DNA of 64,000 bases, from the IMG/VR virus record IMGVR_UViG_3300020122_000089, positions 1 to 64,000 of that record; one strand, written 5' to 3'. Made by a program: the position numbers and the translations under genes. Positions within the stretch are counted from its first letter, which is position 1, and each line of letters begins with the position of its first letter. Under the pieces are notes generated by a model, which saw nothing but the letters and a program-made list of their open reading frames with translations, did not search any database and had not been told where the DNA came from. The DNA is from a virus. Of this stretch, positions 1 through 64,000 are shown one piece after another.

Positions 1-125
1 ACTTGCGCGGCTCGGACTTGCGCGGCTCGGACTTGCGCGGCTCGGACTTGCGCGGCTCGGACTTGCGCGGCTCGGACTTGCGCGGCTCGGACTTGCGCGA
101 CTCGGACTTGCGCGGCCCGGACTTG
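1..125 (+). repeat. 15-bp tandem repeat ACTTGCGCGGCTCGG x8 (truncated at window start)
   Basis: Six identical units then two single-mismatch units; encodes DLRGS pentapeptides. Confidence 0.95.
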
Positions 126-338
126 TTTAGCCTTGGATTCGATCAACGTGGATATCACTTCCTCCTATACTTCGAGCCGAATCCGGTTATCCGTGCCGGG
201 TGTAGGACGTTCAACATTGTAGACGCGGAAAGGCATTGGAACAGCACCCACAATGACAGCCCGATGCTAAAGGCTGAAATCCTCGCAAAGATAGAATACG
301 CAAAGGCGATAATTGCAAGTCGAAAGGGGTTGAAATGA
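3..338 (+). CDS. Pentapeptide-repeat protein (5' partial)
   Basis: (GSDLR)n repeats followed by the IRAGCRTF...AERHW tail typical of phage pentapeptide proteins. Confidence 0.8.
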   Translation: MRGSDLRGSDLRGSDLRGSDLRGSDLRGSDLRDSDLRGPDLFSLGFDQRGYHFLLYFEPNPVIRAGCRTFNIVDAERHWNSTHNDSPMLKAEILAKIEYAKAIIASRKGLK

Positions 339-688
339 CAGTTCAGCAATTACTAGACTCCCTTTCGCTGGTCAGCGACAAATCACTGGAAATCAAGTTA
401 GAGATTACCGATCTTGATGCCCTGAACATTGCTGGATGGATATGCGATTTTGATTCTTCTCATCCGTCAAATGGGAATTGGCAAATCGCCCTTGTCCTTA
501 CCGGCGAAGCTGAGGGCTATCTTACCGGCACAAAGCTACGCGAGACAATGGATCGGCGGCTTGGTGATTCCATAGTTCGCCCGGAATGCGCTCGATGCAG
601 GTCAGAATCAAGGAAGCTGGCTTTGGTAAATAACAATCAAGGGCCCGCCCTGTGCGGGCAGTGCGCGAATGAAGAGGAGGCGCTATGA
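335..688 (+). CDS. Hypothetical protein, C-terminal CxxC...CxxC
   Basis: ATGA overlaps at both ends. Confidence 0.6.
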   Translation: MTVQQLLDSLSLVSDKSLEIKLEITDLDALNIAGWICDFDSSHPSNGNWQIALVLTGEAEGYLTGTKLRETMDRRLGDSIVRPECARCRSESRKLALVNNNQGPALCGQCANEEEAL

Positions 689-1017
689 GCGTTAGAGACG
701 AACGATGCGATAGTGGCGGTCATTACGGATGTAATTGTATGCCTGGATTTAGTGATGGGCGGTGCGAAGGTGGATATCATTACGGGTGTTCTTGCTTTAC
801 GCCGACTCCAAATCAAGGGCGAGCACTGCACTCTAGTATCATTGACATCCGCCGCAACGACCACGAGCCCGCCAACTCAAATCAGGTTGAACGCGACAAC
901 CCTACTCCAATAGAAATCAAGAACGAAATAGACCGCAATATGCGGAAGGCGATGCTGGAGGATGATAAGTACGATCCGAACAATGATCCGTGGCCGGGAT
1001 CTTCCGGAAGAAAATAA
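685..1017 (+). CDS. Hypothetical Cys-rich protein with duplicated RCxxGxHYGCxC motif
   Basis: GAGGAGG RBS, ATGA overlap; ends SSGRK from the palindrome. Confidence 0.55.
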   Translation: MSVRDERCDSGGHYGCNCMPGFSDGRCEGGYHYGCSCFTPTPNQGRALHSSIIDIRRNDHEPANSNQVERDNPTPIEIKNEIDRNMRKAMLEDDKYDPNNDPWPGSSGRK

Positions 1018-1028
1018 AAGGAGGCAAC

Positions 1029-1355
1029 ATGCAAATCAAAGCGTTCGAGATACGAGACAAAGCAACATTCATTCCTGTTTGCGCGATTAAGATGTCTAGT
1101 GACGACGAAAAGGAGTCGTACCTGCTGCGCCGTGCTGGATTCGTTTCAGGCGATCACGTTGTACTCATGCGGTTTCACGACGATGAGTCGCACTATGATC
1201 CGTTTCGTTGGGATAACCGCCGCACAATGACAACCGCCCATCGGTATATCGCTGAGAATTTCGATTCACTCAAGTCCGGTGATGTCATTGACGTGCGCTT
1301 CATTCTGGGTGAGACAAACGATCCGGCGGCGTCCGAGCGATACTTCACGCCGTAA
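1029..1355 (+). CDS. Hypothetical phage protein
   Basis: AGGAGG RBS before ATG 1029. Confidence 0.7.
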   Translation: MQIKAFEIRDKATFIPVCAIKMSSDDEKESYLLRRAGFVSGDHVVLMRFHDDESHYDPFRWDNRRTMTTAHRYIAENFDSLKSGDVIDVRFILGETNDPAASERYFTP

Positions 1356-1383
1356 AATTTCTTCCGGAAGATGAAGATTTACC

Positions 1384-1413
1384 TTGACATTCAGAATGTC
1401 ATCATGCTAGAAT
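1384..1413 (+). promoter_or_regulatory. sigma70-type promoter with overlapping inverted repeat
   Basis: TTGACA-18-TAGAAT (TG extended -10); TGACATTC-A-GAATGTCA at 1385-1401. Confidence 0.75.
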
Positions 1414-1463
1414 AGCAGCATTGAAGAGGTTTGAGAAAAGCACGTTAAACGGAGGTGGGTAAA

Positions 1464-1955
1464 ATGTCAGCATCGTACACAAAACTCCGGGACGGGTCTT
1501 GGGGTTTAAGAATTCAAGGATCGGCCCAAAAGGGTCAGTCCGTAATCGTCACAAAGAAATCGGGCGAAACCAAGACGGAGATAGTCGGCAAGATTCTTTG
1601 GTCCATGGAAAACGGCATCACGCTGGTGGCGATAGCGCAAAGCGGTAATAGTCACTCACGCTCTAGTGATGGTCGCCGGAGGGCTGGCTCTTGCGGGTGC
1701 GATTGCGAGGAATGCTCCGAGCGTTGCATGTGTGACCGTTCCTGCAATTGCAGGGGGGGGGTAATATTTATGACTGCTAACACCCCTCGACTCGTTAAGG
1801 CCTCGGAATCTCAATCCGCAGCCATTCAGCAACCGCAAAAAGTACCGCAAGTTCGATTCACTAATTGGGCTACCCAATTCAAGATTGAGCAAGCTAACAG
1901 ACCAAGCCCACAAATGCAATTCAGAAATCTGTTCAAGGAGGAGGTGGCGAACTAA
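1464..1955 (+). CDS. Hypothetical protein (possibly two ORFs fused at a G9 tract)
   Basis: GGAGGT RBS; YTKLRDGSWGLRI N-terminus, Cys cluster, G9 at 1753-1761. Confidence 0.55.
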   Translation: MSASYTKLRDGSWGLRIQGSAQKGQSVIVTKKSGETKTEIVGKILWSMENGITLVAIAQSGNSHSRSSDGRRRAGSCGCDCEECSERCMCDRSCNCRGGVIFMTANTPRLVKASESQSAAIQQPQKVPQVRFTNWATQFKIEQANRPSPQMQFRNLFKEEVAN

Positions 1956-3097
1956 TGAGTGAAGACGCTACAGTCAAACTCCGCCCACGCGACATTTCAA
2001 CGCTCTTGGCGCATTGTATCAAGCTAAGAAAGCCGATACTGCTGGTTGGTGCTCCCGGCGTTGGGAAAAGCGCACTCGTTGAGCAAGCGGCAAGCGCCGT
2101 CGGTGCGAAAACGATTATCAGCCATCCTGTAGTTGCTGACCCTACTGATGCTAAGGGCCTTCCGTGGCCTGACATGGATAAGCGCACGGCGCACTTTCTT
2201 CCTTTTGGCGAGCTTGCTGAAGCGTTGGCGGCAACTGAACCGACGGTCTGGTTTCTTGACGATCTCGGGCAAGCAAGCCCCGCTGTGCAAGCGAGCTTCA
2301 TGCAGTTGTTATTAGCGCGTCGAATCAATGGGCACGCCCTTCCTGGTTGCGTGACATTCATCGCAGCGACTAATCGCCGCACCGATCGCGCTGGCGTTTC
2401 AGGGATTCTTGAGCCTGTCAAGTCTCGGTTCGCTACGATAGTCGAACTGGAGGTCAACGTCGAAGATTGGTGCGATTGGTATCTTGATACAAATGGATCG
2501 CCCGAAGTGCTGGCGTTCATTCGCAACATTCGCCCTTCGCTTTTGCATGACTTCCACCCTACGGCGGATTTGAGCAACTCCCCCTGTCCGCGAGGATGGG
2601 CAAGTGTTGGTAGCTTTATTAACGCCGGGTTGTCTAAGGATATCGAACTGGCAGCCGTCAGCGGGTGTGTTGGTAAGGGTGCTGCGTCAGAGTTTATCGG
2701 ATATCTTCGGGTTTGGCGCGAATTTCCGCCTCTTGATGCTATTATCGCTGACCCGATGGCTGAGTCGTATAAACGGGATGGCGTTCGGATTGCGGCAATA
2801 CCACCACCAAACAATCCTTCCGCTCGATACGCCCTTGTTGCTGGGCTTGCGACTAAAGCTACCGTGCAAACGCTGCCAAACATCTTGAAGTATACAGAGC
2901 GCCTCTTGAAAGAGGCTGAGGCTGGCGAGTTCGCTGCCCTACTCTTGCGCGACATGCATAGGCGCGACCAAACACTTGTCGCGACGAATGATTGGCTCAA
3001 GATGACATTTAGGCCGCTAGGTAGATTGATAAGCGGAACGGATTTCACTGAGCCGTCAGAATCGAAGGCGGTTACGTCACGTAAAGCTAGGAGGTAA
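1955..3097 (+). CDS. MoxR-like AAA+ ATPase
   Basis: Walker A GAPGVGKS, Walker B FLDDL, AATN sensor, SRF arginine finger, PCPRGW. Confidence 0.88.
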   Translation: MSEDATVKLRPRDISTLLAHCIKLRKPILLVGAPGVGKSALVEQAASAVGAKTIISHPVVADPTDAKGLPWPDMDKRTAHFLPFGELAEALAATEPTVWFLDDLGQASPAVQASFMQLLLARRINGHALPGCVTFIAATNRRTDRAGVSGILEPVKSRFATIVELEVNVEDWCDWYLDTNGSPEVLAFIRNIRPSLLHDFHPTADLSNSPCPRGWASVGSFINAGLSKDIELAAVSGCVGKGAASEFIGYLRVWREFPPLDAIIADPMAESYKRDGVRIAAIPPPNNPSARYALVAGLATKATVQTLPNILKYTERLLKEAEAGEFAALLLRDMHRRDQTLVATNDWLKMTFRPLGRLISGTDFTEPSESKAVTSRKARR

Positions 3098-3103
3098 GCA
3101 GCC

Positions 3104-3395
3104 ATGACGACCATTGAAGAGATCAAGCAAATGCCTATCAGCCTTGAGTCGGTGAAGCTACTCGTTGAATGGGTCTATTCGGACCCAAAACGATGTAGGA
3201 CTCAAGAGTGGATTTTAATGGCGTATTCGCCATTCGGCGAATACATTGTCAGCCCTTGGACGGTCCATGGTGCAGGTAGATTTTGTTACGGGCGCGATTA
3301 AGTGGCTCGTACCAGAAGATACCGTCCTTCCTGAACTTCGTAAGGCCGTAGATGGACACGTTGCGGCGCTGTTCGCAAAGAAGGAGGCGAAATGA
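3104..3395 (+). pseudogene. Hypothetical protein with apparent frameshift near 3281
   Basis: ORF stops at 3301; the alternative frame continues KWLVPEDTVLPELRKAV...EAK* to an ATGA overlap with 3392. Confidence 0.45.
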
Positions 3396-4309
3396 AAGCG
3401 AATTCTTCCGGAAGAAATGGATCGGGCCCTTCTTACGATCTCTCGACACGGGCGATGCTTTCGTCCGTCGAAGTTCACGCCTGGACTGGTCGGCGGATGG
3501 ATAAGAAAGCATCTCAAGATGTTGCCCGCAAGTATGATCTTGGCGAGCGCACTGGAAGGTATTATAAGTGGCTCCTTTTGAAGGACGAAACCGGCGTACC
3601 GCCCGACGAGCTTGTGGCGGTTCATAATGCCGGAAACGCCGCTCGTGTTGTTCACTATGAACATACACTACCTTGGGCCGATGATGGCGCTCGGATTCTC
3701 CCTGTGTCAAATTTTCTTCCGTGGGCTTCGGCGGTACGAGAAAAGCAGTTTGCATTTGATGACGCCGTGAAAGTATTTGTCGAAGCATATCCCGGGTTAA
3801 AGCAGCACACGGAAGAAATCATGACGCATTACAAGCGTGGACTGTTCCGTGCGGATGATTACCCTGACGCTGGCGATCTTGCGAGACGTTTTTCGATGCG
3901 TATCAAGCATTTCCCGTTACCGTCGGCAAATGATTTCCGGGTTGACATTTCAGCGCCTCAAGCGGAGGCTATTCGTCAACAGATTGAGCGCGATTTGCAG
4001 GTTACGGTTCATGATGCTACCGCTGACCTATTCAAAAGGCTTGGCTCTATCGCTGAACGAGTTGCAAAGCTGAGTAACCCTAAAGGATCGGTGCGTGATT
4101 CTCTTGCGGATGACGTTGACGACATGTGCAAGCTGGTTGCTCGATTGAATCTCACGGGCAATCCTACACTGGAAGAGTTTCGATTGCGCGTGGAAAAAGA
4201 GTTGGCGTTTGACCCCGGTACGGTTCGCCGCATGCGTGGCGTTCGGAACTCGCTTGCTTCCCGGGCGGAAAAGATATATGATGATCTTGCAGGTTTCGTG
4301 GGTGAATAA
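3392..4309 (+). CDS. DUF3150-like protein of the MoxR/vWA module
   Basis: WTGRRMD, HYEHTLPW.DDGARILP, DYP, PLP..DFRVD motifs; position between ATPase and vWA genes. Confidence 0.65.
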   Translation: MKANSSGRNGSGPSYDLSTRAMLSSVEVHAWTGRRMDKKASQDVARKYDLGERTGRYYKWLLLKDETGVPPDELVAVHNAGNAARVVHYEHTLPWADDGARILPVSNFLPWASAVREKQFAFDDAVKVFVEAYPGLKQHTEEIMTHYKRGLFRADDYPDAGDLARRFSMRIKHFPLPSANDFRVDISAPQAEAIRQQIERDLQVTVHDATADLFKRLGSIAERVAKLSNPKGSVRDSLADDVDDMCKLVARLNLTGNPTLEEFRLRVEKELAFDPGTVRRMRGVRNSLASRAEKIYDDLAGFVGE

Positions 4310-5527
4310 ATGAATGAACAAGTCAAAAAGCGAATGCTGAATGCTAGGGTTCAATTGGTACTAAGAGAGCCCTTCTTCGGATCGTTAGCTTTACGATTAC
4401 AATTCGAGGAGGATTCAAATATGCCAATCCCCTCCATGGCGACTGACGGAGTGAAACTGAAATACGATCCTCAATTCGTAGAATCGCTCTCTCAATTTGA
4501 ACTGATTGGCGTTCTCGCCCATGAGACACTCCACTGCGCCAATCTTCACCCTTGGCGCATAGGTAATCGTGAACAATGGCGTTGGAATGCAGCCGCAGAC
4601 TTTAGCATTAACCCCATCATTCAAGACTGTATCGACACTAATTTAAGATCACCTCAGCAAGTAGTGACAATGAAGCTGCCGCAAGGTGTATTGCTTGATG
4701 ATCGCTTTCGTAATATGTCGGCTGAGCAAATCTATGAACTGCTACCGCCTACGCCTCAGAATCAAGGCGGAGGGGGCTATGGAAAGGGTCCGGGCGGTAT
4801 ACCATCTGAAATGATTGGCGGCGTTCAGCCCCCGCCCGGTGCTGGCGATGATTCTTCCGACAATGGTCAAGGCGGTGGCGGCCATAGCCCCGAGTCGCTA
4901 AAGGCTGATTGGGAAATCGCAACACTTCAAGCAGCGCAAGCGGCAAAAGCGATGGGTAGACTACCGGCCGGGCTTGAACGATTGATTGACTCGATAAAAA
5001 ATCCAAAGGTAGATTGGAGGGCAGTTCTGCGTCGATTTGTTCAGGAATGCGCTCGCAATGATTATACATGGAGACAGCCTTCACGGCGGTATATCGCTTC
5101 TGGATTGTATCTACCATCATTGCAATCTGAGCAAATGTCGCCAATTGTTTTGGCGGTCGATGCAAGCGGCTCTATTGGTGCAAAAGAACTTCAACGATTT
5201 GGTTCTGAAATGCAAAGCATTGTAGAAGAGTGCAAGCCGGAACGTGTTCATGTTATGTGGTGGGATACTAAAGTTCATAGCGTCGATACGTTTGAGCAAG
5301 GCGAACCGCTCGTACTAAAGCCTAAAGGTGGTGGCGGTACTGCGGTTGGCGATGTATTCGATCGTATTGAAAAGGATTGCATTGAACCTGCCTGTTTGAT
5401 AGTCCTCACCGACATGATGATAATGGACCTGAATAGCATTCAAGAACCGGAATACCCAACCCTCTGGGCGTCTACTACTAGACATTATAATGCTCCGTTT
5501 GGTGAGGTGATAGATATATCGGGGTAA
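4310..5527 (+). CDS. DUF2201-type metallopeptidase-like + vWA domain protein
   Basis: MATDG, AHETLH (HExxH), WNAAAD, VDASGS MIDAS, GGGGT, LTD. Confidence 0.88.
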   Translation: MNEQVKKRMLNARVQLVLREPFFGSLALRLQFEEDSNMPIPSMATDGVKLKYDPQFVESLSQFELIGVLAHETLHCANLHPWRIGNREQWRWNAAADFSINPIIQDCIDTNLRSPQQVVTMKLPQGVLLDDRFRNMSAEQIYELLPPTPQNQGGGGYGKGPGGIPSEMIGGVQPPPGAGDDSSDNGQGGGGHSPESLKADWEIATLQAAQAAKAMGRLPAGLERLIDSIKNPKVDWRAVLRRFVQECARNDYTWRQPSRRYIASGLYLPSLQSEQMSPIVLAVDASGSIGAKELQRFGSEMQSIVEECKPERVHVMWWDTKVHSVDTFEQGEPLVLKPKGGGGTAVGDVFDRIEKDCIEPACLIVLTDMMIMDLNSIQEPEYPTLWASTTRHYNAPFGEVIDISG

Positions 5528-5532
5528 ATTTT

Positions 5533-5676
5533 ATGCGTAATAAACCACAAGACGCTGACTCTTTCGACTGGGCCGAGTTCGAGGATTCATTGGACAAAAT
5601 GGGTGTAGGCGAACAAGATGAGGACTGGATTGATTTATGGATGTTATGGAAAATGACAACCGCCGGTACAAGATAA
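5533..5676 (+). CDS. Small acidic hypothetical protein (47 aa)
   Basis: MRNKPQDADSFDWAEFEDSLDK...AGTR*; fills the gap up to the palindrome. Confidence 0.5.
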   Translation: MRNKPQDADSFDWAEFEDSLDKMGVGEQDEDWIDLWMLWKMTTAGTR

Positions 5677-5691
5677 TTCTTCCGGAAGAAT

Positions 5692-6486
5692 CTATCCAAT
5701 CAAATCTAACAGGCTTGGTGTTACGGGACGTTGATTGCGAAGCGTCCCGTATTCTGTTTCTGGCATTTCCGATTCCGAGCTGTTCGTATTTCCTGTCATG
5801 TCTATTACGTTTTGTCCTAGCCTTACGACTGCGGAATAGCAATGCGCCTCCTCGACTTCAATACCTATAGCTCGCAATCCTAAGTCCTTAGCGGCACGAA
5901 GTGTCGTGCCGCTACCTAGAAATGGGTCTAATACAATCCCGCACTTAGGACATAGCGCGTTAAGCCACATACGTATCGGGTCGATAGGCTTTTGAGTAGG
6001 ATGTACCGCTTGGCGTAATTGATTAGGCGTTAATCCAATCCACGAATCAAGGGTGTATCCGCCGCCATACCACTGTCGATCACCTTTATACGACACTAGC
6101 GCCTGCTCAAAGGCGGTAGCAAATTTTGGACGCGGCGTAGGCGGTGGCGCTGATTTAACTATTGTACAAAAATGCCAAGGTACAAATCCACAATCACGAT
6201 GGCGGCTGATAAGCATCTCTAACGCTTCTGGATGGTTGCGTGTGAATTCCAGTAAATAGCCCTGCTTGATATTTACCAAGGGTAGCCATCCTTCAACACT
6301 CACATTATGCACCGCTTCACCCCAATCCTCAATGTCATCTTGGCGTCTGACTATAGCACTACCAGCGGGGATGCCGTAAGGTGGGTCGGTTAAGACTAGA
6401 TCGACGGGTTGTAGCTGCGGGAGGATTTCGCGGCAGTCGCCATGGTAGATGGTGATTCCAGCATGGCTGTAGTAGGGTTTTAACAT
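5692..6486 (-). CDS. DNA amino-methyltransferase (N4-C/N6-A, beta class)
   Basis: LTDPPY, HPTQKP, LDPFLGSGTT, AIGIE. Confidence 0.92.
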   Translation of the reverse strand: MLKPYYSHAGITIYHGDCREILPQLQPVDLVLTDPPYGIPAGSAIVRRQDDIEDWGEAVHNVSVEGWLPLVNIKQGYLLEFTRNHPEALEMLISRHRDCGFVPWHFCTIVKSAPPPTPRPKFATAFEQALVSYKGDRQWYGGGYTLDSWIGLTPNQLRQAVHPTQKPIDPIRMWLNALCPKCGIVLDPFLGSGTTLRAAKDLGLRAIGIEVEEAHCYSAVVRLGQNVIDMTGNTNSSESEMPETEYGTLRNQRPVTPSLLDLIG

Positions 6487-6867
6487 TTTTCTTCCGGAAG
6501 TATTCTTCTGTCCCTTCGATTGCGCAACCAAACCCGCGGTGCTGCATGGCGCGGGTGGTAATCGCCTAACCCTTTACGCTTCTTGATTATTGCACCTTGT
6601 AGGGTTAAGCCAGCACCTTTAAGGGCGGGGCCTAACACATCGCCAAGCGTCCAAAGCGGTGGCTCTTTAATCCGGCTCGCCTTTAATCCTTGCCTGTTTT
6701 GCGATGGCGGGTTGTTCCGTAAGAAATTCTTGCCAGCATCGTTTACAGCAATCAGAAGGTGACCCGCATTGAAGCATTGACATTTCTGCAACGGGTATAT
6801 CACGGCGCTTACAATGCAGACATGTCATTGTAGTAGCGGTGCGTCTTTCTATTCTACTTAGCCCCAT
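6480..6867 (-). pseudogene. Zn-finger-like hypothetical protein, possible frameshift ~6685
   Basis: ORFs 6667..6867 and 6480..6803 join after a 1-nt change in AAAGG. Confidence 0.35.
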
Positions 6868-6873
6868 ATAATT

Positions 6874-7992
6874 CTAGCCCTTTTTGATTTCAAAAAACTT
6901 CTCACCTAGATCGCCTTGACGCCCTAGGCCGGCATTGTAGCCAATAAAGTTATCTATTTGACGGACTTGATAGCCTTGCTTTGCGCAATGCTGTTGCATT
7001 GATTGGGTGAGTGGATAACGGCGATCGCCTATATTTAGGATAAATACGGCTTCTGGCTTTAGCTGGCGCATGGTTTTGTCTATCAATGGATAGTAAAATC
7101 CTCTGCACCAGCTATAGTAATCCGCATAACGGTTTAAGGAGTTTGTTTCTTCGTCTGAGTATTTTTCGGTGTCGAAATATGGGGGTGAGGTTATTGCAAG
7201 GTCGTAATAATCCTCCATTTCATCTGATTCTTCAAAGGGGATAGGATTCACCAATGCGGTAAATGTTGGGCGAATACGGCGGATGAAGGATTCAAGACCC
7301 GCCAGGCCGTCGGCGGTCTTGGTGGATGGATCGTAGCAGGTGTAGCTATCTACTAATACAGAAACGCCTAGCATACGCCCACCCCACCCTGCACAAGGGT
7401 CGAGTACGTGACTTTCAGCAGTAAGCCCATACCTTTCGCATAGCCTATACGCTGCTATTGGAGGGAATTCGTTGCACCATTGCACAAAGTTAAATCCAAA
7501 CTGTAGGACTTGATACAGTAAATCAGACGACCGCCCTACATGAAGAAGTGTAGCTCTTGCGATATGTGGAAAGTATTGGGGGTTTTGTAGGGATTCATAA
7601 ATCGAAACATTGCCATTTCCACATTTGGTGGTGAGCCTATGTGGGTTGAATAGGAGCGAAGTTCGTCGGCAGGCGTCTTCGCCTTTACACAGCCTCGCGT
7701 ATTCAATCAGTTCGGTGTATTCGTTTGTAAGCATTGATACGAGTTTTTCAAGGCTAATGCCGCATAGGGTTTCTTCTAATGCTTTTGCGAGTAGATGGCG
7801 GTTTATTAGCGGTGTTTGAATTGGGCGGCCAAGCAGGTCTACGGTTTGCCCTAACAGGTCTTCCGTTGTGCCATCCTGAGGGTCAATTATCTGCTGCGCC
7901 GCTAGTTCAATTGGTAAATCATCTAAGCACACTTCTACTAATGGCGCTTCGGTGATATCGGTGTTGTATAGCTCGAATAGTGAGGTGCTCAT
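6874..7992 (-). CDS. DNA amino-methyltransferase (motif I before SPPY)
   Basis: LDPCAGWGGR, TSPPYFDTEKY. Confidence 0.85.
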   Translation of the reverse strand: MSTSLFELYNTDITEAPLVEVCLDDLPIELAAQQIIDPQDGTTEDLLGQTVDLLGRPIQTPLINRHLLAKALEETLCGISLEKLVSMLTNEYTELIEYARLCKGEDACRRTSLLFNPHRLTTKCGNGNVSIYESLQNPQYFPHIARATLLHVGRSSDLLYQVLQFGFNFVQWCNEFPPIAAYRLCERYGLTAESHVLDPCAGWGGRMLGVSVLVDSYTCYDPSTKTADGLAGLESFIRRIRPTFTALVNPIPFEESDEMEDYYDLAITSPPYFDTEKYSDEETNSLNRYADYYSWCRGFYYPLIDKTMRQLKPEAVFILNIGDRRYPLTQSMQQHCAKQGYQVRQIDNFIGYNAGLGRQGDLGEKFFEIKKG

Positions 7993-8009
7993 TTTTCTTC
8001 CGGAAGAAG

Positions 8010-8297
8010 TTACATTACCCGGCCATTGCCATCGTCGCCATCTTCATCGCCAGGGTCGCGTTCGGTAATAAAGGCGTTTGCTGCTTTTATTTCTGCTTGC
8101 ACTTTGAAGAATTCAAGGATGCCTTGCATCTCCCAGATACGTAGGGGCGCATCATAGTGCCCGCTTAACTCTCCATTGGCACCTATTACGAAGGCTATGA
8201 TCCGAGAATCCTCTGGCTCGTTAGCAAGTGCTGATAGTAATAGTTCACGTCCTGACGGCCCGTGACCATCTTTAACTGTCGCCGATGGCTCATCCAT
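8010..8297 (-). CDS. Hypothetical protein
   Basis: ORF tightly packed in operon. Confidence 0.6.
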   Translation of the reverse strand: MDEPSATVKDGHGPSGRELLLSALANEPEDSRIIAFVIGANGELSGHYDAPLRIWEMQGILEFFKVQAEIKAANAFITERDPGDEDGDDGNGRVM

Positions 8298-8299
8298 TT

Positions 8300-8659
8300 T
8301 TATTCAATCCTTTCATCTAATCGATCCATTCCTAACTGTAGGGCTATGAATACCTCTAGTCGAGCGCCCGGGGATTTTTCCCACCCCTTTAAGCAGTAAA
8401 CGGCATCGCACTCAAGCATTGCCTTAATGTCGTTCTTCATGTAATCCCGCCATTGCGCCGCACCGGCATGGTTAATCTCTACTGGCGACACCACGTAGTA
8501 CCCTTCTTTACCACGAAGCGTACTGGCTACGGAATGGAATCGCTGTATATTTTGTTCACGGCCAGACCCGTCGCCAATTGGGCCTGTAAGGTATACGGTT
8601 ATTTTACTCGCCTTCTTCTGCGGCATCCCTATCCTTATTTGATTCTTCCGGAAGAACAT
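8300..8659 (-). CDS. DUF4406 / nucleoside 2-deoxyribosyltransferase-like protein
   Basis: VYLTGPI, W.DYM..DI..MLECDAVY.L.GWEKS.GA.LE. Confidence 0.8.
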   Translation of the reverse strand: MFFRKNQIRIGMPQKKASKITVYLTGPIGDGSGREQNIQRFHSVASTLRGKEGYYVVSPVEINHAGAAQWRDYMKNDIKAMLECDAVYCLKGWEKSPGARLEVFIALQLGMDRLDERIE

Positions 8660-9644
8660 CCAGCCCTTTTATCTGTCGCACCGCCTTAGAGATAGTATCG
8701 GAGATTTCTGGGTTCTCACGGAGGAATGTGGCGCTAAAGGTTCTACCTTGCCCTAGGCGTTGCCCTCGAAACCCAAACCATGCCCCCGATTTCTCGATAA
8801 TTTTACAGTCAACACCAAGGTCTAAAAGATCCACCGCTGCATTGAATCCTTTTCCAAACGTCAATTCAACTTCGCATTTCTTAAAAGGTACGGCAACTTT
8901 GTTCTTTTTGATTTCGACTTTGACCTTGTTTGCGATATGCTGGTCGTCGCCATCTTTGATTGCGCCTATGTTACGGACTTCGATTCGCATTGAGGCGTAA
9001 AACTGAAGGGCAAAACCTCCGCTTGTTACGTCTTTAGGCCCTCCGTAACCACCCATACCTAAATCTTTTCGGATTTGATTTATGAATAAAAGGACAGTGT
9101 TCGATTTGCGGGTTACGCCACTGAGTTTTCGCATCGCTTGGGACATTAATCGGGCCTGTAGGGCGGGAAGTGATTGTCCCATTTCACCTTCAATAACCGC
9201 TCGTGGAACTAACGCATCAACGGAATCTATAACAACCATAGCCACATCACCGGAACGGATAATAGTCTCTACGATTTCGAGCGCCTCCTCCCCACAGTCC
9301 GGCTGGGAAAGGAATAGAGAATCAACATCAACACCTAAGGCCGCCGCATATTCCGGATCCAAGGCCTGCTCGACGTCCACATAAGCAACTAACCCCTCCC
9401 TCTGCGCTTGCACCGCCGTCTGAAGGGCTAATGTTGACTTACCGCCAGCAGGTCGTCCGTACACCTCTGTAACCCTGCCCTTCGGCAGTCCGCCTATGCC
9501 GGTGGCGATATCTACGCTTAGGCATCCCGTTGATATCGCCTCACGTCGAATAGGCGAATCTGAAAGCCGCATAATCGACCCTTCACCGTAATTCTTTCGG
9601 ATGATTTTTACCGCTTCATGGAAGTGGATATGCGATGCCGTCAT
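8604..9644 (-). CDS. recA: RecA recombinase
   Basis: GIGGLPKGRVTEVYG, GGKST, SQPDCGEEALEI, QARLMSQAMRKL, FINQIR, KNKVA.PF. Confidence 0.97.
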   Translation of the reverse strand: MTASHIHFHEAVKIIRKNYGEGSIMRLSDSPIRREAISTGCLSVDIATGIGGLPKGRVTEVYGRPAGGKSTLALQTAVQAQREGLVAYVDVEQALDPEYAAALGVDVDSLFLSQPDCGEEALEIVETIIRSGDVAMVVIDSVDALVPRAVIEGEMGQSLPALQARLMSQAMRKLSGVTRKSNTVLLFINQIRKDLGMGGYGGPKDVTSGGFALQFYASMRIEVRNIGAIKDGDDQHIANKVKVEIKKNKVAVPFKKCEVELTFGKGFNAAVDLLDLGVDCKIIEKSGAWFGFRGQRLGQGRTFSATFLRENPEISDTISKAVRQIKGLDVLPEESNKDRDAAEEGE

Positions 9645-9886
9645 ATTCGCTCAATCGTTACCGACACTCTAATGGTTAAAGGCAATTTCCAACCATGTGG
9701 CTCGCTTTGTAAATCTTTTCAGTTACGAATGTATCCGAAATGCTCATCGCGGTATCTCGCCGCCTCTTTGCGTGTCTTAAACAATGCAGGCTGTAAACCG
9801 TTATGGATAATGTGCTCGGTAACGCCGTCTAGCTTATTTCTCTGGCGCCATAATAACGCCCAATGCTTGCTAGTTTTGAGAATCAT
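9641..9886 (-). pseudogene. Hypothetical protein with internal TGA at 9719-9721
   Basis: ...GYIRN*KDLQSEPHGWKLP...ERI* ends in an ATGA overlap with recA. Confidence 0.6.
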
Positions 9887-10319
9887 TTTCTTCCGGAAGA
9901 TTAGGTATAGTATCAACCAACAGCATGCCTGTACGCTTAGATTCTTCTATTAACCCCCTCGCGGCTTTTTGTTGATTGCAGGTTTCATTGCCAAACTTTG
10001 CATCATGTACGGCGGCGATGTTGCGCTCTTTGTGCTGCCCCCCTTTTGACCACGGAATAATATGATCCCCTGCTGCTTCTTCAAGTGCGATTGGTTCTTT
10101 ACAGATGTTGCATTTGCCGTTTTGGCGTATCCAGGCTTTTTTAATCCATGCCTTTGGAATTGGAGGTCTTGAGTCTTGATTGATTTGACCGTAAGGCGCT
10201 TTTTTGAATTTCTTATATGCACCGTGAATAGCATGCTCGCCTACCAGTGCGCATTCGGCAACTAGGTATTCGTAGATGCGCTGGGAGTCGGTGTTGGGGC
10301 TTGGGGTTCTTATGGGCAT
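9870..10319 (-). CDS. HNH endonuclease
   Basis: CNIC, DHIIPWSKGG, NI...H...CNQQK. Confidence 0.85.
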   Translation of the reverse strand: MPIRTPSPNTDSQRIYEYLVAECALVGEHAIHGAYKKFKKAPYGQINQDSRPPIPKAWIKKAWIRQNGKCNICKEPIALEEAAGDHIIPWSKGGQHKERNIAAVHDAKFGNETCNQQKAARGLIEESKRTGMLLVDTIPNLPEENDSQN

Positions 10320-10337
10320 CCGCAGTTGTCCTTTTAC

Positions 10338-10832
10338 CTATTCGTCGATCATTTCGCCTACCATCTCCTCGATATCAGCCATCTCTAAATCCTCTTGGAT
10401 TTGACGGCGGTGCCAAAAGGCGTACCATCGAAATTGTAAATCGAATCTTAACGAACGTACGTATGTGCGTAGCACGTAAAGCACGGCGCCAAACGGTCCG
10501 GTCTGCGATATTACGCACAATAGCGAGATACTGGATTGTGTTTGTAGTCTGATTTGTAAGGTGCGGTTAGCAGCAATGCGCCGGTCAAATAGGTCTAATT
10601 CTAAGGATTCAGCCCTGCTATGAAACGCCGCCTTGCGCACTTCATGTAACATTTTATCCGTACACGGCTGCGCCGAATAAATCACCGGACCTTCCTCTTT
10701 GTTGAACTGTCCTGCAAAACGCTCTGCGGCTAATTTAGAGGTTAGTGGATGTCCATAGCCCCTTTCGCCGGTGGCGATATTGTGCGATGCCACTACGTAA
10801 TAATCTAGCTTTTTCTTCCGGAAGAATTTCAT
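10338..10832 (-). CDS. Hypothetical protein
   Basis: ATGA overlap; starts MKFFRKK (palindrome). Confidence 0.6.
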   Translation of the reverse strand: MKFFRKKKLDYYVVASHNIATGERGYGHPLTSKLAAERFAGQFNKEEGPVIYSAQPCTDKMLHEVRKAAFHSRAESLELDLFDRRIAANRTLQIRLQTQSSISLLCVISQTGPFGAVLYVLRTYVRSLRFDLQFRWYAFWHRRQIQEDLEMADIEEMVGEMIDE

Positions 10833-11455
10833 ATCGACACCTCAGGAAGAATCCGTTTTATCTCTTCGCGTTTTTTGAGCAATGTATCAATGAAGGCGTT
10901 CATCACGGCGTCGAGCTTGTTCTGATACGTACGGTCTGGAAGCACCCGAATCAGCACTGGCGGCATTTGGGGATGGAAGCTGATCCAATCCCAATACTCA
11001 GCACCGGTAATCCAAATCGATCCTTGTACTTGTGGAATGTATTTAGCAGGCATACTAGGGTTGAATAGGGTTTTGATGTGCGTACTCGCTTTAGGACATT
11101 TGATTTCAACACCGCCTTTATTATTGTCTATCAATCCGTCAGGGGAGCATCCTGTCATGCGCTGTTCATCTTTATAAACAAATCCTACTTGCTCGACTTT
11201 TGTATCTGCGCGGAATTCATAATAGGCCCTAGCTTCTGGTTCGCGTTCAGTGCCCTGCTCCATCCATTTGTTTGTGTAGTTATTTTCATGACTGCCAGTA
11301 GCCCACTCGGCGAGTAGTTCATACATATAAATTTCTGCTTGGCTAGATAGCTCGCCGCCTGGCGTGAGTATTCGGAAAAACTGACTAGCGGTAGGAATGC
11401 CTAGGTGCGCCTGAAACCACTCCTCGCTTTTTTGCTCGAACGTTTCTACTATCAC
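10829..11455 (-). CDS. YqaJ / lambda-exonuclease family protein
   Basis: EQ.SEEW, TAS, G...EPEAR, GCSPDGL, EIKCP, Y.PQVQG. Confidence 0.93.
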   Translation of the reverse strand: MIVETFEQKSEEWFQAHLGIPTASQFFRILTPGGELSSQAEIYMYELLAEWATGSHENNYTNKWMEQGTEREPEARAYYEFRADTKVEQVGFVYKDEQRMTGCSPDGLIDNNKGGVEIKCPKASTHIKTLFNPSMPAKYIPQVQGSIWITGAEYWDWISFHPQMPPVLIRVLPDRTYQNKLDAVMNAFIDTLLKKREEIKRILPEVSI

Positions 11456-12303
11456 TCGGATTTTCCTTGTGCCTGCTTGGTTTGTTCCCTTTCTTTTACC
11501 GCCTTAGCGCGGTCAGCTATCGCTCTAATAGCCTTGCCGTAAGCGGCGAGTGGTATATCATCTATTGTGGATACCTTGAGAAATGTCAAAAGCGATTGCT
11601 CATTTCCTTTCGTCTCGCGTAAGCTCTCTCGTATGTGGGCGGCTTGTTCTACTGTAATTTTATCGTCAGCGTCGGGCCCGATTCTTGCATCTATGTCGTC
11701 ATCGGCAGTGGCGATTCCAAGCGCGCCTATCAGCGTGTATCGCTGAAGATATTGAATGGTTGATCCGCGCTGCTGGATTGCATTCTTTCCGCCTGAGGCG
11801 TCGGCCTTACCGGTCATTTCCGCTTGCTCGCTATGCCCCATAGCGTGTGTGATGTGACACGTCACCGTGATTAGCTCGCCTTTATCCTCTATCACCCACC
11901 GCTTAGATAGGAGGCACGATTGCATTGTTTCTTTTATACATTCATCTATATCGCCGAGTGGCGCGTAGTAATACTCAGTCTTGCTACCGGTCGAGTTAGT
12001 AAAGCTGACCAGTTTTCTCCGTGGGATTCGCGGAATCTTCGATTGAAATTCAGCCAGAGCGTCATAATAGGCCGCTCGTGCCTGCCTTATTTGCCATCGC
12101 TCATACAGGTCCATGAGCTTTTGCAATTTTTCAATGTCGAAGTCCTTACGCACCGCAACTGCGAGTAGTTGAGAAGGGTCTGGCGTAGCGGCGATTGCTT
12201 GTATTTCAGGCACGGCCTCTGTCTTGGGCTGTTCAGTGGTCGTCGCCTCGTATCCCGTTACATCGGCGGCATCGAATAAGTTTTCTTCTATTGCAATGGT
12301 CAA
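11452..12303 (-). CDS. ERF-family ssDNA annealing protein
   Basis: YYAPLGDI, H..GHSE, KNAIQ..GSTI.Y.QRYTL...LGIAT.DDD.DA; AGGAG RBS + TTG. Confidence 0.88.
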   Translation of the reverse strand: MTIAIEENLFDAADVTGYEATTTEQPKTEAVPEIQAIAATPDPSQLLAVAVRKDFDIEKLQKLMDLYERWQIRQARAAYYDALAEFQSKIPRIPRRKLVSFTNSTGSKTEYYYAPLGDIDECIKETMQSCLLSKRWVIEDKGELITVTCHITHAMGHSEQAEMTGKADASGGKNAIQQRGSTIQYLQRYTLIGALGIATADDDIDARIGPDADDKITVEQAAHIRESLRETKGNEQSLLTFLKVSTIDDIPLAAYGKAIRAIADRAKAVKEREQTKQAQGKSE

Positions 12304-12635
12304 AGTATTCGCTCCTTTGTTCCGGCAGTTACGCCACAAATGCGACTGACGGTAAGATTCGTCAGCCCACGACCTTTATTGCACTCTTGCAATACCATTG
12401 TCATCGCTTTTTGCGGGCCTCTCGCTAGGGCGTATGCGACAAACGGGCCGTTGGTTTGCATTTTGGCCTTCACTTCATAAACACCCTTCGCCTGCCCTGC
12501 CAATCTTTTCGCCTTTCGCTTCTTATTACCGTAAACATACCGTAATGGTGTGACGTGTGATTTTGGCTGCTCAACATGCTCAAGGGCGGCCTGTTTCATT
12601 CTGTCGGCTATTGCTATCGCGGACTGAAAACTCAT
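12300..12635 (-). CDS. Hypothetical protein
   Basis: Overlapping start/stop codons with neighbours. Confidence 0.55.
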   Translation of the reverse strand: MSFQSAIAIADRMKQAALEHVEQPKSHVTPLRYVYGNKKRKAKRLAGQAKGVYEVKAKMQTNGPFVAYALARGPQKAMTMVLQECNKGRGLTNLTVSRICGVTAGTKERIL

Positions 12636-13177
12636 ACCCTATTCACCCTTGCAGGTTTTAATTGCGATCTCGGCCCGCCTTCTGGTGAATAAATCACGTC
12701 AGACTTGCGCTTTACTTCTCGCGGTGTACCGTATTGTGTTTTCTCGCAATTGCGGCATATAGCATGATCCTCGCAGGTGCCAAGCTCGCCTATAAACGAT
12801 CTGCATTCATTACAGTACAACGGTCGTTCTTCAAATCGACATAATGCCGGGCTACCGCCTATCGGCGGCTCGAATCTAAAGCATCGCCCACATCGATATG
12901 CTTCTGGATATGGACATTCCGGCGTTACACATTCATAGCTAATGCCGCATTCCGGACATGAATGCTCGTGCTCGATATTCCCGTAGAATACTGGAGGCTT
13001 TTTCTCGCCACAAAAAATCTTTGCTTCGTCAATAAGTTTGCCAATATTTACATCGTAGATATTTGTTTTTCGACTTAGTAACCCCTCTTGCTGCATGATT
13101 GGCACAAGATCGAATCTTGATAGATTCCAATAATCTCGGTGCTCTAATAGCCAATCTATGACTAGCTTGCGGTTCAT
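12632..13177 (-). CDS. Cys-rich (Zn-binding) hypothetical protein
   Basis: Multiple CxxC; ATGA overlaps. Confidence 0.6.
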   Translation of the reverse strand: MNRKLVIDWLLEHRDYWNLSRFDLVPIMQQEGLLSRKTNIYDVNIGKLIDEAKIFCGEKKPPVFYGNIEHEHSCPECGISYECVTPECPYPEAYRCGRCFRFEPPIGGSPALCRFEERPLYCNECRSFIGELGTCEDHAICRNCEKTQYGTPREVKRKSDVIYSPEGGPRSQLKPARVNRV

Positions 13178-13536
13178 TCTTTTTCCTTCAACCAATCCGG
13201 CTCGCCATACGGCGTAGTTGGACGTAGATACGCTTCAATGTATTCTTCTGACACTTGACGGAATCGACACCACTTGACACTTGCGGCGAATGTGTCGCGG
13301 ACAGTGCGAATGCCGGTTTTCGGCTTATCACCAGATGATATCGTGGCAACAAACGCTGCGAAGTCTGGCAGCGTCCTCTCGAAATGCACCACCTCAAATA
13401 CCACAAAGGGGTATTCAATCGAAACGACGGTGATTGGCGTTCCGCCCGTTTTAAGCTCTGACCATCGCCGCGCTGATGCAACAATAACGGTCATGCCTTC
13501 TTTGAGTTCTTTTCCTTTGAGTAGGTGGTGGTTCAT
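13174..13536 (-). CDS. Hypothetical protein
   Basis: ATGA overlaps. Confidence 0.6.
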   Translation of the reverse strand: MNHHLLKGKELKEGMTVIVASARRWSELKTGGTPITVVSIEYPFVVFEVVHFERTLPDFAAFVATISSGDKPKTGIRTVRDTFAASVKWCRFRQVSEEYIEAYLRPTTPYGEPDWLKEKE

Positions 13537-13850
13537 AAACGCTCCATCTTCCGGAAGAATCGAGCAAGACGGCTTCGGATTTTAATCTGACCATACAGCA
13601 TCTTGACAAATAACTGGTCGCTGTACATTGGGACATGCCCGTCTGGTATAGTGTCGATATCAGCTTGTGTTAAGAGGTTCGGATTGCGTGGCCTTGCGTA
13701 AAACAGCCTCACCGGTCGCCGTTCGCTGCCGTTGTGGAAAAGCAAAGGCGCACGTCTGCGTTTTCGCACCGCCTGTTTTGCAAGGCGTTTGGTTTCCTGA
13801 ATGCGCGTTTCTTGCGTGGCAGGTTTTTGCTTGAAGGCGATTACGCTCAT
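13533..13850 (-). CDS. Hypothetical basic protein
   Basis: GGAGG RBS, ATGA overlap. Confidence 0.6.
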   Translation of the reverse strand: MSVIAFKQKPATQETRIQETKRLAKQAVRKRRRAPLLFHNGSERRPVRLFYARPRNPNLLTQADIDTIPDGHVPMYSDQLFVKMLYGQIKIRSRLARFFRKMERL

Positions 13851-14065
13851 ATAGCAATACCCTCCTTCGGGGTGGGGTATTTTTCTTGATATTGGAGAAA
13901 GGTCATCGTTTTGCCCTTATAATCCTTCTGCCAAATATCAAGAAGTGCGTTTGCGATGATATTCTGGACGGTTTCACCATTGCCCGCCACTATCCGTTCA
14001 CGGATAATATCCGCCTGTCTATGCGCTTCTTGTACTTTTGCTGAGTCGTTACGAATGTTGGGCAT
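13847..14065 (-). CDS. Hypothetical protein
   Basis: GGAGGT RBS before ATG 14065. Confidence 0.6.
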   Translation of the reverse strand: MPNIRNDSAKVQEAHRQADIIRERIVAGNGETVQNIIANALLDIWQKDYKGKTMTFLQYQEKYPTPKEGIAI

Positions 14066-14246
14066 TGCCAACCTCCTTCTCAAAATATTCACTGAGAATC
14101 ACTCGCGGCTTTGCGTTTGGATTATTAGATTCGCAGGCAGTCCACCCCCCGGTAGGCTCAAGTAGTGTATATTGAGTGTTGAAAAACACCACCTCCGTGC
14201 CCGGCGGTAAAACTCTTGCCTCTTGCAATGGGATATGTTCTCTCAT
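14049..14246 (-). CDS. Hypothetical protein
   Basis: ATG directly after a palindrome copy. Confidence 0.5.
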   Translation of the reverse strand: MREHIPLQEARVLPPGTEVVFFNTQYTLLEPTGGWTACESNNPNAKPRVILSEYFEKEVGNAQHS

Positions 14247-14264
14247 TAATTCTTCCGGAAGATT

Positions 14265-14687
14265 TCACGCAGCGCAAACGCGCATGCTTCCTATTACCTC
14301 GGCGGTTGTACGGGTTCTAGTAGCCGGGTCGAGAATCGACACTACCACCCGATGCTTATTTGGCTTTTCTTTGATGAAATATATTGGGGCGCCTATCACG
14401 TTTTCGTCAATATCGAATTCGTCTTTTACGGCTACGCCTATTGGGAAAGAATGTATCGGGCGTGATTCTGGCGATGCTGCCACCTTGCTAGGTGCGCGTT
14501 CACGAATCAATCTGCCATTCAATGGGCATTTCGGATTGCAATAGGCGTTTTCACGTCTGAGCGGTTCATAGTCAATGCAATAATCCCGTTGCTTATGAGA
14601 GCCTTCGTGGATTGAACATTCGCCAAGTCCGTAAGGGGGGATTGTGATTAGCCACCCACACTGCAAGCATTTTTGATTTTGATCCAT
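14265..14687 (-). CDS. Cys-rich hypothetical protein
   Basis: ORF downstream of a strong promoter. Confidence 0.55.
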   Translation of the reverse strand: MDQNQKCLQCGWLITIPPYGLGECSIHEGSHKQRDYCIDYEPLRRENAYCNPKCPLNGRLIRERAPSKVAASPESRPIHSFPIGVAVKDEFDIDENVIGAPIYFIKEKPNKHRVVVSILDPATRTRTTAEVIGSMRVCAA

Positions 14688-14735
14688 AAGGTTTACGTGC
14701 TTAACCTTTCGTTCGTTTATCTAATCATCTTCACT

Positions 14736-14764
14736 ATTATACGATATTTAATTGCCAATGTCAA
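14736..14764 (-). promoter_or_regulatory. Consensus sigma70 promoter
   Basis: TTGACA-17-TATAAT on - strand. Confidence 0.85.
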
Positions 14765-15317
14765 GCAAATTTTTTATGTCAGATTTCGATTCTTCTCTTA
14801 ATTGATGCTCGATTAACCATTCTTCTTCGAGCGAGTGCATTGATACCACTGTCCGCTCCGACTCGCCCGGTTCGGTATATCTGCGCTTGGCGTGCCAGTC
14901 GCAAATACGGCTATCGTTTCTAACCCAGCCCGCTATCTGTGCGGCGTCTCCGACTGCTCGTTGAATTTTATCCTGATCCTTTCCCTTATTACTCGCTGGA
15001 AACTTTGGCGCATCCGCCTTCAATACTCCGTTGCTCTTATAATGCGCCCTTGGCCGGTGAATATATACCGTCATAGTAAATGTCATCGCCTCATCGAATG
15101 GTTCGTCTGGCCTATCGTTGCGCATCTCAATTATCATTTCTTGACGCCAGTTACCAACATCCGTCTGTTCAATGAAATACCGCTCACCGGTCTTTTTATT
15201 CGTCACCGGTCGCTTTGACCCTTGAGTTTTTGCAGGGCCGTATACAATAGCAACGTATCGCAATACGGTGCGCTCATTTTCATCGGTATCAAATTCCTGC
15301 TCCAGTATCGCGCTCAT
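14748..15317 (-). CDS. rusA: RusA-family Holliday junction resolvase
   Basis: V.G.AKTQGSKR, RP..HY, D.DK..RAVGDA, NDSRI......KRY. Confidence 0.85.
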   Translation of the reverse strand: MSAILEQEFDTDENERTVLRYVAIVYGPAKTQGSKRPVTNKKTGERYFIEQTDVGNWRQEMIIEMRNDRPDEPFDEAMTFTMTVYIHRPRAHYKSNGVLKADAPKFPASNKGKDQDKIQRAVGDAAQIAGWVRNDSRICDWHAKRRYTEPGESERTVVSMHSLEEEWLIEHQLREESKSDIKNLLDIGN

Positions 15318-15721
15318 GCCGCCATATTCTCCATCTTTTCTTTTTCCAGTCTCAATCGTTCGCGCTGTACGGAAAAGATTTTTCTTGCGAATTTCAAGTA
15401 TTCTTCCGGTGAGTCTTTTACTGATTCAGCATGCGCTTGCGCTATAGCAATCAAATCTTCTTCGGATTCTGCGTGATACATATCATAGGATAATGCGACT
15501 ATTTCAGGAGCAAAACATGCTAGTCGATGCTTGCAAATTGCGGTGGGTTTGTTCTCGCCTATCCAACACGTACAGGAATCGGCGGTGACTGCGTATATTT
15601 TTTCTTTACCAAAAGTCTGCGACCAGCAGGTTATTACACCATCACCTTCGTAGCCTTGTACGTATCCTTCTCGGATAAGAAAAGCGGCTCGGTTTATTGT
15701 ATTTTCTGGCTTTAGCCTCAT
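15314..15721 (-). CDS. SWIM Zn-finger protein
   Basis: YAV...SCTC....CKH. Confidence 0.7.
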   Translation of the reverse strand: MRLKPENTINRAAFLIREGYVQGYEGDGVITCWSQTFGKEKIYAVTADSCTCWIGENKPTAICKHRLACFAPEIVALSYDMYHAESEEDLIAIAQAHAESVKDSPEEYLKFARKIFSVQRERLRLEKEKMENMAA

Positions 15722-16422
15722 AATAACACGGCCTTGCTCACGGGGAAATCTAACGCCGCCGCCTCTTCGGATGTCATCTTTCGCGCCCAATGCCTCGGTA
15801 TGATTCTATCCCATATGAATCCATTCGCCTTATTGATATCATTCTTCTCAATTGGAAGATGTGACACGTAAATTTCTTTTGGCGTAAGAGCGTAATTGAA
15901 TACAGCCTGCAAGTCATCCTGTTTATCAAATATCGCAGCTATCAATCGGCAATCATCAAGCGCCCTATGCGCTTCAACTACTGGAACGTTATACGCCACG
16001 GCAATCTCGACAAGGCTGGTACTTTTTAACGCCTTTGGCCACCTACATTCTGTTTTAGTACAAATCCAATTATCAAATTCCGTCCACCCGATCTGTTTCA
16101 AGAACGCTTTATCAAACTCTGCATTATGCGCGCAGATAATATCGGAGGCTTCATACATCCACGCAAGGTGGTCATGCGCTAATTGATTGCCCTGTCCTTC
16201 AAAAAATTCTTCCGATGCTTTTATAGCGCCTACCGAGATGCGGTTGACTTCTTCGCAGGCGTTCGATGGTTCCTCCATTGTTAAAATAGATGAAAACTGT
16301 TGCAAGGTGGTACGGTGCTCAACTGAATATAAAATAGCCGCCACTTCAATAATCCTGTCGGTGTCAGGATTTAATCCATTCGTCTCCGTGTCTACAATGA
16401 GCACTCGTTTTATTTCTCTCAT
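15718..16422 (-). CDS. DEDDh 3'-5' exonuclease (DnaQ/epsilon-like)
   Basis: VDTETNG, AHNAEFD, AHRALDD. Confidence 0.92.
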   Translation of the reverse strand: MREIKRVLIVDTETNGLNPDTDRIIEVAAILYSVEHRTTLQQFSSILTMEEPSNACEEVNRISVGAIKASEEFFEGQGNQLAHDHLAWMYEASDIICAHNAEFDKAFLKQIGWTEFDNWICTKTECRWPKALKSTSLVEIAVAYNVPVVEAHRALDDCRLIAAIFDKQDDLQAVFNYALTPKEIYVSHLPIEKNDINKANGFIWDRIIPRHWARKMTSEEAAALDFPVSKAVLL

Positions 16423-16568
16423 ATTCCCTCAGCGCGTTCTTGGCATAACCCTAAGTGGTACAACTTTTTGGATCGTGGGTTAAACCATGCTTCTTCGCCA
16501 ACATAAATTGTCTCCTGACAATAATCGCATAGACATTCGTAAATAACCTTGATTACAAAAAGGGTCAC
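16419..16568 (-). CDS. Small CxxC protein (~49 aa)
   Basis: ...ECLCDYCQETIYVGEEAWFNP...YHLGLCQERAEGI*, ATGA overlap with the exonuclease. Confidence 0.45.
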   Translation of the reverse strand: MTLFVIKVIYECLCDYCQETIYVGEEAWFNPRSKKLYHLGLCQERAEGI

Positions 16569-16573
16569 ACATT

Positions 16574-16972
16574 TTATCCCGTTTCTTCCGGAAGATTTTC
16601 TTTTACCTTCAACCTCTCGGTGGTTTTCTTGAATTCACCATCTAGCCTTTTACGTTCTGCATGATGGATCGCCTCGCGTAAATTATGACCGTTGAATTTG
16701 TTGGTTTCAGCTTTTCCGTCTATAATCACGGCGGTATCGGCATCTATATCATGTGGGATTATTATCACCGTCCTTCCTGCTTCCACTTCATGTTTAAGCT
16801 GTTGCAAATACCACCTGAGACATCTTGCGGCAAATCCATTGCCGCTAAAATACCCTTGCTGTGATATTCCGAATTGCTTCTCACCGTATTCTAAGAACGA
16901 TTCAATAGCAGCTATCGTCTGTTCTCTGGTAAATTCTTCAATCATCACCTGTCTCACCGTAATTGCCGCCAT
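16574..16972 (-). CDS. Hypothetical protein
   Basis: ORF MAAITVRQ...; ends NLPEETG (palindrome). Confidence 0.55.
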   Translation of the reverse strand: MAAITVRQVMIEEFTREQTIAAIESFLEYGEKQFGISQQGYFSGNGFAARCLRWYLQQLKHEVEAGRTVIIIPHDIDADTAVIIDGKAETNKFNGHNLREAIHHAERKRLDGEFKKTTERLKVKENLPEETG

Positions 16973-18359
16973 ACGCCGAGGATCGTTTACGCCTGCGCTG
17001 TTGCGACTGCTCGTGTTTTGGCCAGTCATCCCAAGATAAATCTTCAAATCGAGTGTATTGGTCAATAAACGCCATGTGGACGTCTTCTTCGGTTGTGCCG
17101 TCGCGCTGTTTTAAGAATATCAGTGTAGCGCGTCCTTTGTCTGCATCATCACGTGTATACATCCATTTTCGGTAAAGCCCTATTACAACATCTGCAACTT
17201 TTTCAATATCTGACGAGTCTGCTAGATCGCTCAATTGCGGCCTATGATCGGGGCGTTCATCTGCCGCCCTGCTTAATTGCGCTGCCGCTAATACTGGAAC
17301 GTCTAGCATCCTACTAACCCGCCTGAGGCCCGTCATGACATGCCCTATCTTTTCTTGACGGGTACGGTAGGGTTTTCCTGGCTCCATTTCATGAATATGA
17401 TCTACTATGATAAGGTCAAGCCCAAATCGAGTTTTATGCTGACGCCCTTGACTGATAAGCATGTCTGGGGTCATATCCGCCGTATCGTCAATCATGAATT
17501 GAGTAATCGCCAATCGTGTTAGTGTTTCTTCTAGGCGCGACCATTCCTCACGGTCCATTCTACCTTGCCGCATAATATAGGAATCAACGCGGGATACTGA
17601 TGCTAAGATGCGTTGAACTATTTTCTCGGCGGAGGATTCTATAGAGGCCATGAGCACTGAACGGCCTTCAAGCGCCACATTCGTTGCAATATTAGTAACT
17701 AACGCCGTCTTCCCCATGCTGGTTCTAGCGGCCACGACAGACACGCCAGGCGTTAACCCTAATGTTCTCGCATTGATATCTGCAAACCCTGTATCTAGCC
17801 CTATCAGCGTCTTTCGATCTTGTGCTTTTGCTTCGTAAAAGTCCGCCAGTTTTGCGGCTACGGTAGCTACGTGCCTAGGGCCGCCTTCGGTATTACCCTC
17901 CGACATTTCGTAGACCATTTGTTCGGCAGAGCCAAGCATGCTATCGAAGTCGGTTTCATCTGTTAAAACCATCCGCTGAATGTCTGCGCCTACGGTTAAT
18001 AATTGTCGTTTTCTCCATGTATCTTTTACGATTTTGATATAAGGAGCTACCGTATCTGTTCGTGGAACCCCATCTATTAGTGAGGCAATATAAGTGGCGC
18101 CACCTACGCGCTCAAAGTCGCCACGGCGGCGTAGCTCATCTGAAAGTGTGATTAAGTCAACTGGCTGGTTGCTTTCTCTAACACTAAGGATTGCTTGATA
18201 GACACGCCTGTTCACGTCAAGGTATATTGATTCTGGCTGCAACAGTGATGTTACTTCATCTAGTACGCGATTGTCTAATAAAATAGCACCGCAGATAGAA
18301 CGCTCTGCGTCTACGCTACTTGGTAATCCTTTATCGTAAAATGGATCGCGTTGCATCAT
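16938..18359 (-). CDS. dnaB: Replicative DNA helicase DnaB
   Basis: AERS..GAILLDN, TGF, AARTSMGKT, IVDH, AQLSR, RPQLSDL.DS..IE..AD, KQRDG. Confidence 0.95.
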   Translation of the reverse strand: MMQRDPFYDKGLPSSVDAERSICGAILLDNRVLDEVTSLLQPESIYLDVNRRVYQAILSVRESNQPVDLITLSDELRRRGDFERVGGATYIASLIDGVPRTDTVAPYIKIVKDTWRKRQLLTVGADIQRMVLTDETDFDSMLGSAEQMVYEMSEGNTEGGPRHVATVAAKLADFYEAKAQDRKTLIGLDTGFADINARTLGLTPGVSVVAARTSMGKTALVTNIATNVALEGRSVLMASIESSAEKIVQRILASVSRVDSYIMRQGRMDREEWSRLEETLTRLAITQFMIDDTADMTPDMLISQGRQHKTRFGLDLIIVDHIHEMEPGKPYRTRQEKIGHVMTGLRRVSRMLDVPVLAAAQLSRAADERPDHRPQLSDLADSSDIEKVADVVIGLYRKWMYTRDDADKGRATLIFLKQRDGTTEEDVHMAFIDQYTRFEDLSWDDWPKHEQSQQRRRKRSSAYGGNYGETGDD

Positions 18360-18584
18360 TTAGAAAAACCTATCGGATTTTTTACCGCCTGTTGATTGCT
18401 GTTGGCATTTACAAATGCCTGAACGCTTGCCCTTTTTCACCACTCCGGTATCATTACAAATAGTACAATCGTATTGCCGCGCTTCTTGCTCCGCTAACTG
18501 GCAGGCGGTGCGCTTTAATCTTTCAAGTACGCGGCGGGCGGCATCGCCAACGTGTACAGGGCCTGGTGTCTTATCGACTGACAT
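18360..18584 (-). CDS. Small Zn-ribbon protein (resembles the N-terminus of DnaC/IstB-type loaders)
   Basis: YDCTICNDTG...CKC adjacent to dnaB. Confidence 0.55.
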   Translation of the reverse strand: MSVDKTPGPVHVGDAARRVLERLKRTACQLAEQEARQYDCTICNDTGVVKKGKRSGICKCQQQSTGGKKSDRFF

Positions 18585-18715
18585 ACGATGGATTAGGATT
18601 GTAAATCAACTCGTCCATAAACTCATTCAATCTCAAATGCAAGCAGATTTCTTTATGGTGCTGATCGCAATAAAGCCACAGGCGCGTACCTGTTCGCATT
18701 TCGGGTATTCGCATA

Positions 18716-19471
18716 TCATTGTTTTCTACCGGTCTCTCGAATCCATTCCCCCGGAATAGGAGGGAGGTTCCCGTTATATCGTTCGCGGCAAAAATCAGCG
18801 TACTTACCCCAGTTTGACCAGGCGTTGTCGGGCCTCGGCGCGCTAAGTTTATCGCCTATTTTGATTCTGGATTCTTGCCAAACCCGAATTCCAAGAATAC
18901 GTTTTTGTAATCTTTCAAACTCTTCGTCTGGATATTTCTTGATAATGTTTTTGATAAACCGTTGTGCTTCTGCGGCATCACGTGGAATCAGTGGCGTATT
19001 GAAATTGCTCATCTTAATTACTACCGGCATTAAGGCGCGGTGAAGTTGTGATAGTTTTCCATCGCCATTTGATTTTGATGTGTTTTCTTCCGGAAGAATT
19101 GCTTCATGCGCATCTTCGATATCGCCATCGCCTAGTACAACTATGGATTCAAGGGTTTTGATTTTCACCCAATTAAGGCTAAGCCATTTTGTGGTATCTT
19201 TTGTCAGTAAGGAGGCATCTTCAATGTATAGAAAGTTCTTATCTTGCAATGCCTTTAATTCTTCTTTTATACCTGCCGTTGTTAGCCAAGGTAGTAGTCT
19301 TGCTAACTGCTTATTATCACGCGCTACCTTTTTACCGGACGGGGTATCCATTCCATATTCGGATATTTCTGCTTCTAGGGTTAGTAGGACCACCGACGAC
19401 GCTAACCCTATCTCTTTCGCTAGGGGCGGGTAGAAGGTTGGGTGATGTGCATTTGGAATCATGATTCTCAT
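18716..19471 (-). CDS. Putative phage replication initiator (wHTH-like N-terminus)
   Basis: P.LAKEIGL.SSVVL...LLPWL...L..L; position upstream of dnaB. Confidence 0.6.
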   Translation of the reverse strand: MRIMIPNAHHPTFYPPLAKEIGLASSVVLLTLEAEISEYGMDTPSGKKVARDNKQLARLLPWLTTAGIKEELKALQDKNFLYIEDASLLTKDTTKWLSLNWVKIKTLESIVVLGDGDIEDAHEAILPEENTSKSNGDGKLSQLHRALMPVVIKMSNFNTPLIPRDAAEAQRFIKNIIKKYPDEEFERLQKRILGIRVWQESRIKIGDKLSAPRPDNAWSNWGKYADFCRERYNGNLPPIPGEWIRETGRKQ

Positions 19472-19878
19472 GCTAACTTCTTTTGGTTTTGCCTTGCGAG
19501 CCTTTCCTCCATTTCAAGCATCAATCGCACTGCTACAACATGCGAGCATGGTGAATTTCCATTCCGGCAGTCGCACATATTACCGGCTGCATTTATACCT
19601 TCCGCCCCTTCGATGATTTCATGTGATTTTCCAGGGTCGGTATCGGGGTATGGAAAAACCTTGAATACTCGACGCCTTGTACCGCCATACATGCTATCAT
19701 CTAATCGCTCTACGCGCATTGACTGGGCGCGTTTCAATTTACGGTTATCTCTATAACGGCGCTTCTTTGTGATTTTCTTTGGACGTTTTTTGATAACGGA
19801 CGGATCGCGTGGTGGTGTTTCAATCATCGGTTTTAGATTCTGCGTTATTAACATCCTACCCCGGCGGTCTTGTTTCAT
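19468..19878 (-). CDS. SWIM Zn-finger protein
   Basis: CDC...PCSHVVAV. Confidence 0.65.
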   Translation of the reverse strand: MKQDRRGRMLITQNLKPMIETPPRDPSVIKKRPKKITKKRRYRDNRKLKRAQSMRVERLDDSMYGGTRRRVFKVFPYPDTDPGKSHEIIEGAEGINAAGNMCDCRNGNSPCSHVVAVRLMLEMEERLARQNQKKLA

Positions 19879-19881
19879 AGG

Positions 19882-20127
19882 TTAGTTTTTCTCAAATCCT
19901 CTGTATTCAACCGGTTTGTAGGTCGCTTCGATTGCTCGATGATCGGCGATGTATCTGCGGTATCTTTCTAACGCTTTACGGTCGCCAATCAGCGAGTGCT
20001 TTAACCTTGCCCTTACCTGCGTACTGCTCATTAAAGCTAAATCGGCATTGCCGACAAGATAACGGGCGGCGGATTGCCTTCCGGTGCGCTGACGCGCTGC
20101 GCGTTGATATGCGTTAGTTTTGCGCAT
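19882..20127 (-). CDS. Basic hypothetical protein
   Basis: ATG 4 nt after a palindrome copy. Confidence 0.5.
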   Translation of the reverse strand: MRKTNAYQRAARQRTGRQSAARYLVGNADLALMSSTQVRARLKHSLIGDRKALERYRRYIADHRAIEATYKPVEYRGFEKN

Positions 20128-20371
20128 TCTTTTCTTCCGGAAGAAATTCATCCGCAAGCGCCCCGATTTCAGCACAGAGCCTTATGAACCTTGCGTCTTT
20201 CGCGTCGCCTATTGTATCTCGGAGTTCTTCGCGGATTGCGAATAGGTCGGATTGTACTTTCGAGATTCTTTCGTAAACAAGAGAACCTTCCGGAGCCGCC
20301 GCACGTTGATCAGTGGGTGTTGATCTAAGCAGCTCCGGAGGGTTCTCTGCCTGTTTCGATTCGTTCATCAC
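20114..20371 (-). CDS. Hypothetical protein
   Basis: GAGGTG RBS; first gene after the promoter at 20440-20468. Confidence 0.6.
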   Translation of the reverse strand: MMNESKQAENPPELLRSTPTDQRAAAPEGSLVYERISKVQSDLFAIREELRDTIGDAKDARFIRLCAEIGALADEFLPEEKNAQN

Positions 20372-20439
20372 CCACCTCGCTTTTTACGTGCTACTCGCTG
20401 TTTCTTCCGGAAGAATCTTTCTTCCATCAAAACAATGAC

Positions 20440-20468
20440 ATTATAGCATATTCATAATGCGTTGTCAA
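20440..20468 (-). promoter_or_regulatory. Consensus sigma70 promoter for the replication operon
   Basis: TTGACA-17-TATAAT with TG extended -10. Confidence 0.88.
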
Positions 20469-20477
20469 GCACTTTTT

Positions 20478-21821
20478 TCACCAAACCTCTTCTTCGTTTT
20501 CACTATCTAGCACTCGACGCGCTGCTTCTTCTGGTGATTCAGCCGGAACTTCTGGCTGTTTGACTTTTTCTGGTTTCTTTTCCGCCGTCTTCTTCTTTTC
20601 TGTAGGGGCAGGTGGTGCTGTCGCTATGTTTTCGTTGATTGACATGAGGATATAATCGCATTGAAAACCTTCAGTGCGGAGGTCGCCATCTGTCAATCTG
20701 AGTGGGTTTGCGGCATTTGTTCCACCTACTCGAATAATACTCGATCTTGCGTTGGTGAGAAAATCTAAAAGATAGCGATGATTAACGCGGACGGTTAAGT
20801 CTTTGCCTTCAACCGAAGATTCGTCTTTCACTTTGTACCCAATGTCAATATCGCCTCTATAGTCGCCACCGTCCGATAAATTCACTGCTTCGAGATGGAG
20901 AACACCTGATGGGTCGAAGTTGAGCTTTACGCCAGATTCACCACGCCCGTCTAGCACCATTGCCGCACTAGAAATAGCCGTTCGGAGCTTTTTCATATCA
21001 ACGGCGGCGAATTTCTCGGTCTTGATTTTTTGAAATATCGTTTTCCAGTTTGGAAACGTTCCCGCAAGTAACAGGCTAGATAGGATACGCCTTCCGTCTG
21101 TGGCGAAGATATGATTCTGTCCTTTTGAAAGAGTGATTACAGAACCACCAACCGAGGCCCGCGCCATAGAAGCGATTGCGCGGAGTCCTTTTTGTGGAAT
21201 CATCACGTCCCAAGGCGTAGTAAATTCACCTGTTCGTGTGGCTACTGAAAGCCTCAATCCATCGGTGGCGACAAATCTAATGGCGGCCGGTATTGGTGGT
21301 TTCACCTCTCCGGCGTCTTTGCTGACGGTAAACTCCATATAAGCACCGGGAAGGGTTTTACCAACCACTTCGTTTATTGCATAAGTGACGCCCTCGATAA
21401 GACTGGCAAGTCCAGTTGCAGGAACCTGGCTTTTCATTGCGCCTTCTTGTAGGGTTGGCTGTTGCGGAAAATCATCGGCGGCTCTACCTGGCATTCTAAA
21501 TCGAGATGCGCCTGACGATAGGTTTAGCCAATTTTGCTGGTCGGTTGATAGGGCGACTTCGTTTCCGTCCATTGATTTTACATAATCGTAAAATCGCTTT
21601 GCGTCTACAACCGCAATGCCTTCTTCTGAAATAGACAGACCGTTATCGTCGCACGTAGTGGTGAGTGATACCTCACCGTCGGTGGCGGATAATACCACCT
21701 TTCCTTCTTCCGCCTTGATATAAACGCAAGAGAGGATAGGCGAAACGGTTTTTTGCGCAGCTATGTCTTGTAGTAATACTAATTCGCGTTGTAGTGATTC
21801 TTGGCGAATGGCTAGATTCAT
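20478..21821 (-). CDS. dnaN: DNA polymerase III beta sliding clamp
   Basis: PILS.V.I.A, LSATDGEVS, DDFP, VATDG.RLS, IP.K.L, G.FPNW, N.RYLLDFL. Confidence 0.92.
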   Translation of the reverse strand: MNLAIRQESLQRELVLLQDIAAQKTVSPILSCVYIKAEEGKVVLSATDGEVSLTTTCDDNGLSISEEGIAVVDAKRFYDYVKSMDGNEVALSTDQQNWLNLSSGASRFRMPGRAADDFPQQPTLQEGAMKSQVPATGLASLIEGVTYAINEVVGKTLPGAYMEFTVSKDAGEVKPPIPAAIRFVATDGLRLSVATRTGEFTTPWDVMIPQKGLRAIASMARASVGGSVITLSKGQNHIFATDGRRILSSLLLAGTFPNWKTIFQKIKTEKFAAVDMKKLRTAISSAAMVLDGRGESGVKLNFDPSGVLHLEAVNLSDGGDYRGDIDIGYKVKDESSVEGKDLTVRVNHRYLLDFLTNARSSIIRVGGTNAANPLRLTDGDLRTEGFQCDYILMSINENIATAPPAPTEKKKTAEKKPEKVKQPEVPAESPEEAARRVLDSENEEEVW

Positions 21822-22318
21822 TACTTATTGTTCCCCTTTCCGTCATACGCGGCGACAAATGCTCTCACCTCGCTAATCGTCAGTGACTTTTTCAGCGGCC
21901 ACGGTCGGCAACCGGAGCGCTCATCATCATCAACGGCATCAAGGTACTCTATCGCGCCCATCTTATCGCGAATCGGCTGCACGGCGAGGCGGAGGCGTTC
22001 AATCTCTGCCTGTAGCCGTAGGATTTCGTTGTAAGTTGGCGATAACGTTTCGTCGCCCATTCTTTCTCCAATAGCTGACTGGATGCGCCTGGGTAGATCG
22101 GCAAGCTGCTGCTTCAACTCGGCAATTCCATCGCGGTCGATTAGTCCTTGGGCGATTGCAATAGCGCTTTCTGGCACACCGACTGATAAGAATGTTCCGT
22201 TGCCATTGATCAAAACAATATCGTTCCGCCTATAGACATACCAAGTATCACAGTCTCGATAGCGCTTTTCATTCAACACTTCAATCGCCTGCTCGACTGT
22301 CTCAATGTGGGTGGCCAT
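21821..22318 (-). CDS. Hypothetical coiled-coil protein
   Basis: ATG 3 nt after a palindrome copy; TAATG overlap with dnaN. Confidence 0.6.
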   Translation of the reverse strand: MATHIETVEQAIEVLNEKRYRDCDTWYVYRRNDIVLINGNGTFLSVGVPESAIAIAQGLIDRDGIAELKQQLADLPRRIQSAIGERMGDETLSPTYNEILRLQAEIERLRLAVQPIRDKMGAIEYLDAVDDDERSGCRPWPLKKSLTISEVRAFVAAYDGKGNNK

Positions 22319-22339
22319 GAATTCTTCCGGAAGAAAATC

Positions 22340-22372
22340 TCCGTGGCGCCGCCTTCTATTCGGCGCCACGGA
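22340..22372 (-). terminator. Intrinsic terminator-like hairpin
   Basis: 12-bp stem TCCGTGGCGCCG/CGGCGCCACGGA followed on - strand by GATTTTCTT. Confidence 0.7.
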
Positions 22373-22393
22373 TTTAACGGAGGTCTGTGCGGC

Positions 22394-23701
22394 CTACTGC
22401 TTACCTTTTGCTTTCTTCTTGCTGCTCGCGCCAGAGGATTTCTTCCCTAACGGGAGGCTCTCGGTGCTTGCGCCGGCTAGTTTTGCCTTCTTCTCTTTCG
22501 GGGCGAGCTTTGCGGCCGCCTTCTCTCGGAACTTCTCAGGATCGAGCTTCTCTTCCATTTGCTGGCGGAGTTTTTCGCGCTCTTCTTCAAGCATCTCGTT
22601 CGCAATTGCATCTTGAACGATTGGCTCGAATTGCTCTTTCGTCAAGTTCTCGTTTGCGGCGCGCTCAAGCAGCGCCTTGCGCACGTCTTCGTTCTTGATC
22701 TTAGCGACGAGTTGTTCGATTGACTTCTCTTTTTCTTTCTCTTCGCCAACTTCTTTCTTGTACGCCTTGACGGCTTCTTTTGCCGCCTCTTTTGTCATCT
22801 TAGTAACGGGTTTGCCGTCTGTTTTGATCTGTTCAAGCATCTCGGCGCGCTTCGCTTCGTCCTTGATGCCCTTATTGAAAATCTTCTCGACTGCAACGTA
22901 GTTCTCGTGGAGCGTCTTGACCTGCTTTACGACGTCCTTAAATGCGGTCGCATCGAGCGCAACGCCCTTTTCGAGAGTTTCACGCGCCAAGTCTTCGGGC
23001 AGCCCATCGACCGCCTTTTGCTTCGCTTCGTTCATCTCGCGCTCTTCGCCCTTCGACGGGTCGATGTAGTAGGGGAATTCCTCTTCGACCGTCTGTTTAC
23101 ATTCTTCTATAAATTGAGTCTGGTTGTCCTGTTCAGGATCGAAAGCGCGGAATTTCAAATGCCAAACGGGGTATTCTTTCTTTCCGGCGTCTTCTTTCGA
23201 TTTGCCAGAAAGTTCGTGGATGCGTCCTTGAAACTCGACCACGTTCAGTCCGAGTTTAAGGGCGCGTTTGAGTTCTTTGTTGCGCTGCGGCTCTTTCAGC
23301 CCTTGCGCCCTGACGTGGTGGTTGTGCGAGAGACCTTCAACGCGCTGTTCGGCGATCTTATCGGGAAAGCCATACGACTTCGATACCGACATCAATTTCC
23401 TGCCGTAGTTCTTCTGATCGTCGGAGTAGCCAATCTCCTCGAAGAACCGGTCTACAGCATCGTCGCCGTAGAGCTCCTTATAGGCGTTCGCGGTATCGCC
23501 TACGTACCAACCCCACACCACGTTGACCTCATTCAGGCCCTTTGCAAGCTTGATGAGATTGTCACGACCGGGGTCTACGAGTTTCAAATTTCCTTCCAAG
23601 TCGGTTTTGGTTTCAAACACGATACCAACTCGCGTGTTCTCCCAGCCGGGCTGCCACAACGATTCAATGTTGTTGCGCACGGCAATAGCTTCTGTACTCA
23701 T
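22394..23701 (-). CDS. Putative DNA-binding protein (LmbU-like helical region, K/E-rich C-terminus)
   Basis: WYVGD...YG...NY....VS...R.E.LS..HH pattern; AGGAG RBS; own terminator. Confidence 0.5.
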   Translation of the reverse strand: MSTEAIAVRNNIESLWQPGWENTRVGIVFETKTDLEGNLKLVDPGRDNLIKLAKGLNEVNVVWGWYVGDTANAYKELYGDDAVDRFFEEIGYSDDQKNYGRKLMSVSKSYGFPDKIAEQRVEGLSHNHHVRAQGLKEPQRNKELKRALKLGLNVVEFQGRIHELSGKSKEDAGKKEYPVWHLKFRAFDPEQDNQTQFIEECKQTVEEEFPYYIDPSKGEEREMNEAKQKAVDGLPEDLARETLEKGVALDATAFKDVVKQVKTLHENYVAVEKIFNKGIKDEAKRAEMLEQIKTDGKPVTKMTKEAAKEAVKAYKKEVGEEKEKEKSIEQLVAKIKNEDVRKALLERAANENLTKEQFEPIVQDAIANEMLEEEREKLRQQMEEKLDPEKFREKAAAKLAPKEKKAKLAGASTESLPLGKKSSGASSKKKAKGKQ

Positions 23702-23703
23702 AA

Positions 23704-23976
23704 TTAATTCACTCCTTCTTGGTTAGATTCGATTTCTTCCGGAAGAATTCCGGTGGCGGCGAGGATGCCGTGCGCGGCGATATAATTCATCATCGCGGCC
23801 TGCTCCTCTTCTTGCTTGCGGAAGTCTGGGCGTCTGCGGCGTGGGGTTGGGGGCATTCCCTCTCTGACATGTACCATCCATGCTTCACGGTCTGGGAATG
23901 GACCGGCGCCACATTTGCAGTTGATAACGCTAAGCGACGCTTCAGATGCAGACTGTATGCCCATGTTGATCCACAT
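23704..23976 (-). CDS. Hypothetical protein (C2H2-like CKC...H)
   Basis: Directly downstream of a promoter. Confidence 0.55.
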   Translation of the reverse strand: MWINMGIQSASEASLSVINCKCGAGPFPDREAWMVHVREGMPPTPRRRRPDFRKQEEEQAAMMNYIAAHGILAATGILPEEIESNQEGVN

Positions 23977-23985
23977 GCAAAAGCG

Positions 23986-24014
23986 AGCATAGCATATTGA
24001 GGGATAGTTGTCAA
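23986..24014 (-). promoter_or_regulatory. sigma70-type promoter, near-leaderless
   Basis: TTGACA-17-TATGCT-9-ATG. Confidence 0.75.
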
Positions 24015-24016
24015 GT

Positions 24017-24047
24017 AAAAAATGCGGATAGTATTGTAACTATCCGC
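24017..24047 (-). terminator. Intrinsic terminator ending the structural operon
   Basis: GCGGATAGT/ACTATCCGC stem with T6 tract on - strand. Confidence 0.8.
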
Positions 24048-24143
24048 TACGATATTGCACTATGATAGAAGTATCACATTTTCTATCTTAAGGGCGATGT
24101 GATTCTTCCGGAAGAACTATAACCGACTGAGAAGGTGGTACCC

Positions 24144-27100
24144 CTAGAATAGTTTCTCCGTGGTTATCGTGAAGGTTACACTTCCCTGAGTCAAGGCATT
24201 CGTGTTCGCCGTCACGGTTGTCAGCCGAACGTTGATGTTCGTCGTTCCCGTCCAGCTTGGCAGGTCTCCACCCTGGACCGCCGCCGAACGTACAAGGGCG
24301 GTACCAAGATCAGCGTCGGTAAGTCCCCGCTGGATGGTCGCCGTCTTCACGTCGAACGATGCGAGATATTCCGCCCCGCCAACTGTTTTCCCTACGGTCA
24401 TCGTCGCAGCGGAAACCGCGCCGCCACTGAAGGTCTGAGTCACGTCTGCCGTGATGCCGACTAGCCGGGTCTTAGCTGGAAGGGTCGCGATTATCGAATC
24501 CGCTGTAAGCTGCGCGGCAGCGAGCGCTTGATAGGTTATGGTAACAGAATAGGTCTCTCGGCGGATCTCGCCAACATTGTTGATCGTGATCCCCGTTCCG
24601 CCGCCCGCCGTGATCTTCGGCGCACCTGCGTAGAGCGAGCCGCTGAAGGCTCCATTGCCAACCACGTCAAGCGCTTGGACGGGCGACGATGTGCCGATGC
24701 CGACAAGTCCGGTAGTTGCCGCGATAGTCAGGGCTGGGGTTGTGCCGCCATCTGAAAACAACTTAATAGGGTTGGCGTTCGTGATACCGCTTGTGAGATT
24801 GAGCCCGTTGTCGGCGCCTATAGAGAGCGCGGACTGTAGCGCGGCGGGGCTATTGAACGTCGAAGAATAAAGCGAGATATATCCGTTTAAGCTAGCATCG
24901 TTGGTGAGCAGAATGCGGCTTATAGCTGACGCGCTGTTCGACGTATTGTTTAACTGGAATAGTTTTACCCCCGCGACACTTTGAGCGGCGATGATATTAC
25001 CCCCGCTCAATACTCGTAGTGCTTCTGCTTGGCTGCCGGTTTTGAATAGGATCGCGTCCGTCGTACCGACGCCGGAGGTTGACTCTAGCGTTAATATTGA
25101 ACCCGCTCCCGCACCGCCGATATGTAGCGGCGTCGTAATGGAGGTCCCTATCGTCGGAGAGGCACTGAAGCTAGGAGCGCCCGCGTTGGCCACGAGAACG
25201 GTATTCGCTCCGCCCTGCGCCGTCGCGAGAATCGAGGTCGTTATGTTTCCGTAGAGCACGCCATTCAATGCGAATGTGCCTACGGCCGTCCCACCCTCAG
25301 CAACCGGAAGAATACTGTTCGCCGATGTTGGATTATTGTTTCGTCCGACCCATGCCGATGCTGCGATGCCCGTTGAGAAGTCGGCAACCCCAGAGCCGCT
25401 AATGTCCAAGTTGATTAGCCTGTGACCCGTGCCGCCTTGCAGAACTATGCCGAGATTGCTTTGTGCGCGGATTGTCAGGCTGTTCAGGCTCCAAGAGGCG
25501 TTATCAACCTCGATTCCAGTGGTTGCCGTTCCGGTCGTGGTCGTTGTTCCTGTCCCTGCGCCACCGATAAAAGTGTTTGAGACTGTGATGGCACCGCTAG
25601 CGCCCGCCGCGAGCTGGCCACCGCCGGTCGGAATGTGATCTTGGTGATTGTCGAGGAAGACACAGTTATCGACTACGACTCCGACACCGCCAAGGAATAT
25701 GGCGGGACCGCGCCAATTCCTGAACAACGAGTTGACAATCTGCGAACCGTCGAACGAACCATTGTTGAGCGCCATCCACAAGCCGTAAGTTGAGCCAGCG
25801 CCCACTCCACCGCCCGTGAAGATGCAGCTATCTACCCGCGCGCGTAGGCCGCCTTGTACGGCGACGCTGCTTACATTGTTTTTGACTTCGACTCGAAGTA
25901 ACGTTGAGTCCGTTCCGAGCGCAATATCGAGCCCCGTACTCGCGCCGTTGTTCGCTAGATTACCATCGACAGTAAGATCGCGGATTGAGTTTCCGACACC
26001 GACGCTCATGTCGAGCAGCACCGTACTGGTCGTTGCCTTGCGCTTGATGATCGTCGCGCCAATACCGCTGCCGACGAGATGTACGCCGGTTGGAATTTGC
26101 AGGGCGGATACGATGAACGTGCCGAATCCTACAACTACCCTTCCGCCTCCAGCCGCGACTGCTTTGGCTACCGCGCCAGTAAAAGCCGACGTGTTATCCG
26201 TTACTCCGTTGGGAATCGCGAGGACAGTAAATTCCGTCCCCCCATTATCAAACAGAGGAACCGTCAGCCGTTTTGTCGTGTTATCCCAGAAAAAATTCGC
26301 ATTGTCTTGCGCCAGCACTGGCCCGGTCGCTATGAACGGAACAGAACCCACAGTCCCGCTACCCACGCTTCCGCCGATAGCCATACCACCGCTGTTGCAG
26401 CCCGCACCCGCGCTGACGATATTCCCGTTCGCGTCGAACTTCGCGCAATCATTCGTCGCGGTCGCGCCCGTCTGCATCTGGACAATAGTCGAGTTGCCTT
26501 TCTTGCCGGTTACGTCTGTTAGATCAGTCAGGCCCCAGACTTGCTGTCCTTGCGCGAGCGCGAGCTTCCCGCCGCTCAGTCCTGCATATCCGCCCGCCGC
26601 GTTTTTGTTCGCTGCGTTCTCAGGCGTGAAGCCGAGCGCTGCTTGCTTCGCGTTGAACGTTGTATGGTCCGCTGCGCTCAGATAGCCATCCACGCTATTT
26701 GTTGCAAGGGGAATCGAGATAGTTTGTGCGATTATCCCCAGCGGCGCCGTGGCGGAGGTGACAACATTCGCCCCCAGGCCGATGGTCGGATTGCCAGCGA
26801 CACCATCCCCGTTTGCGACCGTCAGATTCGGGCTCGATCCGCTGGTGATTGATCGCGGTACAACCGTGTTCAGCGCTGTGCGTGAAAGCAGTCCGTTTGA
26901 GCCTGGATCATGGATACCCGACACCGTACCAGCAATAGCGGTGATTGCTGTCGCCATTTGTAATTGCGTCACGTAAACGTCTGGCGCAAGTGGCGGGGAG
27001 GGCGTGGAGGCTAAAACAAGATCATTCCATGTGGCGCATAATCCAATTGGCATACACCCCGAGGTGGAGACTATACTAGGCTGCACGTACAGATTTTGCA

Positions 27101-27476
27101 GGTAGGCGGTTGGCGATAATAACGCACCACTTGACGTATACCAATAGCAAGTGTAGGTTGCCGCCTTGGTTAAACTAGAGGCGTCCGTAGTGCTGTCCAG
27201 TGTAAACTGCGGGATAGTGACGGTGGTTCCGGACTGAGTGCAGACAATATCCCTATAAAACTGATTGTTGGTTGTGTTACCGCCTGGAATAAATACACCA
27301 TCTGAGGTGATGAAAGACGCAGAGGCGTATATCCTCAAATGCGGTGGATTCGTCGCGCTTGTTTGGCGGTATTGAAAGTTGCGGACCGTCTGGGCTTGAA
27401 TTGTTATCGAAGTGGCGCGAGCGGAAACGGACAGTCCTACTACTAATAGAACCAGGAGAAGGATTCGTTTGAACAT
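24144..27476 (-). CDS. Tail spike/fibre with parallel beta-helix (pectate-lyase-like) domain and N-terminal signal-peptide-like segment
   Basis: DNTSAF..A, GGG.V.V..GTF, L.GSG.GATII, IRDLTVDGN; G/T/A-rich repeats; VGIGTSSP...LDVVG. Confidence 0.8.
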   Translation of the reverse strand: MFKRILLLVLLVVGLSVSARATSITIQAQTVRNFQYRQTSATNPPHLRIYASASFITSDGVFIPGGNTTNNQFYRDIVCTQSGTTVTIPQFTLDSTTDASSLTKAATYTCYWYTSSGALLSPTAYLQNLYVQPSIVSTSGCMPIGLCATWNDLVLASTPSPPLAPDVYVTQLQMATAITAIAGTVSGIHDPGSNGLLSRTALNTVVPRSITSGSSPNLTVANGDGVAGNPTIGLGANVVTSATAPLGIIAQTISIPLATNSVDGYLSAADHTTFNAKQAALGFTPENAANKNAAGGYAGLSGGKLALAQGQQVWGLTDLTDVTGKKGNSTIVQMQTGATATNDCAKFDANGNIVSAGAGCNSGGMAIGGSVGSGTVGSVPFIATGPVLAQDNANFFWDNTTKRLTVPLFDNGGTEFTVLAIPNGVTDNTSAFTGAVAKAVAAGGGRVVVGFGTFIVSALQIPTGVHLVGSGIGATIIKRKATTSTVLLDMSVGVGNSIRDLTVDGNLANNGASTGLDIALGTDSTLLRVEVKNNVSSVAVQGGLRARVDSCIFTGGGVGAGSTYGLWMALNNGSFDGSQIVNSLFRNWRGPAIFLGGVGVVVDNCVFLDNHQDHIPTGGGQLAAGASGAITVSNTFIGGAGTGTTTTTGTATTGIEVDNASWSLNSLTIRAQSNLGIVLQGGTGHRLINLDISGSGVADFSTGIAASAWVGRNNNPTSANSILPVAEGGTAVGTFALNGVLYGNITTSILATAQGGANTVLVANAGAPSFSASPTIGTSITTPLHIGGAGAGSILTLESTSGVGTTDAILFKTGSQAEALRVLSGGNIIAAQSVAGVKLFQLNNTSNSASAISRILLTNDASLNGYISLYSSTFNSPAALQSALSIGADNGLNLTSGITNANPIKLFSDGGTTPALTIAATTGLVGIGTSSPVQALDVVGNGAFSGSLYAGAPKITAGGGTGITINNVGEIRRETYSVTITYQALAAAQLTADSIIATLPAKTRLVGITADVTQTFSGGAVSAATMTVGKTVGGAEYLASFDVKTATIQRGLTDADLGTALVRSAAVQGGDLPSWTGTTNINVRLTTVTANTNALTQGSVTFTITTEKLF

Positions 27477-27486
27477 TGCTTACCTC

Positions 27487-28347
27487 TTACAGGGGCCTTC
27501 TTCCGGAAGAATTTGCCCTATCAAGTATCAAGTCAAACAGTATTTGCGTATGGTGGCGCAATACTTTGTTTGACCGTATCAATGCAGCCCATCGCCTACC
27601 TATGATGCGGTAGAGTGTGGTAAACGCCTTTACTAACAGCGATGAATGGTTGAGTAGGTAGTTGCGTATGAGCATTTGCTCAATACCACCTTCGCCAAAT
27701 AGCTCCCCTGCAACCCAACAAATACCTGGGTTGCCGGGATTCCATGTGCTATTACCGGCGCCCATACCCGGGCCACCCATTGCTGGTATACCCATCGCCA
27801 TACCGCCTATCTGCGCGGCGGTGCCTGCAACCTGGCCGACGCGATCAAACCACCCAGGCTGTGTATTGTACTGTCCAGAGCCAAGCCTTGCGCGGGTGGC
27901 GGCATCGAGCGCGCCTAGCTGTTGATTTTCCTGCTGATTTAGAGCGCCTTGATACGTACCAGAGGCCTGGCCGTATAATTGCGGAATTGCTTGCCCGTAA
28001 GCCAATCCTTCGCCTTCTGCCATTTGACGACGGGTTTCATCTTCCAGTCCCGCCATTAACGCCGGCTGCGTACCTTGATACATAGCATTGGCGCCCATTT
28101 GATTGTTTCTGGTAAGTTCGCGCAACTGAGTGGCGTAGCGGTCGTGTATAGGGCTTAAAATTGTACCGGCTAGATTACCATAGTCGCCAGAGGACATCTG
28201 GTTAAGAATACCTTTGGCGGTTTTACCTGCCTTGCCAAGCCCTACGTTCTGGGCGTAATTTTCCAATCCGAGATAGCCGCCACCACCCGCAGACCCCGCC
28301 GCGTTCGGATTCTGGTTCCATTGTTGATGACTGAAAGCGTGGCCCAT
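27487..28347 (-). CDS. Putative DNA-ejection/pilot protein with CFI-box-like C-terminus
   Basis: G/Q/A-rich; ICWVAGELFG...R..L...LY...G...A..I. Confidence 0.6.
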   Translation of the reverse strand: MGHAFSHQQWNQNPNAAGSAGGGGYLGLENYAQNVGLGKAGKTAKGILNQMSSGDYGNLAGTILSPIHDRYATQLRELTRNNQMGANAMYQGTQPALMAGLEDETRRQMAEGEGLAYGQAIPQLYGQASGTYQGALNQQENQQLGALDAATRARLGSGQYNTQPGWFDRVGQVAGTAAQIGGMAMGIPAMGGPGMGAGNSTWNPGNPGICWVAGELFGEGGIEQMLIRNYLLNHSSLLVKAFTTLYRIIGRRWAALIRSNKVLRHHTQILFDLILDRANSSGRRPL

Positions 28348-28351
28348 AATT

Positions 28352-28729
28352 TCACCGCTCCTTTATGTATAAAACGCCTTTTGACTTTGACATTCCTAAT
28401 CTTTGCGCTATTCGCTCAGACGCTTCGGTTTCTGCTATCATTATAATACCGGGAAATATCCCGCCTTGCTGGCTGATTCTTTCTTGCATTGAATAGAGGG
28501 CATCTTCCCAGATTGTTGGGTTTGTCCTGTGGTCTGGACTGATCCATCCCGGCCCTAGATGTGGAAGCACTTCACATGAAACAAATGCTACTATTTCACC
28601 GGATTCGTTTTCTGCAACTCGGATTGAACCTACGGCAGGATGTGGAAGTGGCCAATCATGCTCGCGGAATATGTTTTCAAGTTTTTGAAATTCAGATGGA
28701 GGAAGCCATCTGAAATAGATTGCGCTCAT
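28352..28729 (-). CDS. GNAT-like protein of the virion gene cluster
   Basis: VAENESGEIVAF, WISPDHR, A.RLGM; typical position among ejection genes. Confidence 0.55.
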   Translation of the reverse strand: MSAIYFRWLPPSEFQKLENIFREHDWPLPHPAVGSIRVAENESGEIVAFVSCEVLPHLGPGWISPDHRTNPTIWEDALYSMQERISQQGGIFPGIIMIAETEASERIAQRLGMSKSKGVLYIKER

Positions 28730-31700
28730 TGATTCGCGGCGCGAGGTGCTGCCATTTGCCAAATCCCTGCCTGCTTTGCGCGTTCAATTTTCTGCATTAC
28801 AGAATCTACCTTGGTTTTTGGTAGCCTACCGGACTCTATGGCTTTTTCAAATGACTCTTCTTTTTCAAGAATAATAGGGGCTATTTCTTTGCGTTCTGAA
28901 TCTGTGGATTTGTTATCAAGGAAGGCGTCTAGCGCTGCTTCTAAATCTATACTTGGATTGTGTTTTACAAGATATTGGAGCGGCGTTAATTGTGCCCTAT
29001 CCTTAATACGATTCACCGTTGCGTTATCTGCGCCGTCCTTGCCGGGCGGTAGAACGCCTTTTTCAACATGTGTCTCGTAAAGTTTTTGGGCGTCTTGGTG
29101 TTTTCCGGCCTTGATAGCGTCAGAGATTTGTTTTTCAGCATCTATACGGGCTTTTGTATCTTCCGGAGGAACGGCATCGCCATGTTGCGCCCGTACTCTT
29201 TCTAGTAGATTTTTCTCCATTCCGGTCTTTGGTTCTTTTGTTTCGTAAGTATGCGACGACATGCCAAAAAAGGCGGGCGATGCTTTTGCCACGCCTATAG
29301 CGCCAGAGTCTTTCCATCCTTCATAAGCATCCTTGAAAAACATCGGGGTTATCAATTGTGCGATTTGATTCAATGGCGTTGCTTCTTTTCCTGTTACATC
29401 TTTTCCTTGATATAGATTTACTAGAACGCCTGGAGCGGGCGCTAGTCTGCCCCTTAAAAAGTGCAGCATTGAATCAGCGCCCTTTTTCATCTGACTAGCC
29501 ATGAAATACTTCGACATTAACATTGACTGGCGAACGTAAGGCGCTAATCCCGCTGTAAGGTCGTAATGGGTATTCCCTACTACGACTTTACCAAAATCTG
29601 AATCTTCTGGATTTAGCGTAACCTTTGCACCGGCCAAAGAGGCCATTCCTAGTGTGGTGGCGAGCACTCCTGTATATTCAAACATCTTCTTGAGGGCTAT
29701 CTTTCGTGTTGCAGGATCCATGTCCGTATAGGTTTTTGGATTCAAAACATCTAGCCTAGATTTGATATATCGAGGACTGAAAAACACTGCATTCGCGGCC
29801 TCCTTCCATGCTTCATTTATTTGGCCTAAATCACCGCGACCGGTGGCGGCGTTAACCCAACGCGCCATGTCGTAATAGGGTTTTGGGTCTTTGTTAAAAT
29901 CCTTACCGGCATCATCTAGCGCGTGGAAATACTTCGAGCCTACATTCAAACGCTGCGAGTTTAAGAAGGTCGTGAATGCCTGATCGGAGGATCGTACCCA
30001 AGGAATTTTATGTGCCAATCGACTCATGAATGCTTCTTCTGAACGGCCTAAACCATGCCCAGTAAATTCCACTCCAGTATCTCGGAGTCTTTGAAAATCT
30101 GGGTGCAATGCCAATTGTTTTTGAGCCTCTTTATAATTCTCTTTGTTCATAAAGAAGGCCTTGAGCATATCTTTGGCAGGTTTTGCTAATCCTTGAACTG
30201 GCTCTGTTAGTGAAAATATATCACCTTGGCGGAATACTGCATGTAAATTCCCGGTAGCAATCATCGTGCGCGGAATGTTTGCTATGTCTATCGCTCGGCG
30301 GATCGGAGATGCTCCTTGCCACCATTGTTTCATCGTTTGCGGTGGCGCTTCGTATGGTTCTGGGCCTTCTTCGCCTTCCTGATAGCTTTGTCTTGTAGGT
30401 GTTGGACCTCTCGTACCTATTGGCTGTTCGGTTCTGCCGGTTGGTGGAATCGCTTCGTCTATATCTAAATCGGTTGGCATTCCTTTTGGAATTCTTCCGG
30501 AAGATTGCCCTGCCACTTTTCGCTTGGCTATCTCGGCCTGTTGAAATACTCGATATAGATTCTTTTCAAGGGCGGGCGTGTATTTTTCGCCAAGATTCAC
30601 CTTCATGTAGCTTTGAAAGGTTTTGTAATCGCTACCGCCTCGGTCAAAGAATTCCTTAGCTGCATTTGTGGCCTCGTCTGAAACGCCTTTGATTTTAATA
30701 CCACCTAAAGATACCGCGCCTTCTTGGTTTGGTGATTCTACGTCCATTAACATTTTTATCTTTGCGTAGGTGGATTCAAGATGTGGACGGACTTGATTGC
30801 CAAGCTGTTTTATCATTTGATTAGACCAGCCGCCAAACTTCCTTGCTAGTTGGTAGGTTTTATACCCTGTAATCAATGCCATATCCGCCATATCTTGGAC
30901 CGGATTCATATTGAGATGTTTGCCAGACATTGACTCTGCGAGCCTGGCTCTTGCATCTACAACCATCGGAGGTTCGCCTTCGGACATGCCAAAGAGGGGC
31001 TGGCCGGTTTTTAGGATGGAGGCTTTCATTTCGGGGGTGATATCAAGCGAATGAACGGAGACGTTTTCACCTTGACGCTGGCGGTTTAGCGCGTCAATGG
31101 CCGATTCCCCTTCCCGTCCTTGTAGTTCGCCGGTAAATGGAATATGAATCTGTGTTTCACCAACCTTCCCACCCCACCTCTTTGTATATTTAGATAGGAA
31201 ATTAGGGATTAGGTTGTCGTATAGGGTTTTCTTGCCTTCGCCGCCAATTTTTAGGTCAATGCCCTTATAAACAGCGGCCGCCTCGCTACTGCCGTCAATC
31301 CTTTGCGCTAGTTCCTTTCCAACATAATCAGGCAGTCGAGACGCCTGGATATCACGTAGGTCAATCACGGGCGTTCTGCCGGATGTTTCGCCCTGATAGC
31401 CGCGCAGGTCATAAGTACCATTCTCGTTTCTATTCCATCCTAGCGAGTCAAGCTGTTCGGATAGACTATACCTATCCGCCACCTGCTGACCCGTAGCCCA
31501 TGATATTTTGTCGTATCCATTCCTAACCCCATAATCTAGTACACGCTTCATCGCCAATTCATGGGATTTGCCACGGAAAGGAAGGAGGGGTTCGAGGCGT
31601 TGTAATTCTTGCGCCACAGATTGCTTGTTGCCCGTTCCACCTACCGCCATAATTGCATCTTGCGGCGTAGGTGCGCTCCTTGTTTCACCTTCCACTTCGC

Positions 31701-34700
31701 CTGATTGATTTCGCACTATCCACTTTCTTGCATTATCATCAAATTCAGCCGTCCATCCATTTGTATCCTCTGGCGTCTCTGAAAGTTTTTTCTTTAGCCT
31801 CTGTATATCATTCTGCAAATCATCTTGATATTCGTCTAGGTGGAGGATTTTTTCACCGCTAGGACCTACCCTATCGTTTACACGGAGGAGGGCTATGCGG
31901 TTCGTGTCGGCCTCGGGGATACCGTAGGCGTGAGCACCGGGAACTACGTAGCCACCTTTCGGCCCAAGCCCCCCCTGCTGTTGAATGTACTTCCGTATGG
32001 CGTCATCTGGCGTATCCGCCGACGTAAATCTCCTACCTTGTCGATCCCGTACAACGTGTTTTCCATCTTCTTGTGCGACATAAAATCCATCGGGTAATTC
32101 TAGTGTTAATAGGGGTGTTCTATCAATCGGGAGTGATAGCGTTAGCTCCCTATGGTTTTCGCCGCCGGGGGTGGTCCATTGTGTAAACCGTGGCAACCCC
32201 TCTTGCTTTTCTAATGATCCAGCGATCAATCTTGCGTCTCGTCGAATACGAAGGGGCATTTCATCCGCTGTAAGAAAATCTGAGTGAGGAGCGGCGCCTC
32301 GCCTTACAAACACAACTGACGGATCAGCTCCAGGGACGACGTCCGTAATATATCCCGCCGCCTCTAGTCGCTGTCGGGCTGCGGCGTATTCTGGCGTACC
32401 CTGTCCACCAAACTGCCTTTCTTGCAGCTCCACCCTATTCTTCGCAAGATAATCTAATACTTCTTGTTTTGTTACGGGTTCTTTTGCGGAGGATTTGCGC
32501 TGGAGGAAATCATAAAGGCCAGTCCAATGCGCTTCATCGTTTGGGCGCTCTATTCCGCCTTCGCCTTTGACTATAAAACCACCGCTACGGAGAATACCTT
32601 TTACCTGCTCGGCGGATGCTTTGTTTGGCATTCTTAATTTAACGGCGTTTTCAAGAGGGCTGTACCATTGCGGTGCTTCGTTGTGAAGTTTTGACCAAAC
32701 ATCTTCTAGGTATGGACGCACTCTTTCCCCAAGGCGTTCTACCATATCCTTCGTCCATTCTTTGATATTATCTGCGGTGTATTTGCCGGCTTTGTAGGCG
32801 TCCCAACCTGTGATTATGGCGGTGTCGTATAGGGCGTGGATTGGGTTTGCGCTTAATGTGTTACCGCTTAATCCTTGGCGCAATCTGTCGCGGGATTTTT
32901 GCACGAATTCTGGCTCTTTCTCGGCGCCTTCCATTGACTGATCTATTGCTTCTTTCGCCGCCTTCTCGCCAATATATCCCTCAGCGTCATGAATATTTTT
33001 ATAGACTTGTGGAAAATGCTTTTGAAGTTCTGCATCTGATAAATCGGATAGTCTTGTCGCGTTTGGATTTACCCGTCTTACATCCGCCATTGTTGGATGT
33101 ACGTCTGAAAGAAGCCCTACATCGGGCCAGTCTATTTCTGGAACTTTTCCCATCGCCAAGCGGTCAGCACCTTTGATTCTAGTATTTCCTGTTTCGCCAA
33201 AAGGACTTTGTATTATACGTGTTTGCGCGTCAGGTGTCAAGACCATTAGCTTTTCACCACCGGGAAATCTTCCTACTACCGTATAATCAAGATTACGCCC
33301 ACCGCTTCTATATTGCACTATGGTGGAGGGCTGACGCCCGGTAGCGGCATCTATACCCCGTACAGTACCGGTCATTTGTACAGGGTCTTTGAACTCCATC
33401 CTCATCGCCTTAAAGGCGTCTAATCGCTGGCGTGCGTCAAGACCTGACTGTTGCATTTCCCTGTGAATATCTGGCACTTGTTCGGCGTTTATTTCGTCTA
33501 CTGCATTACGGTGAATGTTGTAGGTTTTTCCGGTTTGTGTATTTTGTACTTTGTACGCTTCGCCTTCTTGGCCAAGAACTTTTAATGGATTTCCGGTTCT
33601 GCGGTCGTATGCAGTACCAGTGGTTTCTTGACCATACTTCTTACGGAGGAATTCTCCTGCTTCTTGCGGGGTTGCGCTTTGTGGAATTACATTTTCCACT
33701 CGCTGCCCAGTGGTAGGTTTTTGAACCACCGGCGGCGGCACTCTTTTAGTAGGGGGCGTAACGCCTTTAGCAACACCTTGTTCTGTTGGTACATTTGCCG
33801 CACCTCGTTCGCCGTTCCAGGCCGTCATGCCATGTCGTATAAAATAAATACCGTTTTCGAGTGGCTTTTTATCGTCAAGGCTGATTCGTTCTAATCCCCA
33901 TTTTCCGTTCGCATCGGGTGCGAATTTCAACACTGTACCGGGAGGGTCGTCGCCTTTCGCTAACATGTGCGCTTCGTCAAAACGATTGTTGGTAACCCCC
34001 TTTTTCAGCCAAGCCTCTAGCATTTTCAAGTCGCGGTAGTGGGTGACAACGCCAACCTTTTGCGGATTATCTTCATAATCAGCCATCGCCTCGCGGAGGC
34101 CGCCTACAAAACGGTCACGGAAATTTCCAAAACTTTCACCTGGTTTTGTACTTGCTTCGCCACGCCCTTCGGCTGGAATTTGTGGGTTCTTAATCAAGCG
34201 GTGCATTTCGTCTAGGACGTCTTGAGTTGGCCTTCCTTCATGCTGACCTAAATACCAAGGATCGAAAGCATCGCGGCTGTCTAGCCTTTGTAGGTTTGGA
34301 TTTGACTCAGCTATTCCATCCTTGGTTTGACGGACGCGCTCCATCTGTTCATTGCCATACAGTACATCAAGACCGCCTTTTGCGGCTAGTTTTGCACCTA
34401 TTTCGCGGGCTTGCTGTACGCCTTCTGGCGCAAGTGGGATATTTGTAGAGCCACGGATTACATCAACGCCAGACTTCATTCCTGGCAGTTCACTCTGTCG
34501 CTTTTGATCTATTAGGCTAGGCAGTGCTTCGCGTCTTGCCGCCTCTAATTCTGGCGTCACCGCTGCGGGTTGGTATCCTTCTAGTCTTCTGTTGATTTCA
34601 TTTTGGACGTCAGTATCCATTCCTATTTTTGGCCTTCCCGCTGGTGGTAGTTTGGTTTCTTCCGGAACTGTCGGGGTACCGCCACGCTCCGTCGCCCCTA

Positions 34701-37389
34701 ACGCGGGCTTAGTATCAGAAGCAATGCTAGCAGCGTCGAATGGAATGTAGACCGTATGAGTTGTGTTGCCAAAGTCCGGCGAATCTCCGTCAGTAATGAA
34801 TCCGTCGTAACCTAGTTTGCGAAAGACCTCCCGGACATCGCGGTCGCCCAGTTGCTCAAAGAAATTATCATGCGGCTCGATGCCATGCTGCCCTAAGATG
34901 TCGTAGAAGTCGGGACCGCCATCCTCCGTTATCGTATAAGGGTTCCGCATTGTCACTTTCAGTTTCGTGACTTTCTCGCCGTATGCCTTAGCCGCCGAGC
35001 GTGAGTCCGTCAGGTACATGCCGTCACGGGCCTTAAACTCACCATCGGTTCCGTGATAAAGTGTCAGTTCTTTCCCCGAAGCGCGCACGGGCTCTGCGTT
35101 AGGTTGGACTGTAGGCGTCGTGCTCGATGGTTTTTCTGCGGACCTGCCTTCTTTCCAAAACCATTGATATCCACGTCTTGAGGTTGCAGGTGTTACTTTT
35201 GTCGTAGTGTTTGGGTTTGCCACTTCGTATCTTGCCGCTGCGGCTTCTGCGTTTTCTTTTGTGGAATATGGTACTGCGATTTCACGTCGCCACTCTGGTT
35301 TTTCTTTGTCAAGCCAACGTGGGTCGAATCTTTCAAGGCTGCCGTTTTCATGCCATGCTTCTACTATTCCATCTGGAAGGGCTTGTCTTACGTTAAGAGG
35401 TTCGCCGCTTCCTTTCAAATACATCTTGCCGGATGGTTCTTCTGTTAATGCTTTTGAGATTGGGTAGGTGTTCCCCGTCCGAGGATTTTTTACCACCCAA
35501 GCATTTCCTTGCTCACCCACACGGAGAAGTGGAAGCCCTAAGTCGCGATGATAAATTACATCTGCTGGCTTTGTCGTTGGAGGTGTAGCGGCTTCGGGCT
35601 GTACACCAACTTGCACTTTTAAGGATTCTGGTATTTGTACTCCTTCAGAACCTTTTCCAACCACGTCAAGATTTGGGCGTTTGTATCTTTCGGCTGAGTA
35701 TTTTCCTTTTGCGGGGCCTTCTGTTGGCGCTTCAAACGGGCCTCGCGCCATCTGCGCTAAAACTTCTGGCGGTGCAGGTGGAAGCCCTAGCCGTCGCTGC
35801 GCTTCGGCGAAGTCTTGCACCTCAGGCTTCGCGGCGCCACGTTCACGGGATATAAGCCCGGCCAACGGCAATAACCCCATTTGTACGGCGCCCGGTATTG
35901 CCGCCAAAGCCGCTTGGCCAGGTGTTGCGCCCTGCGTTGCGGCTTCAAGATACGGAGGCGCCGCACCTACACCCGCCATATACGGTGCTTGTACGCCTAT
36001 CGGTAGCTCACTGCCAGCATGTAGTGCGCCGCCTATTAGCGCGTTCATTGCGGCGGATTTTGCAGCTTCAGCAGGCCCACGGTGCGCTTGTTCTGCCGCG
36101 CCTAGCCCAGCGAATCCTAACGGACCACCTTCTGCCGCTAATAGATATTCTGGTAATTGAAATGCGCCTTGCGCTACGCCGCGGACAATTTGATGTCCGG
36201 GCCCTGGCGCTTGTTCTGCTTCTGCTTGAGCCTGTTCGGATAGTGTTTGCGCTAACGGGCTGACTGGCGGTCGTTGTAATAGCTGACTGGCGTTACCCGT
36301 AAGTGCCGGGACAACATAATGCGCGACGTTGCTGCCTAATTGAGCGAGACCTGCACCTGTCGATGTAGCGGTAGACTGAATATCACTGGCGAGTGGTGGT
36401 TGTTGTTTTGGCGTTGGAACAGAACGCTCGGCTTGCGCTACTTCTGGATTTAATAGCGGAGAGTTTCTTAGCTGTTCAAGTATTTTTGCGTTACGGGCGG
36501 ATAATGCAATGTTTAGCCTACCGTTTTGTTTTCCAATTTGTGCGGCTAACTGGTCGGGGGTTGCATCTAATTCAAACGGATCATATCCTTCATGCTCACC
36601 GGCGCCCCATTGGCGGGCTACTGGTACTTGCCAAGGTTCAAACCCTAGCCCCTGCGTGGCGTATAGCTGCGTCACTTGCGCCTTAAATTCTTCCGGAGTA
36701 ATTCGTTTTGCCTGATAGTCGGCTAGGATGCTGGAGGCGTCTATCGCGGTCGCCCCGCCTATTCTACGATAGGATTTTGGCGTTATCGGTTTTTCGGTAG
36801 GCGGGCCGGCGTTGATTGTGATTTCGCCCAGCTTTGGCAATAATCTCTTGACGTTGGCATCGCCAAACCTAGCAGGTATCCCTGTATCTGGCGCCGTACT
36901 AACCGAGCCTGTATTACTATACGCCTTAGAGCCTGCATATGGATTTGCTGGGGCGGCAGGTGTTGGTTCTTCATCATCTGCAAACTCTACGCCTTCTGGA
37001 AGTATGCCGGGTTGTGCCGTCTGGGATTGAAAACCCGGAATGGGTTCTAAATGCCAATGCGGGCCGGTGCTCCAAGATTCCTGCCCGGTTGATTTGATTG
37101 CTTTTAGCCCGTAGTTTGAGAGGTTTTGATCCATCCAAGAAAGATGCTCTGGCTGTAGGTTTTTCGTTCGCACATCGAACGCATCTCGCTTTGCAGGTGT
37201 GCGGTGCATTGGGTTGTTTGCTGTATCACCAGTAACATCAAGCGGACGTCCGAACTGAGACTGAAACGCCTGTTGGAATTTGTAGAAAGGCGTTTGTTCG
37301 CTGTCGTCGGCGAAGTCAACACCTTCTGGTAGGATTCCGGTCGGAGGTGGTGATGGCTGACTATTTGGTTGTTGCGGGTAGGAGGACAT
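28726..37389 (-). CDS. Giant internal-virion polyvalent protein (2887 aa)
   Basis: M15-like H..D..HxH at the N-terminus, ART-like YHGT, histidine-phosphatase RHG, LPD-like ILHLDEYQDD segment. Confidence 0.85.
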   Translation of the reverse strand: MSSYPQQPNSQPSPPPTGILPEGVDFADDSEQTPFYKFQQAFQSQFGRPLDVTGDTANNPMHRTPAKRDAFDVRTKNLQPEHLSWMDQNLSNYGLKAIKSTGQESWSTGPHWHLEPIPGFQSQTAQPGILPEGVEFADDEEPTPAAPANPYAGSKAYSNTGSVSTAPDTGIPARFGDANVKRLLPKLGEITINAGPPTEKPITPKSYRRIGGATAIDASSILADYQAKRITPEEFKAQVTQLYATQGLGFEPWQVPVARQWGAGEHEGYDPFELDATPDQLAAQIGKQNGRLNIALSARNAKILEQLRNSPLLNPEVAQAERSVPTPKQQPPLASDIQSTATSTGAGLAQLGSNVAHYVVPALTGNASQLLQRPPVSPLAQTLSEQAQAEAEQAPGPGHQIVRGVAQGAFQLPEYLLAAEGGPLGFAGLGAAEQAHRGPAEAAKSAAMNALIGGALHAGSELPIGVQAPYMAGVGAAPPYLEAATQGATPGQAALAAIPGAVQMGLLPLAGLISRERGAAKPEVQDFAEAQRRLGLPPAPPEVLAQMARGPFEAPTEGPAKGKYSAERYKRPNLDVVGKGSEGVQIPESLKVQVGVQPEAATPPTTKPADVIYHRDLGLPLLRVGEQGNAWVVKNPRTGNTYPISKALTEEPSGKMYLKGSGEPLNVRQALPDGIVEAWHENGSLERFDPRWLDKEKPEWRREIAVPYSTKENAEAAAARYEVANPNTTTKVTPATSRRGYQWFWKEGRSAEKPSSTTPTVQPNAEPVRASGKELTLYHGTDGEFKARDGMYLTDSRSAAKAYGEKVTKLKVTMRNPYTITEDGGPDFYDILGQHGIEPHDNFFEQLGDRDVREVFRKLGYDGFITDGDSPDFGNTTHTVYIPFDAASIASDTKPALGATERGGTPTVPEETKLPPAGRPKIGMDTDVQNEINRRLEGYQPAAVTPELEAARREALPSLIDQKRQSELPGMKSGVDVIRGSTNIPLAPEGVQQAREIGAKLAAKGGLDVLYGNEQMERVRQTKDGIAESNPNLQRLDSRDAFDPWYLGQHEGRPTQDVLDEMHRLIKNPQIPAEGRGEASTKPGESFGNFRDRFVGGLREAMADYEDNPQKVGVVTHYRDLKMLEAWLKKGVTNNRFDEAHMLAKGDDPPGTVLKFAPDANGKWGLERISLDDKKPLENGIYFIRHGMTAWNGERGAANVPTEQGVAKGVTPPTKRVPPPVVQKPTTGQRVENVIPQSATPQEAGEFLRKKYGQETTGTAYDRRTGNPLKVLGQEGEAYKVQNTQTGKTYNIHRNAVDEINAEQVPDIHREMQQSGLDARQRLDAFKAMRMEFKDPVQMTGTVRGIDAATGRQPSTIVQYRSGGRNLDYTVVGRFPGGEKLMVLTPDAQTRIIQSPFGETGNTRIKGADRLAMGKVPEIDWPDVGLLSDVHPTMADVRRVNPNATRLSDLSDAELQKHFPQVYKNIHDAEGYIGEKAAKEAIDQSMEGAEKEPEFVQKSRDRLRQGLSGNTLSANPIHALYDTAIITGWDAYKAGKYTADNIKEWTKDMVERLGERVRPYLEDVWSKLHNEAPQWYSPLENAVKLRMPNKASAEQVKGILRSGGFIVKGEGGIERPNDEAHWTGLYDFLQRKSSAKEPVTKQEVLDYLAKNRVELQERQFGGQGTPEYAAARQRLEAAGYITDVVPGADPSVVFVRRGAAPHSDFLTADEMPLRIRRDARLIAGSLEKQEGLPRFTQWTTPGGENHRELTLSLPIDRTPLLTLELPDGFYVAQEDGKHVVRDRQGRRFTSADTPDDAIRKYIQQQGGLGPKGGYVVPGAHAYGIPEADTNRIALLRVNDRVGPSGEKILHLDEYQDDLQNDIQRLKKKLSETPEDTNGWTAEFDDNARKWIVRNQSGEVEGETRSAPTPQDAIMAVGGTGNKQSVAQELQRLEPLLPFRGKSHELAMKRVLDYGVRNGYDKISWATGQQVADRYSLSEQLDSLGWNRNENGTYDLRGYQGETSGRTPVIDLRDIQASRLPDYVGKELAQRIDGSSEAAAVYKGIDLKIGGEGKKTLYDNLIPNFLSKYTKRWGGKVGETQIHIPFTGELQGREGESAIDALNRQRQGENVSVHSLDITPEMKASILKTGQPLFGMSEGEPPMVVDARARLAESMSGKHLNMNPVQDMADMALITGYKTYQLARKFGGWSNQMIKQLGNQVRPHLESTYAKIKMLMDVESPNQEGAVSLGGIKIKGVSDEATNAAKEFFDRGGSDYKTFQSYMKVNLGEKYTPALEKNLYRVFQQAEIAKRKVAGQSSGRIPKGMPTDLDIDEAIPPTGRTEQPIGTRGPTPTRQSYQEGEEGPEPYEAPPQTMKQWWQGASPIRRAIDIANIPRTMIATGNLHAVFRQGDIFSLTEPVQGLAKPAKDMLKAFFMNKENYKEAQKQLALHPDFQRLRDTGVEFTGHGLGRSEEAFMSRLAHKIPWVRSSDQAFTTFLNSQRLNVGSKYFHALDDAGKDFNKDPKPYYDMARWVNAATGRGDLGQINEAWKEAANAVFFSPRYIKSRLDVLNPKTYTDMDPATRKIALKKMFEYTGVLATTLGMASLAGAKVTLNPEDSDFGKVVVGNTHYDLTAGLAPYVRQSMLMSKYFMASQMKKGADSMLHFLRGRLAPAPGVLVNLYQGKDVTGKEATPLNQIAQLITPMFFKDAYEGWKDSGAIGVAKASPAFFGMSSHTYETKEPKTGMEKNLLERVRAQHGDAVPPEDTKARIDAEKQISDAIKAGKHQDAQKLYETHVEKGVLPPGKDGADNATVNRIKDRAQLTPLQYLVKHNPSIDLEAALDAFLDNKSTDSERKEIAPIILEKEESFEKAIESGRLPKTKVDSVMQKIERAKQAGIWQMAAPRAANQ

Positions 37390-37413
37390 TCGATTAAAAT
37401 GGCCGGTGTGGCG

Positions 37414-37977
37414 TTAGGCGCATTGTCTCTTTGTACGTTTTATCAACCGTAGTTTTGCAGGTGTAGGCTTCCATTGCGGCGCTGGCGGCGGCTGTTTGTT
37501 CTCTTTTTTCTTCTTTTTTAATCTGTTCTGTTTTCTACTTTGCTTCAACGCCAGCCAGTACGCGGTCTCGCCTGATTCGTTTCTCGCAATTGTTTTATGA
37601 TATTCAACAACAGCTCGCGTTATCGCCGCTTCAAATATCCACGCTGAATAGTCAGGCTTGTCAATAATCTTTTCGATTGGATATGATTTTACGTTACTAT
37701 TTTGCAGCCGTACTACAGAGAATCCAAGCGATTTCAAAAACTCCGTTCGCCGCTTATCGTATACCACCGCATCAGGCGTTGAGTGCTGCTTGCCGTCTAT
37801 TTCAACGATTAGCATTTTCTCGGGTAGTACGAAGTCTGCTATATAGAATCCTATGACGTGCTGGCAATGGAAATTCAACCTCGCCATAGTAAGTCTTTTT
37901 GCAAAACGCCTTTCGTATTTAGTCTGCTCGTAGCGCATCTCTTTTGCGCGTGAGTGCAGTTCGTCTAATTGTAACAT
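37414..37977 (-). CDS. DUF559 (Vsr-like PD-(D/E)XK) endonuclease
   Basis: QHVIG.YIADF, IVEIDGKQH, D..RT.FL...G..VVR. Confidence 0.88.
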   Translation of the reverse strand: MLQLDELHSRAKEMRYEQTKYERRFAKRLTMARLNFHCQHVIGFYIADFVLPEKMLIVEIDGKQHSTPDAVVYDKRRTEFLKSLGFSVVRLQNSNVKSYPIEKIIDKPDYSAWIFEAAITRAVVEYHKTIARNESGETAYWLALKQSRKQNRLKKKKKENKQPPPAPQWKPTPAKLRLIKRTKRQCA

Positions 37978-38172
37978 GGCGGGAATCTTCCGGAAGATTT
38001 CATTCCTTGATTTTTGCTAGTAAGCCCTATGTGCGAATCCTAGTAAAATGAAGGATTGCGATTTTCGAGATTTCAATCGCCTATCTGTGCTTTACGTATT
38101 CATTACCATGTGGTATTTCATGGTATTAAGAATCGTATTTACTCCGGCGGCCGCGTGTTTCTACAGGTCCCT

Positions 38173-38201
38173 ATTGTAGCATGGTTTCCTGTTAAAGTCA
38201 A
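38173..38201 (-). promoter_or_regulatory. sigma70-type promoter upstream of the DUF559 gene
   Basis: TTGACT-17-TACAAT with TG extended -10. Confidence 0.75.
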
Positions 38202-38240
38202 GGTATTTTTTCTTACCGTTCTTCCGGAAGAAAATCCTCA

Positions 38241-39623
38241 CTACCGCCAATCTATATCATACGTACCGTCAGCTTTGCGGGCTTTTATCACTCCGGTTTT
38301 ACCGTCTTTAGATTTGACAGCACGCCCTATGTTTTGGTCGTGTAAATTTGCAGAACCTGACGCCTTCTGTCTTTGCGCTAACTTAGCCGCTCGCATCGTT
38401 GCTTTTTCTTGTTCTATTGCGGCTTCGTTTGCCTGCTGCTGTTCGGGAGGGGCAAATACCGATACTTTATGCTTTGCTCTCGCATCTTTGTCGATTTGCT
38501 TTTCTTCTGAATCAGTGAGGCGTTGCTCTGAAACGGCACGGTTGGCTGAGGCAATGCCTTCGCGACTCTTAATGCCAGCCTCAGAACGTGCGTTGCGACC
38601 TGCTTCTTTTGTCGCCTCTGAGGAGGTTACGCCCGTCTGTTTTACCTCACCAGTCTGGAGGTTTAGAACACCAACACCAAAGTTCTTATCCACGACCTGC
38701 TTAATCGCGCCTGGGAGGAATTTAGGATCAATGTTTTCGGCGTTAGGGATTCCAGCCTTCTCAGCCATCGCTATGAGCCCATCTGGATCACCGTTTAACG
38801 CGCCACTATTATACGCCTTGATGAAGTTTTCAAAAGGAACATTAGCGTACTTCTCACGAATACCTTGAAGTCGGGCCGAGGTAATGTCTTTATAGGTTTG
38901 CGCACGGTCTTGAGCGACACCTAAACGCCCAAATGCTAGAGCATTCATGTAATCGCGATTCAAAGCGGTAGGGCCTCGAAGGCCAGTCATTGGGTCGATC
39001 CCCGTAAGGCCTTCTAGCTCTTGAGCACGTTTTAGCTGTGCTTGTCTTTGCTGTTCTTCTATCTGAGATGCTTGGGCTAAAGCGGGAAGATGTGACCGGT
39101 AGAAAGCTCGGTTAACGGTGGAAGGATCTACGCCACCATAAATAGCACCACCGAGCCCACCCATGAGAAGGCCCTTTCCAATTCCAGCAAGATGAGCTTT
39201 TAACCCATGTACGTCAGGGGGTGTATAAGCGCTCGCCTGCGCAAAGCGTTGTTCGGCGGGGCCGGGTTGATATAAAGACCTAAGATTAGCGGCCTGCTTC
39301 ATGTATTCTTGCGGGATTGGTTCACCCTGCCCGCCTACAGTACCACCTTGCGCCATTGCGGCAAGAGCGTTCATTAACCCCATGCGGTTTGCCATTTGAG
39401 GATCGGGGCCTGTAATACCTGGGATTTGTTGCGCACCACCACCGCCGTTCATGTCATACCCTGATTGTTGCTGAGGCGCCGCCACTGAGGCGCCCATGCC
39501 GGGAGGTGGGCCTCCGTACTGAGAAGGATCTGAAAATAATGTCACCGGTGGTAGTTGCGCGCCGGCGAGACGGGCAGCACCGCCCCAAGGGTCGGCAGGA
39601 TCAGCGGTAGGATCGTATGGCAT
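38241..39623 (-). CDS. Putative internal virion (ejection) protein
   Basis: P/G/Q-rich N-terminus, helical body, position in the ejection cluster. Confidence 0.6.
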   Translation of the reverse strand: MPYDPTADPADPWGGAARLAGAQLPPVTLFSDPSQYGGPPPGMGASVAAPQQQSGYDMNGGGGAQQIPGITGPDPQMANRMGLMNALAAMAQGGTVGGQGEPIPQEYMKQAANLRSLYQPGPAEQRFAQASAYTPPDVHGLKAHLAGIGKGLLMGGLGGAIYGGVDPSTVNRAFYRSHLPALAQASQIEEQQRQAQLKRAQELEGLTGIDPMTGLRGPTALNRDYMNALAFGRLGVAQDRAQTYKDITSARLQGIREKYANVPFENFIKAYNSGALNGDPDGLIAMAEKAGIPNAENIDPKFLPGAIKQVVDKNFGVGVLNLQTGEVKQTGVTSSEATKEAGRNARSEAGIKSREGIASANRAVSEQRLTDSEEKQIDKDARAKHKVSVFAPPEQQQANEAAIEQEKATMRAAKLAQRQKASGSANLHDQNIGRAVKSKDGKTGVIKARKADGTYDIDWR

Positions 39624-39652
39624 TGCTTTATCCTATGAATCTTCCGGAAGAA

Positions 39653-40159
39653 TTAAGACGCCTTTGATAGATACGCTTCGAGATTGAAGATTTGTTTACA
39701 ATTTGAGCAGGCGATTAAATGCGCCTGCTTGTGAAATATCTTTGCTGACGTTACACCGCCATCTGTATCGTGATCTACGAAACCGCTGAGTACAAGCACC
39801 ATCCTAGCGGGCGATTGAAATGTCTCTTTACAAAACATACATTCATATTCATGTTCACGCATTGCATAAGCGCCCTCTTTTGCCGCGATTGCGTCTTTTA
39901 ACGACGCCGCATGTCCATCAGGGTCATTAGTATGATGCGCTGCTGCGTTTATAAGTTCAAGCTGATAATGCGCTGAGGCGATTGCTTTAGCCCTGCTATC
40001 GGTGAATACATAAGGATGATTTAATGATTGCTGTTGACGTTCTTCTGCTAATGCGGATTCAAATTCACGAAGAAGCTCAACGCCATCCTCTTCTTCTTTA
40101 TCATTTAGAATAGAGAGGATTTTGAATCTAAGATCGTTTGCGCGTTGCGTTATATCCAT
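39653..40159 (-). CDS. Hypothetical protein with CxxC...CxxC
   Basis: ORF in operon. Confidence 0.55.
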   Translation of the reverse strand: MDITQRANDLRFKILSILNDKEEEDGVELLREFESALAEERQQQSLNHPYVFTDSRAKAIASAHYQLELINAAAHHTNDPDGHAASLKDAIAAKEGAYAMREHEYECMFCKETFQSPARMVLVLSGFVDHDTDGGVTSAKIFHKQAHLIACSNCKQIFNLEAYLSKAS

Positions 40160-42757
40160 TTAGGTTCCAATGAATCCGCCTACGGCAGGAACGTCGCCAC
40201 CACCGCCACTGCCAAATTGCTGCTGCCCACCAATCCCACCGGTAGGGACTACGCTGAAAGGCTCTGATGCAACAGGATTTCCCGCTGTAATGCCTAAAGA
40301 ATTAGTGTTGCGCTCTTTTAGGTTCTTCCTTACAAACTGTACGGGGGTTTTACCCGTAACCTGCATCACCCTTGCGATTTGTAAGTATGGGCCTGCCGTG
40401 TTTATAGTAGTCGAAGTGCGGAAACAAAGATAAGTGTCCTTCGCCGTGAAGGCATCCGCTCTAATCATTGCCGTAGCTTCTACATAGAGAGGGGTGGTGG
40501 TGAATAGTGTACTTCCAAGCGAGATAATATCAGACTGCTGGACGGCAGCATGGACGGTTTGTACGGTCGCCGTTCCGCTAAGGTTTGGCGTTACTTCAAA
40601 CGACTGATCGTTTGTAATTGAAAGGACGGTGCGGACGTCATTGTTGATCGCCACCTCAGCGCCTACCCTTAGTTCGGAGGTTGCAAGACCTAATCCGTTG
40701 TGTGAATTAACGGTATGGAGGTTCGCGTTTATATCCCAAGTGTCTGTCAAATCAAAAAGACTCGCCAGTAATAGGTCGAGATTAGCGGTTAAGCTGCTAT
40801 TAGAGGATAAGAAGAAGGTCCAACTCTTGAAATCGCCTCTTACGATGTTGGTGAATAAATCCTGTATAATGTACGCCTTATTTGCGGCGGAATCATTTTG
40901 ACGCCAAAACGCTAAGTGGTTCGCTTGATCCCACCGGCCACGAGTGCTACCGGTTCCAATTCCAACAAATCCGCCCGTGGATATTCGCCACTGCTGCCAA
41001 TTGCCCATGGTGGTAGGGGTAGTGCCATCGTCGTTTGTAAAATCGCCATTCCATAGATCGTTGTCAAATGCCGTGTTAGGCGAATAATCAATCTGTCCAC
41101 TCAGGGCTGGTATCGCCACAGAGGCCGCGCTTGTAGTTTGACCAACTGAGTTAGTCAGTCGAAATTGGCATATAAGCTGGACGTCGCCAAACAGTTTCCT
41201 TAATCGTTTTAGCGAAATTGGAATGCTTACTATGGTACCACGATCCGTCACATCGTAAAATACTACACCTGCGGCGCTAGTTGGGTTATCCAACTAGTTT
41301 AGATTCAAGCTAGTAGTCGCTGCAAAATCCGAGATGTTTAACTCTACCAATTTAACAGAAGCGATATTCGTAGCGTTCGCCATTGGCAGCTTGCAATGTA
41401 ATTTGCCTCTTACAAAGAAAAACTTGGGCGCATCTGGAAGAACCGGCGCCGTTAAGTCCGCCGGTATATCGTCTGGTACGCCTGTCGAAAAAGAGGCTCG
41501 GGTAAATGTAAGCTGTAATCCACCTATCGCGGTAATTACCACCTGTAGATCGTAAGTCTGAGATGGCTTGAACCTTGCGCCATCTGCGATAACTATAGAT
41601 TGGGCACCTGCGACTACTAATTCATTATGTTTCAAGGTGGTTTTGTCTATAAAAAGAACATAAGCACCTACACTTTCAGAAGATAGCTTCCGGAAGACTT
41701 TGACATTTTTAGGCGCCACTGGCGTTGCAGGTTGCGTAAAATTTAAGGTTAACTTAGCCGCCTTTGAAGTGTAAGGAGGCGTTGTACTATCTATTGAAAG
41801 ACTTGGGCTAGTCAGTAGTGTAGGGTCAACTGAAAACCCTCCGGCTGAAAAAGTGCATCCACCGCCCGTACTTACGGATTTGTCATTTCCAATCCAGGTG
41901 ATGTTTGCGGTCCAGTTTATTTGATCGCCTGGAATGTATCCTGTCTGTGTGATGTCTACAAATCCTCGATTAACCTTAGTTGGGGAGTTTGGATCTACCT
42001 GTGTTAGCTCAACGCCATTCAAAACGTGTGTAATATGCTTTGCAACGAAACTACCTGATTTAGCCACTACCACGACGGTATCAGAATTTGAAGCACCCCA
42101 CGTTTGGGCATTACCAGATGCGTCGAGTGGTGCCCAAACCCTGTAAGTAACAATTGCTTTATAGTCTAGGTTTGGGTCTAATCCGTTTGCTGCAATTGCG
42201 CCTCCGACTATGCCACCCGTTATCCCTTGTATAAGTCCGCAGTTAGGATCCGATGGAACGCCAAACAGTGACCCTAACGAAAACGTAATGAGATAATCAG
42301 ATTCGTTTCTTGGTGAATCAGGAAAATCAATCGCAGGATTCTGTGTTCTCGCTCCATTTGAGTCTACAGAAACGAGCTTGATACAGCCATATTTCTTCCC
42401 TGCGTATAGCGGGATTGGAAAATCAAAGTCAAATACTGGCGGCGTCGGGGATGGTATTTCAATGTCGGCCGAGTTTATTCGCCATGTCACTGTGACGGGA
42501 CTACCGGTACCTGTATACTCTTCTAATACCACCTTGAGCTTATTAGTATTGAACGGAACTGCACATCTGAGAGTTACTATTACCCTGCCGTTTTTGCCAG
42601 GCTTTGTAGCCACAGGCCACGGGCCTATAGGCGTTAGGTCTGTAGGATTGCCCGCACCAGTAGTTCCTGTGCTTGAAGATTGCGCTGCAATTTGCTGGCG
42701 CAGGTCCTCAAGCATGTTCTGCGTCGTTGGATAATCTATGTCGCCGCCTATACCCAT
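40160..42757 (-). CDS. Beta-rich tail protein, probably one ~865-aa gene interrupted by TAG at 41294-41296
   Basis: ORFs 41294..42757 and 40160..41293 abut in frame; no RBS before the TTG. Confidence 0.6.
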
Positions 42758-42764
42758 TTCCTAC

Positions 42765-42793
42765 TTGACCTTTTGACGTAAATATGTTATATT
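42765..42793 (+). promoter_or_regulatory. Leaderless sigma70 promoter
   Basis: TTGACC-17-TATATT-8-ATG. Confidence 0.75.
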
Positions 42794-42801
42794 AAACACC
42801 G

Positions 42802-43704
42802 ATGACCAGAATACATACATTAAACGAGTCGCGTTTTGCACGGGTGGATTCTGAGGATGCGGCCTATTGGTTAGGCTTTATTGCCGCTGATGGATGCGTG
42901 ACCGACCAGGGTGATTTCGCCATACAGCTTGCCAGGCAGGATGAATGCCACCTCCATGATTTACGAGATTGGTTTGGCAGTACACACGCCATCAGTCGTA
43001 AAGAACTACCATACCCTTCTTCATCTTTTACATTTCGATCACGTATAATCGCTGATAATCTTGCCAGGTATGGGGTCACCCCTAGAAAATCCATAACCTT
43101 AAATTGGCCGTCAGAATTAAACCCCACCTTATATCGTCATTATATCCGTGGATATGTCGATGGCGGCGGAGGGTTATATTCCGGTAAGGCTCGATCAAAC
43201 CAATCAACCTTCCATTTTAGCGTCATCGCCACTAAAACATTTGCAGATAAGCTACAGTCGGTGCTGATGTCAGAGTGTCGATTAAAGAAAACTAAGCTAG
43301 GTAAAAGTAAGGCTGGAATGGTTATTGTTGAATACGGAGGATTCTTGCAAGTTAAGAGAATTTTTCATTATCTTTACGATGGCGCTACTGTTTATTTATT
43401 GCGTAAACGATTTCCGATTCAATTAGCATTAAGCATGCACGTAAGACCTTCTAGCCAACCAACCGACGAGCAGTATCAAAGGTGCGCAACATTGCCGCAT
43501 GATGAAATTTGCCAACTATATATCGATGGTGATAGCACTGTTGACCTTTCTCGTAAATATAATGTTTCCATTGGCGCTATAACAAGTATAGTAAGGAAAC
43601 ATGGGCTATTAAGATCAACCAAGGAGGGTACGAGACTATACTGGGTAAGAAAGGGTAGCGAAATTCTTCCGGAGGAAATCAAATCCGAACTGGATGTTCT
43701 ATGA
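42802..43704 (+). mobile_element. Free-standing LAGLIDADG homing endonuclease with C-terminal HTH
   Basis: AYWLGFIAADG, YIRGYVDGGG, YLY...LLRK; antisense insertion. Confidence 0.88.
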
Positions 43705-45391
43705 ACAAACCCTCCGCACCCACAACCTGCTTGCCGCCAGCATCGCTACCGCTCATCCCTATTGCAAAACTATGAATTTCCTGGATATCTAAATGCTTGA
43801 ACTGGCCTGTTTGATTCGCACCTTGAGAAATGTTTGTTCCTTGCGCATTTGACGTTGAGAGATTAAGATCGCTATAGATATCGAGCCGGTGGGCAACGTC
43901 TGCAATCGACTCGGCGCCTATAAAGGTTTTTCCAAACGCGGCAAAATCACCTGCTTGAAATTGAGATACTAAACTCCAACCTGTACCGCCGCCTGTTTCG
44001 GGGGTGTAAAGATTACCTGCCGAGTCAGAGAACAAAGCCCTTCCGTTTACAGTATCAGTTACCGCTGTAACTATCGAGGCAGGCATGTCCATTGGGGTGT
44101 TCCATTGGGCGAGATAACGATTGTAGGAGATACCGATCGAGCCATTAACATAAAATACACTATCCGATGCGGGGTCGTAACATACCACCACGTTGCCAGC
44201 GGCATACCCGTTAGCAGCAAAAAATTGCATAACAGGGGCGGCGAAAGAGGTTGCTTCGTCGTTCGGGTCGCGATAAGAGCTGCCACCTAAACTGTATCTA
44301 TCTCTGACAGGGCCGCGAGTGCCAAGCCAGGCGTATATCTCACCTCCAACGGTGGCGATTTGATTTGCACTTACCACACCTGTGGTTGGCCAAATTGGGT
44401 AGACGTTTAATGGGCTAATAGTGCTCTGTGATGCTGATACAAGATTCACACTTGAAGCGGTACAAACAAGGACCCGACCTTCAACGCCACTTCCTTTTAC
44501 AGCAGTAATCGTTCCACCGCCGGGAATGAATAATACAAAACTTACGGGATAGGCTTCTGGCTTGTTTGGGTACGAGGGGGATAATCCAGCACCACCATAA
44601 CATCCTGCCGCTACTATGACAGAATTGATTGCAAAACAAAAACCACAGGTGGGCGGAACGCTGAAGGTCTGAGGAGCTAAATCGCCAAGCTGCGCGTCTA
44701 TCCATCCAGGGGTTGTGTCGTTTGGTACTTGAATCGTATATGGAAGAGTCGGAATAGTAGTGTCGTAAAGATGAAAGTAAGGACCGATAGAACCAAACCC
44801 GCGCTTTGTAGCGTAAATGCCTATCTTGTTTGCACCAGCAGGAAGGCCGGGAAGGGCTGTGATATTTATTCCATGATTAGTGACTGATATGACATTTGAA
44901 GGTGCGCTGACGCTCGATTCGCCACCTGTTAAGGACCTGATTCCAGTAACGGCAATTGAATAAGCACCATTGTTATGCCCGGCGACGCCACTATCGGCTA
45001 TTGTTGGCGCGCCTGGTGGTAAGAGGCCAGCAGCTACGGCCGAGCTTCCTGTGTAAATCGTTACCGATCCGCCTTGAACAGCGCCAAGCGTTACGCCGCC
45101 AACCCTTGCAAATCCAGAGCCAGCGAAGAAATAAATTCCATTGCCAAAAGCCTGTACTATACTTCCGCCACCGCTTAACCCTCCATAAGTAGAGGCGACA
45201 TTTAATAGCGGATTCACGCCACCTGAACTAGCAACGGACCCACCAAAGCCTTTCGAGGTAATTAGTAACCCTTTACCACGTACCCATAGATTTTTACCGG
45301 CCAATAGGGTATGTGGTACGCCAAAGATTGGCGCAGTAGAGGGCCAATAGCCGTTTTCAAAGAAAAATCTCGCGGGTATTCTATCGCTCAT
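43679..45391 (-). CDS. Tail/stabilisation (nozzle-like) virion protein
   Basis: 570 aa, beta-rich, G-rich; between adaptor and ejection genes. Confidence 0.6.
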   Translation of the reverse strand: MSDRIPARFFFENGYWPSTAPIFGVPHTLLAGKNLWVRGKGLLITSKGFGGSVASSGGVNPLLNVASTYGGLSGGGSIVQAFGNGIYFFAGSGFARVGGVTLGAVQGGSVTIYTGSSAVAAGLLPPGAPTIADSGVAGHNNGAYSIAVTGIRSLTGGESSVSAPSNVISVTNHGINITALPGLPAGANKIGIYATKRGFGSIGPYFHLYDTTIPTLPYTIQVPNDTTPGWIDAQLGDLAPQTFSVPPTCGFCFAINSVIVAAGCYGGAGLSPSYPNKPEAYPVSFVLFIPGGGTITAVKGSGVEGRVLVCTASSVNLVSASQSTISPLNVYPIWPTTGVVSANQIATVGGEIYAWLGTRGPVRDRYSLGGSSYRDPNDEATSFAAPVMQFFAANGYAAGNVVVCYDPASDSVFYVNGSIGISYNRYLAQWNTPMDMPASIVTAVTDTVNGRALFSDSAGNLYTPETGGGTGWSLVSQFQAGDFAAFGKTFIGAESIADVAHRLDIYSDLNLSTSNAQGTNISQGANQTGQFKHLDIQEIHSFAIGMSGSDAGGKQVVGAEGLFIEHPVRI

Positions 45392-45414
45392 TTTCTTCCG
45401 GAAGAATTATTTTC

Positions 45415-45443
45415 TTGACATCTGATCGGAATTAACATATAGT
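45415..45443 (+). promoter_or_regulatory. sigma70 promoter of a moron
   Basis: TTGACA-17-TATAGT, then hairpin GACGAT/ATCGTC and GGGAGG RBS. Confidence 0.75.
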
Positions 45444-45488
45444 TAATAACGTAGACGATAGGAATCGTCAAAAGGGAGGGAAAGATCG

Positions 45489-45701
45489 ATGTCGTTCAAC
45501 ATTAAAGAAGAAATTGAAAAATTGCCGCTGTCGAAACAGCATGAATTACGTCACATCCTAGCGACCAATAGCTGGCCTGGATGGGACCTACTAAGACTTC
45601 TCGGAGAGGAATCAACATTGATGACCGTCGGTGAAGAATGGGTAGATGACGCTATGGGGTATTTTAATATTCCGCCTCATGGTACATCGTTTACGGGATA
45701 A
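45489..45701 (+). CDS. Small antisense moron protein
   Basis: Own promoter and RBS. Confidence 0.65.
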   Translation: MSFNIKEEIEKLPLSKQHELRHILATNSWPGWDLLRLLGEESTLMTVGEEWVDDAMGYFNIPPHGTSFTG

Positions 45702-46274
45702 TCAAAATAGCTTAGGTCTGTCCATTGGGCGGCCGTTAACCTTTGCGGCCGTCCTTGCGTATTCAATCGCCATAGTGCTGGTTTGTACACCAGAATAAGC
45801 GGCATGGAGTTCGTCTATGTCACCTTCGATTGATTGAACATGGCCGCAAAGATGGCATCTGTTAGCCCAAACCATCCCCCCATGGCTACTAGAGTAGTGG
45901 CGGAATATCCTTTGATAATGCGGATGCTGCTTTAGATCGGGCTCTCTTTCGCCTGCTTCGATTGCCTTTCCATGTTGAACGTAGTCCGTGGTATCAACCA
46001 TGTGAACGCAATCACACCGCTCGCGATCGTCTATTTCTTCGCCGTCTTTTAATGATTGAATGAACTTTAGATTCTCAGGGTCAACTTCTATTACAAGGGC
46101 CTCATTCCAACGCCCCATCCTCATGAGTGCTTCTACAAGCTGGGCGCGGCTGCCTACCTCTTGGCGTTGCGAGACGATGAGAATCTTATCGTCGATAGTG
46201 AGAGACTCCATCTCCGCTAAACTGCGCGGTTCTTCTATCGGCATATATGGTATTTTTTCGCTTGCTTTTGGCAT
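45702..46274 (-). CDS. Hypothetical protein
   Basis: 190-aa ORF on the structural strand. Confidence 0.6.
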   Translation of the reverse strand: MPKASEKIPYMPIEEPRSLAEMESLTIDDKILIVSQRQEVGSRAQLVEALMRMGRWNEALVIEVDPENLKFIQSLKDGEEIDDRERCDCVHMVDTTDYVQHGKAIEAGEREPDLKQHPHYQRIFRHYSSSHGGMVWANRCHLCGHVQSIEGDIDELHAAYSGVQTSTMAIEYARTAAKVNGRPMDRPKLF

Positions 46275-46290
46275 TTGGTTGTGCTATACT
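46262..46290 (+). promoter_or_regulatory. sigma70 promoter, near-leaderless
   Basis: TTGCTT-17-TATACT (TG extended)-10-ATG 46301. Confidence 0.65.
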
Positions 46291-46300
46291 AGCTCGCGTT

Positions 46301-47239
46301 ATGGATAGAAAACTTATTATCGAGGCGATGGACGGTAAATTAGCCGCAATAGCTAAGTGCGAATCCGATCTTCGTGTAAGAGCTGAATTGCGCCAACCGG
46401 AATATCGCCAAGAGGTTCAACGTGAACAAATGATGCTTGAGGCTGGCGAAATATATCGCTGGACGCAAGAAACGATTGGCATAGCAAAGGCTTCGACAGT
46501 AACATTTCCATTAGACGCCAAATTCGACAGGTCTTGGCTTTATACCCCTGCCGGATGGTGGTGGCTTGGTAGGGATGCAAATCTCATCGTGCATTCACCC
46601 GACCCTGCACATAACGGCATGCGCCAGCGTGTTTGCGCTATTTCGTATGGGCTATTTGACGGCGGCGCTGCGGCATTTTTATCTGACCGATCCGCCATTA
46701 AAGATTCGCTCAATAGTAAGCCGCTCGTTCTACTCGGTGCATTTACCTATGACCACCTTGAGAAGCAGATCGGGCCAGTTCCTAGCTGGTACGGATTTTG
46801 GCCAGAAGGCGAAACACTAGAACAGACATTGAAGCGCGAGACTAGCACCCCTGATAAATATCGAATATGGAGTAAAAACGGCATTCAGATTCTACCATTT
46901 TTCGCCGCCGCGAGCCTTTGGCTTCAGCAAAAGATTGTCTCTTTGCAATCTGTCAAGTACGACGGTAAGGGCAATCCGCCACGGCGATTCAGACGTAAGG
47001 ATGCGAAATGGAGCGTTCAAATTATTAGATTGCGCCGGCGTGAAAATATCTCGCAGTCTACTAATTCTCATGGCGATATTGAATGGACGTGTCATTGGGT
47101 CGTTAAAGGCCATTGGCGAAATCAATTTTATCCATCCACAAACACTCATCATCCGATATGGATCGACCCTTACTTAAAAGGCGACGAGACAAAGCCATTA
47201 AAACTTCATCCTGATCGTGTTTACGTAGTACAAAGGTGA
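46301..47239 (+). CDS. Phage protein with HWxVxGHWRNQ...WIxPYxKG C-terminal motif
   Basis: Motif recurrent in phage hypotheticals; antisense moron. Confidence 0.7.
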   Translation: MDRKLIIEAMDGKLAAIAKCESDLRVRAELRQPEYRQEVQREQMMLEAGEIYRWTQETIGIAKASTVTFPLDAKFDRSWLYTPAGWWWLGRDANLIVHSPDPAHNGMRQRVCAISYGLFDGGAAAFLSDRSAIKDSLNSKPLVLLGAFTYDHLEKQIGPVPSWYGFWPEGETLEQTLKRETSTPDKYRIWSKNGIQILPFFAAASLWLQQKIVSLQSVKYDGKGNPPRRFRRKDAKWSVQIIRLRRRENISQSTNSHGDIEWTCHWVVKGHWRNQFYPSTNTHHPIWIDPYLKGDETKPLKLHPDRVYVVQR

Positions 47240-47246
47240 AACCGCC

Positions 47247-47612
47247 ATGCCAATAGATTATGCCGCTATCGCAAAACGTCTTGATGAAAGAAAGAAGATT
47301 TACAATAAGCCGCATCCGTGGGAGGAAGGGTTTTCGATTGAATTGTATGCAATTGATTGGATGGAATACCGCATTCTAAAACTCAATAGAGAATCGGATG
47401 AATATGCTACGTGGTATGAATCCTATCGTGCCAATAATACAATGGGTAGATTCTTCCGAACGCATTGCGGCGTCTCTGCTATTGAATTACTCACAAAACT
47501 TCTTCATGGACAAATCACGCTACCGCACTCCGAACGCACGTTATGTCCTCGATGTAATCTAATCCGTGAACAAAGAAAGATGGCAAAGAATCTAAAGTGG
47601 AGTAAATCATGA
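47247..47612 (+). CDS. Hypothetical protein (second moron gene)
   Basis: Follows the previous gene; CPRC motif. Confidence 0.55.
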   Translation: MPIDYAAIAKRLDERKKIYNKPHPWEEGFSIELYAIDWMEYRILKLNRESDEYATWYESYRANNTMGRFFRTHCGVSAIELLTKLLHGQITLPHSERTLCPRCNLIREQRKMAKNLKWSKS

Positions 47613-47621
47613 TGCCGCTTG

Positions 47622-48236
47622 CTATTGCGATGGTGCGCCAGGTAATTGGGGCGCTGCATCTGCTGTTTCCGCTTGTCTAATTACTTCATTCAATGCGCCG
47701 CTTTCAAGTATAATCGCTGCGCCGATGTCCGCGATATTGTCAAATAATTCCCCGTCAAATACTGCGTCTGTCAAATCCGCCGGAACTTTTTGCCCTACCA
47801 ATTGAATTGAGGTTCCGGCAGGGATACTGCCTAGGTTATCACGGACAAAAAGATTTTGCTCAAAAAAGGTATAGTAGAGGTAGTCATTGTCGGGTATGGG
47901 CGGTGGGTTCATTAGGTCATGATACGTAGGTCTGAATTTAAGTCCAAATCGCACTCCGGTCATGGTAATACGGATGTGTTTTCTAGCCTTACGTGAGAGT
48001 AGTAAGGTAGGTGCTAGATTATGAACAGGCACCTGCCCTGCGTTTAAGGTTAAATCCCATTCGTTTTGAAGAAGTGGAAAGAGATAGTCATCCGCCGCAA
48101 CACGGTCGGCTAGTCTTTGTAGGGCGGTTGGGATAGTGGACTGTATAGAAACGCGCCACAGTTTGCCTTGAGGTTGTGGAAGGCCTTTCGCCAGCCTTAG
48201 CCACACTGTATCTACATATTGCTGTACGGTTGCCAT
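47622..48236 (-). CDS. Putative head-tail adaptor/virion protein
   Basis: Size and position in the structural operon. Confidence 0.5.
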   Translation of the reverse strand: MATVQQYVDTVWLRLAKGLPQPQGKLWRVSIQSTIPTALQRLADRVAADDYLFPLLQNEWDLTLNAGQVPVHNLAPTLLLSRKARKHIRITMTGVRFGLKFRPTYHDLMNPPPIPDNDYLYYTFFEQNLFVRDNLGSIPAGTSIQLVGQKVPADLTDAVFDGELFDNIADIGAAIILESGALNEVIRQAETADAAPQLPGAPSQ

Positions 48237-48254
48237 TTGTTTCTTCCGGGAGAA

Positions 48255-48965
48255 TTAAGCCGCCTGACCTGCCATTTTTGCGGCAATGTTCTCCCTTACC
48301 TGAGAAGGAATCGACCCTTCGCCACTTGCAATTGCGCTTAATCCTTGTTGGAACATTTGACCCCAACCACCCATTGGGCCTACATTTTCCCCTTCCACCG
48401 GAACGGCAAGTGACATAGCGCCACAAGTGACCACCCATCTGTATTCATCTGCCGCTTGACAGGCTGAGGCTTGTGTGAATGTTGGGGCGGTTACATTAAC
48501 ACTCACCGATCCGCCGCCGCTACGAGCGGCTATCAAGGCACCGTTGTGGAAGATGACCTTGCCGTCTGTCGCATAGTGGCAATCGAAGTCTAGCCCTAAT
48601 GGATTAGCCGAGACATGGGTTAATTCGTATTGTATCTCGGCAGGGTCCCATTCGATGCCTGGACGGTTGCCTGGCGCCGTCCCTCCTGTTACCACAAATA
48701 CGACACTCGCCATTGGGCCGGCCATTGCCAATAGGGTGCCGCCATGCGCAAGACCGGATTGGGTGGAGTAGTAGAGGGCCGATCTGCCATTATCCTTATT
48801 TCTAAAGGTGGCCGCGCAGACTATAGCGTCCGCGGTTAGGATTAGGTCGGTAACCTGATTGGTATTCCAACGGGGGTCCACCACCACACCCGAATATTGG
48901 CCAGGGGTGCCGGCATTTAAGAGCGTGATGCAATCCGCGAGGACCGTTGCCAGGCTTACAGCCAT
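48255..48965 (-). CDS. Putative virion adaptor protein
   Basis: MAVSLATV...LLN N-terminus; position. Confidence 0.5.
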   Translation of the reverse strand: MAVSLATVLADCITLLNAGTPGQYSGVVVDPRWNTNQVTDLILTADAIVCAATFRNKDNGRSALYYSTQSGLAHGGTLLAMAGPMASVVFVVTGGTAPGNRPGIEWDPAEIQYELTHVSANPLGLDFDCHYATDGKVIFHNGALIAARSGGGSVSVNVTAPTFTQASACQAADEYRWVVTCGAMSLAVPVEGENVGPMGGWGQMFQQGLSAIASGEGSIPSQVRENIAAKMAGQAA

Positions 48966-48972
48966 TTGCTAC

Positions 48973-49001
48973 TTGACTCCGTTTGGAAATAGTAGTATAA
49001 T
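48973..49001 (+). promoter_or_regulatory. Leaderless sigma70 promoter
   Basis: TTGACT-17-TATAAT-7-ATG. Confidence 0.85.
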
Positions 49002-49008
49002 ATAGCCC

Positions 49009-49890
49009 ATGCGTAGATTTAACCGAATCAAAAAAGAGTGCCTACATGATAAAGAGCCGGACGGCGCGGTGCATATTCCACTTGGACATGGGCAATGTGC
49101 TATAGTTGACATGGAAGATTATCCGACATTGATAGCATACAACTGGATGGGTGGGCGATATGCGTATACAGTCATCGGCGGACGTAAAAACCCCCAAAAA
49201 ATTTACATGCATCAACTAATACTATCAACACCAAATGGGCGTCAGGTGGATCATAGAGACAGGAATCGGATGAATAATAGACGTATAAATCTAAGGCCAG
49301 CCACCGCATCCGAACAGGGACATAACAAGTCGGTTAGTAGTTCTAGTACAACGGGCTATAAAGGCGTGTCGCGCTCTGGCAATAATTTTTGTGCATATAT
49401 TAAGACAAACGGGCATCGAATCATTCTTGGCACATTTATTACCGCAGAGGGTGCTGCGTATATCTATGACGATGCGGCTAGGATTCATTTTGGAGAATTT
49501 GCAGCCTGTAACCTTCCTCCCGATCCTCAGAAGGTAATTCAGGCAAAGCTCAGACAATGCAAAAGAAGGGGCCACCCTCTCCATATCGGCGTATATCGTA
49601 GGGGCGATAAATGGGCGGCGCAGTTCAAAAAGGATGGCGCATGGATTCATTTAGGTCTATTCGCGACAGAGCAAGAGGCGTACCAAGTAACGGTGTTGGC
49701 TACTAACGGAGATTTCACCAAAAAGAAACCAGGTGAAGCGCAAAGAAAATTCACAGCCGAACAGATACTGGATATCAGGAAAATGCGTCGCGACAAGGTG
49801 CCTTATTCTACCATCGCCACGTATTTCTCTACTTGTATTGCTACGATTCAAAGTATAGTTTCGTATAGGTCCTATAAGGATATCCCCTAA
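49009..49890 (+). mobile_element. Free-standing HNH-AP2 homing endonuclease
   Basis: MHQLI, VDHRDRNRMNNRRINLR, SSTTGYKGV, LGTF.T.E.AA..YD.AA...FGEFA, second AP2, C-terminal HTH. Confidence 0.9.
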
Positions 49891-49995
49891 CCAGCTAATT
49901 TCCACCCCTCACAATTTTCATTGCAATCATCAGCCAGCCACAACCTACCGCATTGGCATTTGAATACGTGAACTGATTCGGGCGGTAGAATTCTC

Positions 49996-50025
49996 TTGCA
50001 AATGCACATCGTTGTATGTTATAAT
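49996..50025 (+). promoter_or_regulatory. Leaderless sigma70 promoter
   Basis: TTGCAA-18-TATAAT-6-ATG. Confidence 0.8.
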
Positions 50026-50031
50026 GCGGCA

Positions 50032-50568
50032 ATGCTTTGGTGTTTATCTAACCGTTGTGATATACTTGCCTTACCGTTAGCTGATCGCCATTACAATCGC
50101 CAAAAGATAGGATCGCCACAATTCGTTCCGCCGGGCAGATGTATTGTCCTGCTAACCCCTCAAGCGGACGCTCTCTGGGTATCATCTTGGCCGTTAAAGG
50201 AATTCACAAAACATGCATGGTCTGGCGCATGGATCAATACATTATTCCGTAATGAATCTGATATTTTATCAAGCATACTAATTCAAGGGGCGGTAGCCAT
50301 CACCCGTGGTATTTGGGGCGACCCACCCCGATTAGGTATGGTGACGTTCATTGATAAAACCAAGGTAAAGAAGAAACGCGATTGGGGTAGATGCTACCGT
50401 CGAGCTGGATTTATTCCAGCGCAATGCCCGATTCATTATCCAGGGGTGACACGCGACTGCGCCTCTTGTCGTCATGAAACGTCTATCAACCATCTTTTTG
50501 CAGTACAGATGTTGCCGACGGCGATGCCCGAACCTAAGTATTTCCCGTCGTTATTTGACTATCTTTAA
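50032..50568 (+). CDS. Mom-like (GNAT-fold) putative DNA modification protein
   Basis: LADRHYNRQ, FRNE..LSS.LI..A, TFID, G.CY..AGF pattern. Confidence 0.55.
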   Translation: MLWCLSNRCDILALPLADRHYNRQKIGSPQFVPPGRCIVLLTPQADALWVSSWPLKEFTKHAWSGAWINTLFRNESDILSSILIQGAVAITRGIWGDPPRLGMVTFIDKTKVKKKRDWGRCYRRAGFIPAQCPIHYPGVTRDCASCRHETSINHLFAVQMLPTAMPEPKYFPSLFDYL

Positions 50569-51169
50569 CCTTTGCAACATTCGCTGGGACAAAGTAATCC
50601 GTGTGGCAATCTTTGCATTGATGAACGAATCCGCCTGTTTCGCCAAGGATTTGTTTGTGTGCGGCATCTTCTTGCATGCCGTATTTTTTCATTGTTGAAT
50701 CTAGGCGTTCTTTGTACTTCGGGTTGTCGATTGGAGGGTGCCACGGCCCGGCGTCAGCACCACACGAAGGGCATTTTCCAGGCCCGTCGGCGGCATGCAC
50801 CATATCGCCTTCGTATACTTCGCGGCCGTCTACGATTAAGAATCCGTCACCGCAAGGGATTTTCTCGATGTTTTCATCCTTTGACATATCTTCGGTGGGC
50901 TCTTCGCTTGCCGCCATAGCTTTTGGTTCTTCCGGAAGATTGACAAAAACGGTTAGGATATCTTTGCCGTCAAATTGAAGTGTGTATGATTCTTGCGGAT
51001 CGACAAGAATAGAGCCAGCAGCGCCAACCTCACCAACCCCAGTAATCTCTATCTTATTGACAGGGGCGGATAAATACCAAGTGAGGCGCACTTTATCGCC
51101 CTCTACCTTAGCGGTAAAGCAGCTGATGATACTAGGCGGTGGTGGTTGCTCTATGTTGTCATCTGGCAT
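50534..51169 (-). CDS. Hypothetical protein (Ig-like N-terminus, CxxC pairs)
   Basis: TAATG overlap with the upstream gene. Confidence 0.55.
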   Translation of the reverse strand: MPDDNIEQPPPPSIISCFTAKVEGDKVRLTWYLSAPVNKIEITGVGEVGAAGSILVDPQESYTLQFDGKDILTVFVNLPEEPKAMAASEEPTEDMSKDENIEKIPCGDGFLIVDGREVYEGDMVHAADGPGKCPSCGADAGPWHPPIDNPKYKERLDSTMKKYGMQEDAAHKQILGETGGFVHQCKDCHTDYFVPANVAKVKDSQITTGNT

Positions 51170-51939
51170 TAGTAGCCCCCGGGCCAGCCCCTTCCAATTC
51201 TACCTGCACGGCTTTCGCCAAATATCTTGCGCCGTTGAGGCGTCTCACGCCTGAAGCCGCTCCAGCGAGCTTCTTCAAAGAGCGGGGCCCATTGCTGCAC
51301 CTTCTTTTCTTGCGCCTGCGCTAGTAGTTTTTGCCGCTCGTTCAGCCCTTTATCTGGGTCTGCTAGAAATGCAAAAAGGTTTAATGCGCAGTCAGCTATT
51401 AGAAAGAAGTGCTGCTCCTCGATTGGGAATAATGATGTATCATCGAAGATAGGCGGTACGCTCGCCGATCCGGTAGAATATGTTACCATATATACACAGG
51501 ACTGGCTATGCGCGGGCGTCCATAGCATTTTCCATTGCCCATCTTCGTTGATTGGCGCAAAACAGGCTGCTACGTGAGGATGCGCCCATCCACCACCTAT
51601 AGGTAAATTGTCAGGCCCGCTCCAGTAAGAGGTCATTTGATCGACCCTAACGGCGTCTATCATTCTTGGAATGTGATATGGATTGTTAGGGTCGTATGTC
51701 TTTATCATTACCACTTCGGCGAAATCGCCTAGGGTGATATTTGTTTCAGCGGGCAGTCCTGCATTGACAGGCATTGGCCATCGTTTTACCGACCAGCTTT
51801 CATGTGTTAAACGTAGCTTCGTTCGGTAGAAGGCGGTAACACCCCAGGCCTCCATTAAGATTTGGTCGTCGCCTAACTCTTGCTCGGACGGGTAGCCTAA
51901 GGCTCGTCTGACTTCGCCAATGAAAACGGCCATTAGCAT
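51169..51939 (-). CDS. Putative head-tail adaptor
   Basis: I.EVRRALG.P...L.D..I N-terminus; position. Confidence 0.5.
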   Translation of the reverse strand: MLMAVFIGEVRRALGYPSEQELGDDQILMEAWGVTAFYRTKLRLTHESWSVKRWPMPVNAGLPAETNITLGDFAEVVMIKTYDPNNPYHIPRMIDAVRVDQMTSYWSGPDNLPIGGGWAHPHVAACFAPINEDGQWKMLWTPAHSQSCVYMVTYSTGSASVPPIFDDTSLFPIEEQHFFLIADCALNLFAFLADPDKGLNERQKLLAQAQEKKVQQWAPLFEEARWSGFRRETPQRRKIFGESRAGRIGRGWPGGY

Positions 51940-51944
51940 TTTGC

Positions 51945-51973
51945 TTGACCCCTTAGAACAAATGTGCTATACT
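51945..51973 (+). promoter_or_regulatory. Leaderless sigma70 promoter
   Basis: TTGACC-17-TATACT-7-ATG 51981. Confidence 0.8.
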
Positions 51974-51980
51974 ACGAAAC

Positions 51981-52097
51981 ATGGAATCTTCCGGAAGAAA
52001 GAATTTCATTGTTCAACATCCAAATGGCGACCTCACCCTCTGCGGGCCTGGTAGATCGAAAACCTTCAACATACCATCTAAAATCACTCAACAGTGA
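51981..52097 (+). CDS. 38-aa leaderless peptide MESSGRKNFIVQHPNG...
   Basis: ATG at predicted +1; not in the ORF track. Confidence 0.5.
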   Translation: MESSGRKNFIVQHPNGDLTLCGPGRSKTFNIPSKITQQ

Positions 52098-52124
52098 ATA
52101 CAGTTCCCATGCCTCAGAAGAAGC

Positions 52125-52373
52125 ATGCGGCACATCCTAGAACATGCTGAACCGTGCGAAGATGTACGGTATCAAGTAAAGATGGCGCTTTTGGTTGATG
52201 CCGCTCTTTTAGGGTGCGGCCAGCAAAACGATCCAGGTTGGCCGTACCTGCCTACTGAACCCATAGCATGCCTGCCAGTTTCAGATTTGTGGTTGAATGA
52301 AATCCTGGCATTGCCGCATATTGCTGAACGGATACAGAAATCTCATGACCCACTTACAGTGCCAGCCGATTAA
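52125..52373 (+). CDS. Hypothetical protein
   Basis: Fills the rest of the moron. Confidence 0.4.
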   Translation: MRHILEHAEPCEDVRYQVKMALLVDAALLGCGQQNDPGWPYLPTEPIACLPVSDLWLNEILALPHIAERIQKSHDPLTVPAD

Positions 52374-53665
52374 CCGCCAAGAATAGACTTCAACACCTGA
52401 TCCTTTGCACCTTTTGGATCAAGTCTAGCGGCTATCTTTTCTATGTCGGCTTCGTCTTCGGGGGATAGTTTTACGGGTGGAGCCATTGGCCCTACCGATT
52501 CGTCATCGTCTTCTTGATTTGATTCCGTCGCCAATGGCATCGCTTTGTCCATTTCAATTGCCGCTTGAACGCCAGGCGATGGCTCGACAAAGGCCGTTGG
52601 CGCGTAGGGCGCTGCTGACTCACCTACTGGGCGGAATTCATACCCGCAATGGCGACACTTGCGAGGCGGCCCTCCGTTGATTGTGTTGATCTCCTCTGCG
52701 CAATCTGGACATTGCATTTTTTGGATAGTCGAGGCGGTAGCCGCAGGCTGTCCATTTCCCGCATTCTTCGCCACAACTGTTTCGATGTACATCTTGATTT
52801 CTTCCGGAGAAAGACCGCCACGGGTGGTGGATTCAAGAGTACGGCTTAGTGCAGTACGTTCGGGTTTGCGACCTAATAGCCACGCGAGCTTGAAGTAGTA
52901 ACGGTCGTAATTGTCCGTATTGTTAGGATTGCGCATCCTATCTTCAATTGCGGCTATTCTTGTTTCGGCGATGATTCTGAATTGGTCATTGGCGGGTATC
53001 ATGTAATCCATTATTGCGCGGTGCCACGCATCGCGCAGGAACGGCCTTGCGTCAATCACCCTGCGATGTGATTCAAGCATGCGGCCAGTTTCAAGACGTT
53101 CTACTGCATCTTGAAGCCAGCGGAGGCGGATGGCGAGCATACCTACCGCCTCTATCTCATTTCGCATGTCGGCGGGTTTGTCGAGTTCTTTTACTCGCGA
53201 AGGTCGAATCATTTCATTCAACGTGCTGTATTCAACGTCTATCTTATCGAATGGTTCGATATGCGCTAGGATATGTGACGTGATAGCGCGGTCTGATCTG
53301 AGGGCTTGAAGCGTAGTCCCGGCGGGGATTGCAATTACGTGCAACCTTCCTATCTCTTTTTGTTCGATTGGATGGCTTATCACCACCTCTTTGTGCGGAA
53401 CGGCTTGGTCGAGCCTACCGGCTAATACGGATTCTTCAATAGCGCCAATCCTGAACACTTCGCCGGCGGGGATTCTTGAATACGCAGGCGAGTGAAGCAT
53501 TGGCTGTAACCCTTCTGCGTCAATGCCTGGAATGTAAACATAATACGGGCCGGGTTCGGCGGTATTGATATCCCGCACCGTGATGCGTGGTTGCATTTCG
53601 TTTGGCACCATCGCATCTTGCCCAAGATTGTCAAAAACACTCTTTTCAACTGTCGCGCTACTCAT
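52370..53665 (-). CDS. Hypothetical protein with Zn-ribbon (CPDC...CRHC)
   Basis: AGGAG RBS before MSSATVEK. Confidence 0.7.
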   Translation of the reverse strand: MSSATVEKSVFDNLGQDAMVPNEMQPRITVRDINTAEPGPYYVYIPGIDAEGLQPMLHSPAYSRIPAGEVFRIGAIEESVLAGRLDQAVPHKEVVISHPIEQKEIGRLHVIAIPAGTTLQALRSDRAITSHILAHIEPFDKIDVEYSTLNEMIRPSRVKELDKPADMRNEIEAVGMLAIRLRWLQDAVERLETGRMLESHRRVIDARPFLRDAWHRAIMDYMIPANDQFRIIAETRIAAIEDRMRNPNNTDNYDRYYFKLAWLLGRKPERTALSRTLESTTRGGLSPEEIKMYIETVVAKNAGNGQPAATASTIQKMQCPDCAEEINTINGGPPRKCRHCGYEFRPVGESAAPYAPTAFVEPSPGVQAAIEMDKAMPLATESNQEDDDESVGPMAPPVKLSPEDEADIEKIAARLDPKGAKDQVLKSILGG

Positions 53666-53908
53666 GGTTGGTCTCCTTAAACTCTTTTTCTTTCTTCCGG
53701 AAGAATTCTTTAGGGCCGCTCCGGTGATTTCGGCCATTTTATGACGGATGACTTCGTAGGTGTCTTTTGAGGTGTTTAATTCTGTTTCACCTGAAACGCT
53801 TGACGCCCATTCAAGAAGGATTAAAAGGTTTTCATCGTTGAAACTTTCATGCGGAGAGGTTTGACGTGCGTTAAACCAAACGTCGCGGAGGTATCTTTCC
53901 CATGCCAA
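53666..53908 (-). CDS. Small hypothetical protein (in frame with the downstream gene)
   Basis: Upstream part of ORF 52370..53908. Confidence 0.4.
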
Positions 53909-53909
53909 G

Positions 53910-54857
53910 CTAATACACCTTTTGCCCTCCGCCTGCGGATGAGAATATCCAGGTAGATTTGCCTTTCCTGCTGGTGAATCTTTGCTTGTGCGTATTGAAG
54001 GCCGATCTGATGCGTAGCCGCATAGCTTCGCGCTCTTTTGCTTTTAATTCTTTATCGGTATCGGCTATGCGCATTAGATTCTTTCGCATCGCTTCTGGCG
54101 TAGGGGATTCTCGCCAATCATGTGTGTGAGTTTCTGCGTAGTTACGTCGCCAGAGTGCTTGTACGTATTCGAGGTCGAGGTCGGATGGTTCACGATACAG
54201 CCCAAAACATTTTCTTCTTTCTAGTTTTGCGCGTTCGCAACATAGATGTGAAACGTGCCTCCAAATGCCGTGAAAGCCAAGAAAGTAAAACCCCTCGCGT
54301 GGCATTGGACCCATGTCCGCCTCTTGCCCGGGGTGTCCAAACGTACCCATTACACGACGCCTCGCTTCATCCCATGGGCCTATGATTTCAGGCGGCGTGT
54401 ATTGACTTACCCACCAACGAGGAACGCCAATCTCTTGGTTGTATACCATTTGCGGATAAGGAAGCCCGTATTCTTCACCGTCAGGAAGCATCGCCTTTAA
54501 CTTACCGAATTCTTTTTTCAATGGGTAGGTTAAGGTTTTTACTGTTCTTCCGGAAGAATCACAGACGTCTACATGCCAGCCGATTTGCTCCTGAAGGATT
54601 ACCCTGTGTAGGTATTTCAACGCCCTTGTGAAGGGTGTCCATGTACAAATTGAACCCCATTCCAATCTAAGCATTGGCAGTCCATTTGGGGTTAATCCTG
54701 CAATGTTTATCAATTGGCGTTGAAACCAATCACACCCTTGAGGTGGATTAAAGTTTCTTGGCGGTGGCCATATATCGTAAGGATTCTCGGACATTTGAGA
54801 TGTACCGAGAACTAATGGCCTGTCTACGTCGATGAGGTATTTTTGTTCTGCGCTCAT
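53910..54857 (-). CDS. Hypothetical protein
   Basis: 315-aa ORF, ATGA overlap. Confidence 0.7.
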   Translation of the reverse strand: MSAEQKYLIDVDRPLVLGTSQMSENPYDIWPPPRNFNPPQGCDWFQRQLINIAGLTPNGLPMLRLEWGSICTWTPFTRALKYLHRVILQEQIGWHVDVCDSSGRTVKTLTYPLKKEFGKLKAMLPDGEEYGLPYPQMVYNQEIGVPRWWVSQYTPPEIIGPWDEARRRVMGTFGHPGQEADMGPMPREGFYFLGFHGIWRHVSHLCCERAKLERRKCFGLYREPSDLDLEYVQALWRRNYAETHTHDWRESPTPEAMRKNLMRIADTDKELKAKEREAMRLRIRSAFNTHKQRFTSRKGKSTWIFSSAGGGQKVY

Positions 54858-55504
54858 TTGATAAATGCCGTGTATGAAGGTGGGTAAGATATTGTCGATT
54901 GTGGAATTGAAGGGGCGACCCCTGCCGTCATCGGGCCATCAAAAGATACATCGATAGCGCATGGCGCTACGCCTTCGAGACGTTTATTCACCTCCATAAA
55001 CTGCTTTAATTTCTTCTTTGGGATTGATAAACAAAATCTGCCGTATTCAGTAGTTGGAAACTCGTGGTCATTCCAGCCTTGCATCCATCGTATGGTTCTA
55101 GTGCCAACACTCCAAAACCCAAAATATATCTTCCACGTTCCACGGTCGGTGGCGATACCAATAATAAAATCCTTGATGAAGAAGCTGATCTGGCAGCCCC
55201 ATTCGTACACGTCTCTATCACTAGAACGCTGAAGCCCTATGCCGTATTGCCAAACGGCGGCGTTGCCCTTGCCCCACCATAAGATTCGGTGCTTACTACC
55301 TTTTGCGTTCCGTACTGGACTTCCTTTACCTTCAATACGGAAGAATGGCCATGCGAGAGAAAACCCTAGCCAGTGCGTCTTAGAGGATACTAGAATACAG
55401 CCACCCCAGCCCCACGGATTATATCTAGGGCGCAGGAAATACATGCGGCGATAATACACGCCACCACTTTCGTCTGTTTTGAATTTCTTCCGGAAGAATT
55501 GCAT
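54854..55504 (-). CDS. Trp/Gly-rich hypothetical protein
   Basis: Starts MQFFRKK (palindrome). Confidence 0.55.
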   Translation of the reverse strand: MQFFRKKFKTDESGGVYYRRMYFLRPRYNPWGWGGCILVSSKTHWLGFSLAWPFFRIEGKGSPVRNAKGSKHRILWWGKGNAAVWQYGIGLQRSSDRDVYEWGCQISFFIKDFIIGIATDRGTWKIYFGFWSVGTRTIRWMQGWNDHEFPTTEYGRFCLSIPKKKLKQFMEVNKRLEGVAPCAIDVSFDGPMTAGVAPSIPQSTISYPPSYTAFIK

Positions 55505-55509
55505 TGTGG

Positions 55510-55971
55510 TTACTTTGTGATATTTTCCAGCATCTCACGCATGTGGTCTTTGAAACGGGATATGGAAGGGGTATTTTCAATCGGGATTTTACATCCAGGC
55601 CAAATTGGCATGATAGCACCTGGCGCTGCGTTTGCCAGCCCCGCTATGTTACACATCTTTTCATCCTGCGCCTGGTCTTGCATTTGCTGCCAGACGGCCG
55701 CCATTTCGCGCTGCTGTTTTCTGAATTCACGTTCTTTCCACTCTACTTCTGTCAGCCTTTCTTTTGGCATTTCACCCGCCAACCTTCGATTAACTTCGGC
55801 GGCCAGTTCATCTGAATAAAGCAGCGCGTTTAGAATTTCTCCTTCCGGAAGACCGGTTTGCTCGACAAGTTCGGATAACATTCGCCCTATCGCGGCGAAT
55901 GCCCTATTGCTTTCGGCGGGTTCTAAGACGCGCTCGCGCTCTTGAACGTCGGGTTGTGATTGGGTGTCCAT
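55510..55971 (-). CDS. Hypothetical protein
   Basis: ORF in operon. Confidence 0.6.
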   Translation of the reverse strand: MDTQSQPDVQERERVLEPAESNRAFAAIGRMLSELVEQTGLPEGEILNALLYSDELAAEVNRRLAGEMPKERLTEVEWKEREFRKQQREMAAVWQQMQDQAQDEKMCNIAGLANAAPGAIMPIWPGCKIPIENTPSISRFKDHMREMLENITK

Positions 55972-55972
55972 T

Positions 55973-56395
55973 TCAGACTATTATCACCTCGCCTGGCTTA
56001 CCCATCTTCTTTGCTTCTTTTACGGTCCAGCACCCACCACTCTTCACATGTTCATTCGTACCGCAATGGTAGCAGAGCTTGAATCGCATACCGTCGTAAT
56101 TTGGCGGTAGCTCTTTAACGGTAATACAAACAACCTTGTCGCTGTTTTGGGCTATCTTGAGATTGCGCTGTTTGTATCCACCTTCCCAGGATCGGCGCGC
56201 GGGAGGAAATTCCTCATATTCAAGCCCTAAAGATTTTGCCTCTTCTACGGCCCAAATATCAATGCCACCTAAGTGACATGCGCCACTGACTACTATATCG
56301 CCATGGCTGAGTAATGAACGAATAGTCTGGCGGGCTTTTGCTTCTGTGTCGGATGTGAACTTTGCAGCTTCGCTGCCAACGATTCCAATTCGCAT
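55973..56395 (-). CDS. SLOG-superfamily (DprA/YspA-like) protein
   Basis: IGIVGS, IVVSGA...GGID.WA...A...G, RN..I...SD. Confidence 0.7.
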   Translation of the reverse strand: MRIGIVGSEAAKFTSDTEAKARQTIRSLLSHGDIVVSGACHLGGIDIWAVEEAKSLGLEYEEFPPARRSWEGGYKQRNLKIAQNSDKVVCITVKELPPNYDGMRFKLCYHCGTNEHVKSGGCWTVKEAKKMGKPGEVIIV

Positions 56396-56481
56396 GATTG
56401 CATTATGCAAGGGCCGTTACCTTATGTGCTATTTCATAAGAACCGTCTGGCTATTCACCGCGATGACGGCCAGCCCTTGTT

Positions 56482-57210
56482 CTAGGGGCTCGATTTTCCA
56501 CACTCTTTCGCTATGCGTTTGACGAATAAGATATCAGCCTTTCGCGTTTCTTCTGCATCGGCGGCACGGCGAGCTTCTTGCGCTTCTTTTTCTTTATCTT
56601 CGGCTATCGCCTTTAATCGTTCTAGGTGCGTCTTACCGGCGTATTTATCTGGGGGTGGATACGTCCATGTCGTGCCGCTGCCACTAAACGTGATTACGCC
56701 CGTTAGGCCGCCTAGGTCGACGTAGTCCGGTATCTGCCTCGCCGCCTTTTGAATGGCTAAAAGGAGATTTTCCCGTGTGCACTCGATATCATTGCCAGTC
56801 TTGGCGGTGGTGGCCTTAGTTGCCGCCTCGCAGCAATCGTTGAATTCTTTAGTACCGGGCACACCACCGCACCCACATAGCCATTGAGTCTGAGTGGGCG
56901 GAAGCGTGAACGCAACCACCCTTCCGGTCATGCGTGATGGCTCTTGGATGTGTAGCACATGTAGCGCTTCATCTCGCCGACGCACCATATTAGCCCACGT
57001 ATTCTCGCGATTGAATTTCCTCCACTCTAAAACATCACCAATCTCAGGATGGGTGATGCCTTCACATTCAAGCGCCTTAGCCTCCCAAAGCATCGCTGCA
57101 CGTTCCCATTTGCTTGTAGCGTCTTGCCATGCGGATACGGATTGCGCATTGGCGGCGGTATGGATTAACGATATCGCAACCGTTAAGAATAAGAGGATTC
57201 GTAATTTCAT
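56482..57210 (-). CDS. Secreted hypothetical protein (signal peptide)
   Basis: MKLRILLFLTVAISLIHTAANA|QS. Confidence 0.65.
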   Translation of the reverse strand: MKLRILLFLTVAISLIHTAANAQSVSAWQDATSKWERAAMLWEAKALECEGITHPEIGDVLEWRKFNRENTWANMVRRRDEALHVLHIQEPSRMTGRVVAFTLPPTQTQWLCGCGGVPGTKEFNDCCEAATKATTAKTGNDIECTRENLLLAIQKAARQIPDYVDLGGLTGVITFSGSGTTWTYPPPDKYAGKTHLERLKAIAEDKEKEAQEARRAADAEETRKADILFVKRIAKECGKSSP

Positions 57211-57217
57211 GCAGAAC

Positions 57218-57246
57218 ATATTAACACACTATTTAGCATTTGTCAA
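57218..57246 (-). promoter_or_regulatory. Leaderless sigma70 promoter
   Basis: TTGACA-17-TAATAT-7-ATG 57210. Confidence 0.75.
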
Positions 57247-57268
57247 GAGAAATCTTCCGGAAGAAAGT

Positions 57269-58279
57269 TCACTTAACACCAATTCCTATTAGGATTGCTA
57301 CGCTTTGCGCGTCAATATCGGGGTGGTAATTATCTTCAAATGTCATCCGGATAGCTTCGCACATTGCTTGGTGTTTTTTTGGTGATGTTTCAGTGATTAT
57401 TTGCGCCGCTTCTTCGGTTGAATGATTGTCTAGGTCGATACAGGTTTCACCATCACGCCAAAACACCCCCGATCGCTGTCCTTCGTAGTATCGGGCATGG
57501 CCTATTAGCGGCCTTCCTATTGCAGCCCATGAATGAATACAGTGGCCGAAACCGTCGCCGGTTGGTTTGTCATGATAAGCCCAAGATGAACGCGCCATCT
57601 TTTCTGCGATTGAGGCCACCGGAGTTAAAAACCCATCAGGGCATTTATGGCCGTAGGATTTGAATTCGTAGCTTGGTAATAATTTTGACAGTTCGGCGAA
57701 AGGTTCATAGGATTCTGGAATTTGCGGGAGTAGATTAACAAAAGATGTAATCCTTTTCGATGCTTTTGGCGTACGGAAACGAAATATCGAAAGGCTATCA
57801 AATTCTTGTGAAATATGAACGTATTTGCCTTCCAATCGTCTGCTGGTGCTATCGAGTATCAACGGGCTGAGTTCGTGATTGATTCCCTGCCCTGCATTGC
57901 CGAGATGGTAAAGATATTTTGCGCCAATTTCTTGTGCGAAATTGTGAAAACCTTGCTGGTTTTCTTGAACTGATGCTAGTATAAAATCAAGCGACATTGT
58001 GCGGGCGCGTTCTAGGGTAACGCCATATATTGGGTGTTCTGGATGGCATTGATCGAATGTAATAAATAGCCCGGGTTCAACCTCTCGATATTTAGCGTCG
58101 ATATTAAGGTATTGCCTAGCAAGTCGGTCGTCGCCAAAGCATTCGCCAAACCTCCATATTCCTGCCGTCCACCATTCAAGTCCTAGTGGGGTATAAAGTT
58201 CGCATCCTAATCTGTCTTCAAATAGGCGCTGGAGGGAATAGTATAAATCTGAGTGATGTCGGTCGGCTAGGATGCGCAT
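57269..58279 (-). CDS. GT-B glycosyltransferase-like protein
   Basis: MRIL, H.K..GDGFGH.IH..AA.G.P.I, DGETCI. Confidence 0.65.
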   Translation of the reverse strand: MRILADRHHSDLYYSLQRLFEDRLGCELYTPLGLEWWTAGIWRFGECFGDDRLARQYLNIDAKYREVEPGLFITFDQCHPEHPIYGVTLERARTMSLDFILASVQENQQGFHNFAQEIGAKYLYHLGNAGQGINHELSPLILDSTSRRLEGKYVHISQEFDSLSIFRFRTPKASKRITSFVNLLPQIPESYEPFAELSKLLPSYEFKSYGHKCPDGFLTPVASIAEKMARSSWAYHDKPTGDGFGHCIHSWAAIGRPLIGHARYYEGQRSGVFWRDGETCIDLDNHSTEEAAQIITETSPKKHQAMCEAIRMTFEDNYHPDIDAQSVAILIGIGVK

Positions 58280-58285
58280 TTTAAC

Positions 58286-58864
58286 CTACCAGCAAGAAGG
58301 AGGGGTGGAACACCACCTCCTATGACGCCCCTTATTAGCCCGGCTGATCTTACGTCTTTCTTCTTCGGTGTGTCTCCGTCTCGTTCCGGCGACTGATAAC
58401 TTCCTTCGCCACTCCTCAGAAAACGGTTCGCGAATCCTACCACGTAGAGATTTGGCAATCTTGGCGGCATGTTCCGGCGTTAAGCGCCTGCCGGTATTAC
58501 ATAAACGATTCAGGTGTCGGGCCACGTCGGAGACGCCCTGACCGCCCGTCGTAGTGTTAGTTAATCGTAAGCCCTCTGATTTTAATTTTTTAATCCATCG
58601 CTTTTCCGCCCCGTCCGGATCGGCGACGTTACTTTCTAGTATAATCAGTCCTGGCGGCGATGAAAGTGACCGAATCCAACGGGCCCGATAGGTATCATCG
58701 GCACGCCTCACCGTGATATGTGATCTATACCGTTTTTCCGGTTCGATAGACTGGCCTACGTATCTTATCTCACCCGTTTCCGGGTCGGTTAGTCCATATA
58801 TCGAACTTCGTTTCGTTTCTATTGATTCTAACCTGCGGAGAATTGCAAGATAGTCAATCGCCAT
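58286..58864 (-). mobile_element. GIY-YIG homing endonuclease with NUMOD3 repeats
   Basis: IYGLTDP...IRYVGQS, R..H, E..WI, LTN...GG, HTEEERRKIS. Confidence 0.85.
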
Positions 58865-58885
58865 TTATTACACCGTATAGCCTAC

Positions 58886-59890
58886 CTAGCCTAAAAACGC
58901 CTTCCACTCTTTTGCTATCTTTTCCTTTCCAAAAAGCTCAATAGCAATCCTGCGCTGTGCTTGAGATTGCCAATAGGCAGTTTCTTTACTCGATAATAGG
59001 CTTGACAGGATATTTCTTGCCTTTTTAGGATCGTCAGACCAGTATTGCGTAATTTGATGTCCTTCAAATAGGTCGGGACCGTAAGGAAATACCTGCATCC
59101 AGGAAGGGCCTATAGATACCACCGGAATACCCGTCATCATCGCTTCGATTAGCCCTAGCGTATAACTGGCGGGCTGTGTCCCGCAATATAAGTACGCCCT
59201 GTTACATCGAAGCGATTGCTTCATGTCGTCAAAGGACATTTCGCCTTTTCCACGGATAGATTCAGAGCCAGGCCCAATGGCTACGGCGTCTAATCCTTCG
59301 GTTGCTTCATCCCAGAAACTCCAGTTCGTATATGGCTCTCTCTGAAAAAGATTTTGAGTAATATTTATGACGGCGGGGATTTGGCCGGTCCAACCTTTCC
59401 ATTCTTCTGGGTCTTTATAAAATCTAATCCTGGCATCAGACCCAGCATATCCCGGAATGTTTACCTCCTTTGGCGAATATCTGACAATTTGAAGACCCTC
59501 TTTTCTAAGTGGCGCCATCATCCTTTCATTGCTTTCTACTGACTGCCCGACCGTTCTCCATATCACCCGCTTGTGTTTAATCCTGCTCCATTGGGGAAAA
59601 ATCCAAGCGTGTTCGTAGTGATGGCATATAATCGTGTCGCACCAGTCAAGTATGTCATCTGGTATGTACTGTTTTGCTGCTGCGATATTATCCTGCGTAT
59701 TTAACCCATCAACTATAGCCTGTAATTCTGGATGGTGTTTGACATCTGGTAATGCCGGGCGTTTTGGGTCGTGCGGGTGTGCGGGGTTGATGTATCCGCC
59801 AAGGCTAAAGCAATCATACCCAAGTTCGGATAAGAGTTTTAATTGGTCAAATTCCTCCACACTATGAGCAAGGAGCAGTAGTATGTTCAT
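58886..59890 (-). CDS. GT-B (GT4-like) glycosyltransferase
   Basis: YTLGLIEAMMTGIPVVS, A.ELF....I..W..FL. Confidence 0.8.
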   Translation of the reverse strand: MNILLLLAHSVEEFDQLKLLSELGYDCFSLGGYINPAHPHDPKRPALPDVKHHPELQAIVDGLNTQDNIAAAKQYIPDDILDWCDTIICHHYEHAWIFPQWSRIKHKRVIWRTVGQSVESNERMMAPLRKEGLQIVRYSPKEVNIPGYAGSDARIRFYKDPEEWKGWTGQIPAVINITQNLFQREPYTNWSFWDEATEGLDAVAIGPGSESIRGKGEMSFDDMKQSLRCNRAYLYCGTQPASYTLGLIEAMMTGIPVVSIGPSWMQVFPYGPDLFEGHQITQYWSDDPKKARNILSSLLSSKETAYWQSQAQRRIAIELFGKEKIAKEWKAFLG

Positions 59891-59910
59891 AATTCTTTCC
59901 GGAAGAATTT

Positions 59911-60636
59911 CTATCGCTTCACAGCCTTAAAGCCGCCGGGCCCTTCTGGCGGACCTTCAAATGTTAAGACGTGCGTTTTATCTAAAAGCCAATATAGTTC
60001 GGTTTGTGTTTTACCATTGCAGGGGTGCCATTCGCCTACGATTATTGGAACCTCTACTGCCGACGTGTCTTCTAATGCTGACCACTCGCAACCTTCGCAG
60101 TCCATTTTTAGAAAGCCGATCTCGCCATACGACCTAACGATTTCAGAAATAGAAATGCAAGGAACTTCTTCTTCTTCAAATGCTACGCCGGTAGCGCCGG
60201 CGCCGGTGACTAAAGAGGCGTTGCCAATAAACGCATGGTGGTTAGCGTTTTCTGAGCCTTGATATCGCCAGCGGATTTTTGTAGAATCAACATCAGGGCC
60301 TGCAACGCCTACTGGAAGTACCATTACTTGCTGCGTTAGATTGTTTTCTTGAATGTTCAATCTTAGTAAGGTGACATTTTCGGGGACTGGTTCTATACAT
60401 AGCACTATAAGGTCTGGATTATCCATCGCCATTGCAATGCCAACAGAGCCAATGTGCGATCCTATATCCACCGCTAACCCTGATTGCGGGGCGTTTTCTT
60501 TTAAGTGATATTCATCTGCCGCCATTGAGGATTGAATTGTATTCCAATCGTTTGTTTCGAGACGGTAGTGCATGTGCGCGATGTTGCCATGCGGGGTTAT
60601 AAAATCCTGTATTGCTTGTTCGTAGTGAATTCGCAT
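59911..60636 (-). CDS. FkbM-family methyltransferase
   Basis: VDIGSHIG, IEPVPEN, FLKMDCEGCE, GEWH. Confidence 0.88.
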   Translation of the reverse strand: MRIHYEQAIQDFITPHGNIAHMHYRLETNDWNTIQSSMAADEYHLKENAPQSGLAVDIGSHIGSVGIAMAMDNPDLIVLCIEPVPENVTLLRLNIQENNLTQQVMVLPVGVAGPDVDSTKIRWRYQGSENANHHAFIGNASLVTGAGATGVAFEEEEVPCISISEIVRSYGEIGFLKMDCEGCEWSALEDTSAVEVPIIVGEWHPCNGKTQTELYWLLDKTHVLTFEGPPEGPGGFKAVKR

Positions 60637-61853
60637 CAGATTACCGCTGCTCCGCTTATTTCAGTTGAATCTACTTCTAAGAATGGCTCGGCGTGAAATT
60701 CTCTCGCGCTGTTAATATCCACTTCCACTTCTTCTAGGAACGGACGCCAGTATTTATCTCTCACTACCTGCCAAGAGAGTTCTTGTTTTACAGTTTCAGC
60801 AGCTTGCAGTCCTTGTTCTGCGTATAAATCTTGATTGAGATAAATCTCTTTAATTGCTCGCGTAATTGCCGGTATAGAGGGAATTGCTTGCCAGCAGGCA
60901 TTCATATTCCAGAATCTTTGTACGCTTGGTACTTTAATTCCAGCAAAAAGGTATTCTGGGCTTGCAGAGAAATCATGAACGATAACGGGCGTTCCGCATG
61001 CCTGTGCCTCCGCTTGGCAAAGGCCAAATCCTTCGCCATATGACGCCCCTAGTAAAACATCGGCGGCACTGTACATCATCGCCATGCGGTCATCGGATAA
61101 TCCCATCGCTATGTCGTAGTCTGGCGTGTTGCAGGTGCAATCACCTAACCCGAGATTGCGGACTAAATCGTTTAAGTCAAGGCCGCCATCATTTGTAGTG
61201 GGGGTTAATGCGGTATGTAATAGCAAATCTGAATCGGGATATTCTTTGTGGAATGCGGCAAATGCTGCCATTTGTTCTGGAAATGCTTTCCTTGAAGGAT
61301 AGTAGAAGTTTGCTGCCGCTATCAAGCAAATGAATTTATCCTCGCGAATTCCTAATTCCTTACGGGCCGCTTTTTTGTCTCTGGGGTAATAAATATCTGT
61401 ATTAATCGCATGTGGAATGTAGATGCTAGGGATGCCAGACTTCCGCATTTCGCGTTTACCAAATTGCGACATTGCTACAACATGTTTCGCTTCTTTCAGT
61501 ATCCTTACCAATCGAGGAGGTGTCGGTATTGAATCTACCGGACTATAAGTGATCCAAGGAACACTGAACAGTCTTGGGAAGTCGCGGCTAAGCGTCCAAA
61601 CATCGTGGAACGAGATTAAGCAGTCGGCCCTAGTAACCTTTACGTGCTCGCCAACTATATCATGACCCCAACTATCACGAAATGTTGGGAGGTATTCAAC
61701 ATCGTCAATCCTAGCCGGGCCGCCTTTATACCCCCAATGCGGCATGAAAAATACCTCATGCCCTAAATCCTTAAAGGCACGGATAAGGAAGCGGGACTGA
61801 GTGCCGTATCCAGAGTTCACAAAATGGGCCACGGAGGACAAAAGGATTCGCAT
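60636..61853 (-). CDS. GT4 glycosyltransferase
   Basis: SGYGTQ, IPHAINTDIY, RK, YSAADVLL..S.GEGFGL..AEAQACGTPVI. Confidence 0.92.
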   Translation of the reverse strand: MRILLSSVAHFVNSGYGTQSRFLIRAFKDLGHEVFFMPHWGYKGGPARIDDVEYLPTFRDSWGHDIVGEHVKVTRADCLISFHDVWTLSRDFPRLFSVPWITYSPVDSIPTPPRLVRILKEAKHVVAMSQFGKREMRKSGIPSIYIPHAINTDIYYPRDKKAARKELGIREDKFICLIAAANFYYPSRKAFPEQMAAFAAFHKEYPDSDLLLHTALTPTTNDGGLDLNDLVRNLGLGDCTCNTPDYDIAMGLSDDRMAMMYSAADVLLGASYGEGFGLCQAEAQACGTPVIVHDFSASPEYLFAGIKVPSVQRFWNMNACWQAIPSIPAITRAIKEIYLNQDLYAEQGLQAAETVKQELSWQVVRDKYWRPFLEEVEVDINSAREFHAEPFLEVDSTEISGAAVI

Positions 61854-61979
61854 TTTAATTTCTTCCGGAAGATTTCTTTCTTTCGACGTGTCGCAATATC
61901 AAGTATACGATAAAAGCCCCTACCGCAGCGCAAATCACCGCTGCGCTGAATATTTCAAGCATGTCTCGAAACGGATGGT

Positions 61980-62672
61980 TCATCGCGGCATATTACGAAA
62001 GCTACGCACCGGATCGAATCCGTGCTGCGCAATACGGTATTTATCAGGAACTGTACCTGGATCGCCCTGTCGCGCCAATTGATTGCCTAGGTACATTGCA
62101 ATTTCCTGAAAGGCGGTGTAGGGTTCAACCATTTTATAGAACTGGAAGTCTTTCAGGCAATCGTTTGGTATAAGGTTCAGGTATCGAGATTCATCTCTGG
62201 TAATAGTTAATACCGGAACGCCGAGTTCGATAAACAGAGGATGTATTTCTATCGGTGGATTATTTAGAAAATCTTCGCGACGTTTGCGATTCCAGTTAAG
62301 CCCGCGTTGACGACCTAGCCGTCCGATAAGTCTGCGCTCTCGTTTTAATTCATCGCGATAGCTCGGAGATGATTCCCTCAGCCCGTCTACGTTATAGACG
62401 CTAATCGGGTTTTTCTGCTCGCCTATAGATATGCGAATACAGGGATACAACCTGCCGCAAAATCCTACTATTACACGCTCGTTCATTTCTTTAAATTTAT
62501 CATTTGAAGTCCATCCCCATCGTGAAATTTGCTCAGTAAGTTTTCGCGGTGGTTTATTTTTTAGGCGCTCATAATCTACGGTGAAACTACGGCGGTTATA
62601 ATGTAGCTTTGGATCCAATCCAAAACCCATAGCGCCGTCATAGTAATCCTTTTTACCGCCGTGAATTTTCAT
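61980..62672 (-). CDS. Hypothetical phage protein (KDYYD...AFQEIAMY...HGFD)
   Basis: 230-aa ORF in operon. Confidence 0.7.
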   Translation of the reverse strand: MKIHGGKKDYYDGAMGFGLDPKLHYNRRSFTVDYERLKNKPPRKLTEQISRWGWTSNDKFKEMNERVIVGFCGRLYPCIRISIGEQKNPISVYNVDGLRESSPSYRDELKRERRLIGRLGRQRGLNWNRKRREDFLNNPPIEIHPLFIELGVPVLTITRDESRYLNLIPNDCLKDFQFYKMVEPYTAFQEIAMYLGNQLARQGDPGTVPDKYRIAQHGFDPVRSFRNMPR

Positions 62673-63533
62673 TTATTCTTCCGGAAGAAACATATCCAAC
62701 AACGAGTGTTTGGGTTTTATCAGCGACACTGGATGAATAGCGATAGGTGGTATATCCATCTGCTCAATATCACAATCTGAATGGTTGCCATTACCGGAGG
62801 ATAAATCAAGCACTTCTTGATTCATTCTATTGGCGGCGATTTCACAATAGCGCTCTTCGATTTCGATGCCAATGGCATGGAATCCCAAATTCTTAGCAGC
62901 TCGAAGAGTAGTACCGGATCCAAGGAACGGATCAAGGACAATACCGTCAGGCGGCATGGAAAGTGATAGCAGATGGGTAAATAAAGATAAAGGCTTTTGA
63001 GTTGGGTGGTCTAACTTGCCGGGCTGGCCATGGCGGTAACTATCAGCCTTAAAATAATTTGGGCACGTCCCGGGACGTAAATTATTCCAGGATTTACCGG
63101 TTTTATACGCAAACACGCAAAGCTCCACACCAGAATCAAATCCAGCATGCGGTGCTGCTGGGACTGGTACGGCCTTAACCAGGACAAATGGCCTGGTCTT
63201 CCAACCTTCCCCTTCTAGCGTTGAGACAATGTCACCGAATTGTCGATGTCCGCACCAAGCGTAAATTGTATTGCTACATAAACGTGAGGCTAGTAAGATC
63301 GACCCAACTGCGCGGGCGGTACTGGCGCCCCAGTCGCTATCGTCGTTGAAAAAATCAAGTGAACGTTTCCCTTTACCCGGTTGGCGCACATGGGTGGCGC
63401 TGTTACCTAGACTAATCGAGTAAGGCGGGTCGGTTAATACTAGATCGACGGGTTCTAGCCGTGGGAGGATTTCCCTACAATCGCCGTGGTAGATTGTAAT
63501 TCCACCATGTTCATAGTAGGGCGTCAACGGCAT
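62673..63533 (-). CDS. DNA amino-methyltransferase (beta class), paralogue of 5692..6486
   Basis: LTDPPY, HPTQKP, LDPFLGSGTT. Confidence 0.92.
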   Translation of the reverse strand: MPLTPYYEHGGITIYHGDCREILPRLEPVDLVLTDPPYSISLGNSATHVRQPGKGKRSLDFFNDDSDWGASTARAVGSILLASRLCSNTIYAWCGHRQFGDIVSTLEGEGWKTRPFVLVKAVPVPAAPHAGFDSGVELCVFAYKTGKSWNNLRPGTCPNYFKADSYRHGQPGKLDHPTQKPLSLFTHLLSLSMPPDGIVLDPFLGSGTTLRAAKNLGFHAIGIEIEERYCEIAANRMNQEVLDLSSGNGNHSDCDIEQMDIPPIAIHPVSLIKPKHSLLDMFLPEE

Positions 63534-63540
63534 GATAAGA

Positions 63541-63569
63541 AGTATAACACAAATCAAAAACATTTGCAA
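63541..63569 (-). promoter_or_regulatory. Leaderless sigma70 promoter
   Basis: TTGCAA-17-TATACT-7-ATG 63533. Confidence 0.8.
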
Positions 63570-63643
63570 GTGTTATTTTTGCGGCCGACCGCCCCTTCCT
63601 CCGTTTCTTCCGGAAGAAGGGGCAAATCGGGTTAGTTCGGTGA

Positions 63644-63919
63644 TTAGTATCGCCCTTCAAGTCGGATGCGATACAGTGTAGCGGTGCGGACGCCCGGACT
63701 AAGTTGCAGAATCAGCTTGTTACCACTGATCTGATACGTAGTAGGCGCCGATCCGTTATATGACTCAACATCGAAGTCATCGATCTTCGTGATATAACGG
63801 GCCGTTATAGTGCCTGGACCGGAGTCGGTCGCAAGCGCTGTTGCGGTCCACCGCTCTATCTTCTTGGTGCCCGCGTAATCGGGAGCCAAGGTGTCGACCA
63901 ATGTCGGTGTAAACGCCAT
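63644..63919 (-). CDS. Small virion (decoration-like) protein
   Basis: Strong AGGAGGAG RBS; beta-rich; follows the putative capsid gene end. Confidence 0.5.
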   Translation of the reverse strand: MAFTPTLVDTLAPDYAGTKKIERWTATALATDSGPGTITARYITKIDDFDVESYNGSAPTTYQISGNKLILQLSPGVRTATLYRIRLEGRY

Positions 63920-63946
63920 GATATGGCTCCTCCTTCTTTTTCCAGA

Positions 63947-64000
63947 TTACGCGAATGCTACGGCCGGTCCTGGCAGGTTTGTAATGTCGGAATTACTAAT
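63947..64000 (-). CDS. 3' end of an upstream gene, possibly the major capsid protein
   Basis: ...SNSDITNLPGPAVAFA*; identity inferred from position only. Confidence 0.3.
   Translation of the reverse strand: MSNSDITNLPGPAVAFA

Follow-up and report, generated by a model that had tools for sequence, protein, structure and literature searches.

Repeated elements and strand-specific signals in phages and mobile elements

The closest known counterparts of the element described here are the 17-bp palindrome of Cluster O mycobacteriophages and the start-associated sequences (SAS/ESAS) of Cluster K, and the functions of both are not established in the cited papers. The Cluster O repeat, TGTTCGG-N3-CCGAACA, is present in more than 30 copies per genome, has invariant inverted-repeat arms and is distributed genome-wide, either between open reading frames (ORFs) or at 5′ gene ends, beside a few SigA-type promoters (Cresawn et al. 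2015, PMC4351075). Our phage motif resembles it in these respects but is unrelated in sequence and phage lineage. The Cluster O centre varies within a genome and has no meaningful orientation, whereas the centre of the phage motif is fixed per genome, differs by lineage and is oriented where it is asymmetric. Substitution for the Shine-Dalgarno (SD) sequence is seen for the phage motif and is not reported for Cluster O (PMC4351075). The Cluster K sequences are short repeats 3-7 bp ahead of starts, in the ribosome-binding-site position and in a single orientation; their extended consensus differs by subcluster, and a role in translation initiation has been proposed (Pope et al. 2011, PMC3203893). 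SAS is, however, an asymmetric 13-mer with a true AGGAG that is confined to the non-structural arm, while the phage motif is a palindrome without a canonical SD sequence, is found genome-wide and in a third of its copies is not adjacent to a start.

Two further systems are relevant. Cluster A stoperators occur by the dozen genome-wide in short intergenic gaps, oriented with transcription (PMC6550527, PMC9283540), and their consensus co-evolves with its reader between lineages. The analogy drawn in the original prediction was a reasonable one. Stoperators are asymmetric 13-mers bound by the monomeric immunity repressor of a temperate phage; in contrast, the phage motif is a palindrome in two of three lineages, and a repressor or integrase was not found among the ~90 ORFs scanned. 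NusG paralogues also read short strand-specific signals, namely the ops hairpin in non-template DNA (RfaH) and a small RNA hairpin with a tetraloop (LoaP) (PMC7819879, PMC12691694), and mobile elements can encode a paralogue and bring its signal along, as with PrfaH on IncX plasmids (PMC11880322). The likeness here is that the phage encodes an RfaH-like NGN+KOW protein, that the signals are short, hairpin-capable and strand-specific, and that the target genes lack SD sequences (PMC7819879, PMC12691694). Unlike these systems, the phage lacks the ops sequence and has 51 copies of its motif instead of one per operon leader; its protein, a candidate reader, also departs from RfaH in its predicted KOW fold and ops-contact residues.

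A palindrome is repeated throughout the phage genome

The window analysed here comprises positions 1-64,000 of the 104,058-bp genome of an uncultured phage (G000). The core TCTTCCGGAAGA occurs in the window in 32 exact copies, the first at 1000-1011 and the last at 63606-63617, and 100 dinucleotide-preserving shuffles of the window yielded 0 copies. The whole genome holds 51 exact copies against 0 expected. The copies in the window are as follows (strand given as "."; + and - refer to genes).

1000..1011 (.): last codons of + gene 685-1017; next + gene's ATG 17 nt on, with an AGGAGG SD sequence in between
1360..1371 (.): 4 nt past the stop of + gene 990-1355; -35 TTGACA at 1384 is 12 nt downstream
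3404..3415 (.): codons 5-8 (MKANSSGR) of + gene 3392-4309; AGGAGG SD sequence before its ATG
5678..5689 (.): 2 nt past the stop of N6/N4 methylase gene 5692-6531 (-)
7996..8007 (.): fills the spacer, 2 nt past the stop of 8010-8297; ATG of 6874-7992 (-) 3 nt on; start without SD sequence
8644..8655 (.): last 12 codons of recA (8604-9644, -); DUF4406 gene ATG (8626) 17 nt on
9889..9900 (.): last codons of HNH endonuclease gene 9870-10319 (-)
10814..10825 (.): codons 3-6 (MKFFRKK) of ORF 10338-10832 (-), right after the YqaJ gene stop
13547..13558 (.): 10 nt before the ATG of 13174-13536 (-); 3′ end of 13533-13850
14251..14262 (.): ATG at 14246 4 nt off, with the stop of 14265-14687 on the other side; without SD sequence
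16584..16595 (.): final codons (NLPEET) of an open frame on the minus strand, downstream of dnaB
19086..19097 (.): mid-gene in 18716-19471 (-), among the few copies deep within genes
20133..20144 (.): 3′ end of 20114-20371 (-); ATG of the next ORF 5 nt on
20403..20414 (.): 5′ leader, ~+20 to +30 from a minus-strand consensus promoter with its -35 at 20468; start codon 31-34 nt further on
22323..22334 (.): 5′ arm supplies the U-tract for a strong terminator hairpin on the sense strand (-25.8 kcal/mol); ATG 4 nt on
23735..23746 (.): 33 nt before the ATG of 22394-23701 (-); GAAGGAG SD sequence in between
24104..24115 (.): low-coding sequence, ~80 nt upstream of terminator-promoter pair 24022/24014
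27499..27510 (.): last codons of 27487-28347 (-); ATG of a 1110-aa gene 22 nt on
30493..30504 (.): within a 2887-aa ORF, relative position 0.80; in-frame ATG 12 nt on
37986..37997 (.): 8 nt before the ATG of DUF559/Vsr-like gene 37414-37977 (-); without SD sequence; G002 counterpart L118 6939
38220..38231 (.): 9 nt past the stop of 38241-39623; 18 nt upstream of -35 TTGACT at 38201; G002 counterpart L118 6749
39640..39651 (.): 16 nt before the ATG of 38241-39623 (-); G002 junction has the CCAG form (L118 5135)
45394..45405 (.): 2 nt before the ATG of 570-aa gene 43679-45391 (-), without SD sequence; divergent + promoter 9 nt away; CCAG form at the G002 junction (L118 306)
50928..50939 (.): 10 nt before the ATG for a 127-aa product (G001 orthologue 108 aa); abuts + strand TTGACA
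51987..51998 (.): ~+6 to +18 of the transcript from a + promoter, -35 at 51945
53693..53704 (.): in-frame ATG 27 nt on, which has an AAGGAG SD sequence and is likely the true start of 52370-53908 (431 aa; G001 orthologue 390 aa)
54546..54557 (.): within 53910-54857 (-), relative position 0.32
55486..55497 (.): codons 3-6 (MQFFRKK) of 54854-55504 (-)
57253..57264 (.): 4 nt past the stop of 57269-58279; -35 TTGACA at 57246 is 6 nt downstream
61861..61872 (.): 7 nt before the ATG of glycosyltransferase gene 60636-61853 (-); without SD sequence
62677..62688 (.): encodes the end residues (FLPEE*) of 62673-63569 (-); ATG of 61980-62672 4 nt on; without SD sequence
63606..63617 (.): non-coding; start of 62673-63569 (-) ~36 nt downstream

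Ten further copies in the window carry changes inside the core (strand again given as ".").

6489..6502 (.): degenerate copy TTCTTCCGGAAGtA
6712..6725 (.): two-mismatch copy TTgTTCCGtAAGAA
29158..29171 (.): two-mismatch copy aTCTTCCGGAgGAA
33638..33651 (.): two-mismatch copy TTCTTaCGGAgGAA, within the giant ORF
36688..36701 (.): two-mismatch copy TTCTTCCGGAgtAA, within the giant ORF
43664..43677 (.): degenerate copy TTCTTCCGGAgGAA, right after the stop of the 570-aa gene and beside LAGLIDADG gene 42802-43704 (+)
48241..48254 (.): degenerate copy TTCTTCCGGgAGAA, directly upstream of the start of 47622-48236 (-)
52799..52812 (.): two-mismatch copy TTCTTCCGGAgaAA
55840..55853 (.): two-mismatch copy TcCTTCCGGAAGAc
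59894..59907 (.): two-mismatch copy TctTTCCGGAAGAA, at junction 59890/59911

Genome-wide, the 14-mer TTCTTCCGGAAGAA is found in 30, 25, 13 and 6 copies at 0, 1, 2 and 3 mismatches, where a third-order Markov model predicts 0, 0, 0.7 and 7. The full element is a symmetric WW-TCTTCCGGAAGA-WW, a palindrome of 14-16 bp. Among the 51 copies, G or C never occupies position -1 (T in 38, A in 13) or +12 (A in 42, T in 9) of the core, and positions -2 and +13 are A or T in most. The core itself is invariant within G000, all 51 copies being alike, centre included. It contains no stop codon in any frame and is read in all three ways, as LPEE most commonly, then as SSGR and FFRK. Codon-preserving shuffling lowered the G000 count from 51 to 25-29, the remainder being intergenic copies that the procedure leaves untouched; essentially all of the ~26 intragenic copies were removed, so codon usage does not explain the motif. 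The original prediction, which had put forward about 32 perfect cores, some 10 near matches, A/T flanks, stop-free readings in all frames and selection on the nucleic acid and not the peptide, is thus borne out. An adapter or assembly artefact was considered and rejected, because relatives from other metagenomes carry variants at orthologous junctions. A scan of prokaryote genomes gave, among the matches listed, just single chance copies. The motif holds up as a real, selected element that is specific to the phage lineage and acts at the level of nucleic acid.

Related phages keep the arms and exchange the centre

A search of related phages found that two, G001 and G002, carry their own versions of the motif, although protein identity among the phages with the element is just 24-70%. 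The arms, TTCTT and AAGAA, are invariant across all three, and the centre varies by lineage: CCGG in G000 (51 copies), TTAA in G001 (TTCTTTTAAAAGAA, 25 copies) and an asymmetric CCAG in G002 (TTCTTCCAGAAGAA, at least 17 copies). What is new here is that the related phages keep the arms and swap the centre. In G002, the sense strand reads CCAG in 15 of 17 copies (p=0.002).

G000 and G002 share junctions at which the centres differ (45394/L118 306, 39640/5135, 38220/6749, 37986/6939 and 102457/L197rc 366). Three further G002 sites align with decayed G000 copies, and the junction of the degenerate copy at 43664 has an intact motif in G002 (L118 2059). The differing centres at the same junctions mean that inherited sites changed in concert, which argues for selection on each site and a co-evolving reader. 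Between G000 and G001, site positions turn over and shared junctions are at chance level. Such turnover between distant relatives fits a signal required at some density better than gene-specific operators.

The motif lies at gene junctions and is often found in place of Shine-Dalgarno sequences

Of the 51 G000 copies, 35 lie within 30 nt of a gene boundary, against 6.6 expected, and only ~3-5 are deep within genes, in keeping with the predicted placement at termini or in linkers. About one third are not adjacent to a start codon. Where a start follows 2-12 nt after the motif, 17 of 18 lack an SD sequence; an SD run of at least 4 is present at 1 of 18 motif-adjacent starts versus 96 of 136 other starts in G000 (p=1e-7). 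In G001, 9 of 14 motif-adjacent starts lack any SD-like sequence versus 6 of 146 elsewhere (p=6e-8). Eight of these nine sit 2-3 nt from the motif, and the genes concerned include those for 5243-, 1022- and 645-aa products. The contrast with other starts is somewhat inflated because these were picked partly by SD score. The motif often replaces the ribosome-binding site at gene junctions. In other G001 copies a GGAG comes immediately next, which produces AGAAAGGAGG. Many copies have a stop codon 2-9 nt upstream. In G000, 7 or 8 copies are 0-18 nt upstream of -35 hexamers, at distances of 0, 6, 6, 9, 12, 18, 18 and 18 nt that are not helically phased. The predicted hairpin is weak: the core alone reaches -0.5 kcal/mol, and inclusion of the flanks brings this to -2.4 to -3.3.

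An RfaH-like protein is conserved with the motif

All three lineages encode an RfaH-like NGN+KOW protein, in G000 from the following gene.

102447-102971 (-), outside the window: RfaH-like NusG paralogue gene

The NCBIfam matches of the protein are, in order, RfaH, UpxY and NusG. Its AlphaFold2 model has a pLDDT of 91.6, and the NGN domain superposes on RfaH at 2.3-2.8 A. It is the sole recognisable sequence-reading regulator among the 38 ORFs common to G000 and G001. The G000 gene has one motif in its own ~220-nt leader and another at its 3′ end, and the latter is kept in homologues as ...LPEE.. or SSGRN C-termini. A copy precedes the promoter of the gene in both G000 and G001.

We propose, with a probability of about 0.35, that the palindrome acts in cis as an expression signal read on the sense strand where cistrons begin, and that it is most likely where the RfaH-like factor loads. 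Strand-specific reading of the signal and a role in expression are the more secure part and seem fairly probable, while the RfaH-like protein as its reader is a tentative assignment. The sense strand would be read while it is being transcribed or shortly afterwards, as a small hairpin formed either by non-template DNA or by the nascent transcript, with a 5-7 bp A/U-rich stem and a 4-nt loop of CCGG, CCAG or UUAA depending on lineage. The RfaH-like factor would load on host RNA polymerase at every copy and keep it processive over ~100 kb of co-oriented genes, and its KOW domain may bring the ribosome to starts that lack an SD sequence. The system would then work like RfaH/ops or LoaP and its leader hairpin, with sites repeated at many junctions and not once per operon.

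Several observations count against this reading, among them the weakness of the predicted hairpin. The link between protein and motif is a co-occurrence in three related, non-independent lineages. The autoinhibited alpha-hairpin is what makes RfaH depend on its signal, but AlphaFold2 predicts the phage KOW as a beta-barrel. At the positions of the RfaH ops-contact residues K10, H20, R23 and Q24, the phage protein has H, A, S and E. The leader of the G001 gene has no motif inside it, only the one upstream of the promoter. Polymerases starting at the 7-8 promoters with a copy upstream of the -35 would never see those copies, and 51 copies contrast with the once-per-operon leaders of the ops and LoaP signals. 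Finally, the palindromes of G000 and G001 are perfect and have a self-complementary centre, which a hairpin loop does not need and which a symmetric dimer on double-stranded DNA would select.

Alternative explanations

It is possible, if somewhat doubtful, that the motif is a self-contained translation-initiation element in the mRNA that involves no RfaH-like factor. The A-rich 3′ arm (AAGAA followed by A's) could be a non-canonical ribosome-binding sequence, acting for instance via protein S1 or by pairing with a putative 16S rRNA tail, ...CCUCCUUUCU, and the U-rich 5′ arm could mask it, so that translation would be coupled to that of the preceding cistron or controlled by an RNA-binding protein. 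The motif does occupy the ribosome-binding-site position of SD-less genes, with the fixed 2-3 nt spacing in G001, and the G001 copies that read AGAAAGGAGG fit as well. A ribosome terminating at the stops 2-9 nt before many copies would melt the stem, and the sense-strand bias in G002 suits an RNA-level signal. The Cluster K sequences have the same placement and proposed role (PMC3203893). However, structure or A-richness alone would let copies vary, and all 51 are identical, including the centre; copies upstream of promoters, in leaders distant from the ATG and inside genes have no start to serve. The stem is also very weak.

An operator array on double-stranded DNA is rather unlikely. Here a phage or host protein, a symmetric dimer in G000 and G001, would use the sites as a stoperator-like roadblock, as a transcription-unit insulator or for nucleoid structure or organisation. 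A palindrome that is perfect over 14-18 bp and symmetric in its flanks suits such a protein, as do the copies just upstream of -35 hexamers, including that of the rfaH-like gene promoter in G000 and G001, and one L118 copy between divergent promoter-like elements. Stoperators are likewise genome-wide, intergenic and orientation-biased; the motif, for its part, has one unvarying form per genome and another in each lineage, which recalls the co-variation of stoperators with their repressors (PMC6550527). The original prediction had favoured a dimeric protein serving silencing, organisation or segregation; its selected, lineage-specific, junction-marking element stands, but the symmetric dimer mechanism is weakened. 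A symmetric dimer cannot impose the orientation bias of the asymmetric G002 centre, and it leaves unexplained the placement of the motif 2-12 nt ahead of SD-less starts, with its fixed spacing in G001. The distances to the -35 hexamers lack helical phasing. Repressor, helix-turn-helix, ParB and integrase genes were absent from the ~90 ORFs scanned, many of which are unannotated and could include a reader of new fold, and from those common to G000 and G001; the conserved genes yielded no DNA-binding regulator, whereas all three lineages retain the RfaH-like elongation factor.

A self-propagating or recombination boundary element, promoting module exchange, gene conversion or homing insertion and kept by molecular drive and not by any benefit to expression, is improbable. 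The phage is rich in RecA, ERF, YqaJ, RusA, HNH and LAGLIDADG genes and group I introns, sites turn over between G000 and G001, and within-genome homogeneity is the expected product of gene conversion. That gene gain or loss breaks at the motif, as originally suggested, has anecdotal support in the LAGLIDADG gene adjoining the degenerate copy at 43664. However, G000 and G002 sites are inherited at orthologous junctions whose surroundings have diverged to ~50-60% protein identity, which points to purifying selection on each site; the element without flanking homology is too short for transposition, and neither the spacing to SD-less starts nor the orientation bias is explained.

A HIP1-like methylation or restriction palindrome, with CCGG acted on by a phage- or host-encoded methyltransferase and the variants arising by 5-methylcytosine deamination (CCGG to CCAG or TTAA), is very improbable. 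CCGG is not avoided in G001 (O/E 1.21) or G002 (0.89), and in G000 it shows no enrichment beyond the motif (0.84). Orthologues of the C-5 methylase are lacking in G001 and in the G002 pieces, and the 5-bp arms, junction placement and SD-less starts are left unexplained. In favour of this reading, the G000 genes include one for a C-5 cytosine methylase, two for N6/N4 methylases and one for a Vsr-like DUF559 endonuclease, and only transitions separate the three centres. TTTAAA is nearly absent from G000, with 1 copy against 20.5 expected, as the methylation reading would favour, and G000 could thus not carry the G001 variant.

A palindromic word recurs at gene junctions

The original prediction of about 32 perfect cores was borne out: the window contains 32 copies of TCTTCCGGAAGA, against none in 100 shuffles, and the whole genome (G000) contains 51. 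Copies of the 14-mer at 0, 1, 2 and 3 mismatches numbered 30, 25, 13 and 6, where 0, 0, 0.7 and 7 were expected. The claimed enrichment also stood against a shuffle of synonymous codons, which destroyed all ~26 intragenic copies. Because G or C never occupies position -1 or +12 and nothing is conserved farther out, the unit is the symmetric WW-TCTTCCGGAAGA-WW, without an attached -10 or -35 element.

A gene boundary lies within 30 nt of 35 of the 51 copies, whereas random placement, repeated 2000 times, puts 6.6 there on average and never more than 16. Once gene starts are corrected by orthologue lengths and Shine-Dalgarno (SD) sequences, only ~3-5 copies remain deep inside genes. Two such starts can be named: that of 52370-53908 (minus strand) is probably an internal ATG close to 53666, which follows the SD AAGGAG and yields 431 aa (390 aa in the orthologue of the related phage G001), and that of ORF 50534-51169 probably lies 10 nt past the motif copy at 50928. 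Outside the window, a block of 24 small minus-strand ORFs is free of the motif (genome 72450-84835, 12.4 kb; P ~0.002) and may be a different expression class or a recent acquisition.

Scanning viral contigs for the exact 14-mer returned single chance matches only. The matches listed in a 16-mer scan of GTDB genomes were all single chance copies, in unrelated taxa.

Related lineages carry the same arms around different centres

Relatives were found with a profile of the 570-aa protein (43679-45391, minus strand). One is complete (G001; IMGVR_UViG_3300012948_000003, 104,444 bp), a third lineage (G002) is present in two pieces, L118 and L197, and ~30 further relatives were seen as proteins. The motif comparison spans three lineages: G000, G001 and G002. 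A search of viral contigs with a single protein came up empty. A scan for a YYRR centre plus AATG gave mostly chance matches, the real ones coming only from G001 and G002.

The G000 word has zero copies in G001, where the top k-mer is instead TTCTTTTAAAAGAA, with 25 perfect copies, extending to TTTTCTTTTAAAAGAAAA; the G002 motif is TTCTTCCAGAAGAA. The arms, TTCTT/AAGAA, are identical in the three lineages, and the centres (CCGG in G000, TTAA in G001 and CCAG in G002) differ by transitions only.

G000 and G001 have 38 ORFs in common, at 24-70% identity, and share motif junctions at chance level (5' ends, 2 versus 1.8 expected; 3' ends, 3 versus 1.7). G000 is nearer to G002 than to G001. In G000 and G002 the motif occupies the same junctions: 5' of the 570-aa gene, on either side of a 460-aa gene, in front of the giant gene and where an rfaH-like gene ends. 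Three additional G002 sites align to decayed G000 copies. Orthologous sites carry CCGG in G000 and CCAG in G002, a sequence pattern that points to selection on the individual sites by a reader whose specificity has changed. The 3' site of the rfaH-like gene is old, since homologues of its protein end in ...LPEE.. or SSGRN, which are peptides encoded by the motif.

Avoidance of CCGG restriction was rejected as the driver of the change of centre, the O/E ratio of CCGG being 1.21 in G001 and 0.89 in G002. Other restriction-type sites are avoided. TTTAAA occurs once in G000 where 20.5 are expected, and G000 is therefore unable to carry the TTAA variant of G001; GATC, GGCC and CGCG stand at O/E 0.6-0.65. 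G001, over its 104 kb, is without any CCWGG, of which G000 has 120, and its GGCC stands at O/E 0.38. The two phages probably face different host restriction systems.

The motif often replaces the ribosome-binding site and, in G002, follows the sense strand

A strand-specific reading can be tested only in G002, whose centre is asymmetric, those of G000 and G001 being palindromic. The G002 genes are all co-oriented (codon model), and 15 of the 17 strict copies have their CCAG reading along the sense strand (p=0.002); no opposite-strand genes were tied to the two copies in the "wrong" orientation.

The motif lies 2-12 nt before a start in 18 G000 copies and 14 G001 copies, the remaining copies being elsewhere. 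Seventeen of the 18 G000 starts, which lie 2-11 nt past the motif, have no SD, only the motif's own GGA, whereas an SD run of ≥4 precedes 96 of the 136 other starts (p=1e-7). In G001, SD-like sequence is absent from 9 of 14 motif-adjacent starts, compared with 6 of the 146 remaining ones (p=6e-8). Of these nine starts, eight stand 2-3 nt from the motif, including those of the 5243-, 1022- and 645-aa genes, and other G001 copies continue directly into GGAG. Because the comparison starts were picked partly by SD score, the contrast is somewhat inflated. The motif occupies, and often replaces, the ribosome-binding site.

We consider the motif to be a strand-specific expression signal, with a probability of roughly 0.6. 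A self-contained translation element, acting at these SD-less starts by itself, is an unlikely alternative reading.

Copies at promoters and terminators

Some copies do not fit a pure start signal. At 7 of ~17 strong sigma-70-like promoters the motif lies 6-18 nt 5' of the -35 hexamer, an eighth copy directly abuts a TTGACA, and two copies are located at +6 to +30 of transcripts. We rejected a promoter activator, as the spacings from motif to -35 are not helically phased. The motif hairpin is weak (core, -0.5 kcal/mol; with flanks, -2.4 to -3.3 kcal/mol), A's follow it on the 3' side, and it offers no stable GC-rich hairpin with a U-tract; the motif is therefore not an intrinsic terminator.

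The terminator scan was too permissive for operon definition. The strongest intrinsic terminator of the co-oriented array (terminator 22337; window 22335-22380, minus strand, -25.8 kcal/mol) has a U-tract that is formed by, or runs into, the motif copy at 22323, 4 nt before the next ATG.

An RfaH-like protein is a candidate reader

Among the ORFs common to G000 and G001, there is only one recognisable sequence-reading regulator:

102447-102971, minus strand, RfaH-like ORF (Pfam NusG NGN domain, E=7e-11)

A protein of this type is also present in G002. NCBIfam ranks the G000 protein and its G001 orthologue as RfaH, then UpxY, then NusG, over the full NGN+KOW length, and the PDB match to RfaH has E ~0.01; scores for the RfaH equivalog TIGR01955 (36 and 50 bits) fall far short of the cut-off of 144.5. 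The AlphaFold2 model has a confident NGN domain and a beta-barrel KOW (pLDDT 91.6), for which Foldseek returns RfaH and NusG chains. No homologue was found in isolated phages; alignment searches gave nothing or the unrelated contig L243, which is without the iterated motif. An 81-aa divergent ORF of L118 was set aside as a regulator, having no domain and not being conserved.

The NGN domain of RfaH reads the ops hairpin in the non-template strand, RfaH target genes are without an SD, and the KOW domain recruits the ribosome via S10 (PMC7819879). Among other NusG paralogues, UpxY works within its own gene's leader (PMC7819879), LoaP requires a small tetraloop RNA hairpin (PMC12691694), and PrfaH, carried by IncX plasmids, comes with an ops-like site of its own (PMC11880322). 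In G000, the rfaH-like gene has a strong promoter followed by a ~220-nt leader with two GC-rich hairpins; one motif copy lies in this leader, 48 nt before the ATG, and another 18 nt 5' of the -35 hexamer. The G001 gene has only the upstream copy. The ops word GGCGGTAGnnTG has no full match in G000 or G001, and its 8-mer core, found 14 times over both strands and mostly in coding sequence, ranks 107th among 8-mers; an E. coli-type ops was therefore rejected.

We tentatively propose that the phage RfaH-like factor would read the motif on the sense strand as an expression signal; this fuller form of the strand-specific reading we hold to be possible, at somewhat less than even odds. In its broadest and more doubtful form, the phage would rewire host expression by pairing an RfaH-like factor of its own with a loading word private to it and placed at most junctions in lieu of ribosome-binding sites, coupling polymerase and ribosome gene by gene over a 100-kb genome, and word and factor would have drifted together into CCGG, CCAG and TTAA.

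Several points speak against an RfaH-like reader. The copy number is far above that of any ops-like system, and some copies precede promoters. For the KOW domain, a beta-barrel is predicted and not an alpha-helical form (AlphaFold2 with 70 sequences, a method unreliable for fold-switching proteins), and the ops-contact residues are not conserved. The link between protein and motif is co-occurrence in three related lineages only. In addition, the palindromes of G000 and G001 are perfect and their centres self-complementary, and this speaks for a dimer bound to duplex DNA. The same symmetry is an argument for an array of duplex-DNA operators, a reading we regard as quite unlikely overall.

A recombination or drive element is improbable, the CCGG and CCAG centres at orthologous sites arguing against recent spread of a mobile element. 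Least probable of all is a methylation-linked palindrome. G000 has the following DNA methylase and endonuclease genes:

5692-6531, N6/N4 methylase
6874-7992, N6/N4 methylase
37414-37977, DUF559 endonuclease (Vsr-like)
genome 100647-101453, C-5 cytosine methylase

The C-5 methylase is not conserved in the relatives, with no orthologue in G001 or the G002 pieces. Its Pfam match spans the N-terminal half of the family only.

Comparison with known systems

Like RfaH/ops, the phage system combines an encoded NGN+KOW NusG paralogue, SD-less candidate target genes and, in G002, a sense-strand signal; unlike it, the protein is below the RfaH equivalog cut-off and the ops word is missing. The stoperators of Cluster A phages are likewise a genome-wide array in short intergenic gaps, oriented with transcription and co-evolving with their reader. 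They are, however, asymmetric 13-bp sites for the monomeric immunity repressor of a temperate phage, whereas in G000 and G001 the motif is perfectly palindromic, and no repressor or integrase was found among the ~90 ORFs scanned. As to HIP1-like palindromes, iterated host-wide and paired with a cognate methyltransferase, the observations are the single copies listed from GTDB genomes and a C-5 methylase that the relatives do not conserve.

In form, the motif comes nearest to the 17-bp palindrome of Cluster O and to the start-associated sequences of Cluster K, neither with a known mechanism. The former has more than 30 genome-wide inverted-repeat copies with invariant arms at gene junctions, but its sequence (TGTTCGG-N3-CCGAACA) differs and the phage is unrelated by nucleotide match. 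The latter stand 3-7 bp before starts, in the position of the ribosome-binding site, but consist of an asymmetric 13-mer, GGGATAGGAGCCC, with AGGAG, whereas the motif described here is different and palindromic. The motif belongs with the iterated motifs at phage gene junctions and, judged by its sequence, is a member of no named family.

The Cluster O and Cluster K motifs have been known for more than a decade without a mechanism. The present lineage offers (i) three natural motif variants, (ii) inherited sites changed in concert, (iii) a clear link to SD-less starts and (iv) a conserved candidate reader, and so the question becomes directly testable by swaps. If the RfaH-like link is true, specialised NusG paralogues would extend from one signal per operon to genome-wide, per-gene coupling. 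A lineage-specific word and factor would then shield the expression system of each phage from those of related phages, and synthetic biology would gain an expression signal that is both compact and orthogonal.

Other features of the phage genome

G000 (IMG/VR virus, 104,058 bp, 49% GC, with the window as its first 64 kb) is a very divergent phage: none of 50,697 isolated phages gave a nucleotide match (blastn), terminase identity to any isolated phage is at most ~35%, and most large ORFs have no family assignment. From ~5.5 kb on, nearly all genes are on the minus strand. Recognisable genes encode recA, dnaB, a sliding clamp, ERF, YqaJ, RusA, an RNase T-like exonuclease, HNH and LAGLIDADG endonucleases, two N6/N4 methylases, a Vsr-like DUF559 protein and glycosyltransferases; the large terminase, the C-5 cytosine methylase and four group I introns lie past the window. 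The window contains no tRNAs and no Rfam family matches.

window 1-125 and genome 103880-104058, 15-bp tandem array at both genome ends
28726-37389, minus strand, giant ORF
42802-43704, plus strand, LAGLIDADG-like gene
49009-49890, plus strand, HNH_3 gene
genome 64333-68969, minus strand, four group I introns (just past the window)

The terminal array, (ACTTGCGCGGCTCGG)n, has ~19 copies in total and accounts for the "95-bp direct terminal repeat". The array may be a region for packaging, a telomere-like region or an iteron region, or may mark the closure point of a circular assembly.

The opposite-strand placement of the LAGLIDADG-like and HNH_3 genes inside the minus-strand structural block suggests free-standing homing genes. 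At the LAGLIDADG gene junction, G002 has just an intact motif, and G000 retains a degenerate copy (43664). The four introns reach the Rfam gathering score (locus L240, positions 333-576, 721-1637, 2376-3306 and 4024-4969); motif copies 65811, 66197 and 67819, which have similar flanks, are outside these intervals. The size of the giant protein differs greatly among relatives: 2887 aa in G000, 5243 aa in G001 and more than 1695 aa in G002, where the gene runs off the contig.
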